From positions 186,001-250,000 of the forward strand of contig RSEE01000060.1 in the NCBI GenBank assembly GCA_003971905.1: a DNA stretch of 64,000 nt. The letters run 5' to 3'. Below, piece after piece: positions 1 through 64,000 of this stretch. Source of the stretch: Moniliella sp. 'wahieum' (lineage: Eukaryota). Position 1 is the first letter of the stretch. Each line of letters starts with the position of its first letter. Below the pieces are notes generated by a model. It saw nothing but the letters and a program-made list of their open reading frames with translations, was not told where the DNA came from and made no database searches. A program made the translations under genes and the position numbers.

Positions 1-554
1 ACCACCATCGGGCCGACTTGAGATAGGACATGCCTTCGCCCGGGGTGGTCTGGTACTTTTTCTGTGCGGCGAGCAGCCGAGTTTTTTGATAACAAACGAG
101 AAGCCAATGAGCACGCCACTTGAGATGGCCAGCACCAGGCCGACATACTGGAACCAGGAGGGGTTGGCGGCGCCATTCGAGTTGGCAGGCTGGCCCTGGG
201 CGACGTTGGTCGCGACGCGCTGGGCGGAGGACAAGGCGCTGCTGGCGGAGCGCATGGCTGACGAGGCGGAGAGCTGGGCGGCGCTGGCGGAGGACAGGGC
301 GCTGGCCGAGGAGGCCGAGAGCTCGGCGGCGCTGCTGGCGGCGCGGGCGACATGCTGCCGGGCATGGCTTGCCGCCGTGGCGAGGGGGTGCTAGGGGGCA
401 GAGGCAAGGGCAAGACGGCCATCGCACCCGCAGGTCCATGCAGCACCAGCGTGGGGGGGTGGGGGTGGGGGCGAGGGGGGCGAGGGGGCGAGGTGGGGGC
501 GAGGGCGTGGCGGAGGGGGGGGTGCTGGAGTGGGTGCTGGCTGGGCCATGCCAT
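1..554 (-). CDS. NIPA-family (DUF803) magnesium transporter, 5' part; runs off the window start
   Basis: Manual minus-strand translation gives an Ala/Ser-rich N-terminus, then WFQYVGLVLAISSGVLIGFSFVIKKLG(fs)LAAQKKYQTTPGEGMSYLKSARWW, the typical NIPA TM1 region. Start uncertain (ATG at 554 or 422); frameshifted. Confidence 0.8.
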   Translation of the reverse strand, partial: MAWPSQHPLQHPPLRHALAPTSPPRPPRPHPHPPTLVLHGPAGAMAVLPLPLPPSTPSPRRQAMPGSMSPAPPAAPPSSRPPRPAPCPPPAPPSSPPRQPCAPPAAPCPPPSASRPTSPRASLPTRMAPPTPPGSSMSAWCWPSQVACSLASRLLSKNSAARRTEKVPDHPGRRHVLSQVGPMV

Positions 555-1013
555 CGTGCTGGGCACGCGGCGAGCAGGAGGGCGTGGGTGTCTCGGGCGC
601 TGGGCGGGACACTGCGCTGGTGCGCTTGTTGCACCACCTTCCACATAGAGCGCTGGGCCAGCACTGCCCCCGTGCGGCAGCGGCCCACGCCGGCAGTTTT
701 GCGGTTGTGTTTTGCTGTGCTCTCGGGCGAGGCATCACGCGGACATCACATGTCACACATCACCCGCTGCTCACGCTTGCACCGATCGCCAGCACCGCCC
801 ATCGATATGTCGCTCCCGCCCTGTCCGTGGACGCACCAGGCGAAGGCACCGCCACTCCTCTCCCTTCGATGTCGGCAGCAGGCCAGACGGCACCCTTGCC
901 TACCACACCTTTCCTACCACCATCCTTACCACCATCGTTACCATCTTCCCTACCACCTTCCCCCTCCCACCGTCCTTGCGCCAGCCTCACACATGCATCC
1001 CATTCACTCCACA

Positions 1014-3657
1014 CTACAACAGCGCCTGCAGCTCGTGCCGGCCATAGTCGTTCCGCTCGTCCGACAGCTCCTGCATGTTGGGGTAAAACGGCACCAGTGC
1101 CGCCTGGGCGCCGAGGTAGTTGGTGTTGTAGGTGCGGACATAGATGCTGCGCACCTTGCGTGCCGGATGGAACAGGCCCTGGAGCGTGTAGTTGAGCAGC
1201 ACCCCGGGTCCCAGTGCCACCCGCATCGCCTCGACCGCTTCCATCACCGCCCCAATCACATGCGGCGACAGTTCAAAGATGTTGGGCCAGACGAGGTTGA
1301 GCAGATGCTGCATCGAGTCCTCTTGCCCTAGCCCAGCCACGCCCAAGGCCAAGTGCTTGACAATCGACGCTGCCGTCTGGCGGTGCACGTGGTCCCGGTC
1401 CGTCAACGCATCCTCCAACGCACCCAGCACCGAGTAGACATAGTCCTTGCCCATCTCCCCAATGTACTCAAACACGAACGACAGCGCCTTCAGCACCCCG
1501 GTCCGGACGTTCAGCTCCGGTTGACGGTACTCGTTGAGCAGGTACGGAATCGTGATAAACGGTCCTGTCGTCTCGGCTACAATCGCAATCGCCACCGTTG
1601 AGCACACGCGCGACTGACGTTCCTGAACCCGCAAGTTGGTAAGCAACACTTGTAGTACGTCTTGCGGGCCGATCGCCTTGGCAATGTACCCAAAACTGTT
1701 GACCGCCGCCCGACGAATGGCTTGTTTGTGGGCCTTGAGCAGATCCAGCAGCTCAAAGCAAATCCGCATCCATTCCCGCGCCGCCACGTACTCTGCACCC
1801 CGATCCGCAATCCGACCAATCAACTGGATCGAGGCCTCCTGCACCTTTTCGTGTCGATTGCGCAGAATCGGGGTCATACTTGGCAACAGATCCTTGATTG
1901 GCGGCTTCATCTCCGTCATGCCCAACACATTGGAGATAGCAGTAATGGCAGTGATGATCGACGCGAGCGCTTCGGGGAACTCTTCTCCAATCTCCTCAAA
2001 GAGCACCACGCCTAGACGACCCAGCACTTCGTCCTCATCACACAGCTTCATTACCACGGCCAATTTGGCCACCAAATCGGCGGCCTGCTGGCGCGTTTTG
2101 GGGTCCTTGTTGTTCAACCGCCATTGAATCATGGCTGAGATTTGAGGGAGGTAAGGCTTGATGCGGATTCCAAGCGAGTTGATCACTGTCGCAATACCAT
2201 CGAGCATCGTGCTGTCCTCAATCGTCTGTTCTTGGAAGGCAAACGTCAACCCATCCACCAGCTCCTCTTCAAGACGCTGGTCAATATCCGCTGCTCCCAA
2301 GTTGCCCACCACTTTATCGATCGCCTCAACCACCATCTTGCGGAACGGCTCGTTCTCATCTTTCAGGTCCGGCGCAATCCGTCCCACAATCTCCGATACA
2401 CCCACTTTATTGGCCAGCTCGACCGTGGTAGTAACCACCCGCGTTGCCGTCCGCCGGTCGATCGCCAACCGACGTACCCAAAACGCTTTGAAAAACTCAG
2501 GCATCAATTCGGCTTTGAGGAACTGGCCGGTGACGCCGTCGGTTGCTGCGCATTGCTGGACGACTTGGAGAACGATCCGACGCATCTCGTCGTCGGCCGA
2601 GTGAAACTCGCGCACAAGGACCGAAGAGATTTCCTTGACGAACGGCAACGCTGTATCGGAGTCCATGAGGGGGATGATGTATCCAAACGCACGAAGGAAA
2701 GCGGCCAAACTCTTTTTGCTGCTCTGCTCCACCCCTTCCAGCAAAGGCTTGAGCACCCCTTCAAACTTTCAATCCCATACGGCGCTGCGGCCTCGGCCAA
2801 CGCCGAGAGCGCCAAGGCGGTCATCGTCTTGACCTTGTTCTGCTCGTCCCGCAGCCCCGGTTCAATACAGTCCACCAAGTTTTTGAGGTGAGGCAGAATG
2901 GCACACCCGGAAAGGATGGCGATCTGCTGGACAATGCGTGTCCCAGTGTGGCGTGCTTCCCAGCTCCGTTTCGACGACACACACAGCCCTCAAAAAGGGG
3001 AGCAGGGCCGGGATGCCCAAGGCAGAAGCCACGACACTAAACGCGCGAGCGGTCGTGTTGCGTACATACTCGTCTGCTGAATCAATATCGGGTCGCATCT
3101 CCTTAATCATTGCGCCAACCCTGCGGCCTTGGAGAGATTGCTGATGATTTCCTTGCCTTCAATCCGCGCATACCGGTCCTCCTCAATCAACAGCGGTTCG
3201 ATCACAACCAAGATCTCGTGCACGTGGGGACGGACGAGATCATCCAGCTTGTTCAGCACACGATCCACCACCTTGACAAGCAAGTGCCGTTCTTGGTCCT
3301 CCAACGAACGTTCCATGAGCAAAGGAAGGATGCGGTCAAACAACGCCTTGGCCCCAAACTCACGGGACCGGTCAGTGAGCTGGCGCAGGGCAACCTTACG
3401 CATGGCAGGCGTACCGTTCTTGATCTTGAGCACAGACGCATGATTTCCGTTCCTTGAGTTCCTCCATCGATAGACCTTCCTCCTCCCCTGTAGCCTTGAG
3501 GATCTTGCCAAAATGGTGTGCATCCTCGCCCCTGAGCGAAACCTGGCCACCCCATACACGTCCGTCGGCAACTCCGGCGCCAAGTCCAACACCGCCCGCC
3601 GCGCCGCCGTATCGTCCGACATCATGAACCCCCCCGTAGACGTGCTAGCAACGGGAG

Positions 3658-3688
<31 letters not shown>

Positions 3689-4634
3689 GCGTGCTCGTGC
3701 GCTCAGTCGGTTCTCCTCATACCCAGGAGGGGGCGTGACGATTTCGTACCCCTCGGAAGGCAGCAAAGCGTCCAACTCCTCATCCGTCATGCCACCCACA
3801 GCCACGACGGGCGGCGCGGACTCGGAGACGGGGGCAGCGTCCCACCTCGACTTCTTTTCAGGAGCAGAGGGGGCCTGTGGTTCCTTGGCTACGTCGGCAG
3901 GCGTGTCGTCCCACCTAGACCGACGCTTCTTGCGAGGGGCCTCCTCCTCCGTCTTGGCTGCAGGTGCAGCGGTGGGTTCGTTCCCGGCCAGGTCCCAGCG
4001 ACGCTTGCGTTGTCCCGGTTCGGGAGGGGTAACTTCCTTTGTAGCAGCGGGCACCGATACGGCGGGGGGCGTGTCCTCCCGCTTCCCATCCCACGGTGGG
4101 GTCACGTCGCGGTCATTCCGGGCGGCGTCGCAGGGCCGGGAAGGGCGGTACCATTGCCCATCGCTTCTCGTTCGGCCTTGTCAGCAGCTTCGCGTTCCCG
4201 GTCGCGCAGGATCTGCTTGACGCGTGCCTCCTCGCGCTCCACATCGGCCGTGCGCATGGCCGTGGCATAGTCCATGTTGCCCGGGCCTAAGGTGCGGTCG
4301 AAACGGCGGCGATGGTAGTCGGATTCGCGGTTGGCAATCACGTTTTGAGATACGTGGCCAGCAAGTGGGTCCTCATCGTCGTTGGCAAACTCGTGGATGA
4401 GGTGGGCAGGGGCACTGAACTTGTCCACAGGGTTGCTGCCGGCGTGGGGCGCGGCGGCTGTCGTCCTCGTCGTCGACCTGGTCGGCATCGTCAGGGAGCT
4501 CAGTGACGTAGTCGGACGACGGGAGCCGCCATAGATGTCCTGGTCAAACGCAGCGCCCTTGCCGAATGCGAGCTTGGTGCGGGCGCCATTGGGGGGGCGA
4601 GGGAGCGCGCCGAGTCCGAGTCGCCGCCAGGCAT
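1014..4634 (-). CDS. SF3B1: U2 snRNP splicing factor SF3B1/Hsh155/Prp10
   Basis: RWD repeats ([13 protein letters not shown]), [40 protein letters not shown] and HEAT repeats ending [10 protein letters not shown]. Spread over ORFs 4102-4749, 3107-4105, 2862-3110, 2504-2980 and 1014-2756 by frameshifts. Start approximate. Confidence 0.97.
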
Positions 4635-6989
4635 GGGTGCGATGGTGGGTGTCGAACAAAGCAGCGGCCAGGCCTGCGACCTTTTGGACCAGCGCCTGGG
4701 GGGAGGGGCTGAGGTAAGCAGCCGGGTGGCAACGAAAGCAGACATTCAATTTCAGTTGTCATTCGGGTGAAATTGGGCAGTGGCGGACGGCCATTCGGCC
4801 ATCTGCTGTGGCCTGCATGTGCGCAGAAGAATGGTGGTGGATGAGTGGATGGCTGTGCATTGGGCGCTGAGGAGGGGCGGTTAGAGGGCGGTGCATCGAC
4901 ATTAACAAGGGAAGAAAAAAAGGAGGTTTGCGGTCTTGCAAGACTGGCGCGCGCTTTCAGGCAAGCTGCCCCCAAGCATAGCACTGTCGTCCACAGAAGA
5001 CGTGCGATTGAGGCCGGCCTGGCAGAGTGCGCAGCAGAACTGCCTCCTCCATCTGTCCCTGCCCTCACAGGCAGGACCACCGCACCAGACCACTTACGTG
5101 GAGGAACTAAGCACGCTGTGCAGACGCGCCGTTCCCCACCACCTCAGTCCTTCCCTGGCAGCCCAACTAAGACGGGCGCACAACAGAAGACCGCATTCCT
5201 AAGGTACAGCCATCACAGCTGGATGATGGACTCATTGAACACCGACGCCTTTGCACATGCGTCGCCACGTGAAAATAATATTATGAGTACTACCTTACCA
5301 ATTAACGCCATCCCCAGGCGGCTGTACTATGGGCAAAGGAGAGGCCGATTCAACAGTAGGAATCCTTGTCCTAGGAGAACTATAATCAGGGGAGGGTTGA
5401 TTGTCCCAATCCACCCGAGGGCCTTGGCCGCTCATTCAGCCGAACAGCCAGTACAGCAGCGCAGCGGCGCCACCACTGTGCTTTTTCCATGGTGGCCGCT
5501 CTGGCCGCATGACGTTCCTCGCGTTCGCCATGGGGGTCCTGTATTGATCGTTCCGACGCATCATGCCCCCTTAATACCCTCGTGAGCTGCGCTGCTATGG
5601 GAACGGGTCAGGTGTTTTGCATGGAGAAAAAGGCGCGCACTGCGCCTTCCTACTGATCCCCCCGCGTCATCGTCTATCGGGAGGTCTATCCTGTCCAAGA
5701 GGCGCAAGACAATATGATGATACGCTTGCTCCATCTAGCTAGAAACCATTTCAGAGGAGCGGACGCGGATGGCCACAACTGACCTCCCAGTTCACGTCGT
5801 GCCCTTCGCCCGCTCGGCAACGCATCGATGGTCGCCTCCTCTGAACGAGAAGCGCACCAGGCATTGTTGTCGTGGTCATGGAAGGCACGGTATGACTGGT
5901 GGCCGTGCGGTAGTCGCTGGCAGCAGGCGGACCAAGGTCGGGCGCGATGGGTCGATGGGGGCAGGTGGTAGAGAGAACTTGGGCGTGCGGAACTGCCAGC
6001 CGCCTCACATGAGCACGAGGCCCCCTGGACCAGGCCCGCAGATCTGCATCGGTGATCTGGATGATCGCACCGCCAGGGTCGACCTGACGTAAGCAGGGCC
6101 TGGCGCCCTGGTGGAGCGGGCGGACAACCGGGCTGCTGCTGCTGCGACCGACAACGTCGAAGCCCCTGCTCAGGCCGCAGCCTCACCGCTGTGCTCGGTC
6201 GGTTTGGCTTGCGCCGCCGCGAGCAGACGCAGCGGATGGGATGGGAGTGTGCCCAGCGACTGCACATCCTCCCCGCGCAGCAGGGGCAGAGCACTTGCCA
6301 GCCGCCCATTCTGAGCTGGCCCGGGCGGCGCGGGGAGTACGTTGGGCCCGCACTGGGTGTGCGGCCGCTAGCGCTACCAAGTGTGGGCTGGCGCACGTCC
6401 CCACGCCTTCTCCACCTGGGCCTCGCCTTGTTCCGGCGGCCACATGCCCCCATTTACTTTCGTTTTCTTCCTGCTTTGCTTCCCCCCCCTTTTCTCCTTT
6501 GTCTTTCTTTTCTTTTCTTTTCTTCCCAGCTCACCCGCCACCCATCGCCCACGTCAACGCGTTGTCACACCCTTCTTGCCCTTGTTTTCCCCACCGGTAG
6601 TAGTCTTCCCAGCCCCACCGTGCATCGCCACGCTCGACCAGCCGTGCTCAGCTCCCGCCTCCCTCGGCCACGTTTCCCCACCGGTAGCCGTAGCCCCACA
6701 GCCCCACCGGCAGTCCACCAGGGTCCACCGGGGCAGTGAGGGGGGATACAACGCTAAACCAGCTTACTTGCTCTCGGTGCGTGCCCCCGCGTCGGCAATG
6801 TGAGGTAGTGTACGTGAGGTAGGCTATGCATGTCGTGAGATAAAGCTTGGAGCCGGTCCGTGCGGGCAGGCCCTGGTCCGGTGGGCAAGGGCAATGTAGT
6901 ATGTACTTAAAACGCCAGCGGGACGCCTCCAGGGGAGGAGGAGGGGGCGAAGAGACCAAGTTGCTTCGTCCGTTTCGTTCGGAAGCACG

Positions 6990-8214
6990 GTGAAGCGCTC
7001 TTGCACCATGTCGGCCACGGTACTTTCGTTGGGCCCCGCTGCCAACTTTCTGGCGCCGCTACAGGCGTACCTCATGACCTCAACTCTCTCCAGTCGGGGG
7101 GGTGGGGGAAGGACTCAAAGCCCAAGCTGCCTGGGGCACGGTGAAGATGGGGGCGAAGGTGGTGGCGAGGTGGGTGAGTGGAGTGAGTCGCGGGGGGATG
7201 GCCTCGATGCTGGGCATGGGGTGGGCCGAGCCGGAACCAGAACAAGGCACAGGAACAGGACCTGAACTGGGACCAAGGCCGGGGAGGGTACCGTCTCGGT
7301 GCCCGATGTGCAGCTCCCTTCGCCGTTGGACAAGGCTTGCTCGTCGCGCCACCCGCTGTTGCGCCACCTCGGCACATACTTGAGCATCCGACCGTGCAGG
7401 CCGGCACCAAGGCGCTTACCCTCCGCGGCAAGCACGGACGCCAAATGGTGGTGCGAGGTTTGTACGGCGTGGTGGGGGACGGTGGGAGCGAGTCAAGTGG
7501 ACGTGTTACTGGCTCGGTTGGATGCCGCCTCGCCGGCACTTCCCGCGTGGTAGCCTCGGCCGAGCGGATCGTGTGCATTGGTGGTCAATGTGCTGAGCAA
7601 TTTGGTCCAGTTGGGCGTGATGGCCTACAGCAACGCTCCGCCCCGAGCCAAGTGGGGTGCGGTGGTCACTTTGTTGGCGATGCGAGTGGTGCGCTTGGCA
7701 GCGGTGTGGACCCCAGTGGTGGTCCTGGTGGGGCACAAGGACCGAAGGAGTTACGGGGTATGTCTACTATTGTCTCCCTCTCCATCCGACCAGTGACACT
7801 TGCCCCATTCTTGTTGTGGTGGGAGAAAGATGAAAAGCCACTGACACTCACGCCGCCTGCTGACTTCTCCCTAACTGCATCTGCGTTTTTTCGCCACCGC
7901 TGTTGTCCACCACCGCACAGCACTTTTCCTAGGTGCCGTTCGGTTCGGCATGGGAGTGTACATCAATGTACTTACGAAGCAAGCGTATGTCCTATGTCAC
8001 TAGTCACTGCTCCCCCCCGGTCTCTCCATGCTGTGATATTAAGAGACTAAAATCCCGGCGTCGAACCACCAACAGGTACGATCGTCAGCGCCGCCGTGAG
8101 CTGGAGGACGAGATGAAGCGGCTTACTGAACCCAAGGCGTTGCCTGGCCCCTCGATTAGCACTGTTGGCGTCAGTGACGGTTCATTGCAGGACTTCCGGT
8201 TCGTGGGTTGGTAA
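6990..8214 (+). CDS. Hypothetical spliced protein with C-terminal hydrophobic segments
   Basis: Two GTATGT donors (about 7758 and 7985) with downstream CAG acceptors (about 7920 and 8075) join VVNVLSNLVQLGVMAY..WGAVVTLLAMRVV..RSYG / ALFLGAVRFGMGVYINVLTKQA / YDRQRRRELEDEMKRL..DFRFVGW*. Needs one restored G. 5' end unclear. Confidence 0.4.
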
Positions 8215-8640
8215 GGACTGAGGGCCTTTAACCCCATATGGCATGGCAGCTCCGCCGTCAGCACATCCTCTGTCATTGACTCATCGCGCTCTCATTTTTG
8301 GTGGGATCATTCTCTCCCTCTTCGAACCTGTTTCATCCCTCGTCGATCCAAGGAGAAAAAGATGTTAAGAATCAAAACCAGGATCCCCTGTTCCAGCCTT
8401 CTGGACGCGAGCATCGCTTCGGCTACTCAAAAATAGCCCTTGGGGATTTCTATGACAGCCTGCAGCTCGATGCGAAAACAGATTGTTGGTGGTTTCTCAT
8501 GAAAACAGGGTCTGATGCTCCGTCACGCGCACGACGGCCCGCCGGATTGCACATCCATAGGAAATAGCAGATAGATACTCGCTCCCCTTCCCTCCTCTCT
8601 CCTCCCCACCGCTGTCATCTCGTCCCGCAGCACGGGGGAC

Positions 8641-11600
8641 TTAGAAAATGTTGACTGCAAAAGGCTGTTGGCTGGACGAGGTGGGCAGCGCACCGCGTTG
8701 GGCCAAGGCCAGAATCTCGTCTCCGACGGCCAGGCGGATGTTTTCCGGGTAGCAGGTGAAGTGAACTGCCATGTACCTCCTCGTCCTCTTTGCCCCACTC
8801 GGTCCGCGCCGACGCAAGCGCATCCGAATCGCCCAAACACCGAACTGCCCAAGCCAACGGCGGTTCACCTACCCCCTTGGACGTCTGGATGGTCCGGAGG
8901 ACATGTTGCTTCCGCCAAGCGGTTTTGGAGGAAGGATATGTTTGGAGCTGTCGCGGCGTGTCCAAGAACGCAGGGATCTTCAGGTTGCCCGTTCCAAAGT
9001 TATGGGTTGCCGGTCGTGGGTGACCACAGCGATTCTTCCATGGTGCTCAGCCATAGCCTTGGGTAAACGCCCCTTCCACTTGGCCTACATCAATGCCTGG
9101 GTTGATAGAGCGGCCAATTCCATATGGATGTCGGCGCGACGGATGACATGGTCCCTGTTAGCAGATCCACCTCCACCTCGCTAGCGCCGCACTTGCGTGT
9201 AGTAAAGAACGGTTTCCCCTTTTGCTCCGACGTGGCGTGCCCCAACATAGCCAATTTCCGGCGTGGCATAGTGCCCCACTGCACTCAGCTGCACCCGTCC
9301 AGCCATGCGAGATGACAGACTTGGACAAACGGAACCACCTCTCCCTTGGAAGAGGTGCGGTAGGGCGCCAAGCGCGCCCGCAGTTGGTCACACGCATTCT
9401 TGATCGCCATCCCATTCAAGTCACTTGCCGCACTGGCCGCGGTCGGCGACGCATTGGCCACCACACTCGTGTGGTCTCCACAATATGCACCATCTCACTG
9501 GCACAACCCAGCTCCGAGCACACACTTGCGCCATCTTGGTGTTGAGTCCTTGGCCCATCTCCGTACCGCCGTGCGATAAGAGTACCGACCCATCGTGCGA
9601 GTGCACATGCACCAGCGCATACGCTGGTTGAGCGTCTTGAACGTAAAGCTAATGCAAACTTGGTGCCCAACATCGCCAGACCCCGTTTGGTCCATCGATG
9701 CGACGCATTGAACTGGTCCACCTCTTGGCGTCGACGGTCGTACTCGCCGCGCTCCTTGAGCTGCGTTAGCAGCGTAGCACGTTCCAATCCTCATGCGCTT
9801 GCTTGTAGTGCGTAAGCTCGCCCTCCTTGTACAAATTCTTCTCAATCAACGTTTCGGCCCGCGTGCCCAAAAGGCCGCCACCTTGGTCAAAATATCGTTG
9901 TTTGATAAATAAGCCTTGCGGCCCACCAAACCCACGGAAGGCCGTGTTGGATACCGTGTTGGTCTTGCAGATCCACCCGCGGGTACGCAGGTGCGGAATG
10001 CGCACACACGAATCAATGTGGAACATGGCGCTCCCACAAGCTTGCGACAGGTCTTGGGACCAACCCCCATTGTTGTACACCTCGGCATCGAGACGGACCA
10101 GCGTACCGTCCCGCTTGAACCCGACCCGCCACGTCGCTTTGAAAGGGTGCCGTTGGCCCGAGAAGAACATATCTTCGTCCCGGTCCAACATGCAGCGCAC
10201 CGCCCGCCCCACCTTGCGTGCCCCAAGGGCCAATACCGCTGCAAACGCTGTTGGACGCGACTCTTTCCCTCCAAATCCACCACCCATACGCTTGGTGTGA
10301 ACTGCAATCCGGTTGTTGGGCACGCCCAGAATGGAGGCGACAAAGGCTTGCGTCTCATTGGGGTTTTGCGTCGACTGGTACACGTTCATCTCATTGTCCT
10401 CCTTGCCAGGAACGATGAGGCACGCGTTCGTCTCCTACTCGTCGGAACTACGAGTTAGCACAGTCACGTAGCACACGGGGTGAGGATGGGTGACGGGGGA
10501 TGGGGGGGGAGCAGGGAACCAGGGACGTACCAGATAAAAGTGTTCTTGGCCTCCCATTCGCGTCTCTCCCTCCAACACATGATCACAGTCCGACCAGTCT
10601 TTGGTGTCTTCAGGCACCGAGCCCGAAATGATTTGGGGGCGAGGCGGGAAGAAGGATTGGGCACGGATGGCATCGTCAATGGTGAGAAGATGAGGCAAAT
10701 CTTGGTAGTCAATCTTGACGGTCCGTGCTGCCCGCTGGGCAATCGCTTTGGTCTCAGCAATGACCACTGCAATGACTTGACCAAACGAGTGCACTTCCCC
10801 CTGCGCAAAAAACGGCTCGTCCATCGCGGGTGGGGACCACAACATGGCCACCAAGGGGGGGAATGTCTTCATCGGTCAAGACGGCTAGAACACCAGGGAT
10901 CGCCAACGCGGGCTTCTTGTCAATGCTCAATCTTGGCATGCGCTTTGGTGCTCATCACCAGCGCACCGTAGGCCTCGTTCTCCACCTTGGGCATATCGTC
11001 CACATACACCGCCTCCCCTGTCACTTGCTTCATGGCGCCAATGGGGGTACGGCTTCCCGAAGCAGCGCCCTTCGTTGCCAGCTCAACGCCTTCCAACGAC
11101 TGACTTCCTTGCGTCACACCGGCTCGCGATGGCTCCGACGTGGGCAACTCATGCAGTGCCAACGGGTCCCGCACCGCACCGCCATCCTTCAAGGCAGAGG
11201 GGGACAAGCCAAGCTTTTCGCTCACATCGGACCAGAAACGAGCGAAAAAGCCCAAGCTAGCGCTTTGCGGTACACCGCCATCCCCCCGGGCACACCAAAG
11301 GAAAGTGGGAAGTCCTGGTCTGCCAATAGGGTAAGTGCATGACGAAACACATCGGAATGCCCCCACGACTTGGCGACCAAGTAGTCCCCGGTCTTATGAG
11401 CGGGGACGGTGGTGGGGGCCATACCACCGTAGGACAAGCATACATCCTGCACTGTGTGCGCCTTGGTGTCACCGTCACGCTCAGGCAGGCAGTCACAATG
11501 GCAATATCGTCATCTTTCCTCTTGGCTTGCTTGTAGGCACGAATGAACTTGGTCGAGCCCGTGGGCGTAGCGAGGGGAACAGAAAGGTGCGTGATGATGC

Positions 11601-13357
11601 CCCCGGGAGGCAAGCGGGTACGGCGGTATCCCAGGAAAAAGTCCCGCATCGCACAACTCCCCTCGTGCGTTCCCTCGGGCATCGAGGGATCGATCCAATG
11701 CACTTGAGCATCGGCCGCCATCCAAACTGGGTTCAAGTCCGAGATGGGAGATGCCGTCGCTACATTCCCCCGAGCGTGGCGACATTGCGGATTTGCGTTG
11801 ATGCAAAGTGCGCCAAGTTGGCCAGGATGGCTTGTCGCAGCTGGAACGGGTATGAGGTGGACACATTCGACCCACTTGCTGATTGGCCTGCTTGAGCAAC
11901 CGAATCAGCGATTGAAGCGGAAGACTCGCCCCGATTCGCATCCATCCCTTGCCGTCATCCACTACAAAGGTCGACAGTTCCTTTAGATGCTCCGAGACGA
12001 ACAGATTGATCCGCCAGTGCATGTGACGGAACTTGACCTCAATCCCCGTTCACTGTTGCCAGCACGCAGCTTGGCAAACCCAGCCGCCTTGGCAGTCCCT
12101 TCGGATGCCGCTAGTTTGGCATAGAACCGGGTTGCCTCCACCAACGATTCCAGAGACCCAGGCCGAAGCCAAAGTGTATGCGTCTCTTGTTCGTCGAGGA
12201 CGGTGGGATCCGATGCACCCTCCTCCTCATCCTCCTCCAGATCGTCGTCCCCATCTGAAGATGCAGAGTGGTAAAAGCTAGGCGGTGTAGGAAGAGAGGT
12301 GAACGCCAAGTTATCCGAATCCCAGTTACTGCCCCGTTTCAGCAGAAAGGGGGGGAAAACAATTTCCGACGCATAGTCGTACGGCTTAAATTCCTTCTGT
12401 GCCTCGGCTGACCAAGGATTGATGGGTTGCATCGCAGCCATCACGGCATCTGGGTTTTCCTTGTTGGCACCGTTGGATTCACAAGACCCGTTCGCGGTCT
12501 TTGCTCCCTTGACACGGCAGCATTCGTCTCCTTTGGGGCAGGCAGTGGAGCGGAGAGCAGCTTCCCGTAACAGGGCAGCGTCCTTGTCCTCCTCAGCACT
12601 TGCACGCGTAACCCCGTGACGGGGCAGTGGCAAACGTCTTGGCAGCATCAAGAATGGGGCGGTAGCCGGTGCAGCGGCACAAGTTGCCGTCGAGCGAGTG
12701 CTCAATCTCCTCCTCGCTTAACTGGCGGCCTTGAGCATGGGCAGTGCGGATGGTGGCGTAGACGACATGACAATTCCTGGCGTACACTAGTCCCGGAACA
12801 AGGTTAGCCCATCGCGTACGTGGGGGGGTAGACAAGCGAGCAGTAGCAGAAGACGAAAAGAGGGACGTACAAAGCCACATTGACTGCCAAATAGTTTGCC
12901 GATGCGTTCTTGGATCGGATGCGGTTGGTCGCTGGATCCAATGCCTTCGACAGTCAGGATGTGGGCGCCGTGGCAGGCGAGCAAAGGTAAAAGGCAGGCA
13001 TTGACTGCCCTGTATTCGTATGTGGGGGTAGTTGGTGGTGGAGACACGGTGGGGGACGCAGGACGGACCTTGCCGAGAACAACGGTGCAGGCGCCACAGC
13101 CACCTTCGGCGCATCCCAGCTTGGTTCCCGTCAGGCGCGGCATGGCGCCCCCGGCGCCGGAGCGGAGAAAGTCAAGCAGGGTCTGGTCGGGATCGAAGGC
13201 GCCGGGGGGCAGGGTGAGGCGGGTGCGGTTGACAACCAAGCGGAGGGCGCCTCGGGCGGCGCTGGAGGCAGAGGCAGCGGGGCGGAAGGAAGGCGGGAGC
13301 GGGAGCAGGAGCGCGGGCGGGGCGGCGGCGGCGGGGGGGGGCGAGAGCAGTGGGCAT
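8641..13357 (-). CDS. XDH: Xanthine dehydrogenase (2Fe-2S, FAD and molybdopterin domains)
   Basis: [117 protein letters not shown]. Introns 12787-12870 and 10435-10530. Many frameshifts; start is 13357 or 13467. Confidence 0.96.
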
Positions 13358-13725
13358 GGCGCTGGAGGCGGTCGAGCCGCGGAGAGGGCAGAGGGAGGCG
13401 GTGGGGGCAGCGCGCGTCGATGGGGCGGGAAGGATTTATGCGTTGTGGCAACCAGCAGCAAGCGCATGTTGATAGCAGGCGTGGGGCCCGTGGCCAGAGC
13501 CGTGACTGCCGGGCACCGGCCCCGTGCCTGTCGGATGGGCTCCCGCCGCTGCCGAGCGCCCCAATCGGGCGGCTTCGCAGGCGCCTCGCCAGTGTCGGTG
13601 GTTTACCCCGCCTCCGAGCCAGCCACGGGGAATTGGCAACCACGCCATTGATAATCAAAGCAGCCCTGCCTCGGTGTTGCATCCGCCGCTTCCGAATGAG
13701 TAATGTCCACCCACAGTCGAGTCAT

Positions 13726-13772
13726 CATCCCATCCCATCCCATCCCCATCCCCATCCCATCCCCATCCCCAT
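13726..13772. repeat. (CCCAT/CCCCAT)n microsatellite
   Basis: Read directly; lies between XDH and the gag-like gene. Confidence 0.85.
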
Positions 13773-13975
13773 TCAGTGCCTGGTGCGCGGGACGCCCTTC
13801 AAGCTTCAAGCTTCATGCCTGGAATATATTGATTGGCCTGTGCCTGGTTTCTCCAGACAGCAAGACCGACCCACACCAGCGACTCGCCACAGCGCTTTCG
13901 ATCCTAGTTCGGCCGCGCTACGTCGGCCCCCTCGGCTCCATGGACAATACATTACATTCGCGAGGACACGTGGGA

Positions 13976-15219
13976 TTAGGGGGCTAATAGCTCTGGGTGC
14001 TGAACGTAGCATTCCGCATCGGAGTGACCAGGGACTTTGTGGTGCGAGCAAAACTTAGTACGCCGTTGGCTGTGTGGCTTTGCTTTCGTCCTCTTTGGGC
14101 GAGGGATGTAGTGGTTGGTCAAGGCAAAAGTAGAAACCAGGTCTCCACCGAGACCGAGAGAGTAGAGCCTCGGTACGGGACTGACCGGAATTATGGTGCT
14201 GACGCAGCACAAAACGGCCTCCGGTAGGACATCAAGCAAGCGCCGCCATGCGTCCTCCTCCAACGAAACGCCATAGCCCGCTCCCTGCTGCACCAAGCAT
14301 TCCAATCGACCGTTGAACTGGGCCGCATTTTCCCCCGTGCGCGGAGCCAGGGTCTCGATCCGGTTCCGGAGCTGGCGCTCACGTTCGGCGGGCGAAGGCA
14401 CGTACGCAGAACTAAGCAGAGTGGTGTATATCTTGTGGGCAGAGATCGCGTAGAACGTGTCAGATAATTCCTCGCTCAGTGCGCCATAAGAGCGGGAGGC
14501 AGTAACTGGTCAATGTAATGCTGCTCTGGGGTAGTGGGGCCATCCACCACGATCCCCCGAAACCCGTGAAGGAGCAGCACCCGACGAAGTTCCCTGTCAA
14601 AGTCTAACCACGTCGTGGGGTCCCCCGTAAACTTGGTAATCTTGGCTACATGCACCGCCTCAATAGCATCTTTCACGAATAAAACAGAGAAGATATCGTC
14701 CTGGGAGGACGGGGCCGGGAGGGACGCATCAGAGGGCGGCTGGTGCGGGCCAATAGGCAGAGCAGTCGCACAGAGAGTGCTTACCGATATCGCACTGGAA
14801 CTCTGTACAGACGTCACACTGGGACTGCGTTCAAATGTCACACTGGGACGGCTTGCCCACACAGATTCCGGTCCAAACAGGGCTTCCACGATGGAGACGC
14901 TGTGAGGCGCCTCTTGAGGGTGCTCAACAGTGAGGAAAAGTAAGAAGAGGAACTTTGTCTGCGCATCGCCACTGCGGAAAGCCGCTAGAGCCGATGCGCC
15001 GCTGTACCCATGGGACGCTTGAAGGTACGCGAGGAAGGGGGGAATGAGGGAGAAAGGGTCCGTCCTTGGGCTGGCTGTGGCGGTTCGGGGTGGGACTGAC
15101 GTGTCGATCGGGGCGGCGGACGTGCAACGAGAGCCAGTAGGTGCGGAGACAGTGTCCATGGCTTGGGTGTTTTTGGCATTGCCATGGGCCAGAGGGTGTG
15201 CATACCCCAAGTGGGCCAT
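13976..15219 (-). mobile_element. Ty1/copia-type gag-like gene with zinc knuckle; no pol or LTR seen
   Basis: ITKFTGDPTTWLDFDRELRRVLLLHG (copia gag N-terminal-like). After one frameshift near 14490 it reads YGALSEELSDTFYAISAHKIYTTLLSSAYVPSPAERERQLRNRIETL..GENAAQFNGRL (UBN2-like), then CSHHKVPGHSDAEC followed by a stop. Confidence 0.7.
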
Positions 15220-15442
15220 GATGGGGTTGGGTGGGGTGGGTGGGCGGCGTCAACGGTGAGGGGTGAGGTGTTAGATGGTAGATGGATTCCAGAAGAAGCG
15301 TGTGCATAGGGGCAGGCTACAAAGGGGAGAGCAGCACGAGGATTACGTAAGGTATTTGCGGTATTTGCCATCTCGTCACGCCGACCCCCAATCCCCACTC
15401 ACTAGCTCACTCTTCTGCATCGGGTGTCCCCCACGCATTAAA

Positions 15443-17788
15443 TTAGTCTGCCATCACCACTTTCTCCAGCTCGGCTAGCTCGGCAAGGGCCTCGTCCGTA
15501 GCCCCCGCACTGGCCCGCGTACCCAGGGCGGTCTGCAGATGCTTCCTCCCAGCTCGCAAAGCCTCCAGCGTTGTCCCCCGCTCCTCGTCCCAGACGACCG
15601 ACGGCATCGCCCGCAGCGCACCCGCACTGGCCCGCACTACCTTGGCGTTCCCGCCCGCAGCAAGATTACTTTCCAGCGCCCGATGCAGCTCCCTCAGCTC
15701 AGGGTAGACGCATAGTGCACCCCCCTGAGCCTGGACCGCACGCTGCGCGGCCGCCGCTGCGTTCCAACGCATCTTTGGCGTTCGGGACTGCACAGCGACC
15801 GAGAGTTGGTGCAGCGCATAGCCCACTCGTTCATCTTTTCCCCCAAAACGGCAGAGCAGCTGTCCCGTTGCGCGCACGGCATTCGTGCCCACCCGTTCGG
15901 AGAGCAAGATCCAGGGACTGACCAGAGCAAGAAGGGACACGTCCACCGCGATCGGAGCTTCGAGCGTATTGGCCATTGCCCAGGTCAGCTGCGCGGCCAT
16001 TTCCAATTGGGCAGGGTCGCGTTGGACGGAAGTGGTAACGTCCGTGGCGTGCGAGAGGAGAATGGTCCAGCTGACTTGCAGCACACGTTGGTCGGTGGAA
16101 GTCAAGGGCGAAGGCGTAGAGAGGAGGGTCTGCGCCTCGACGCCAAGGGTATGGAATACGCCGCCGCGCACTCTTGCGGAGCGGAGGGGGTCGGTGAACC
16201 AACGGAGACAATGTAAGACTTGGTCCGTATCGATGTGGTATGCAAGGAGTAACCGTGCTCCACACTGTCCTGCCAACTGTTGCGATTCGGCCGGCACCGG
16301 GCTACCGAGACACGTCTGCATCGTGGCCAGCGCATGCCGTGCCAAACTTGCGTGGGAAAAGGGCCAGCGATGCTGCATTGAGCTCCACAGTGCGCGCAAT
16401 GCCCATTCCCCCGGACTCGCCTGCTCCACTTGATGCAAGAAAACAAGCTTGTTGCGCCTCGGTCCACACGGGAAGCCCCACCAACGCCGTGAGAAACGTC
16501 CATCCATCTTCGTCTCTCCCTTGGAACGAGGCCAAGGCGTCGTCAGAACCTGGGGAAGCACAGTGGGCTGAGCAGACTCCTCCCCCAACACCTTGAGCAA
16601 CTCCCATGCCCGGACAGCCACCACGGGAGGCGCTTCGTTCACGACCTTGGTCAGCGCCGGCGCAAGAACCGTACGGTGCGGGACCTTGAGCTTGACTTTG
16701 CTGGCCTTACGGATCAGTACCTCTGCCACATCGAGATAGGCCAAGGTCAACTTGGTCGGCCCTTGGATCGTCTGTTCCACCCCCGCTGCCGCGGCGGCAC
16801 GAATGGAGACGAGGACCAACGCGGCCTGCGCAGAAAGCGAGGTGAATGCATATCCTTTCCAGACCTGATGGGAAAACAGTTAGTTAGAGCAAAGCAAACG
16901 ACCAGCGAGGTGCGCAGACATGGGGGGGTATTCACCTTTCGTCGGCCAGTTGAAGGTACTTTCCCGCCTGGGCCGCAAGCAACAAGGCGTGAATGCACTG
17001 CACGGCGCTCAATCGAACGGGGGTCGAAGGGTCCTCCAAGCCCATTTGGAGCAGACTTAGCTTGGCCTTTGGGCGGGAAGAGGAACGACCAATACCCATC
17101 CCCATTCCCATTCCCATTCCCATTCCCATCACGCCGGCAGATGGGCTCGCTCGTCCCCGCGGAGAGGGGAGCGTCCCTACCAGTTGGGGCAAATGCGCAA
17201 ACAGGGACCGGGGTGCAGATGCACACCAGGCTGAGATGCAAGCCACAATGTGAGAGCGTACCGCACGCTTGAGCGTGGCGACATTGACATTGACGTTAGC
17301 GTTGGCGTTGGCGTTAGCGTTGGCGTTAGCGTTGGCGTTGGCGTTGGATTCCTCCCGCTCGTCTTGGTCCACGGCAAATGCATACGCGTCCGACCAAGCT
17401 TGCACCGCATCGGCCGTGTCGAGGGGAGAGAAGCTAAGTCCAGGAACGGACAGCGCAGCCCCTGGACGCGCATCACGCGGCCAAACTGCGGGCTAGCGTC
17501 GTAGTCGCCACCTCGGGCGAAGGGAGACGCAGGAGGTGTGTACCCGCGCCGCGGCCTGCACCACCACGTACCGACCTGCTCCAGGTCGGGCGCGGGGAGC
17601 GTGCGGACCACCGCGGCGCACGCCGACCGCAGCTTCTCCCCGGGCGGAAGGGAGAGCGCTTCTTGCAACACAGCGCGCGTGGCGGCGGCAGAGGGGACCT
17701 GCTCCCTGCTCATCCCGGCGGGCGACCAGAAGGACTGCCCATGGGCTGGGCGCGAGCGAGTGGGATTGGCCCAGCCAGCATCAGCCAT
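15443..17788 (-). CDS. HEAT-repeat protein 6 (HEATR6/DUF4042)-like
   Basis: RVGTNAVRATG, PKMRWNAAAA and NAKVVRASAGAL resemble HEATR6 C-terminal motifs (KVRWNA, NFKVR). Intron 16865-16935. Frameshifted; start approximate. Confidence 0.7.
17281..17347. repeat. (GCGTTR)n hexamer repeat encoding (Asn-Ala)n in the HEATR6-like gene
   Basis: Read directly; ORF 16932-17405 reads SNANANANANANANANVNVNV. Confidence 0.9.
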
Positions 17789-18931
17789 CCCCGCCAAGTG
17801 GGACGCGAGGCAGCGGAATGGCGCTTGGGGGCGGAATGGCACCTCGAGGGAATGGACTTGCCAGTCCAGCCTGGACTTCAGGCTGTTCTTCACGTGCTGC
17901 CGCACGTGATGCGTCCCCACACCCCGTCGTGGAAGCCACCGCTGTAGCAGGCTGGAGCTCGTGTGCAATGCGAATCAACTCCCATCTGCGCCAGCTACAG
18001 GCTTGCAATGGGTTAAACGTTAAGGACCTGTGTGCACACAAGAGGAAAGGGAAGAGTCAACGAAAGCGTTTTGGTCCCTGGCGAAAGAATGATGGAGGGA
18101 ACGAGGCGGGATGCTTTCTGTATTCAGGCACGCGCTCATGTGAGCTGTGATGCCGTACCAGGTCCACGGGGGATTCTATATGCCTGTGGTTGCTACCTAC
18201 ACGTTGTGTTGCACTCGTCTCACGACCAAAAACGCTGGCGCCGCTGTCGTCGACTGTGCTGCGCAGGACGAATGAATACTGGGTTTAGACTGTCGGCCGT
18301 TGGCCCCATAGATACCTGGTCAATGTCGTTAGTCCAGCCCAAGTTGGGAGTGTTCGGGAGGACCCAAGGCAGGAGGAGGGGATGATGCGTGAAGCTTGAA
18401 GTTCGGCCTGTGCTGGGAGGGGCTGTGGCAGAATGCATGTGTGCGGCAGGGGAAAAAAAAAAGGTTGAACGTTGATGGATGGAGGAAGGGGGGGGAGCTG
18501 GTGGTTGATGGCGGTGTGGGAGGTTGCGAGAATGAGAGAGAGGAGGCTCCGTTGGCCACGTGCTGTGTGCGAGTGTTGGGATGCGAGTGCGCCAGGGCTG
18601 GCCAGCGCCTGCCAATGTAGGGGCTGGCATCCCGGTGCAAGGGGCTCAGTGAGCGGTGAGCGGTGAGTAGGGGACTAGTACTAAAACCTTAGTGGGTGCT
18701 ACGACTCGCTGGGATGGGGCGGGAGCCCAGACAGTGGCGGTGGGCGTTGCTGGGTGGATGGAGAGGAGGTGGCTGGGCTGCCCAACCCATTCTACGCTCT
18801 GGGCGCGGGTGGCCCGGTGCCCCCTGGCGCGGTGCGTGCGCGAGGAATTCGATTGGATCGGGTTGGCGTGGGTTGTGGAGAAGACGGAGGTTGCTACGCT
18901 TTCAGTTGCAACTGACTAGCTTCAGCGGGCG

Positions 18932-18983
18932 TTATCATATCCTATCTTTGTCTCAGCCCGACATCCCGAACACGCGCGATAAG
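18932..18983. promoter_or_regulatory. Cluster of three GATA (AreA/Nit2-type) sites upstream of the ammonium transporter
   Basis: TTATCA 18932-18937, CTATCT 18942-18947 and GATAAG 18978-18983, about 800 bp upstream of the Mep ATG in otherwise GC-rich DNA. Confidence 0.45.
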
Positions 18984-19789
18984 GGCTGGGCAGGCACGGG
19001 CGCAGAGCAGGAGATTTCCGAAGCCAGCCACCGGAAAAACAGCAGGCGGGCTGGGCGATGATCGATCGATGAGAGCGTGGGCCTGAGGCTCAGGAGACTG
19101 GTTGCCTGGCCAGGAAGATCGAGGCGGCCCGCACCACGCCGCACCTGGCAGCATCCCCCCTGTCCCGCTCGTTCGTCCGCCTCCCGTCGCCAGCAACCCA
19201 GCAGCTAGCCAACTCGAGCTGAGCAGGGCAGAACAAATCCGGTGGGGCTTGGAGCTTTGGCACTGTCTCGACAGCCGAGGCAGCCGGGCGCTCGGGGCCA
19301 GACCTCCAAGTCGCACGGGGGCAGCACAGTGTGTGTCTCCAGCGCCTTCAGCTTCAGCCTGCCAGGTACGGTGGCATGGTGGCCTGTGCCATCCGCCCTC
19401 GCTGCTGCGGCTGCTCAGTGCTTTCCCCGCCATCGACACAGTTCCGCCGTTTCCCCCGTTGCGTGCGGGGACAGTGGGGACAGCCAACCCGACGGCCAAA
19501 CTTGCTGTGCAATTTCGCCACTCCTCGCAGGCCGCAGCCGCAGGGGAGCAAGACAGAGCCCAGTTGCTTGATGAATTCCTCTAAATCACCTCCACCCCCT
19601 CGGCCACCCTCCTTCTTTCCGCCCTGGCCCGTCATCGACATTTGCACATCCGCTGCAGCACGCTTGCCGTTGACGTTGCCGCTGTCTCTGTTGTTGCTGT
19701 TGCTGTGTGCGATTGCACTTGCCCTTGTTGCCTCTGCCCCTGCATCTGCATCTGTTGGTACCCCCCACCCTGCACCTTTTCCTCCTCCA

Positions 19790-21501
19790 ATGGTGAACAT
19801 TACGTGCGTACTGCTTGCTGCTTTTGCAACCCCCGACCGTGGGCCCTTGATGACCCGATCATCTACAGCTATGGGCTGCTATATGCCCCCGATGGAACGG
19901 TCAACACGTCCGTCTCTCTCGGCGCAGGGAACAGACATGATTGTCACCTACGGAGACGGTCAGATTGCCGCCTATAGTCCCGGCGACATTGCCTGGGTCC
20001 TCACCTGCACTGCCCTGGTCTGGCTCATGATTCCCGGACTGGGCTATCTGTACTCCGGTCTGGCCCGGCGCAAAAATGCACTCCACCTGCTCATGATCAC
20101 CATTGTTGCGCTTGCCATGTGACGCTGCAGTGGTCCTGGGTGGCTACTCGCTTGTCTTTGCCCCAAATCGTCCAACTTTTGGGGGACGTTGACCAAACTT
20201 TGGGTTATGCATGTCCTTGAAGAGCCCGTCGCTGCTGCCAAATAACAAGTTGCCCAACATTGTGTTCTCCATGTACGAGGTATGTCCCCCGCCTTTGGTC
20301 TCCTAACCGTAATCTCCTCGATGAACTGGGCTGACATGAAGATGCAATCCAGCTCATGTTGCCTGTCTGGTGCCGGCCATTGCGTTGGGGCCGCCTGCGA
20401 CCGGGCGCGTCTCTGGCCCTTTTTCATCTTCACCTTCTTTTGGACCACATTCGTGTACGACCCGACCATGTGGATTTGGAATCCGAACGGGTGGGCGTCA
20501 AGTGGGCGTTCTGGACTACGCCGGTGGTGGTCCCGTCGAAATCAGTAGTGGAATTACGGGAACGGTCATCTCCATCTACCTCGGTCATCGGTACGGCTAC
20601 GGAACGGAAAAGTTGCTGTTTAAACCGCACAGTGTCTCCAACGTTGTTCCTGGGCACGGTCCTGCTCTGGTCGGCTGGCTCGGATTTAATGGTGGCTCCA
20701 CTTTTGCTGCCAACCTGCGTGCCGGCATGGCCATTGCGACGACCAACTTGGCTGGCTCGGTGGCCGGGTTGACCTGGATGGTGATGGGACTACCGTTTGG
20801 AACGCAAATGGTCGTTGTTGGGTTTTGCACCGGTGCCATTGCGGGCTTGGTCGCCATCACACCAGCTGCTGGGTTGTTGGCATGCCAGCTGCGCTGTTGA
20901 TTGGGTCGTGGCTGCGTTTGCTGTAACGTGCACCGGGCTGAAAAATCTGGTTCGGGTGGACGATGCGATGGATGTGTTTGCCGTCCACGCCTTGGCCGGC
21001 GTGATTGGCCTGCTTCTCACAGGCATCTTTGCCCAAAAGAGCGTGGCTAACAATGATGGTTACCTCGCCATCAAGGGCGGTTGGCTCGATGGCCACTTTG
21101 TCCAGCTGCCATTGCAACTGGCCTGGTGCGCTGTCACCATTGCTGGAACGTCGTCGTCACGTCCTTCTCCTCTTGTGATTGACACACCCTACATTGGCCC
21201 TTCCGCCTCGGAGCTGGGCGAGATTGTGGGCATGGATGTGGATCAATGCGGTGAGGCAGCGTACGACTTGACGAGGCACTGGAGACTGAGCTCTCGCACC
21301 GCATTAGTCGGATCGAGTCGCGTGCACCTCGGGATGTGGAGAAGTCAGCCGGGAGCGAGGGGACCGAACCGGATCGCAAGCAACCGCCTGCCTCTGTTCG
21401 TACCTACCACACCGACGTACCCCAACCACACCACAGCGTCCAAGCCCCTTCGTCAGATGCGACTGAGATTCACCCTCAATCTCAAGACGCCTGAGCCCTG
21501 A
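19790..21501 (+). CDS. MEP: Ammonium transporter (Mep/Amt family), Glu-His type
   Basis: GDIAWVLTCTALVWLMIPGLGYLYSGLARRKNAL, FFWTTFVYDP, LDYAGGGPVEISSG, GWLGFNGGS, GAIAGLVAITP, VDDAMDVFAVHALAG. Intron 19804-19868. Frameshifted; end approximate. Confidence 0.95.
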
Positions 21502-21786
21502 GCCTGAGCTTCAGCCTGAAGTTCACGGCTCTCCTTTCTTTTTCCTCTACTGAGCTTCACGGATCTTCCTGCCTGCCTTCTTCCTTGTTGCTTCTTACCT
21601 TACGACCTTCGTGGCTTGATTCCCCCCCCCCTCTTTCCGCTTTTCTCTTTTTGTCTTTCTTCTGCTTCTACCTTTGACTTGGGTCTACTTGGGTCGGGCC
21701 CACTTCACCCCCGCGCCTTCTCTGCGTCCTGTTCAATGTCACCTCAAATTGAGTTGGACGTTCAGCGCTCAGCCCAGCCAGCACCC

Positions 21787-21832
21787 GATCCTACCCGATC
21801 CTACCCGATCCTGCCCGGTCCTACCCGGTCCC
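21787..21832. repeat. (GATCCTACCC)n decamer repeat
   Basis: About 4.5 imperfect copies downstream of the Mep gene. Confidence 0.8.
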
Positions 21833-22399
21833 AAACCCCATCCAACCCATTCCGGTCCTATCCTATCCATGCCAATCAATTCGATCCAAGCCAATCTACC
21901 TCAGCCTCCAACCCCCTCCCAGCCAACCCAAGCCAACCCCTCCACTTTTCGGGCCGCTATTTATCACGCATTTGCTCTGTTCCTTCTGTGTGTGCCTTGC
22001 GGGGTGCGATGCGAATGCGCACCTCCCATTTTCAGATGGACGAACTAGGTGTGCCGTTCGGGAGGAAAGTGCTGAGGCTGTTCGGTTGCTCCCTCCCTGT
22101 TGCTGGTAGACGTGTGTAGAGGGAGGCCGCGTACGCTGGGACGGGTGGGATTTGGCTCGGGGGCAGTGTACTTGCTGTGTGCTGGGGGCGGGAAGCTAAG
22201 GCAAGGACTGAGTCTCAGTACGACTGGAGGACCGGAGGGGGAGAGTAGCATGGAGTGAAATTTCAATGGCTATTCCGGCGGGGCCACCTACAATTCCGCC
22301 GGCGCACGCGTCGTCAGTCGCTCGGCCCAGTGGCATCCCCTAGGCCCAGGCCCAACTGCCACCTGCACCGCTACCCCTTTCCCCCCCGCCTCTGCCACC

Positions 22400-23372
22400 A
22401 TGTTGTCCGTGCTCAAGCAGCTCAACGGCCCCGCCCGCGCCACCAGCGCAGCCGCCATCCAGGCCCCGCTCACCTGGCATCGACTCCTTTCCCTGCCCTC
22501 CACGACCCGGCTGGCTTCCTCGCCGACTACACCGACAACGATTCCTCCAACCCAATGCCCGATCAAGCTCGCTCACGGCACACCACCCTCCTTCCCTTCC
22601 AGGGCGGCATCATCGTTGCGGTCGACTCGCGTGCCACAGCTGGATCGTACGTTCTTCCCCCTCCGTTTTGCTGCGCTCGGTAGAACCCCCACCCCCACCC
22701 TGTTCCCCCCTGCTGACAAGGAATCGAATCTGGTGGCTGGATGGACAGGTACGTGGCTTCAGGCACGGTCAAGAAGGTGATCGAGATCAAACCCTTATCC
22801 TGGGCACGATGGGGGTGGTGCGGCCGACTGCTTTTACTGGGAGACCAAGGGTGGCGTGCAGTGCGGTTGCGAGATGCGCAACGGCGAGCGGATCTCGGTG
22901 GCGGCCGCATCCAAAGTACCTGAGAACTGGTGTATGGGTACAAGGGTATGGGTCTTTCGATGGGCACGATGATTTGTGGGTGGGACAAGACGGCCGGCTC
23001 TGTTTTACGTGGACTCGGATGGATCGCGGTTGAAGGGGACTTGTTCTCCGTCGGGTCCGGGTCGACGTTTGCCTATGGCGTGCTGGACCAAGGGTACCGT
23101 TGGGATTGACTGATGCCGAGGCCCAGGAGCTCGGACGGCGGTCGATTTATGCGGCCACGCATCGGGATGCGTATTCCGGCAACTCGATCAACCTCTACCA
23201 TGTGCGGGAGAATGGGTGGGAGTTTATCAACAACTACATTGTCCAGGACTTGCACTACAATGGTGCCGGCTCGGCGCTCGGCTCGGACGGAAAGCCATAT
23301 GGCTACGAGGTGGTCAACGAGGGAAAGACGAGCTCCCTGGCTCCTGAACAGGCCGCCGAAACGTCTGCCTAA
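22400..23372 (+). CDS. PRE2: 20S proteasome subunit beta5 (chymotrypsin-like)
   Basis: Propeptide junction [69 protein letters not shown]. Intron 22647-22748. Confidence 0.96.
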
Positions 23373-23880
23373 ACGTGCCAAATTCAAGTCCCCCTGTGAA
23401 GAAGGCTGGTGAGGTGGTGTGTGGCTGGGGTGCATCCGCAGTAGATAGCGGCGTGGCGTGGCGTGGTGTTGGCAGTCGGGGAACGATGGTGAGAGCATGG
23501 GAAGGGGTAGACGGGGGAGGACATGGGTTTGGCATCCGTGGCTGGCGGTGAACGGCTTGAAGCGTGAAGCTTGATTGCTAGTGCAGAGGGGGGATGTCAG
23601 AGGCCAGTGATTAATGGTTACCGGTTACGGTTAACGAAACGGCGGGCCGCAGCAGGGCGGAATCGCGGCGATCCTAGGCAGATCCACTGCGCGTTGCGCG
23701 CGTTACAACGTAGAAATTCCTGCCCCAGGCCAGAGTACCCAGTTAGTGAGTGGGCTAATGCGGCGCTGTCGCTTCCTTTCTTGGAGCTTCTCCACCACCT
23801 GCCTACCCTCCACCTCTCCCTGCCACCTCTCCCTCACCGCGATCCTTCTCAACCCTCTCTTCTTTCGCTAGCCCGGACCT

Positions 23881-26010
23881 ATGGCAGAGCCTAGCGTTCC
23901 CACGTCTCCCGAACCGGCCCCACCAATGGTGCACCAACTGCTTCTCCCCGTGCGGCCGAGGAAGCAGCCCTGCACCTCTCCAGTGCGGGTGGATGGCAAA
24001 GCGGCTCAACTCGTGATGGACGACGAGCTGCTGTACGTCTTTCGCGGCGCGCCGAGCGTTGCTTCCAAGCTCACATGGACTCGTACGTCTCCCCCCACGA
24101 CGCAACGAGGTGCGCAAGCTTCCCCACCGAATCACTAACGTTCCTCTAGCCTCGCTGCTGGACCAAGTTGCCATTGCCGTGCCGCACTTTTTGGTGCTCA
24201 ACACTCAGTCGTGACGATGTGGATGGGGCGACGCTGTTGATCCGTACCCTGGCCCCACGCCCAGGGAGCAAAAAAGTGGCCACGTGGTTGAAACAGCGCG
24301 TGCTGGCTGCGCCTCGGCCTGCGTCGAGTGGCGCGCCTTCCCACGTGCTCTGGACGGGGGACGAAAGGGTACGCCGTTGTTGACTGGACCGTTTGCTAAG
24401 CTGCGTCTGGTCACCATCGAGGCACGCGTGGCCCCCAGTGACGTGGAGGCCGCCAAGCAGTTTTCCACCACGTGTTTTGCTCGCGCCTATGTCTCGCCCG
24501 TGACGGGCCAACGGATTCAGCCGTACCGCAAACTTCGCGTGCTGATCAACCCCATGGCGGGCCGGGCAAGCCGCCAAGAATGGCAGGGCAAAGTACGTCC
24601 CATCCTGGAAGCGCCGGGTGCGAAGTGACCCGACGATCACTACCCATCGCAATCACGGGCTGGAAATTGTCATGTCGGAAAAAGAGTTGGGCGACAAGTA
24701 CGATGCGTTGCTGAGTGTGTCGGGGGACGGGATGATGCATGAGATCTTGAATGGCTTGGCGGCACGGAGGACGCGGAAGATGTGCTGAACAAGATTGCTG
24801 TGGTCCCCATTCCGACGGGCAGTGGGAACGCTGCGAGTGTTTCTGCTCGGACCCGTGCAGGGCTTCAACTTGGCCCAGGCGGCATTGAATGCGATCAAAG
24901 GTCATTGGCTCGATATGGAAATTTGCGTCGTGACGCAGCCCGTCCAGGCGGCCAAGACGTCGCCCACCTGCAATCCATGCTCGACCTGGTCGCTCCGCAC
25001 AGGGACCCAACGGCGCCCGCCGCGTCGAGCAGGACGAAAAGAACGGATTCGTACGCTACTACTCTCGTTCCTCTCCCAGGCCGTTGGCTTGATGGCCGAC
25101 CTGGACATTGGAACGGAACATCTTCGCTTGTTGGGGACACGCGCTTCGTCTATGGCTACTTGCAGGGCTCGTGCTCAATGGCCGTACCCCCGTCACGGTC
25201 GATGTCAAAATGGGAGCGAGCGGGACGGTGAATCGGGCCGAGATGCGAAAGCGGGTGCAAGAGCACCAGACCGCTTCGTCGCATCAGTACCAGTCCTTGG
25301 CCGGAACTGGAGGAGGAAAATGAGATGGAACGACGAAGGGGCACTTCGGACCCTGTTCCTTCCTCCGCCAAGGGCATGCTCCACTTGGACCATGGCACGG
25401 TCCTAGACGCCCTGGGGGACGACGCACTGCCTTCGCTCGACCTGGCTGACCCGTCTTGGTCCCCATCGCAAACGTTTTTGGCTGGGTCGGCGCAGAAGGC
25501 CGCAGGGCCCGCGCAGCACCAGGATGGGCTCGACTGCGCAAACCTATCTCGAGCTTGTATGCGGGCAAACTTCCGTATGTGGGACGGGACCTGCTGCAGT
25601 TCCCCTATGCGGTGGCAGGGGACCACTTGCTGGATGTGGCGCTGATGCTGCACGAGGGCGGGCGGATGGGCAAGGTGCGGGCGCGATCAACGGGGCAGAG
25701 ACGGGGGAGGTGGTGTACGATAAGAGCTTGGCGTATGCCAAGGTACAAGCACTCCGCGTCACACCCACCTTGCCCGCGGGCCACACCAAGTTGAAACGGT
25801 GGGATCATCTCGATTGATGGAGAACGCGTGCCCTATGCGCCGTTCCAGGTGGAGGTGGCCAAAGATACCCAGCGCACCTGTCGCTCTACACGGCAACTTT
25901 TTCATGGAGCACCACTACCCGGCGCAGGACGCGTGAGACGACGCATCCTATCCTGCTATCCCTCTATCCAGAATGGGCCTCCAGTGGGGCGGATGGACAA
26001 GGACGATTGA
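23881..26010 (+). CDS. Sphingoid long-chain base kinase (Lcb4/Lcb5/SPHK, DAGK-cat family)
   Basis: RVLINPMAG, LSVSGDGMMHEILNG, PIPTGSGNA, SFLSQAVGLMADLDIGTEHLR, SLYAGKLPYVGRD and IDGERVPYAPFQVEV across several frameshifted ORFs. End approximate. Confidence 0.9.
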
Positions 26011-26616
26011 ATGCACATTCTGCAGCACGCATCCTTGGGTCGCTGGGCGGGGGGGGGGAGGTGACACGGGTCAAACCGTGACTGGGAGATGGCCGGGCAG
26101 AGATGGGTGGTTGTACTTCATGGCCCGCGGCCTGTAGGACGAATGGAGGAAGGGAGGGATGGAGCGTCAACATTCAATAGACGGATGGGTGGGCCGCGCG
26201 CAGCAGCACCAAAAGAGTGCCGGCAGGAGCTGCATCCAGCGCGTGTGGCGCACAGCCGCCCTGCCTGGGAGCACATGCCGATCCCTGATCGTCGATCAGA
26301 TGGATCAATATCAATGCCAAATGCAAGGTGGTACTGAGTGCCGAAGAGTCCCCGTAGCGCCTCGACGGGATGGGCGTGGATTGGATGGGGTTGATTGAGT
26401 TGCAGGGCACCGACCAACCCACTCGGCCCCACCTGGGGCGGCAGGCGCATTCCTTCCCATGCGCCTTGGTCCCGTTGGGGTTGCGCGCGCGCCGTTGGGG
26501 CTGTTGGGCCGGCCCCCCCCTGCGCCGTTCCCGTTGGGGCGCCGCGCGGCCAGGCCGACGACCGCATCCACTGTGCTTCCCGCGTTGTCCTCCTCCCTCG
26601 CCCTCCTCCTCCCACC

Positions 26617-29156
26617 ATGTGTCTGCCCCCATCCCCCGCCACGCCTCCCTTCGACGAACTGCTGCCCTCAGACTCGTCCCAGCTGCGCGCCCAGCTGCGC
26701 CACGCCCGCCACACCCTCCAGCAGCACGACAGTCGCTGGCCCTGGCCACCCGCCTCGCCTCGGCTCTCGCCCACCCCTCCTCCGACTCCACCGTCGACAG
26801 GCCAGCCAGCATGCAGCCCCCTCCCCCTGCCACCCGGCCAGGACGAGTGCCGCCAAGCTGTGCCACACCCATCCCCCCTCTCCCTCTGCTCGGCCTCTGA
26901 CGCTGTGCACCAAGACGACTACTTTCTCCTGCCCCCGTCGACAAGGGAGAACCTCGTTGCTGGCGCAGCTCAGGCCAGGGAATAGCAGCACTTCAGATCT
27001 CAGCTCTACCTCCGATGCCGTGCCTTTCCCCGCCGTGTACGAGGAAGGACTGGTACATGCGCCGTGGCCTGCGGACCCAGACCATCCGTCAGGCATGCAG
27101 CCCGGCTGGGACGAGGTGGAACATGCACAAGCACGGGATATGCAGATGTACCGTCGTCTGCTCGCCCTGGGGGAGGAGAACGATCGGTTGCTCGAAAGAT
27201 CGAGGCGTTGGCCCAAGTGGCGCACGAGGAACGGGTACGGAATGCGAGCCAGGTGCTCACTTTGGATCGTGCCCTAAAGACGGCAGCAAGAGTTGGACGC
27301 TGTCCTGTGTCGCAACGCTGAGTTGGAACCTGGCATCCAGCCTCCCACCCTTGCTTTGCCAACAAGATCCCTGCCTCCAAGACCCCTGCCCCCTTGGCTC
27401 CATGCTCCGGATCACTCACGATGTTGGATTCACCACGGTGCTGGGACGAGTGCGAAACGAGCTCGCTAGAGTGGGGCTCGAAACCCAGTTCACCCGCTCC
27501 CATGTCGCCCATGTCTCCCATGTCGCCCACGTCTCCCATGTCTCCCATGTCTCCCATGTCTCCCATGTCTCCATGTCTCCCATGTCTCCCATGGGGGCAG
27601 CAGGCCACCTCGTCGAGGCCTTTACCTCTGCACCCTCCCAACCAACACGACTTGCACCCGCTTTGTCCGCTTCGTTCCAATGTGACGAGTGCCCCTGCCT
27701 CTTGCCCTTCTCACTCCGCTCCAATACCGACCGCCGACGTACACGTACACATCCAAGTTTCCCGTCTGAGGGCGAAACTGGCCGAGCTCGAGTTGGCCAA
27801 CCAAGCGTTATTGCGATGAGAGAACTGCCCACCCCTCTACGTCTCGCTCGACGGGCGATGGGTCTTGGAAAAAGACCCACAAGGGCCACACAGTTTCCGG
27901 CATCACCGTCTCTTCTACCCAGACCCTGATCGCCTCCCAAGAAAAGCAACTGGAGCCAAATGAGCCAAAGGAGGCAAAGGAGCCAAAGGAGCCAATGCAG
28001 CCAAAGCAAGAGGAGCAAGAGGAGCAAGAGGAGCCAAGAAAGGAGCGGACCTTGACGCCGCCCTTTTTTCCCCTTTGCACGCCACCACGTGGATCGCAAC
28101 AGGACCTACTCCTACCCGAACCGTGCCAGCGCACGTTTCTCGACGCGCTTGCCAACGAACCCGAGCCTGGGACAAGCAAGACTGGAACGATGGTACATGG
28201 CCACGAGCAGCACAACAACCGGGTCGAATCAACGCGACTGTCTGTGACTGATACGCGAGCTTGGACCCACACTGCCCACGCTGCCTACACTACCCACACT
28301 TCCCGCGCCTCGTGCCCTCGACCAGCCAGACGGGGGGCACAGGTACCCCGGGTACACCCCGACGGAGGTTCCCGAGGCCGAGACGGAGACGGTGGTAGCG
28401 TCGCGTACGAGGCGGTACGGTGCTGGGCCACGACTGACGTACCTCTACCTCTGACTTGGGCGGACGATGAAGATTATGGTCAACCACCTTCTGTCACAGA
28501 GCTGCGCCGCTCGCACTTGTTCCCCTGCACCAGTGACACTAACGACTCCTACAACACCTGCGACACCTGCGACACCAGCGACGCGAACAACACCAGCGAC
28601 ACTAGTGTCGCAGGTAGGAGCGTCGTTGGTGCGCACCCTAGTTGCCTCCGTATTCCCCCTCGCACCGAGGCCCGTGCAGATGAGATGAAGCAGAAGAGAA
28701 AGAGCAAGAGCAAAACAAAGAGAAGAACAAAGAGAAGAATGAAGAGCAAAACAAGAGCCAAACAAAGAGAAGAACGAAGAGCAGAACAAAGTGGAGGAAG
28801 AGGAAGAGGAAGAGGACGAATTGATCAGGCTGAACCAGCTAGGCGACTGGACTACTTTGACTTCGGTCCTGCTCTGTGCAGGAATGTATATGTTGGTGTA
28901 CGTCCCCTTCCCGTCCCTGTTCCCTTTCCCCTCGGGTATGCATCCAACCAGTCGATCGCATATCTCATGGATCACATGTCACATGTCACACCCGTGTCTG
29001 ACCCCCGACTCCCGCTTCCCAATACCCGCTTCCCTTCTGACCCGCGTGGCACACCGGACCGCTGGCTCGCCTCTCTCCTGTCCCGTTGTTCGTGTTGGTG
29101 CGCACAGTCGAGGCCCACGTCTCCTGTTCACTCCCCCGCGCACACGCACGTCCTAA
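26617..29156 (+). CDS. Hypothetical coiled-coil protein with low-complexity middle and C-terminal hydrophobic helix
   Basis: Coiled-coil-like segments (QLRAQLRHARHTLQQHD; RRLLALGEENDRLLE; VSRLRAKLAELELANQALL). Putative intron 28898-29107 gives the C-terminus DWTTLTSVLLCAGMYMLVRGPRLLFTPPRTRTS*. Many frameshifts. Confidence 0.45.
27498..27593. repeat. (TCTCCCATG)n 9-bp tandem repeat
   Basis: About 10 copies, reading (SPM)n or (SHV)n depending on frame. Confidence 0.9.
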
Positions 29157-29452
29157 CGATCAATCCGATCAATCCGATCAATCTCACGATCTCACGATCT
29201 CACGCATCTCACGCATCTCATGCATCTCATTCAACCGGCAACCACCAACGTAGGGTTCTCTCCGTCTGGAGGTTTCCTTTTCTTTTCTCTGTTTTGCCTA
29301 GGTTGGGCTCTCAGAGGGATCTACTGATCTCAGACAGAGATCCCAGATCTCACGCCGCACGCACGTTGCGCGCGCGGATATATATGCCCTGGAACGCTGC
29401 TGTTTAGTGCTAAGGCTTACTAGAGCTTAGCGTTCATGCATCGTCCAGATAG

Positions 29453-31904
29453 CTATGCACGAGCAGGGCGTGTGCGGTGCGACACAAGTACAACAGACTG
29501 ATCAGACATTATATGGATGGTCCCCTGCGTGCCAACGAAACCGAAACCGAAACCGGAACAGAACAACGAGATCTGAGAAACCCAGCCAAAGCAAGGAGAA
29601 CAGACGGGGAGGCGGCAAGTAAGAAAAGACAAAAGACAAAAGAACAAAGCAAAAAGAGGGCTACGGTGCGCCACGCCGTTGCTCGTGCTGGACAGCGCAG
29701 GTGGCGGGAGAGGGTATGGGAGCGGATAAGGTGGGAATGAGGTTGAGGTGAGGTGGGAATGGAGTTGAGGTTGAGGTTGAGGTTGGGGAGGGGGGTGGGG
29801 GGGAGCCGACGGCAAAGGCAAAGGCAACGACGGGAAGGGTAAGGGTAAGGGTAAAGGTAAGGGGGATAAACTAGTCGAGGGAGAACAGGTGGAAAAGTGG
29901 GTGGTAGCCGCACTGCTCAATGCGGTGGCCGAGGAAAGCGCGGTAGTAGAACAAGGCGAAAAGAATGTCGCGCTCGAGAGAGGCGGCGAGCGCGAACGCC
30001 CAGGCGCAGGCGCAGCGCAAGGTGAACACTGCACATGTAAACTCGGTCGAGATCCTCGCCCCGCCCCCGCTCCCGCCCCCCACTCCCGTGAGGAGGGAGC
30101 AACAAGAGCTGGGTCGGCGGCGCGGTCCCGGAAGTGGCGTTCGAGAGGTTCGTGCTGTGGTTCGGGGTAGGGTTCCAGGTCTGGGTCTGGGTCTGGGTCT
30201 GGGTCTGGGTCTTGCTCTTGTTCAGGTATCCTCTCTTCCCTTACCCCCTGGGTCAGCAGTCCCTTGCGACCATCAGAGATGGGCTCCATGGGCCCGAGCT
30301 GCGAACAAGAAGCGCCCGACGGAAGCCCGGATCGGGATCGGGGTCGGGATCGATCAGGGTCGGGGTCGGGTCAAGATCGGGGTCTGGGTCCGGGTCGGGA
30401 TCAGAAGGCACATCGTCTGAAGGGGTCAAGCCTAACCGTTGTTCCAGCGCCATGAGTTCGGCGACAAAGGCCAAGTTGGGACAGGCGACCGGACGGCGAG
30501 CCAAGACATAGTGGTACGCGTCGCGCCAGGCACGGTGTTGGCTGTGCATCAGGTAGGCAATGGCTACCAGTATGCTCCGACTTTGGCCGGCTTTGCAGTG
30601 AACGTATGTCTTGCTCTGCGGCTTGCGCTTCGTCTGCCGTAAGAAAGCGGAGAAGGTACATAAGTGTCAGGTCTCAGGTGTCAGTTCTTTTTGTTTCCCT
30701 TATTCTGCCCCGTCCCTGGCCAAGGTTCCCCCTTTGCCCTTTGCCCCCGCCTCGGATAAAGGGTTTAGGCTTGAGTCACAGCCCCCCCCGGAGAGAAGAT
30801 ACCACCGTCGCCTCCGCCGTGGCCACCACGTCCCCAGACCAAGGACAAGAAAGAAGAACAAAGAACAAAGAAAGAAGAATAAAGAACGAGAGAAAACGTA
30901 CCTAAAAACGCACACGCGCGCTCGATGCTCTGTTGAATATGAACTTTTTGAGCCTGCACTGTATCCTGCAACGGAATGTGGAGGTAAGCCTCGACGCGCT
31001 GGTGCAGTTCCAACCGACCCGACCCGCCCCATGGCACTTCCTGCGCCATGTTCACAATTCGACGAATGCCCACCGCCTCCAACGCTCCCCAGTCCGCTTC
31101 ACACGTCACGTCCGGCCCCACGTACAGAAACGAAGGCACAATGCAACTGATGCCCCCCTGTGCTGGCGAACGTAACCCAGGATGCACACCAGCCACCTCG
31201 TCACTCCATCCCCCGTCGTCCCCCGCATCACGACCGTGGCCATGTCGGGATCGGTGGCGGTGGCGGTGGCGGTGGCAGTAGCGGTGGGAAAGCAGGGGGG
31301 GGCGCACGATCGCAGGTGCTGAAAGAGTAGAAAACATGCTCCTCCTGCCCGTGCCAGAGGGGGAGGTGTTGAGCTGCGCAAGCGAAGGGCGCGAACGTGG
31401 GCGTGAGCGTAGATAGGGACATGGATAGGGATATGGATATGGTTGGGCAGGGGGGAGGAGCGGACGAGCGGGAGACGTGGCCCCAGCCTCACGCAACGGC
31501 AGCCCAAGAGGCAGAGCAAGAGGAGGTGGCGAAACACCTCGCTCGGAGGCCGGACAAGATGGGACAATGGGATCTGCCTCGGGTGCCTGTTCTTGCTCTC
31601 GTGTTCGTTGGCTGGGGGGGGTCGGGGCAGAGATCAGGGTGGCTCGGCGGGCAGTCTGGCGGTGGCGCTGGCGGTGGCGGTGGGACGGGATGGAGGGCGG
31701 CGGGCGCGGTGGGAGAGGGAGAGGAGGCGGGCCACGTGGGACGAAGCGGGCTGGAGGGCGGCATGCGGGGGGGGGCTGGCAGGGGAGGCCCAGGCGGTTG
31801 GGGGTGGGGTGGGGGGGGGGGGAGGGTGGGACATGCGACGTGTGAGAGATGAGAGGTGGGATGTGAGATGTGGGAGCGCACGGGGGACGGACAGCGGTGG
31901 TCAC
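29453..31904 (-). CDS. Dual-specificity protein phosphatase (MAPK-phosphatase-like)
   Basis: ISCIVPSFLYVG, GIRRIVNMA and YLHIPLQD, then after intron 30634-30901 and a frameshift YVHCKAGQSRSILVAIAYLM (HCX5R active site) and RRPVACPNLAFVAEL. Both ends uncertain. Confidence 0.88.
30180..30401. repeat. (TCTGGG)n and (GRTCGG)n hexamer repeats encoding (Asp-Pro)n in the phosphatase tail
   Basis: Read directly; minus-strand ORFs read DPDPDPDP. Confidence 0.85.
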
Positions 31905-34643
31905 GCATGGAGGGATGGATGGCGGGAGGGCGTGGCTGTGCGCTGGGCATACTCGCTATTCGCTCCGCTATTCGTTAGCGCGCAGGGCCAGCATCACCCC
32001 AGCGGCGGACCCCGGCCCTGCGGCCGCCGGGCGCGAGTGTCGTCGGGGCCGCGCCGGCCGAGCAAGGCGCCGCACCAGCGCCAGCCGCAGCGGACCACAG
32101 CGGACCACAGCGGACCTCCGCAGCCGGGTGCGCTAACACTGCCATCGCCAGCGCAGTGCCGTGCATCGCCCCGCACCACACCAGTCTGCGCCGGTGCTTT
32201 GTTCGCCACTTGCTCTGCCACAGCCAAGCGCAGCGTGTCCACCGCCATCCGAATTGATCTCAATCTCATTCGTCACGCGCGTCATCCATCTACGAGAACT
32301 TGCCGCGTTCCGCTGGCCTCTCCTCGCTGGGCCGCCACCGGAACCCCCTCCTACCTTCCCCGCCCCGCCCGAGAGCAACCCCCGTAAGAGTGGCGCTTGT
32401 TCGTGCTCCCTCTTGCGTCCCGCTTCTCCCGCCGCTCGTCACATGTCACACGTCACACGTCACATGCACACCTGCCAGAGCCGCGGCGCACCCGGGCCCG
32501 AGACGTCCATGGAGTCTGCGCTCCGCCACTGCCATCCATACTAGTCACCAGCTTCACTATACCACTACTTGGCTGCGATCATGTCGCCCTCGCGCGCCTC
32601 GCCAGTGTGGGTCGCACACCGGCAACAAGCATGCGTGTTCCACATCTTGCATGCACTGGTTATCAGTACGCGCGCCATTACCTCGGAAACGTGTAACATC
32701 AACATGCGAAGGCAAACGGCCAGCCGTTCGTAACGGAACACTGTAGGCGCTGGGCGCTTGGCGGTGCAGGCGCCGCAGCGTCAACTGCAACGGTGACCGG
32801 TGAGTACTCAGACTGAGTACTCAAGTGAGTTTTACCCGGTAAACAGTGGACGTTGAACTCCAACTTCAACGTACTGAGTATACTGAGCCCGGGGCGGCGC
32901 AACGACCCACGTGTACGTATCGCATCCAGTCCGGACATAGTATGGCTTGAATTTTCCGGCGATTCAATATTCAATCTGCCTTGGATCGGAGCTTGGCCGC
33001 CCCAACGCCGCACACGCTCTTGTCCACGCTCCGCTCCAAAGCAACTCGGTGTGTTGGTACGTGTACGTGTACGGGAGGAGCGTGGGGCCGGTGAGGCCTG
33101 GTCGGAGGATGCGTGTCCAGCGAGGCCCTCTCCCTGGCGCTCCGGCGATCGGAAAGCCCTGCGCCCCGCGCTTCCCCGACCGGCTGGATCCCGGGTACCG
33201 GCGGGTACCAGCTGGTGCCTACTCCTCAGACCTCCCATCTCAAGTCTTAACTCTCAACTTCAAGCTTCCAGTCTTCCCGCGCTCGCCTATATCCCTTCCA
33301 TAATGTCCCTTTGGCCAGCCCAGGCTATGCGAGTAACCGCGGTATAATCAGTAACTAGAACTAGTAACTAGTAAGCCAGCTTATAGGTTGGCAGCTCCCG
33401 GGAGGTGCCTGCTAGTGTATAAGCGCGAACCACGAATTGGTAATCCTCGTGTGGCTCTCTGGCAGTTCGCTTTTCGAGCAGCTAAACTCCGCAGCTCTGT
33501 CCTTGTGCTCGGACCACACGCTACATCGGCAGTGCTGCTATACTCTCAGTACTCAGTACGCTCAGTGTCCAGTATTCCACCGTGCTCTGTGCTTCGAACT
33601 ACTCTATCGATACCCATTGTGGTCCGTAGGCCACACACCATACAGCGCCACACCACTCTGGACCACACAAGAACCGATTCGGCAAAGAGAGTCGTCCACA
33701 ACACTACTAATTTATATGTAGCTGTCATGCGCGCGCCCCGACCCGGAGCCCAACCCACGGTTTCTGCGTGCTTTCCCATGGAGGAGAGCGCACTCAGTAC
33801 TCAGTTGAGTACTCACGGTTGATCGAGCTTAAACCCTTTTGGCGAATCCGAACTGAGTTAGAGATCGTAAGGAGATGGGGTTACAAAATGGCCCGCTAGG
33901 GGGAAGAACAAGGAAGAAATGAAGTTATACAGAGGAACTTTAAGGAATCCACAAACAAAACCGTAGAAGAGGAAGGAATAAAAAGCCAAATGGCTCTCAA
34001 AGTGCAACAATCAAGTAGGGAAAGGTTTGAAAGGTTCCATAAGAACAGGAACAACCAAATACCAAACAAATCCAAAGCAAGGAGCAGATTCTCCGCCCTC
34101 TTCAGCACCAACGTAAAAATGCATGATGCATGACGCGTGACGGGAAATCTCGTAACGAGAACGAGAACGACGCCCGGATCAGGAAACGGACGTCGAGATC
34201 CGGCAGCTCAACTTAGAGCTCTCTTTTCACTTGCGTTCAAGACCATCAAAGGCCAATGATTCAAGTAGAACGAAATCAGAAATCAGTAGTAGTGTATAGT
34301 AGGAGGGCCTCCAAGCTCACCTACTACGCATCTCCCCTGCCGTACGGAAGGGACTCAATACCTTAGTCGCCCAGATCGAATAAGCAAACGTGCTGCGTTT
34401 CCGCGCAAATTAAACGGAGAGAGAGTAGACGGGTTGGTTAGACGAGCCAGCCCGCAGGGAGACCCGTAACACTTAACACTTAACACTGATGGTCTGTCAT
34501 GCATCGGCATATCATGGCTAGCCACGATCGGACTAGGTTGAGTTTGGGAACGAGCGCTGGGACCCGGGTTCGAGAGGCAAAGAGAGCGCATATTAGGTTC
34601 AGCTATATATAAGCTTTTCCCAGTCTATAGTCCGTCTTTGCCC

Positions 34644-34746
34644 TTGACATGTGACATGGGACTTGGGACATGGGACATGGGACATGGGACATGGGACATG
34701 GGACATGGACATGGGACATGGGACATGGGACATGGGACATGGACAG
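34644..34746. repeat. (GGGACAT)n heptamer minisatellite
   Basis: About 15 units, 10 perfect; begins with TTGACAT GTGACAT. Confidence 0.95.
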
Positions 34747-35718
34747 TAGCCTGCCTCCCAAATATTGTTATGGCACTGATAGAGTACTCAGACTGAGTGC
34801 CGAGCGCTGAGCGTTGCCACCGGACTCTCGCGGTCTCGTCCCCCACAGCGCCGATAGAGCGCATGGCACCGAGATATATACAACCGAGCTATGCACTACC
34901 AGCTATAGATACCATCAGCAACCAACTGCCAACTACTGCTACTACTTCTGCATATAGCTTCCGGATTCATTGCAGAGGGGTTTGGATCTGTGGGTGCACC
35001 CAACTGTCCTCTCGGATCTCACACTCCTACTATACAATACACGCGTGTTGTACACACTTGCGTCGTACGCCCGGAAACGCCACCGCTTCTATAATATAGT
35101 AGTACGGTGCTTGTCCTGATAAGGTATCGTCGCGGCCTACTGGGTACCGCTAACGGGGGTCACCGGTCACATCGCACGCGGTTATAGTGTTAAGCTGGAG
35201 CCAGACGGCTCATATGGGCCCCGACCCATCGACGTCCCCCCCTTGCCTCCGATTCGAGGAGATCTGACATCGGAGGACTGTTCTATAGGGGTAGGATCGG
35301 TGGTAAAGGATCAATGGTAGAGGACCGGTGGTAGAGGATCGACGCGTAGTACTCGGTACAGATTCGGGCTTCTCACCCTCCCCAACCCGTTCTACAAGTT
35401 ACCTCAGTTGACTGAGTCCTGAGTACTAGTAGTACTGATCCCTAGCACTCGTACTATACTAACACGATAGCCTGCAGTGTACGGGGTTGGGTGCCTATCT
35501 ACCTACCAGTCCTACTCGTGCCCGTTGCCCGTTTGCCCCTTTACTTTGCTTCCCCTTGCTTCCCTCTCCTCCCCTTTCTGTCACAGCACATGATGAGAGC
35601 GATACATGCATAGCTTTCACGGGGACTGGACGCGAGCCAAGGCGGCGTGGACAAGACGTGGTACCGTGCCGTGCTGGAACCCAAGCCACGAACCGGAGCG
35701 GGAGGCCGAAAACTTATC

Positions 35719-38700
35719 CTAAGTCATCTTGACATCCTCCTCGACCTGTTCAAACCCAGGGTTCTTGTGGAGGATGACAAACGTCTCCAACACCGACGCA
35801 TAGGACAAGTACTCTTCCGTCGCCATCTCCGCGCGGTCTTCCGTGTTCAACCGGACAGGCGTGTCGTGGGTCTGGAAACCCGAGATGGTACGTGGCGTAC
35901 CGGCTTGACCCGTCGTGTCCACCGCCTTGCCCACCCGCACCGACACGGGAAGCGGTACCAGTGCCTCGTCGTACGTGACCAAGAACCGAGGGTAGATCGC
36001 AGGCGCAAGTAGGTACAGCAAGTAACTTTCCCGTCCGACCGTAAACTCGGTACTGTCCAGCAGGCTACCAGCGTACCAATCAGCCCGGCTGACGCGGCGC
36101 GGCCCAACAGTTGTCGGTCGGTATGGAACGGGTTGATGTTCACAACCCCTTGCCCAATACCACCAAGCCCTGTGCCACCCGCGTGGCAAACAGCGCATTG
36201 GCCTGCGACGCATACCCAGCCAATTGCCGCAACAGTTGCGCCAGCTTGGCATTGTTCGTACCGCACCCAACAAAGCCCATGGCCAAAATCGCATTGATCG
36301 CCACATCCAGATCCGTGTCGTGGGTACTTGCTCAACGTATCAATCACTTCCGTCTGCGGATGCGACGCATAGAGCAATGCCAAGGCCAGCGGCACGGCAC
36401 GACGAATGCCCGCCTCACCATAGTGCATCAGATGCCGCAGTGCGCGCAACGACATGTCCGCCCCCACATCCTCCCCCATCGCTACCAACGCAATCCCAAA
36501 TACCGCGTAGGACTGGTACAGTTCCGCATTCGCGGCAGCGTCTTGTCCTCCTCATCCTCCTCTTCCTCCTCGCCAGCCCCGGCGCCGGCCGACTCGGACT
36601 TTTTCAGTGCATCGGCCGGGTTCTCAAGACACACGTGCAACAGCTTTTGAATCTTGAGCACGTTGCCCGTCCCGGCATACGCGGCGGCCTCGACCAGCAC
36701 CTCGGTTTGCCGGCCGATCGGATGTTCGACAATCTTGAGTGTTTCCAAGATGGCTTCATCGCGTCTTGCCGCGCCAAAAAGAGCAGCGCCAGCCCGGCTG
36801 AGAAGAAGCGGGACCACTTTGGAGTCCAAATCCTGTCGGAGCGGGTCAAGAGCGCATCCATCAATCCGGCACCGCCTCCTCGTGCGCCGAACCGGGCGCA
36901 ATGAACCCGATCGCCAAGGCGGCCAGACTGGCAACTTGCATTGAGTGCGAAGGGTCTTGAATCAACGGCAAAAGCGAGCCAGTGATAATGTCGTCCCGCT
37001 GCGAACCGGCATAGGCAATGGCCAATCCGATCACGGCACTCGCCTTGAGCGCATTGGAACTGCCCTCCAAATGCTCACTCAACAGAGCAAGCGGCGCATC
37101 CACCTCGGTCCGAATACCAGCATGCGTCAGACCCGTCGCAATCAATGCGCCGGCCTTGACGTATTCTTCACTGCTGTACGTGTACTTGTCCACCGCACTC
37201 AGGCCGCCTTCCGTGTCCCACAACATGCTCAATCCGAGCGATGCAGTGGCCGAGATCATGCCCTCGTCCTTGGTCTTGTAGATCCACGACTCGCCCTCCG
37301 GCGCGGCCGCCATCAACGGATCGTTCCCACATCCTGCATTGACAAACGCATTGACAAACGTGCGGGCCAAGTTGCCGCGGGCCGAATCGATGCCCGAGCT
37401 GAGCGCGGAACGGCCCGTATCGGGACCAAGGTACGACTTGTACACATCCTCAATCGTCTTGGGCTCAAACACATTCAGTTCCTTGGCAAACCAAATAAAC
37501 GTTTCCGATAGCTTGGTGTTGGAAATGCACTCGACCAGTTCCGTATCTTCGATCGGCGCGTCTTCCTCCTGCAACCCACTCAATCGGGATGTGGTTGCGA
37601 CCAAGAAGGAAGCCAAGTTGCTTGCGCATAATGGGCGACTTGGGCGCCCAAAAGTCTTCCTTGATCAACTCGCGATCGCCCATCCGAATGGCCACAATGA
37701 GCGCCTCGTTGAACGGTCGTGCGTGCACGCAGAATCGTATGCGCCGTCCGCAAAAATTGAACATCGTCCGGCGGGACCAGAAGCGAGACACACGAAAGCA
37801 TGTACCGGCACACACGGTCGTACGTCTGCTCGTCCACAAACGGAGGCAGCGCTCGATCGCCTCCAGCTCCAACAACAGATCCACCGCATCCGCCTCCGCA
37901 TTGTGCTTGAGCGAAAAGGGAACCACAAGAAGTGCCATGTCAAGCAGGTCTTGGTACGTTGCCGTGCTGGCCGTGGGGATGCGCTCCGACCCGGGCTCCG
38001 CAGAGTTCGCACCGGATTCCGTCGGCGGCACCGCGGCCGCAGGAACGCCCGTAGCTTTCTTGAGTGCTACCGCACCGGCACCATGTTCGCCCCGCTGAAC
38101 ACGCGAGTTGTACTCGTCCCCAATCTCGGCGGCGAGGTGGCGCATGTACTCGTGCCCCACACAACCGGGCTCGTTGGCATCCGTCTCGGGGCCAGTCTCG
38201 TTGGCTTGGGCATACGACTTGACAGCAGCAATGCGGAAAGCGAGTGTGTCGCGCGCCCGTTGTCCGAGTAGGTCATCGCCAACACCGATAAGATCTCAGC
38301 AAACAGCGCACGGTCCCGACTTGCCTCGGCCCAGTACGCATTGGCCTCTGGCGCAGCCTGTGGCTCCGTGCCAGCATACAACGCCTTCAGACGGGGGTAG
38401 TGCGGACGAAGAAACTTGAGGGGCTTGGGGACGCGACGTCATGGACGAAGTGGCGGTCCGAATGAGAGTACGAGCGATTCGAGTGCGGGACGGTAGAGCG
38501 TAGTAGCAGGCTCCGTCAACCGTTTCCACCACATCTCCAGCTCACCTCGAAGCGCCGCATCCTCCCTCCTTTCCTCCTCTTGCTCCTTCTTCTTGTTGGC
38601 AAGGTTGCGCAAGTTCGGGTCGCCTTCTTCCCCGGCTAGTCTCCTTGGCACGCTCAACTTCCTTCCTTCGCCTCGTCCGTCGGCGGCGGGTCGCGCGCGG

Positions 38701-38737
38701 GAACAGCAATCGACTCCTCCTCCGCAAATGGCGGCAT
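35719..38737 (-). CDS. RPN1: 26S proteasome regulatory subunit Rpn1/PSMD2
   Basis: [105 protein letters not shown]. Many frameshifts. Confidence 0.96.
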
Positions 38738-39547
38738 GGTCACTGGCTGGTGGTAGGGAAGAGCACCGCTTGTCCACTCGCCTACCCTCCCAGGTGGGGG
38801 CCAGCGGCGGCTTCGCGTGGCCAGCTGACGCGTCCGGCACTTTTCCGCCCCGCGGCGGAATGCACCCAGCGGGTTGCGCCCAAGCCAGTGAGCTGTCACC
38901 CGTCCGCACCCTCACCGCTCACTCGGTTCCGGAATGCCACTCAGGTGCTCACGTAATCACGCCTAATCCCCCGCCTCGCCTCTTCGATGGGAGCCCGGCG
39001 TAACGGCTCATGGTGAGCTCACCTTTGCTCAAGAACACGGAACGCCCAAAAGAACTACAAGACCCAAGTTAACCCCCCAGGGACACATAAGTCGGCAGGC
39101 GAAGCATAGAAACGAGGTTGGAGCGGAAACAAAAAGAGGGATCTATGGGTATGAAGAAGAGAATGTGTGGTGAACGGCACGGGCGTCTCCCGCGCGTCTC
39201 CATGTCCGTCAGGCGAGAGGCGGACAGAAGCGGTAGAGGGGCAAGGCGAATGAGGAGGAGACGAAATATGAAGAAAAAATGAAGGAAAATCAAGGTGCGA
39301 TCGATACAAGGACGCGCGCCCATCTGTATCTGAGGCTGGGCCCGTCGCGCACAAGAGCAGGGCCCAACATCAATCCCAAGCAGCCAAGCAACCATAGTAG
39401 CCAAGCAACCAAAGTAATCAAAGCAACCAGGCAAGCACAAGTGGCAAGGAAAAGAAAAGAAAAGAAACAGATGGCGACGTGCAAGCACAGCGGGGGGGAA
39501 TCAATGCAACGGTATTTATCGCCACACAGGGAACACGATGAAGGGGC

Positions 39548-40874
39548 TTAGAACAGCGTCACACCGGCCACCAGGGCCGCGGTGAAGACCAAGGCCGAGC
39601 CGAGGTAGGACGTACGCCCAGCAGCAGGGGACTTGCTGGTGGACGAAGAGCCACCGGCGGCGGCACTGCCACTGGCACTGGCACTTGCGCCGTGGGATTT
39701 GGACGCACCGGCCGAGTGGCTGTGGGACGAGGGTGCGACATAGCCTACACCCAGCAACCCGTTCTTGATGGAGGATGCGGTGGTGCAGGCGCTCGGAGTG
39801 GGGTACGAGTACGGCGCCGAAGGCGTAACCTGATCCGACTGTGCATTTTGGAACGAGTAGGCAGTAGCTCCGACAGTGTAGATGCCCGAAAAGTACTGCT
39901 GGAACGTAGAGGTGGAACCGTCGGGTTGCGGGTACAGGCCAGGAGGGTACGCAGCATCCGCCTCGCACGACTCGAACGTACCAGCGGTAAGCGGCAGCTG
40001 GGCCATGACAAACGAACATCCCATCTCGTCTAGCGTGTGCTGGCACTCAACCGTCGGAGTGGCCTGGTCTGAACCGGCAATGCACACACGGAAGCAGATC
40101 TCCGAGGAGGAAATGTAGTTCATCCACTCCTCGTAAAACACATCCGTCTTGCCGTCCACAATGTTGGACGTGACATTGCCACCGACTGGGTTGCCCATGT
40201 TGGTCGCACCGTGCGGGTCAAGCTCTCCGCCCGAGTCGCCGGGGCGAGGTTGATGTTGGTAAAGTCGCCCAGCGCATAGAGCTGGATGTAAAGCGGCGTC
40301 TTGACAAACTGAACCGCCGTCACGGTTCCGTCGGGCTACAGGGCACAGGCACCAGTCAGCAGCAGCAATAAGAAGAAGCAGGCGGGGGGGAAAACGTACG
40401 ATGACACGGGCATTGTTACGTTGCTTGGTGCAGTAGGCAACCGTGGTCTGTTCCAGGTCACCGAGGGTGTCGGTGTTGTTGAGGGGAGAGGGACCAAAGG
40501 TGCACCAGTCGTCAATGGAGTTGAGCGTGGCCAGACGGGCGTCGGAGGACTGGTTGAGAGGCGTGTTGAGCGAAGGCTTGTCGGGTTGGTCGGGCCGTTC
40601 TTGCCGCGGCCCTGGACGCCAAGTAGGTGTTGCTGGGTGTGCCGTAGGAGAACGGAGGCGGGCTGGCGGTGGACCAGATGCCGGCCGAGCTGGACTTCTG
40701 GGCACTGGAGGGCAGGGGCATGGTAGTCACTACGCTCACCGACGTCTTGGCCGCACGGCGTTCGAAGGCCGGGGTGGCGGCGGGGTGGTTGTTGCCGCGG
40801 TAAACGAGGGTGTGGGCAGAGGCACTGCTGACTGCAGCGAGAGCTGCGACGAGAGACGCGCCAGCGAGGTGCAT
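39548..40874 (-). CDS. Secreted, probably GPI-anchored mannoprotein (Cryptococcus MP88 / macrophage-activating-glycoprotein-like)
   Basis: Signal peptide MHLAGASLVAALAAVSSASA. Cys-rich domain LNSIDDWCTFGP..VAYCTK..ARVI|PDGTVTAVQFVKTP..GGELDPHGA..GNPVGG..CQHTLDEMGC. Ser-rich stalk and hydrophobic C-terminus. Intron 40336-40399. Confidence 0.8.
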
Positions 40875-43800
40875 GATGGAGAGCAGGGGCAGGGATGGAG
40901 AGATGTTGATGGAGGAAAGGGGAGAGGAGAGGTGGGCGGGAGAGGTGGTGCTGGGTGGCATCGGAGAGGGCAGCGCAGGCCAAGTGTGGCTGGGAGTAGA
41001 ATGTGGATTCTTCCAGAGTGCCTGGCAGCGATGGCTGATGGCTGGTGGATGATCGATAATGGATACTCGATACGGGCTAATCGCATGGCAGGGTTACCTA
41101 GTAACTAGTAACTAGTAGCCCTCCACCCTGCCACGGACGCCTTGCCGCGCGCAGACGCATCTGCTTGCACCGGCGCCACGCCCACTGGCGCTGTGCGCTG
41201 TGGCGGTGGCCATGGTTTATGCATTCTGGCTGGCCGTGGCAGGCGGTGGCTGTGGCTGGTGGGCCGGGGCAGCAGGCAGGGCGCCGGTGTGGGGCTTGCG
41301 TGGCCTGGCGCGGCCCGAGAAGCCGCGTGGCAGATCGAGGCCCACGCGCACTTGCCCTGCGCCCCCCGCCCCTTCCACCCTGGCTGGGCGCACGCCCTGC
41401 CTGGGCCCCGTGGCGTCACTCCCCCCGCGCCTCGCCGCTCTCGGCCCTCGCTGATCCGATCATCCCGTGTGGAGCCGTCACGCGTCATGCATCATCCCTC
41501 ATCCATCCCAGATTCAGCTCGAGCTCGTTCAAGCCGATCTAGCAGACGGGAGTGCGCGCTAGTCGAATCCACGTTGCAAACTCATACTCATCGCTACTGG
41601 CGAATCGCTAATCGCGCAGCGAGCTAGCCCCGTCGCACCCACCGCAGCAAGCGCTACAAACAAGGCACGCCTCCAACCCCTTTCCTCCCTCCTGGGCCGA
41701 GGCAGGTACGTGCGTACGCAGCCGGCGACCCTTCTCGCGCGAACGGCTCTGGTGCATGGCTGCCTGTGGCTGCGCGCCCGCAGTCGTGGTCGCCGCCTCG
41801 CGCATCCTCCCCGCTTCCGCAAGCAGGACAGCATGCGTCACGCATCACTCGGTGTTGTGCATTGCACCTGTTCGCGCCGCGCAGCATAGTGCCTCGCATG
41901 CCCTAGCTGGCCCCACTCTGCCCTCTCAGAATTCCAGAGCTGTGTCGCGCGTATTCGGCTCCCCAGCGCCCCAGCCCACCTTGCCTCTCAGCTTTCCTCG
42001 TCGGTCACCTCCAGCCCGACCGCCATATGCCCCACTCAGCCACCCCCCCCTCCACCAGTGGCGAGTGACGAGTGATCGACCACCTTCTGTCTGCTAGCAG
42101 TCTTCCCCTGCCCCCCGCACGGAGAGCCCACGGCCTCTTTGCAATGAAAGCCTCTGGTCAAAGGTCAAAAGAACCGGGACACGAACGGACAGGCGGGACA
42201 CCTTGGTTAGCAAAGTGACGATCAGCCAAGTGCGGGCGCACAGTGCCCGGTGTGGAGGTATGGGACGATGATGCACATACTCTCCCTGTGATAAGATGGG
42301 GCAGGGACGAGCAATTCCCGAACCGTGCCCATCATAGTCATCAGGAACTCCCCTCAGCTACTCTTGTAAGTAGCTGGTCGTCGGCTTCTACTTGTCCTAC
42401 TTCGAAGCCTAAGGCCTCCTTTGGTCTCATCCGCTTCACCGATCATTGAATATTGACTCGTAAGCCAAGCGAAACATCGTGGTCCAATGCCCTCTTCCCT
42501 GTCCTCCCGCTCTTTGGTCGTTCTGCAGCACGGTTGCCGCTCAGAAAGTAACGTTGTAGCGTCCGCGCGTATCCGCTAATCTCTCCGAGAGTGACAACTA
42601 TCCCATTCATCGATCATCAGTCGGCCTCAGGCCCTGAGGCCTGAGGCAGGTCTGATCCCCCCAACACTGACCTCATTGACCGTTGTCTCTACAATCTTGA
42701 TTTGACTCAGTACTCATACCCCTAGGTTCCCCCATCGCCAAACACCAATCAACACTGACCCACTCTGCATCCGCCAGCACGCCCATCAAACTCTGGACCA
42801 CCAGCAGTTGCGTGCACAGGAAGGACCGCACCAGCCTGTGTCACCCCTCACAAGAGCCCGAAAACCATACTGAATTGATCGTACCAAGGACCGCATGCTT
42901 GACAGCCCCACGTACTCCTAAACCAAGCGTCGGACGTACCCAGGGCCGAACCGGCATGTGCATCAGTCGTCACTCGCTCGGACCCAGACCGGAGGTTAGC
43001 TAGGCCATAGGTTAGGCCGTCGCTTGGGTTGGGAAGGGTGGGCGTGGCGGGCCTGCATCCGATGGGCCAAGACAATTGGCGCGATCCGGCCGGCTGTAGC
43101 CCACCGCCCTCTGCCCCAGCCGGAAGCGTCGACTCGTTCCGAATCACACTGCCAATCGACATGAAAGCTAGCCAAGCATCCTGCACCGTCAGTCCCGTCC
43201 GAGTTGCCGAGTACCCGGGCAGTACTCAAGGTACCCGGCGTATCCGGTATCCGCCCCCTCCCCCCCCCACGACCGAAAGAACGAAAGAACGAGGGAACGA
43301 AGTACGTACCCAAACGTAGCTGCTGACGTGCCCATGAACTGGCAGAGCGTAGCCATCGCCCCGCGAGGCCCAGGACCAGCGCTGTTTCCCCCCGCGTCCA
43401 TCGCACCCCCGTACCCCAAACACCCAAAACACACAAAAGTCAGCTCTTCCCCGCGCAGTCTACCCCCTCGCAAAAGAACACGCGAAAGGTGGGGGTACCG
43501 GTTACCGGTTATGGAGGACGTACCGCATGATCTGCAGGAACCCGCCAATGAACCCAATTGTCAACCCCACTCCACCACCCATCATCGCGCCATCCCTAGC
43601 TTTGCCAAAAGGTGGGCTGCACAGGCTGCTGCTGCTGCTGCTGCACCTGCTGCGCGTTGGACATGTTGGCGATGGAGTGGGTGCACTGAGTACTCGAGTA
43701 CTGAGTGTACTGAGTTCAGGACTGTAGTTCAGTATTGAGCACCTGAGTACTGAGTAGTCTTGGAACCAACCGGCTTGGCCTCTGGGGCCTGAGCCTCAGG

Positions 43801-45221
43801 GCGGATTCTCAGGGTCGGCTTGTCAGATCTCAAGCATCTGCCGCCTCCCTCCTTGCCCCCCGCCTCCCCCACATGGGCCGAAATCAGAGCGAATCATGCG
43901 GGCGGAACGAGGGGCAGAACAAGGGGCGGAACTCTCCGTGTTGCCCCCACAAGCTGTTTTGGACCCGGTCCCCACCCTTGAGGCGTGACGCGTGACGCAC
44001 GCTCCAAGCTTTCAAGCACTCAAATTCTACATTTCAAACATCACACCATGACGTCACGCAGCTAGCCCAGTAGCCCGCAGATTCGATCCCCCCCATCGCG
44101 ACACGGCCTGTACTTGCAATTTCAACAGCTTCCCTCTTGCCCCACAACTCGGGGAACCCCTCCCCCCGCAGGGGGAGGATCGATGATCGATGATCGATGT
44201 CGATGAAGCTGGAAGATCCGTCAGTTGCCACAACGAACAGCAGTCTCCCGTTTGCCCCGTCCTCCATCTCGCCCTCGACGTGGGAATCCCCCCCCCCCAC
44301 CTCCATCGGACCATCTCCTGCCACAGTGGGTGATCACATGACGTAGGATGTCACTCGTTCCTGTGCTGGACCATGGTGCATGGTGCATGGTGCCTTCCTC
44401 GTCGCGTTGAAGAGCCTCTTCCAGCTCCCAACTAAACCTGGAAGAGTTCATGCTCCCCCCTCCCCCCCGTAGTGTCGTCCTTATGTTCCAGGATTGTATT
44501 GGAGGCATCTTGCACGACAGGTCGACCCACATCAACTTTTTCCCGGGCCGTACCCGCGTCACGGACCGTCTGCCGCATTTCGGTCGCTTTCTTCCGTCCG
44601 ACTGGCTCGGGTACCAAGCGCACCAGCGGCTTTTGGCCTGCCACATCTGCTTCGTCCGCCATGTCAGGCGGAGGCTACGGGCCTGAGCCCAGCTACGCGG
44701 GTACGCGGGTATGCGGTGCCGGCTTGGTTCGTCACGACAGTGGGCAAGCTATGTCGCTCTGCTCACGCCTCGGCTAACGCGCCACCACTGGCTGGGGGAA
44801 CCTAAGGTGCAACCCCCGCCACTAGCTGGAGATAACGATAACCCTTACGCAGCAACCGCAACTGCAACCGCAACCGCATACGGATACAATCCGGCGCCCA
44901 GGGTTCTCCATCTCCTGGACTGGGCTCTTCTGCTCTCCTTCTCATCTCTTACTAGTGATCTCACCTCTAACTTGTCTCTTGCCACTTCTGACGTCTAGAA
45001 TCTCAGGCCGTTTTCAACCAGTCTCTGTCCCCTTACTGCGTGCTAACCCTATACCCACCACGCACATAACGAATGGGCTATTGGACACATTGGTAGAGGC
45101 AAAGGTAGTTCCACAGTCATAGGCAGGCCAGGACGAACCCACGCAGCCATGTCCAGCAATCACAAAGAGGCAGCAAACAAAGGCTAATAAGTAGAATGGT
45201 GCCCATCCCCAACCCAAGGGT

Positions 45222-45278
45222 TGGATTGGATTGGACTGGACTGGATTGGAATGAAATGGAATGGATTGGAGTGGAGTG
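45222..45278. repeat. (TGGAN)n pentamer repeat downstream of PEX11
   Basis: TGGAT, TGGAC, TGGAA and TGGAG units read directly. Confidence 0.85.
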
Positions 45279-45314
45279 GGGGTGGGGGGTGGATGTGGAT
45301 GGGAGGAGGGGCAG

Positions 45315-46205
45315 TTACTTTTTTGCCGAGCCCGTTCCATTGACCGAATTCCACTGGCTCCGGCCGCCCATGAGGGCCGTGATAAACCAGCAGCACCAGC
45401 ACACCTTCGTTGAAGTGCAAGTACTCCAGCGACGTGGCCGGAAAATAAAGTCGATCGCGTCCTGGGTCATCTGGCGACGGACCGAGTACTGTTCCTTGAG
45501 CACTTGCACGTACTGCGTCTTGCGTTCGGCCTCCTTCTCGGCCGACGCAACGGGGCGGGAAACAGCAGCCAGACGCTGGCGGATCACATAGCTCTTACGT
45601 CCCCGACACGAGCGAGAAGGACAATCCAAACAGCCAGAACCGCGCCGCCGTACGCGAAATGAACTTGGCCGTGTCCGGCGCAAACTGGTACACCTTGGCC
45701 CCATTCACCCACTGCAACAAATCAAACACGAGGTACACAGCGTACCCCAGTTGACGCCCGATCGCCGTCACACGCAGCACGGGGTCTTGGATCGCCAACG
45801 CCTTCGTGGCCGATTGAATGTGCTCCAAAAACTTGCCCGCACGCATCACTGCAGCCAGAGGCACACGGTCAGTTGCAAGCTCCACACGCGAGAAGAGCCG
45901 TCTGAGCCAAACGTACGTTTCCGCGTCAGACCAATCTGCGACTTGAGCGCACTAAAGCGGTCAACGACCGCCTTGGATGCGCCCTGACGGTACTCGTACC
46001 ACGCCAGGAAGCGGGATGCATACTGGATGGTACGGTAGGTCTTGTCGCGGCCGACAGTGGTCGACCAGAAGCGGAGCTAAGGGGGGGGGAGGGTCAGAGG
46101 CAACGTCGCGGGACGCAGGGGGGCAGTTGGCGCGGGCGGAGGGGGGGGAGGACACACCGTCTGGCTGAGGTAGGGGTGGAGGACGATCTGCTGGACAGCG
46201 GCCAT
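45315..46205 (-). CDS. PEX11: Peroxisomal biogenesis factor 11
   Basis: MAAVQQIVLHPYLSQT|LRFWSTTVGRDKTYRTIQY..GLTRK|LMRAGKFLEH..IGRQLGYAVYL..RFWLFGL. Introns 46077-46157 and 45849-45916. Confidence 0.92.
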
Positions 46206-47185
46206 GGCGGAGGAAGACAACGAGGAGGCGGTGGTGGTGGGGGAGAAGGAGGTGGAGGAGAGGGCGCGAATGGGCGGGTATCGCAGGGCGGGTGCGGGTG
46301 CGGGTGCGGCTGGCTTGTGGGCCGCCTGGAGCCGGAATATGCATCGCAGTGCTTGACCGTTTCAACCCCCCGATCCGGCAACTCCGGCTCCCGCTTCCGC
46401 CCTGCCACGCGCCACGTGACAGCCGCCCGCGCTCGGCTCCCGCCGTGCCGCCTGCATTCACACGTCCCACTGGCCCACCTCCGGCGCAGCCTGCAGCCTG
46501 TAGCCGCCCCGCCGACGTCATTGCGCCACCGCTGATGCACACCGCTCACGCACACCGCCCATCCGCCGCCGCACCCTGCTGTTCCGAAGACCGCCCTGGT
46601 GCCCCGCTGCGGGGATGCTCGATGACAGCGCCGGCACACACAGCCCGCGTGCGGGCCTGCTTGCACCTCCTCTCCCATTTCACATCTCGCGTCGCACCCC
46701 GCATCACATGATCGGTGCGTCAGCGGGTCCGCATGCCACCGCTTCCCCGTTTCAAATTTGACCGGCCTTGGAGCACGAAGCTTGAAGCTTGAACGTTGAA
46801 CTTGAAACTAGCTTGATTGCCCGCTCCTTGCCGGCCACGTGACCGTCTCCGGATCTTGGACATGGCACCGATTGGCCACCGACATCACGTGGCCAATCCA
46901 ATCCACTCGGCTGAGCTCAGCGGCTCAGTCAGGGGCAGGTTTTGACACTTTCACTTCCCCAGGGCGGAGTTGGCTGGCTAGGAGGGAGGGGCGCGCAATT
47001 CCGCCCGCCGCCGAAGATTTTTTCCTCGGCTCGGGGCCAGTCTTGCTGCTGCGGCTGCCTGGGCCGGCAGATCCTCCCCCGACGCTCCATCACACCGCCA
47101 GCCAGCCCGCCAGGCGCCCTCGTCTTCGGTCGTCTTCGTCTCGTCCTCGACCTCGCCCCCGTCCCTGCCATCGACACTGCCCACC

Positions 47186-48253
47186 ATGTCGCTTGCCTCC
47201 TCCGCGCCCCTGCCGCTCCAGCTAGCCACGCCCTCGGACTCAGCTGGCTCTCCGGCCCACGCCCGCGCGTGTGCGTGTCCACCCCGCCGCCCTCTTCTCC
47301 ATCCTCGACCACCACCTCCGTCGGCCCGACTCGACCGAGGAGGAGCAGGTGCCCGATTCGGTCATCGGTACGCTCCTGGGCACCCGTGCCGACGGGGAAG
47401 TGGATGTACTGTCGGCCTTTGCTGTCCCGCACGCCGTTACCCCCGACCAGGTCTCGGTCGAGGTCGAGTACCACCGCCAAATGCTCGACTTGCACCTGCG
47501 CGCCCACCCTGCCGAACAGGTCGTCGGCTGGTACGCCACCGGTTCTGGCGCCACACTTTCCTCCAACTCGGCCCTGATTCACGACTTTTACAATCGCGAG
47601 ACAGCTCCTTTTGATGCGGTCCACCTCACCCTCGACACGGACCTCAAGGACGCCAATCTCGCCGTCAAGGCCTGGGTCTCGTATGTATCGTATCCTTCCT
47701 TCTCTTTGCGCCCATCCTCCCATCGCTCCTCGCATCGATTCTCCGATCATCGACCCTCGCTGGTCTTCTGCCCTTGCCTACTTACTGACACGTTGCTCAG
47801 CTCGCCGCTGTTTGGCCTGACCCACAAAGCGTCCTCGGCTGCGTTCAGCTCGGTGCCATTGACCTTGTCGTACGCGGCGTCGGAGCGGCCGGCATTCAAC
47901 CTGCTGGCCAAGCGGACGCCCTCTCCGCTGTCGGACCTCAGTGCGCTGGCGGCATCCTTGACCGAGGTGCAGGAGCAGTTGCGTCGCGTCCTTTCCTACG
48001 TTCAGGCCGTCGTCAAGGGCGACCAAGAGGGCGACCCGGTCGTGGGCCGGTTCATCCTCGATTCCATCGCAAAGGTGCCTGCCGGCTCGGCGTACAGCAC
48101 CACCGCCGCCAACGACGAGGTGCCACCCCCTCGGCAACCCACTTGGAGGAACTGTTCAACTCGCATTTGCAAGACGTGCTCATGGTCTCTTACTTGGCCA
48201 ACTTGGTCCGTGGCCAGGCAGAGATCTCGTCGCGGCTCACGTTGCTGGCGTAG
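47186..48253 (+). CDS. eIF3f: Translation initiation factor eIF3 subunit f (MPN domain)
   Basis: VHPAALFSILDHHLRR, VIGTLLG, FAVPH, VVGWYAT, LEELFNSHLQDVLMVSYLANLVRGQAEISSRL. Intron 47681-47800. Confidence 0.92.
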
Positions 48254-48548
48254 ACCCGATTCCCCATCCCCACCCCACCCCACCCCACCCTACCCAACCC
48301 AACCCCTTCCCTCTCTCCATTTTGACCCTCCTGTACCACTACAGCACCTGCTCCCTGGGCGGATGCTCTTGTCTGCCCCTGCTATGGGGACCGAAAATCT
48401 ACCTGCCTTCGCATGGAAACATGCAAGAAGCGAGAGCCAAGCCTAGGCTCCTAGTGAATCAAACGACACGTACAGAGACAAAAGACAAAAGCGTGTGTAA
48501 TAGGATGCGAAAGAGCAGTCGGGGGAGAGCGTGCAAGGTGCAAGCAGC

Positions 48549-49348
48549 TTAGCCCAACGTATGGTATGTTTGTGCCGCTGTGCGTTGGACGTCATTCCCT
48601 CCGGCCCCGACCAACCTACCTTGGCATTAGGTCGTCCGGGGTACGGAACATCGATGTACCCTTGGCCCCGGCGATCGCATACCCTTTCTTGGCGCCCTTG
48701 GTGGCAAAGCGCTGCCACGACGACTGCTTCTTCTCCGCTTCGATTTTTTTCGATTCAAATCGTTCCCGTTTCTTCTCAGACCGGCGCTTCCTCCGCTCGG
48801 CTTCGGCCTCCTCTTCCTTGCGCTTCGACGGACGCACAATCTCCCCCACTACAGGCGTAGTCGACGCAGCGGGAAGCGCAGCGTTGTTGCTCTGCGGTGC
48901 CCCTGGAGGTGCCGATGCGATGCCGGCGCACGCACATCCTCTTCCCCCACTTGCTCCGTATTGCCATACCCATCAAACACGACCGTGTACCGCGCCCCAT
49001 TGACCCTCGTAATACGCGCAGGGTAGAAAAGCTTGTCCAAGGCGTACCGCGCCAACACCGCCTCGCCCACAGCGAACTTGGGCGCAGCAGAGGGGGGCGC
49101 CTCGGACCCAGCCCCGCCCACGGACGATAAAGTGGATGCACTGGCTTCGGTAGCTGTCACATGTTCCCGCAGAATCTGAATGATGCTCTCCAAATCTTTC
49201 TTTAGGTCAAGAAGGTCTTCCCTGTCCGGGTCAATGGACAGTGCTTCCTCGACCATGGCGAGCTGCTGCTCCTGTTGCGCGAGCCTGGGCTAGTTAGCAC
49301 CGGTCAGAGACAAAGGAGGAGGACGTGGACGTACTGGGTGGCATCCAT
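48549..49348 (-). CDS. SPF30: Tudor-domain splicing factor SPF30/SMNDC1
   Basis: MDATQ|LAQQEQQLAMVEEALSIDPDREDLLDLKKDL, Tudor domain (VLARYALDKLFYPARIT..YTVVFDGYGNTE), KQSSWQRF and SMFRTPD. Intron 49285-49334. End approximate. Confidence 0.88.
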
Positions 49349-50631
49349 GGTAGGTACTGGACAGCACGGAGAGAAACAAGGACAGCAGAGATAACAAAAG
49401 TGACGCAGAGAGAGGGGGTGCGCGTTGGGTACTTGCCGCAGGATCTAGACGGACGGAGTGGAGGGGTAGGGCGGTGACGATGCTGGTGGTGGTGATGGTG
49501 GTGGTGATGCTGATGGTGGTGGCGGTGGCATGGTGGGACGAGATGCAGATTGGGTTTACGTAACACCCTCCCCCAGCCACCCTCGATTCAATCATTGCGT
49601 GGGCCCCAAATGAAACTGCAGTTGGCACCGCACTGGCTCGATCATCGATTAACGTTCAACGTTCAACGAGAGAGCCAACCATAAACCAGGCTAATAAGAG
49701 CCCACTTCTACAGCTCCAACAGCTCCAACTTGACCCTCCCCCCCTCCCCAGGGCTGGATAGTATAGCCTTCACATGGCAGCAAGAATACCAAGAATTCAA
49801 TGGGCGGGTCCAACCGAGACGGTCCCGACCTCGAACATCTCTCCTACACCTCACCGTATCAATTTGTACAGGCCGCGCGTGCCCCCCGGTCTACTCCACC
49901 CAGTTTAGGAAGAAGGGAATGATGATGGATGGATAGGATAAGGAAAGGAAGAATGGAAGGAGGGGTGTATCCCGACAAGACGAAATCGGATGAGATGTAT
50001 ATGGGATCACACCGTTCAGAGTTCAGATCATTCAGGTTCAGGGGAAATGAAAAAAAAAGCGAGTACAAAACAGTAGACAACAAAAGCAGAACAGTTAACT
50101 AAACCCCCACAGACAGGGGAGAAGAGAGTGCTACCGATTCAAGGATTTATACCCATCCATTGACAAGGGGTTTGTATTGGATTTCACATCAGCCTTGGCT
50201 GGTGTGCTCCAAGATCTCGGCAGTGGCTGCGAAATGGATTCAAGGCGGATGAATATCAACCAACGGAGATGAGACGTTGCATGTGGCAGAGTATAATAAG
50301 ATCAATATGGTACGGTGTTCGAATTCAAGCTTCAAAGAGCCCGGTGGGGATGCAACCCTGAGACCCAACTTGCTTGTCAGTGACCAGTATCGTCCTGGCG
50401 TATTAGTATCGGTGGGTAGATTCCACCTCGACAACTCACATGCACCGTCCACGATCCACGGTCCTCGGTACATGCGTGGGTCATGCCTCATGGGCCAAGA
50501 GTCCCAATGACTAGTCAGGTCGGTTGGGATTGCTTGGGGACGCGGGCGGGGAGGGAGGTTGGGACGAAGACTGCCACCGCTGCGGAGCGAGTAACTTGGA
50601 CCACCGCTTAAGATTTGCTTTGGAGCCAGTC

Positions 50632-52199
50632 TTACTCGTCCTGGTCAATGTCGATGCCGGGCAGACCTTCTTTCTCCGACGTATCTCCGCCGCTCCGCTC
50701 CAACGACTGAACCACCAACGGAACTGACGAGCGATATTGTCGAGCCTTTGTGCGGTCGAAACCCGAGCCTCGATCCCCGATCCTCTTCCTCCGTACGCAC
50801 CGTCGACGTCGAGGACGTGCGTCTTCGAAAGGGTCGACGCAGGTTGCCAAATCGCTGGGACCCCGTGCGAGGAAGGCTAGTTCCTTGTCCGGCTTCATCC
50901 GCATGGAGAAGGGGCTTGTAGGAACTGGGAGGTGCCGTGTCGGCTGTAGACCGAGGTGGGACCGTTGCACGTGCTGGCCGGGACGCTGATGAGGTACTTG
51001 AGGTGCTTGTGCTTGGGATGACAAGGGCGCACCAGACGAGGGAACGCTCCTCGTGCCATTTTCATTTGTTGGAAGAGTCGCATCATCGTTTTTCGGATGG
51101 ATGGGCAAGGCAGGAAAGACGTCCACGTTGACCTGAGGTTGAAGTGGTGGGCCTGTTTGCTTCGTCGTAGTAGAGGTCTGAGGGCGGCTGGCTGTTCAGC
51201 TCCACCGGCGGGGGAGGGGAGGCCTTGGCCCTGTATCTTCCTCCTCCGTTCTGGACTTTGTGGGGGACTCTGATGGCACATGTGACGGGGGTCGTACATC
51301 CACCGTAGTGCCAGTTGATGCAATGGGGTGGGTGGGAGTTGGCATCGGAGATGGGACGCGCGATTCGGAGGGGAGAGGCGTGGTGGACAAGCTGCAAACG
51401 GACGCAGCAGGGGCGCGACGGACAACGGAGTGCAGCAGCAGGAGCAGGGTTAAGACCACTTGACTGGTCGCGAGGTAAAACACCCAGTAGTGACCTACGT
51501 GCTGCGCCCCCAGCAGCCCATGAAAGCGCACCGCCTCGTACATCGTCACACCGTACGACCCAACTGCGCGGTAGAGGCGGGGTAGCGTGTTGGCGCCAGC
51601 TGGCCGAGGCGGACCAGACGGACACCGCCCGCACCTCGTACTGCTTCACCGCTTCAGACGCGCTGTCGAGTAGTGGACGCACTGCATCTCGCAGGGAAAG
51701 GGGGATGTGCTGGATCACAAGCGCGCGTCCTTGCCACAGGTACGGGCGGGCATGGCGATGCAACGACGAGGTCAGGCGTTGGAGGTGGTGCTGTTGCAAT
51801 GCAGCGCAGTGGCACGCTAGGGCGTAGTATGTGCCCGCATTGGCCAGGACCAAGTGGGCGGTACGGACCAGGGTGGGGGAGGGCACGAAGCGCGCGGGCG
51901 CTGCGCACCACGGTCGCAGGGACGGGGGGCGGGGGGTAGGCTGATGGTGTGGATGGGCCGGCGGGGAGGGCCAGAAGAAGAGTGTCGGCGAGGAGGAGGA
52001 GGAAGAAGAGAAGGCGGGCTGCCAGGGCATCGGGGGGGACAAAGAGGCGGGCGAGGAGGGCGATTTTGGCGAGGGTGAGTGCGAGGGGGCAGCGGGGGGG
52101 ACGGCGGCAGGGGGCGGCGGATGAGGGCGAGGAGGGCAGAGGCGGCGGAAAGGCGATGGCGGTGGCGGTGGCGGGGGCGAGGGAGGGGTGGGTGGGCAT
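50632..52199 (-). CDS. Hypothetical protein, divergent from SUP35
   Basis: Three overlapping minus-strand ORFs (51654-52199, 51083-52042, 50632-51126) that may be one frameshifted gene. No family recognised. Confidence 0.35.
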
Positions 52200-52646
52200 G
52201 GCGTGTGGGACGGGGTGGGTGGATGGGGGGAGAGGGGGCGGACAGCCGGGGACGGGAGCGAGGGCGGGTATGTATGGTCCTATGGCGGTTAGGTTATGCT
52301 TGCTACGTATATAAACAGCGTATGTCCCAGCCGCTGCGCGGGGCTCCGCCGCCGCTGCGGCACTTGCAATTGCAATTTCAGTGCGCTGCGCAGCGGAAGC
52401 AGCCGCGGGCGGAACCGCACCGGCAGCGCGCCGCCTGTCACCGCGCCAGTGTGCAGGCTAACCCTACGAAAAAAAGCACCTGTGCGCTCGATTTTTCGCG
52501 GGCGGTGCGGCAACCCTGCTGGCCAGCCGGTGCGGCGCCTGTGTGGCGGCTGCTGCCAGCCTCCTGCCGACCACCTCCGCCTCCTCCTCCGCCTCCTCCT
52601 CCGCCTCCCCCTCGCTCCCCCCATCTCGTCCGTTGGCTGGCGCGCG

Positions 52647-54864
52647 ATGAACCCCAACGCTCAGTCCTTCAACTTCAACCCCAACGCCGGCAGCTTTGTC
52701 CCGCCCGGCGCGGCGCCCCCCCGCGGCCAGGCAGGCCAGCCGGGCCAGGCGCCCCAGCAGGTCCCGTCCTTCTACCAGCCCTACGGCGCTCCCTATGGCG
52801 CCTACCCGGCCCCTGTGCCCGGCCAGCCGCAGCCGCAGCAGCAGCAGCACCAGCAGCAGGCCTACTACAACTACGGCTTTGCCCAGCCCGGTGCGCCCGC
52901 GGGCTTGCCCGCCAAGCCGCGTGCCCCCACCTCTGCGGGCAAGGACCGTGCTCCCGTCAGCTTGAGCCTCGGCGGCAAGAAGGAGGACCGCAAGCCGGTC
53001 ACCCTCAGCCTTGGATCCAAGGAGGACCGCAAGCCCGTCTCCCTCAGCTTGGGCGCCAAGGAGGCCCGTCAGCCCGTCACGCTCAGCCTCGGCACCAAGA
53101 CTGCCGACAAGAAGCCCGCCGTGCTCAGCTTGGGCGCAATCAAAAGGAGGAGGCTGCCAAGAAGGCGGCCGTGTCGGACCCCAAGGGACCCGTCTCGTCC
53201 CTCAAGGCCGAGGAAGGTGTGGTTGCAGGTGCCAGCGCGGAACAGACTGGCGCCGAGCCCGAGTCCACTTCTTCCCCTGCCCCTGTTTCTGCCTCTGCCC
53301 CTGCCTCTACCCCCGCGGCTGCTGCTGCTGCTGCCCCGGCCACTGCCGCCACGCCCACCCACCCGTCCCTCCTCCCCAAACCGAGCTCGCCCAAGCCCAA
53401 GGCATCCGGGACGAAAGCAGCAGGCCAAGGTCGACCGTAAGATTGCCGCCAACGATGCGGACAAGATCTTGGCCGAGACGAAGAAAATGACGGACGAGGA
53501 GACGCTGCGAGACTTGTTCGGCAGTCAGGTGGACACGATGAAGTCGCATTTGAACGTGGTGTTTATTGGCCATGTGGATGCAGGCAAGTCGACAATGGGC
53601 GGGCAACTGCTCTACTTGACGGGCATGGTGGACAAGCGTACGCTCGAAAAGTACGAGCGGGACGCCAAGAGGCCGGGCGTGAGTCGTGGTACCTCTCCTG
53701 GGCGTTGGACTCGACGCCGCAAGAACGTGAGAAGGGTAAGACGGTGGAAGGGGCCGCGCGTACTTTGAGACGGGCAAGCGGCGCTACACCATTCTCGATG
53801 CCGGGTCACAAGTCTTATGTGCCGAGTATGATTTCCGGTGCGGCCCAGGCCGATGTCGCCATCCTTGTCATCTCGGCCCGTCGTGGCGAGTTTGAAACCG
53901 GCTTTGAACGCGGTGGGCAGACGCGCGAGCATGCTATGCTGGTCAAGACAGCCGGTGTGCAACGGTTGATTGTCGTGGTCAACAAGATGGACGATCCTAC
54001 GGTCCAATGGTCCGAGGAACGCTTCAACGAGATCACCGCTAAACTCCGTCCTTTCCTCCGCGGTGCTGGCTTTGCCGGGAACGACGTGACGTTCATTCCC
54101 GTCTCGGCGTTCTCCGGACAGAACCTCAAGACCAAGGTGCCGGCTTCGGTCGCGCCTTGGGTCAAGGGTGAAGCCCTGCTGACGTACCTCGACAATCTCG
54201 AGCTAGGCGACCGCAAGATTGGCGAACCGATCAAGATGCCCATCAGTGAAAAGTACAATGACATGGGCACAGTGATTGTGGGCAAGCTCGAGGCTGGCCG
54301 GGTCAAGGTTGGGGACAAGTTGATGCTCATGCCCAACAAGACGCACGTTGAGGTTTCGGGCATTGCGAACGAGCAGGAAGAGGAGGTGCCGGCGGCTGTG
54401 TCGGGGGACAATGTACGCATCAAGATCAAGGGCATTGATGCGGATAATGTATCGGTAGGCTATGTCTTGACCGACCCCAAGGCGCCAGTGCACGTCGTTC
54501 GTCGCTTTGAAGCTCAATTGGCTATCTTGGAAACCAAGAACATCATTACCGCTGGCTACAGTGCCGTGATGCACGTGCACACCTTGTCGGAAGAAGTCAC
54601 CCTGACCGCACTGCTGCATACTACAATAAAGCCAATGGCAAAAAGTCCAAGAAACCGCCTTCGCACGCCAAAAAGGGAATGAAGGTCGTTGCGCTCCTCG
54701 AGGCTTCGGAACCCATCTCGATTGAAAGGTACAAGGATTACCCGCAACTCGGCCGTTTCACCCTCCGTGACGAGGGCCGCACCGTTGCCATTGGTAAGGT
54801 CACCAAGCTGCGTGCCGATACCGACGCCGACGACCTCAACATCGCTGCGCTCAGTACCAACTAA
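52647..54864 (+). CDS. SUP35: Translation release factor eRF3 GTPase
   Basis: PAM2-like [19 protein letters not shown] and a Q/P/Y-rich N-domain, then [46 protein letters not shown] and [19 protein letters not shown]. Confidence 0.97.
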
Positions 54865-56298
54865 AGAGTGGAGCTTACAATTTGGAGCGTGGAGCTTCGC
54901 ATGTGGAGCTTTGAGCTTGGACCTTGGACTTGTCACTCGGTCCTCTTGTAAAATACGCAGCTGGGGTCAGTCTGTGCTGTTCCTACAGCAGCAGCGGGCG
55001 GACCTGATCCCCCCACCTTCTTCCCCTCTGCGGCTATCTTCCCTCGAAATCTTTTCTCCCTCTCATCTCCCCCTTTGGCGGTCTCTATTGGTAGAATACA
55101 CCATTTGTAGTATGATGGGTATGCGCCTCAGGCCTCATCGGATTCTAGTGTGCTGGATAGTCAGTGGGCTGGTCTGCATTCCGCGCTCTCGCCTCCAGAT
55201 GGTACAGCTATAATCATCCTGGCCTTAAGGTGCTGTGGGTTAGGGGGATAGGAGGTTGCCGCTTCTGGTTTCGTTCGCAGGGGGGTTGACAGTTCACACC
55301 CCCGACTAAAATCAATGAACTGACTGTGTATGTCGTCGGTGCTTCGTGCCGGAGCATTGTTCTTGCTACTGCCAGCAGCGTTGAAACGGGTAGGCTGATT
55401 GTAGAGTAGGGTCCCATGTAGGCGATCTGTGGAGCACATTCACAGGCAAGAACACATCCGCAGCCCGTCCGGTGTGCCCCCCCCCCCCCTCATATGATGG
55501 TCTGGCAGAGCACTGTGCACGAGAGGGACTCATGAAGGCACTGGGTGTGGACAGAGGGACGGGGGCAAGTGGGGTCCGCGGTTCCCCGGACACTAGCGAC
55601 CGAGCGAATGGCCTGCCAAACAAATCGAATCGCCTTACTTCCGTCCCCAACGACAAGCCCGCGCGTGAGGGAGAAACAAAATGGTGTTCCTGTATAAGTC
55701 AACTCAGAGAGGGGACATCCGTGAGCAACTACCGCGTCTGGGAGAACAACAGATAAAATCATTGACCCATGCCGGCTCCTTCCTCTCCCCCATCAGGACA
55801 AGAGCTGCGACCGAAGAGGAGCCAAGGGCATCCAATCCCAATCTACATTCTGTATTCATTGCATTTGCAGAACGTAGTAACAGAGGGACACGGAAACGAT
55901 GCACCTAGTATAGCCATGTGGGGTTCGCTCCTCTGTGGTGTGTGCTAGTACTAATATACTTGCGAGTTTGAACAAGGGCATGGCAGTGGCGGGTGATATG
56001 CCATCACACATCACATGATGACATGCATGACATCAGCACGAGGCCACCGGGTGTATTTGAAAGTTGGAATGATGATGATCAGCGTCCGCCATCGGTGGCG
56101 CCTCGGAGAAAAATCGCAGTCGCACTAACAGGTAGCGGATAACGAGCGGATAAAAAAATTGCACGCGACGAAGCACTCTCTGAGCTTGCCTAGGTTGGCG
56201 AAGCAAATCTTATGACCATTCGCGCCGTTCATTTCTCCTTTCCAACCCCGCCACCAACATCATCTTTTTCGGCAGCTTCCGCGCTCACGCCTGGCGAC

Positions 56299-57621
56299 AT
56301 GACTGACTTGGTCGACATCAGTGCGTCTCAACTGCTCTGGCCGTGAATGGGGCGCGCCGCTTGATTTCTTTCTTGGCTGACCCTTCCTGTGTCGCCCCCG
56401 CCCAGCGCAGCCGAGGTACGACCAATCGACACCGGCCGTCTCTGGCACTTTGTCAGCGTCACATCGCCTCTCACCCTCTTCTCTTCTCGCTCCTCCCTTG
56501 TCGCCGCTGAGGAGACGGTGCACAAGTACGATGGCGAGGTCTCAAGGCCAAGTCGGCCCACTCCCCGCTCTTGGTGCCTCGGTCCCAGGCACAGGAGTAC
56601 TGGCATGCCCAGCAACTCGTTCAGAGTTCAACCCATCTTGACACGTAAGTTTCCTTTCTCTTTCTCTTCCCGTGCTACGCCACCGGCGGGAGAGCTGACG
56701 AGCTGCTGCTGACGCATGGCCGCATGTGCAGAGGCGAAGTGATCCCGCTGCCGTTCCGCATGAGCGCGTTTGTGCCCACCAACTTGGTGATCGTAGTGGG
56801 GATGCTCATGCCGGGCCAATCGTTGGGACGGACCGTGTTTTGGCAGTGGGCTAACCAGTCGCTCAACACTTGTGTCAACTGTACGTACCCCCCTCTTCTC
56901 GACTTGACCCGGCCACCACGCCCCGGGGGTGTCTTGCTCTTAACCTCTTGTGCGTTCCTCTAACTCTGGGATTCTTACTCTGGTTCCAGATGCGAATGCC
57001 AACAAGGCTGGCGACGGACTGAACATGAGGCAGCTGTTGGGCGCGTATGGCGCTGCGACAACCGCCGCGGTGGGGATTAGTGTGGGCTTAAGTCTGGCAC
57101 TCAAGGATGGAAGCCGGTTGCACCGGGCCTTGTCGCCGACTGGGCGGACAGTCGCGGCGCGCCTCATCCCCTTTTTGGCAGTGGGAACGGCATCCAGTGT
57201 GAACGTGGCCGCATCGCGGTATGGCGAGGTGGTACAGGGGATCCCTGTCTACCGCACCACGACCAACGACCAAGGTGATGTGCAACAAGTCCAAGTAGGC
57301 ACCTCGGTCGCAGCCGGCCAAAGGGCCGTCGGCGCGACCGCACTGTCGCGTATGATTATGAATTTCCCCATCTTGGCTGTTCCACCTGCTTTGCTCTCGG
57401 CCCTGGTACGGCTCCGGCTCGTGCCCGCCGCTGGCCGTGGCGCACGGCTGGCCGAGGTCGGAGTGGTGGGGCTGTCACTGGGCTTGTTCTTGCCCCCGGC
57501 CATTGCGATCTTCCCTCAGCGCGCGTCGGTGCCGGCGGCGCATCTGGAAGCGCGCTTCCATGACCTGACGGACGAGGCGGGCGAGCCGGTGACTACCCTG
57601 TACTACAACAAGGGGCTGTAA
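56299..57621 (+). CDS. FSF1: Sideroflexin (Fsf1/SFXN) mitochondrial carrier
   Basis: [68 protein letters not shown]. Introns about 56321-56410, 56645-56731 and 56881-56989. Confidence 0.93.
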
Positions 57622-58228
57622 TCCGTTCCTCGCAGGTCGGCAAAAGGCGCTGGAGGTCTGGAGCTTCAATGGCGTCAGGCGCTTAATTGTTGCTTGATGG
57701 ATGCCCACCAAAACACGTACTTTGCACTTTGCTCCTGTGTCTTCGACTGAGCCATAGTTTTCCTTGGGTGGCCACGTTTCCCTGCCCCTCGGGGCGTGCG
57801 GCTGTGCGTTTGCTCGCCAGGTAGTGGGGTATCGTGAGTACTGAGTGCGAACCAAGGGCAGCGGCAAGTGGCCGTCACGCGTCGCGCGCCACACCGCCAT
57901 GCGGCGTGTGTGTCCCTTGCATGTGCGCTGCGATCACCGATCGACATCGGCGCTGGCCGGACTCGAGCGGCGACCGCCCACAAAGTCCGCGTTCAATGTT
58001 CAAATCCACGGTGAGCCGCCGCCCGCCGCTCGCTTACGGTCGCGCGGCGGCGCACACTGGCGCTGTGCCGTCACCGATCGTCGGTGCTCCCCGGCGCGCC
58101 CCCCGCACCAGCGCGCAGCGCGGCCGGGCGCACTGCCCGTGGTTAGCTAAGCCACATCACGCATCCCCCCGGCAGGATCTGCGTTGTGTTGGTTGCCTGC
58201 CCGGCTGGATGCCCCTCCACCATCTCCA

Positions 58229-61200
58229 ATGGGCGACGAGCGGGCGTCGTCGCTGGCGTTGCCGCTGCTGCCGCTGCCCTCGCCCTCGCCTCCGCCGCCC
58301 CCGCATCTGCGCCGCCGCTCTCGGTCGGGCGCTATGTCCCCGCCGCCCTCCTCGCCCGCCCGCCTCCGCCGCGACGCCCCGCCGCCCTCTGCTGCCCCTG
58401 CCCCGCCTCCCGGCCGCCGCGCGAGCGCCTCCCGCCTCGGCGCCCTCGAAACCCTAGACGAGGTCTCCCACGCCAACGCCCTCCATCTTCAGGCCGCTGG
58501 ACAGCAACGACCCGGTGTCGATGCCAATGTCGACGCCGACGCGGACGCTGATTTCGATGGCGATGCCGCCGCGGCCCTTCCCCCGACCCAGCGCCCTTGC
58601 TGCCGCTCGCGCCGACGGGTACACCCTCGTCGCCACCGACCTCACCACATCACGCTGGCACGAGCGCTGGGATCGCATGTGTCTGGAAGCCCCTCCCGCC
58701 GATCCCACCCCCCACGCCCACACCCCCTCCTGCCCCGCTTCTCGATCTCGACACCACTTCGGCCCTCATCCGTAGCTCGTCGCGCCCCAGCCTTGCTGCT
58801 CCGGCCGCGTCGAGCGTTGCCGGCGCGGCTGCCTACGCTGCGGCCACCGTTCGTGAGGCAGAACAATGGCGTGCCGCACCGGCCTTCAACCGTTCCGAGG
58901 TGACCCTGTCTACCGCCGAGGCGGCGCCGGGTGTGCTCACCCTCCTCAGTTCCTGGCTCGAACTCGACTCAGTCGAAGAAGGCGTTCGCCTCGATGCCGA
59001 GCTCGCACTGGTGCAAGAAGTTATCGCGGCCCATGTCAACCTCGCCGCCGTTGTGCTCCCTGCACCTTCGAGTGAACCAGAGCGTCGCCGCTTTCTGCCG
59101 CACTATGCACGTGCTATTGCCGCTTGTCGCGGCGCCTCCCGTTGCCGGCTCGTCGCCACCGGCCGGCAACTGGATGTCCCTCATTGTGCGTCTGCCCATC
59201 ACCAGTCCCCACGAAGCCGCGCGCCTTCAAGCCCGCCGGCGTGCAAGCCCCCATGATTGGGGCCGTGCCTCCCGCTTCTTCCCATGGGCAAGCTTGGCGC
59301 CGCCCAAGTCCGAATCGAAGACGACTGGGCCTGGGACACCTGGGCCACAATTCAAGATATTTGCAACCACAATCCTCGCGTCAAACTCATGCTGGATCTT
59401 GGTCACCCGCTGCCTCAACAACCTTCGGTCCTGCACCGCTGGAAAGCCGAGCCGGTCGCTGCCATCTGGATCCCAGCCACTCCTTCCTGCCTAATCCCAA
59501 GGGGTACCCCGTCCTGAGCAAGGCATGTCAGACCTTGGTCAAGGGCTTGCTTCACAAAAAGCCCCAAATTCTCCTTGTTGACACGGAGGCACAACCCCCG
59601 CATCACCCCCATGGCGGCAGCGGCGCCTATCTCCAGTACCTCAAACACTTGGCCCGCACCGCCGCGCCTCCGTCGGCGCTCGATGTGTTTGCCCAAGGCT
59701 ATGCAGACAAGCTCCAGGCCCCACTGCAGCCTCTTCTGGACAATCTCGAGTCGACCACCTACGCTGTCTTTGAGAAGGACGCGACCAAGTACCAGCTTTA
59801 TGAAGATGCTGTCGCTCTTGCTCTCGCTGACCTTGCAGCTGCGGGCGCAGCGCCACGCGGCGTACACATTTGGGTGTGGGGCTGGGCGGGGACCGCTGGT
59901 GAGCCACTGTCTTGCGGCTGCAACACGCACCAGGACACACGTCCACATCACTGCCGTCGAGAAAAACGCCAGTGCAATGGTGGTGCTGCAGGAGCGGCAG
60001 CACCGCGAGTGGGGGCCGACAGGGTAACTCTCCGGTACGGCGACATGCGTGCTCTCACGCCGCCACCCGACGAAGAAAAGGCCGACATTGTGGTTTCTGA
60101 GCTGCTGGGCTCGTTTGGGGACAATGAGTTGAGCCCCGAGTGCCTCGATGGCGCGATGCGGTTCTTACGACGTGAGTAGTTGACGCCTGGAGCTGTCAGA
60201 GTGAAGGTGTGTGCCGTGCTAACGAATTTGACCTGTTTTTCTTTTTTTGGATCTTTTTGCGTACCCAGCGGATGGAATCTCGATTCCCTCGACATATTGC
60301 AGTTACCTGACGCCACTGACGTCGTCCACTCTGTATGCGGAGGCGACGGCCATGAGGGCGGTTCCGCCCATCTCGGATGAGCAGAGGCGCAAGGCGGTCG
60401 AAACTCCCTATGTGGTCTTGATCCGCGATGCCGTCTATCCTGCTGGGCGAGGCGGGCGCGGGGGCTGGGCCGCAGTCCAGACCGCTTGGTCTTTCCACCA
60501 CGGCCCGATCGATATGACGTCGCCCGTCTGTGATGGCGGGTTTGCCCTTGACCAATGCGCACAATGTCCGGACCACTGCGCTCACTTTCCACATCCCTCA
60601 GTCGGCTGTCGTTCACGGACTGGCTGGGTACTTTGAAGCGTCGCTCTATGGTGACATTGTTCTCTCCATCCACCCTGACCCTGGAAAAGGGTCACCCAAG
60701 ATGGTGTCCTGGTTCCCCTTTTTCCTTCCGTTTGATGCCCCGCTCTATCTCCCGCCCGGGGCCGAGCTGGATGTGCATCTGTGGCGCATGTCGGCTTCAC
60801 GGAGGGTATGGTACGAGTGGTACGCCGAATCCTTCTTGCCTCTTCCCGTTCAATTTGGTGGGCCGAGCGTCGCCGCTATGGCCGGCGCACCGTCAGACCC
60901 GTATCCAACAGGCTACGTCTCGCCCTCCTTGGCCGACGGGGCTCAACCAGCCGCGGGAGGAGAATCCATGGCGGGCACCTTCCAAAACGCACCGGCTACC
61001 CGTCGTTGCTCGCGGCGCCTCATCTGGATGGGACGATGAACATGAACATGAACAACATGAACATGAACATGAACATGACCCCGTCTCGGCTGGCATGATG
61101 TCGCACTCGAGCCAAGGGGGTAACAACCCTCGTTTGAGCGCGGGCAGTACCGCCAGCGCCATCTCTGCTGCTCATACCAGCCCCCCCGTCCCTTCTGCCG

Positions 61201-61286
61201 CCCTGCTTGGACCCATCACGCGCGTCAAGACCAACATGACCGCCTTGATGAACCCGGGTGGACGTAGCTCGTGGATCAGCTTGTGA
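58229..61286 (+). CDS. PRMT5: Protein arginine N-methyltransferase 5 (Skb1/Hsl7)
   Basis: FLPNPKGYPVLSK, LQAPLQPLLDNLESTTYAVFEKDATKY, GAGRGPLV, AVEKN, KADIVVSELLGSFGDNELSPECLDG, HGLAGYFEA, MVSWFPFF, NPGGRSSWISL*. Intron 60172-60268. Start uncertain. Confidence 0.95.
61036..61078. repeat. (ATGAAC)n repeat in the PRMT5 C-terminal insertion
   Basis: Read directly; (Met-Asn)n or (His-Glu)n depending on the true frame. Confidence 0.85.
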
Positions 61287-61899
61287 ACTTGCCCACGACC
61301 GACGCCGTCCCCACTACCACCATCCTCACTGCCGCCACCATCACCTCATCAGTCATCACGAGTGTCCACACGCTTCCGCTCGATCTAAACCCCAGATCCC
61401 AGCACAGATGCTCCAGCTACCATCCTAGACGGCTCTATCCGTCCCGCCGATCAAAGGTGGCGGCGTAGCGTGGTGCGGTGCGGTGGGGTATGGCGTGGTG
61501 GGCGACTGCAACGTACATTGAGAGAGGAGACCTTGATTATACATCCAATCCTATTTGATGATGCCCGTCGAGCGATGCTGCGTTAGCGGGCAGCCGGAGT
61601 GGGGAAGGAGGGGCAGCAGAGGAACGAGCAGGAGCTTCCGCCTTTGGTGTAGTGTTTATCGGGCGACCATGCGACTGAGATGAATCGATGATGCGCCGAG
61701 CTCTCTAGTCCTTACTGGCCGTGCCAGAGCGATGGGGTTAGCCTTCCCCTCCCGTCCTCACGCGACGCGGTGCCGCATTAGGGTTACGCGTTACGAGGAA
61801 TGCTCCGCGGCTCATTTGCACCCACACAGCCCTCCCCCTGCATCACGTAAGCCGCGCCTGGGCACGGCCAAAAACAGCTGATTATCGGGACACTCCGCC

Positions 61900-62962
61900 A
61901 TGCTGCCCAGCACGACGCCCAGCACCATGCTGAGCACCACGCGGAGCACGATGCCCATGCGTACCCTGCTCACTGGCATGCGCCCCCAACTCCTGGGCCT
62001 GGCCTCCCACTCGTGCCGCACGGCCTCTGGCCTGCGCGCCATCCACGTCTCCGCCCGCCTCAGCGGTCCAGGCGACGCTAGCTCCGCCGCTCCGCCGCCG
62101 CTCTACCCTGGCCACGTACGCCTCTCAGGACTGCAGCGTGCCTTCCTGGCCTTCGGGGCCGCCGGAACCGCATTCCTCAACCCAGCGCGCGGGGATATGG
62201 TCGCTGTTCTTTCGGAGGCGTCCGGTCCTTCCTTCCTGCCCCGCCTGCGCGACCAGATGATCTCCACCGCCGAGGGACGGCGCTTGCTGCTCGAAAAGCC
62301 AACGATCAATACCCACACAGTCGACATGGCGTACCTCAAGTCTCTTCCCGACGGATCATTTGGTCGAGTCTACGTCGACTGGCTCAATTGGTGCAACGTT
62401 TCCCCCGACACACGCAAGCCTGTACGTTTCTTCTTGTTACTCTTTCTCTTCTCTTCTCTTCGTTTCTGTTCTCTCTCCTCTGCTAACGCGAACACCACAT
62501 AGGTGCGGTACATTGATGACCTGGAACTGCGCTACGTGCTGCAGCGGTACCGCGAGTGCCATGACTTTTACCATGTTCTCTGTGGCATGCCTGTCTCCCA
62601 GGGGTGAGACGGTGACCAAGTGGTTTGAGGCAGCGCACATGCACCTCCCTATGGCCGCTCTTGCGTCGATTGCGGGGCCAACTCGGCTGCGGGGCACAGA
62701 CCTAGTCATCTTTCCGCAACTGGCACGATGGGCTGTCCAGATGGGTCAACAGGCTAAACCTTTGATCGCTGTCCGATGGGAGTCCCGCTGGGAACAACCG
62801 TTCGACCAGGTCCGCAGGGAACTCAACATGACTCCACCCCGGTCCAGTTGGAGTACACCCCTCGTCGCGGACCGCGCAAGCTTCCCTTCTCCACGCGCAT
62901 TGTTGAGGCGCGCGACAGAGGGCTATGGCCGCGCCCCTTGTGAGTCTGGGCCTACGCAGTAG
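61900..62962 (+). CDS. COQ4: Ubiquinone biosynthesis protein Coq4
   Basis: Mitochondrial-type presequence, [62 protein letters not shown]. Intron 62422-62502. End approximate. Confidence 0.94.
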
Positions 62963-63167
62963 ATGGGATGGGTAGGACACTTGGGTGCCATATCGCACTC
63001 TACCGTCCTGCCCCAGCAAAACGTCAAGGGTGGTCTGTGCAATGCAGGCAATGAAAGGATGCTCCCCGGGCGTCCCAAAAAAAGACGCATTCTCTTCGTC
63101 ACTATCATACATGCGCACCCCCCACTCCAGCTCTGTAACATGTAAGCCCTACTGCAGTATTTTGTAG

Positions 63168-64000
63168 TTGGCTACGATCGAGATCCACACAAGGGCCCAC
63201 GATTCTCTTGTGGAATCGCTCTGTCTCTCGCACCAATTCTCAGCGAAAAAAGTTAAAGAAGGATCTGGCCTGCCCATTGGCCCCCAAGGCGGTTCTAATT
63301 CACTGAGCTTATCTTCGACCTCTCCATCCGTCCAAGGACATAGACTGATGCTCGCGTCTCGAAGAATTTAACTTTGACATGGGACAACTCCTGGCTCCAT
63401 CGGTCGAGAAAAGAGTTTGTCCAAGTTCTGTTGACGGTGTTCTTGAACCCGATCTGGTCCAGCATGCATCGTCGCATTTTCGAGTTGGCGGTACGTTGTG
63501 TGCACATACCGCGGATATGACCTTAAGATTGAAGCTTGACGTCTGTTGCTTGCAGTCAGAGATATTGACTTTGGGTCATTTCAGCCCGTGGTTTTGGATG
63601 CATCGAGCCAGGAGGACTGGGTGCGCCAGGCTTCGTCATGGACAGCAAAGGTTTGGGGGGGGGTATAGGGACTAACACGCAAGCTGTCGTACCCATGGTG
63701 TCTCATCGGAAAGTCGTGAACCTCCTTCTGGCTGCAGCAATTTATGAGGAAATGTTCGGGGGCATGCACAGCCAGACTCACCTCCACCAGGGGCAGGGAA
63801 TCAGGATCCCGGGACAACCAGGTTGAGATCGGCGAGGATGTTGATGAGCTGCCACTGAGAGGAAGACCTCACTGGCACAACGAGCCACGCATCCGGAAAG
63901 GGCACCCAAGAGACGAAAACAATGACGCGTGGGCGGAGATCCAAACGTTGATTGACGATGAACCCCGCCCGTGTCATGGAGAAGTGCCGTGCAGAGAGCA
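63168..64000 (+). other. Possible fragmentary coding sequence running off the window end
   Basis: Successive short + ORFs and an open frame to 64000 (..VEIGEDVDELPLRGRPHWHNEPRIRKG..). No family recognised. Confidence 0.2.

Follow-up and report, generated by a model that had tools for sequence, protein, structure and literature searches.

We analyzed a single 64-kb window of Moniliella sp. 'wahieum' (RSEE01000060.1, positions 186,001 to 250,000), whose non-coding DNA had been noted in a preliminary description for short arrays of seven-base period, each unit consisting of T-N-A and a palindromic tetramer. We defined a strict 10-mer as T-N-A, a palindromic tetramer and T-N-A, with N identical in both triplets, and found 45 occurrences at 39 loci in the whole window, against means of 1.81, 1.40 and 2.35 (maximum 9) in sequences simulated under Markov models of order 1, 3 and 5, respectively (100 simulations each). 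For a 12-base form of the pattern (see below), counted on both strands, 47 occurrences compared with simulated means of 0.20–0.45 and a maximum of 3. The reported periodicity was confirmed, and the seven-base repeats are genuine and far above chance. The original site list was less exact: when the named tetramer was sought in its same-N strict form within –8 to +25 bases of each position, 22 of the 27 sites passed. The five failures comprised three imperfect sites (56004, 34782 and 43687), one perfect 10-bp palindrome with complementary N (32801) and one site in which N differs between the triplets (49638), while the list lacked 18 of the 39 strict loci. The features resolved are as follows, each named by its triplet and tetramer; no strand is assigned (.), X stands for a five-base repeat and P for a two-base inverted spacer.

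746..757: TCA/CATG, 12-bp run, X-P-X, extension 0/2
7996..8008: TCA/CTAG, 13-bp run, new relative to the original list
13797..13815: TCA/AGCT, 19-bp run, X-P-X-P-X, two overlapping hits
18012..18023: TAA/ACGT, 12-bp run
18390..18401: TGA/AGCT, 12-bp run
18464..18475: TGA/ACGT, 12-bp run
19056..19072: possible variant with 4-base inverted spacer, TGA + 8-bp palindrome + TGA; 3 of 4 flank bases copied
21762..21773: TCA/GCGC, 12-bp run
23565..23574: TGA/AGCT, 10-bp run, imperfect unit ahead of the run
23616..23628: TTA/CCGG, 13-bp run
24732..24742: TGA/TGCA, 11-bp run, sole hit within a weakly codon-scored segment
26993..27003: TCA/GATC, 11-bp run
28972..28990: TCA/CATG, 19-bp run, X-P-X-P-X
32271..32284: possible 3-base variant, TCA + 6-bp palindrome + TCA; 2 of 3 flank bases copied
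32438..32464: TCA/CATG 13-bp run, then TCA/CACG array deviating from the rule by one substitution
32791..32803: TGA/CCGG, 13-bp run, left half of a two-sided array
32801..32823: perfect 10-bp palindrome TGA/GTAC/TCA twice, 13 bp apart; complementary N, inverted rather than direct form
32872..32886: variant, 6-base repeat around an inverted spacer of 3 bases (TGA + 6-bp palindrome + TGA)
32962..32975: TCA/ATAT, 14-bp run
33359..33374: TAA/CTAG, 16-bp run, extra upstream unit short of one base
33545..33559: TCA/GTAC, 15-bp run
33792..33815: TCA/GTAC 14-bp run, then 10-bp palindrome TGA/GTAC/TCA
34119..34142: two-sided around one TGA, left TGCA units 34119–34133 (15 bp), right CGCG unit 34131–34142 (12 bp)
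34645..34742: TGA/CATG run (14 bp), then about 14 copies of the unit with T->G, slippage growth of the mutated unit
35158..35170: TCA/CCGG, 13-bp run
41098..41117: TAA/CTAG, 20-bp run
41476..41495: two-sided around one TCA, left CGCG, right TGCA; runs of 12 and 11 bp
42445..42456: TGA/ATAT, 12-bp run
42607..42618: TCA/TCGA, 12-bp run
42633..42647: TGA/GGCC, 15-bp run
42705..42716: TCA/GTAC, 12-bp run
43496..43511: TTA/CCGG, 16-bp run
43685..43756: degenerate TGA/GTAC cluster, terminal 14-bp run 43743–43756
43823..43832: TCA/GATC, 10-bp run
43983..43998: TGA/CGCG, 16-bp run
44178..44199: TGA/TCGA, 22-bp run
46777..46801: TGA/AGCT run (17 bp) passing into TGA/ACGT run (13 bp); inverted spacer tracks a base change in the repeat
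49640..49668: two-sided, left TCGA unit, right ACGT units (18 bp); common TNA reads TTA
50324..50335: TCA/AGCT, 12-bp run, extension 1/1
55125..55137: TCA/GGCC, 13-bp run
57835..57846: TGA/GTAC, 12-bp run
61783..61795: TTA/CGCG, 13-bp run
63134..63145: TAA/CATG, 12-bp run
63529..63539: TGA/AGCT, 11-bp run

The lengths of the 43 period-7 runs had their mode at 12 bp (13 runs), with two runs of 10 bp, four of 11, eight of 13, four of 14, three of 15, three of 16, two of 19 and one each of 17, 18, 20 and 22; 27 runs were shorter than 14 bp and 16 were at least that long. Rather than a tandem repeat of 7 bp, the basic object is a 12-mer of the form TNApq-q'p'-TNApq, that is, a five-base direct repeat flanking two bases that are reverse complementary to their neighbours. 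This replaces the heptamer array, earlier taken as the unit, and the supposedly free tetramer consists of the two bases beside TNA and their reverse complement (pq + q'p'), the outer A and T of the palindromic hexamer being supplied by TNA. Each 12-mer amounts to a net insertion of 7 bp at one TNA and, as in templated insertions, all seven added bases can be derived from the neighbouring five.

The anatomy was examined in an unbiased set of 80 exact 5+2+5 repeats in the window, chosen without regard to TNA. TNA stood at the outer end in 16 of them, and the two-base spacer was inverted in 12 of these 16, in comparison with 2 of the 64 repeats lacking TNA and a chance expectation of 12.5%. In the 5+2+5 repeats the inverted bases always copied the end distal to TNA and never the TNA end. 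A T preceded the 11-mer core in 47 of 58 occurrences, indicating that the repeat is five bases long and not four. Longer arrays read X-P-X-P-X, the three-copy arrays at 13797 and 28972 being exactly 19 bp, and arrays with mixed tetramers are a single TNA expanded on both sides: both outer edges showed the predicted half-tetramers at 34119, at 49640 and, with one mismatching base, at 41476, three of the four two-sided arrays. At 46777, where a base of the repeat is altered, the spacer is altered to match.

The pattern is specific to the T..A pair, to one gap and to one period. Where two same-N T-N-A triplets flank four bases, these were palindromic at 45 of 99 positions, against 89 of 1,873 for the 15 remaining outer pairs pooled (0–11% each). 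By outer pair, the 12-mers numbered 47 for TNA, 0 for ANT, 1 for CNG and 2 for GNC, and at most 10 for any pair other than TNA. Only gap 4 was enriched among same-N triplet pairs (99 positions versus 19–51 at each remaining gap between 0 and 10). Its non-palindromic share was only mildly raised (54 versus about 25 at other gaps), which shows that spacing alone is not the enriched feature; longer-gap forms with flank copying were rare (3 of 42 at gap 6 and 1 of 28 at gap 8). Among perfect period-7 tandem arrays of at least two units, 18 of 50 were a 6-bp palindrome plus one base, a composition found in 9.9% of all 7-mers of the window, and 16 of these 18 had the outer bases A....T; perfect tandem repeats of at least two units with periods 3–6 and 8–12 showed no palindrome excess in the window. 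N was the same in the triplet copies in 45 cases, complementary in 6 and otherwise different in 5. The 13 distinct palindromic tetramers in use roughly tracked availability, as did the middle base of TNA, and the C/G linker preference (TSA) suggested earlier proved not to be real (38 of 45 hits versus 74.5% of non-coding TNA sites).

The reported absence from confident coding sequence held, with 0 of 45 hits in Pfam-matched ORFs (19,003 bp) and 1 of 45 in codon-scored segments. The non-coding DNA, about 38 kb, holds the 39 loci, which amount to about 3% of its 1,251 TNA sites. As any change of +7 bp is expected to avoid coding DNA, this location says little about function, and it is all that speaks for the promoter or chromatin code once proposed.

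Selected cis-elements, whether a structural promoter code or sites of a factor that recognizes TGA/TCA spaced 7 bp apart, would account for the non-coding positions, often between genes, for a peak of TCA-to-TCA spacing at 7 (55 versus about 13) and for the recurrence of the GTAC class with TGA/TCA at no fewer than eight places, including the perfect 10-bp palindrome. We nevertheless consider them very unlikely: the 13 tetramers occur roughly as available, the spacer copies the local flank, and no protein could recognize palindromy independently of the sequence itself. The dimeric-factor version also fits poorly with triplets that are direct and not inverted repeats around a core that is not conserved; TCA-to-TGA spacing had no peak at 7 in the window, the non-palindromic forms are only mildly raised, and avoidance of coding DNA requires no selected site. 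Plain slippage had rightly been judged not to account for a symmetry that stays constant while the sequence changes, and a form of it favouring hairpin-forming, nearly self-complementary units seems highly improbable. Strand-symmetric arrays can fold, formed arrays do grow (the mutated unit reaches about 14 copies at 34664–34742), and multi-unit loci, such as the 16 longer runs, are far above the level of independent hits. However, the modal object, at 1.7 units, is too short for slippage of a 7-bp unit and not a whole number of units; the 12-mers are unlike decayed 14-mers, the outermost flank base matching in 5 of 12 by manual reading; and the palindrome excess is absent at periods 5, 9 and all others. 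Mean predicted folding energies of three-unit arrays were –4.12 kcal/mol for G..C, –3.78 for C..G and –2.45 for TNA, so that the pairs folding more stably are not the enriched ones. Microsatellites should depend on neither trinucleotide nor symmetry, whereas 16 of the 50 period-7 arrays are A-palindrome-T plus one base and the excess is TNA-specific. Some library types do produce palindromic artefacts, but a sequencing or assembly origin, for example in fold-back chimeras, is scarcely credible for 39 loci with strict TNA specificity and fixed 5+2 geometry, absent from Pfam-matched ORFs and accompanied by decayed copies, none of which is expected from random artefact.

The anatomy backs one of the three options of the preliminary description, that of a template switch or hairpin priming. 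A replication template switch without a site-specific nuclease could generate a micro inverted triplication by copying TNApq, then about three bases (q'p'T) off the complementary strand, and returning at T to re-copy NApq. The product would have exactly the observed direct, inverted, direct order (Apq, q'p'T, Apq), the last base of the inverted tract (T) is shared with the return point, and short template switches are a known error class (PMC7954356). Inverted triplications (DUP/INV/DUP) of the same order are known and linked to FEN1, according to the abstract of PMC13334657, but these consist of segments of about 150 bp with a 30-bp spacer, in contrast to 3–5 bases and no spacer here, and the abstract states no sequence specificity, unlike the TNA-specific objects. 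Any complementary outer pair should serve such a switch, yet ANT, CNG and GNC are nearly devoid of 12-mers; the first switch would lack both spacer and microhomology at the inverted junction, and the outcome has nearly always one fixed length. We regard this route as unlikely. For synthesis-dependent microhomology-mediated end joining (SD-MMEJ), PMC2943611 reports that neighbouring nucleotides can prime by snap-back, and its snap-back and loop-out insertions similarly combine inverted and direct copies of sequence adjoining the break. SD-MMEJ is described at induced breaks, its products vary and it is tied to no trinucleotide, while in our objects a single product prevails, and solely at TNA; templated insertions in general should be independent of motif, and the objects depend strictly on TNA.

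No dispersed repeats were found in the 64-kb window, and no transposase family among 318 ORFs scanned against Pfam. Elements with inverted termini flanked by TNA yielded no convincing case in the window, the best of eight weak candidates being built from the arrays themselves. The 3-bp duplication of mPing (PIF/Harbinger) is described in PMC4561436 as requiring T first and A third and tolerating the middle base, including TCA and TGA; the same paper describes PIF/Harbinger excision as clean and reports no case in which mPing flanked by matching duplications left both copies. The T-x-A rule, with outer bases fixed and the middle free, recurs in our objects, but both triplets stay with four bases between them instead of one triplet being left, and five bases are repeated rather than three, with two inverted bases in addition. 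The Tc4/Tc5 elements of C. elegans duplicate TNA, and footprints of the Tc1/mariner type resemble our objects in retaining both copies of the duplication around a short palindromic filler. Tc1/mariner-type filler derives from the element ends and is constant (PMC4561436), unlike the 13 tetramers here, whose first half is local flank. That paper (PMC4561436) gives hairpins as the source of Ac/Ds footprints, which copy the flanking DNA as a palindrome, and the filler here is likewise a copy of flank and not of an element (12 of 16 TNA-ended repeats). The inverted junction without spacer is also that of hAT footprints and of P nucleotides in V(D)J joints, although the outcome here is nearly uniform rather than varied and the inverted bases copy only the end distal to TNA. 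A length of two bases is typical of P nucleotides; the hAT target duplication is 8 bp, as against a repeat-length peak of 5 here, and no such objects occurred at periods 8 and 9 in the window.

No comparable pattern was found in the literature searched. Intergenic heptamer repeats in Ustilago had been named as possible relatives, and a literature search for them listed nothing relevant. The analysis covered the present sequence of the 64-kb window, from which the pre-event state, TNApq, is a reconstruction.

The best explanation, to which we give an even chance, is that the objects are templated +7 insertion scars left by a break next to TNA and a fold-back during its repair. What the sequence shows is their anatomy, specificity and iteration, from which the break, the fold-back and the enzyme are inferred. 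A symmetric TNA cutter predicts a duplication of three bases and not five, so that the 5+2 form needs an additional step, the loci are very densely spaced for transposon traffic in a window so poor in transposons, and the near-constant two-base spacer is unusually uniform for end joining, all of which count against this explanation. Under the insertion-scar model, the event would convert TNApq to TNApq-q'p'-TNApq, duplicating TNA together with two bases that adjoin it at one end. It would begin with a nick or staggered break immediately 5' of the T, made most likely by a T-x-A-specific DDE nuclease, an agent favoured because PIF/Harbinger-type transposons target T-x-A; that an enzyme of this type is responsible we propose only tentatively. 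Five bases would be re-synthesized with displacement of the old strand, and the new 3' end would fold back and copy its last two bases, giving a spacerless inverted junction resembling P nucleotides, before being joined to the old 5' T. Hits on either side of a TNA would produce two-sided arrays with two different tetramers, and repeated hits together with ordinary slippage would lengthen them. Whatever the agent, the objects are probably the scars of some mutational process, as against selected motifs.

In the preliminary description, a heptamer grammar consisting of a T-N-A trinucleotide (TNA) and a freely varying palindromic tetramer was listed at 27 sites. We found the strict 10-mer, that is, a TNA, the named palindromic tetramer and a second TNA with identical N, at 22 of these; the other five are relatives of it, either imperfect or inverted. 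Of the 39 strict loci, 18 were absent from that list. The window contains 45 strict 10-mers, in comparison with means of 1.4–2.4 and a maximum of 9 in three sets of 100 Markov simulations. Among the T-N-A-x4-T-N-A positions with equal N, the tetramer was palindromic in 45 of 99, while the other 15 outer pairs together gave 89 of 1,873. Perfect period-7 arrays of at least two units consisted of a 6-bp palindrome plus one base in 18 of 50 cases (9.9% of all 7-mers do so), 16 of the 18 having A....T as the outer pair, and in perfect repeats with two or more units the other periods from 3 to 12 carried no palindrome excess. A....T hexamer palindromes were found 7 bases apart 16 times, against 0–4 times at every other distance up to 30, and palindromes with other outer pairs had no such peak. 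The distances from TCA to TCA (55 vs. approximately 13) and from TGA to TGA (30 vs. approximately 11) peaked at 7 as well, those from TCA to TGA did not, and the gap between two triplets was enriched at four bases only. The observation is thus real. An apparent preference for C or G at N (38 of the 45 hits vs. 74.5% of non-coding TNA sites) reflects composition, and a C-TNA-G context preference was within availability.

Following the period-7 identity outwards from each hit, we obtained 43 runs, with lengths of 10 (2 runs), 11 (4), 12 (13), 13 (8), 14 (4), 15 (3), 16 (3), 17 (1), 18 (1), 19 (2), 20 (1) and 22 (1) bases. As the modal run is 12 bases long, with exactly two additional bases on one side only, the basic object is [TNApq][q'p'][TNApq], a five-base direct repeat around a two-base inverted spacer, where p and q are two adjoining bases and q'p' their reverse complement. 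The two strands together contain 47 such 12-mers, here called scars, vs. 0.2–0.45 in simulated sequences. A T precedes the 11-base core in 47 of its 58 occurrences, and the repeat is therefore five bases long and not four. The window contains 80 exact 5+2+5 repeats, and in this unbiased list the spacer was inverted in 12 of the 16 with TNA at the outer end and in 2 of the 64 others, with 12.5% expected. A sequence-independent association of five-base repeats with inverted two-base spacers was accordingly rejected (14 of 80 vs. 12.5% expected, 12 of the 14 being TNA-ended). All seven added bases are templated by the adjoining five, and the process requires a T and an A two bases apart.

Two other origins of the 12-mer were discarded. 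The 12-mers are not decayed 14-mers: the outermost base on the unextended side matches, by our reading of the run list, in only 5 of 12, and tetramers with one mismatch are too scarce (24 retain one pair and 30 retain neither, vs. 657 and 1,127 in controls). A derivation of the tetramer from the ends of an element is contradicted by its first half being the local flank. The flanking dinucleotides are in broad use, although A/T-only pairs are rarer than expected (2 observed vs. 6.8). Longer forms, likewise with copied flanks, are rare and include a six-base repeat with a three-base inverted spacer at 32872–32886, TCA around a 6-bp palindrome at 32273 and 61216, and an 8-bp form at 19059; a form with a one-base spacer showed no enrichment.

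The arrays can be described with the same parts, X being the five-base repeat and P the inverted spacer.

Arrays built from the repeat and its inverted spacer (positions in the window)
13797 and 28972: three-copy arrays of exactly 19 bases, X-P-X-P-X
32791: expansion to the left, combined with an inverted variant
34119–34142 and 49640–49668: half-tetramers recurring at the outer edges
41476–95: the same, bar one base
46777–46801: a substitution in the repeat, followed by a unit with the spacer altered to match
34664–34742: the TGA/CATG unit with a T-to-G change, in about 14 copies

Where different tetramers adjoin, one TNA is common to both, the left tetramer being derived from the two bases to its left and the right one from the two to its right. 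A grammar with a free tetramer is therefore unneeded: templated expansion of a shared TNA explains the apparent compensatory double changes. At 46777–46801, a new templated event needs one substitution, while slippage would need three matched changes. The copies at 34664–34742 are a clear case of slippage after a founding event; the array, starting at 34645 with a TGA/CATG unit, is the longest with period 7 in the window. Among the period-7 arrays that lack the symmetry, several depart from the rule by a single substitution, such as TGG/TGCA for TGA/TGCA at 44372–44393 and TCA/CACG for TCA/CATG or TCA/CGCG at 32445–32464, which suggests that more of the heptamer repeats in the window share this origin than the strict test counts. 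Non-palindromic TNA-x4-TNA sequences are about twice as common as at other gaps (54 vs. approximately 25), and we infer the excess to consist of decayed scars.

There are three occurrences of TGA-GTAC-TCA, a perfect 10-bp palindrome (32801–32823, 33806–33815 and 34783–34799). Bases 32802–32818 and 34783–34799 are identical over 17 positions, palindrome included, and share the logic of a 13-bp spacing. The palindrome is the inverted relative of the scars, with complementary N, or possibly a short dispersed motif, or a binding site, of its own.

The window has a G+C content of approximately 60% and abundant short tandem repeats (201 TRF rows). When the 318 stop-to-stop ORFs with a length of 100 aa or more were all scanned against Pfam, the matches were pieces of ordinary housekeeping genes split by introns, among them SF3B1, xanthine dehydrogenase, an ammonium transporter, a dual-specificity phosphatase, RPN1, PEX11, eIF3f, an HBS1/eRF3-like GTPase, sideroflexin, PRMT5 and COQ4, and no transposase. 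The best overall match of the eIF3f ORF has 74% identity and the best named match, Tilletiaria anomala, 54%; the remaining best named matches are from Ustilaginomycotina. The source is accordingly a smut-related basidiomycete, a member of the Ustilaginomycotina. The window yielded no tRNA genes or Rfam matches, and a self-BLAST gave only four matches, all low-complexity, so a repeat family is absent from it. A search of the window for intact elements, defined as TNA-flanked segments of 28–8,000 bp whose 14-base inverted ends differ at no more than three positions, returned eight candidates, all weak. The best, 252 bp at 33546–33806 with TCA on both sides and two mismatches in its ends, resembles a miniature element but was rejected, its ends being the TCA/GTAC arrays themselves and a second copy being absent from the window. 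Separately, period-6 and period-9 repeats are very dense at 26100–31950 (e.g., 27497–27593, a 9-mer in 10.9 copies, and 28528–28791). The 545-aa open frame at 27770–29404 lacks a counterpart in Pfam, suggesting either low-complexity coding sequence or non-coding repeats.

None of the 45 hits lies in a Pfam-matched ORF (19,003 bp), in agreement with their reported absence from coding DNA, and one lies in a segment that codon usage marks as coding, on a rough gene map whose codon-usage part covers 40% of the window. A +7 insertion of any kind would avoid coding DNA, however, and the location is no evidence of promoter function. About 3% of the 1,251 non-coding TNA sites are scarred, and hits per kilobase of non-coding DNA number approximately 2.6 at 32–36 kb and 40–44 kb and approximately 0.7 elsewhere. 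Of the 39 scar loci, 18 lie in the regions 32000–35600 and 41100–45400, where they are about four times as dense as in the rest of the window. Both regions lack Pfam-matched ORFs and are nearly free of codon-scored segments; they may be long stretches of intergenic DNA, genes that went unrecognised or old mobile DNA.

Slippage does lengthen arrays once formed, but hairpin-aided slippage fails as an origin: a 12-mer amounts to 1.7 units, too few for birth by slippage of a heptamer, and other periods show no effect. Arrays closed by G/C are also predicted to be more stable (–4.12 and –3.78 vs. –2.45 kcal/mol for TNA) and yet are not enriched. The idea of the TNA loop as thermodynamically special was dropped likewise, single 7-mers being predicted not to fold and TNA arrays to fold worse than G/C-closed ones. 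Sites for a dimeric factor, as once suggested, are unlikely, since the triplets repeat in direct orientation, 13 different tetramers occur as the core and the spacer is a copy of the flank. A template switch with no nuclease involved would give an identical product, but it should work equally well at ANT, CNG and GNC; the 12-mer counts are 47 for TNA, 0 for ANT, 1 for CNG and 2 for GNC (the 10 for GNA and 8 for TNC come from the single long array at 34664–34742), and we favour it less.

The second copy of the repeat begins at the T, which would fit a break or nick directly 5' of it, and the inverted junction without a spacer suggests that an end folded back or formed a hairpin, in the manner of P nucleotides and Ac/Ds footprints. 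Under one possible model, the triplet overhangs would re-anneal and one nick be sealed; at the second nick, a five-base extension would displace the old strand, and the new end would copy two bases of the displaced flap before being joined to the 5' T of the flap, the resulting seven-base loop becoming the insertion. The model yields both mirror-image products. We hold it loosely, because the window has no element, the scar density is high for transposon traffic and a uniform two-base outcome is unusual for end joining. Simple symmetric cuts also argue for caution: when symmetric staggered cuts of 3 or 7 bases, followed by hairpin opening or by simple snap-back, were worked out on paper, the expected products were gap-0, gap-2 or non-palindromic 14-mers. 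None of these is enriched, and the schemes were rejected.

Known systems share parts of the pattern. According to excerpts of PMC4561436, duplication by mPing (PIF/Harbinger) needs T-x-A with a free middle base, and its excision is proposed to leave complementary 5' overhangs of the triplet; the scars follow the same target rule. In the same paper, however, both copies were in no case seen to remain after excision of mPing with matching duplications, a further reason for holding the model loosely; imprecise mPing repair products, which may be relevant to the comparison, are listed in Fig. 6 and Additional file 4 of that paper. Ac/Ds footprints are described there as palindromic and flank-derived, as is the scar filler, and proposals for end joining include a snap-back of neighbouring nucleotides (PMC2943611, in part). 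The direct-inverted-direct order resembles that of inverted triplications, known at a scale of about 150 bp (PMC13334657, in part). Each of the three, PIF/Harbinger, hairpin-type footprints and inverted triplications, differs from the scars in at least one defining feature, and we rate the scars as a variant among templated-insertion or footprint scars. Word searches of open-access text found no description of the pattern, which may nevertheless have been published already.

We tentatively suggest, as a possibility against which the odds still lie, a mutational engine of this lineage: a TNA-specific nuclease, perhaps a domesticated or highly active PIF/Harbinger-like transposase or another enzyme, would nick beside TNA, and two-base fold-back repair would write the +7-bp scar, making this the main source of intergenic heptanucleotide repeats and new 6-bp palindromes. 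Counting [TNApq][q'p'][TNApq] is a simple test for any genome and could map the lineages with the activity and help to find the enzyme. If the reading holds, such arrays should not be taken for a regulatory grammar. The small insertions in this genome would then be dominated by one stereotyped and easily recognised type, a route by which microsatellites and restriction-site-like palindromes arise other than by slippage would be documented, and the scars would be a clean natural record of break-and-fold-back repair, preserving the base nicked, the extent of synthesis and the length of the inverted tract.
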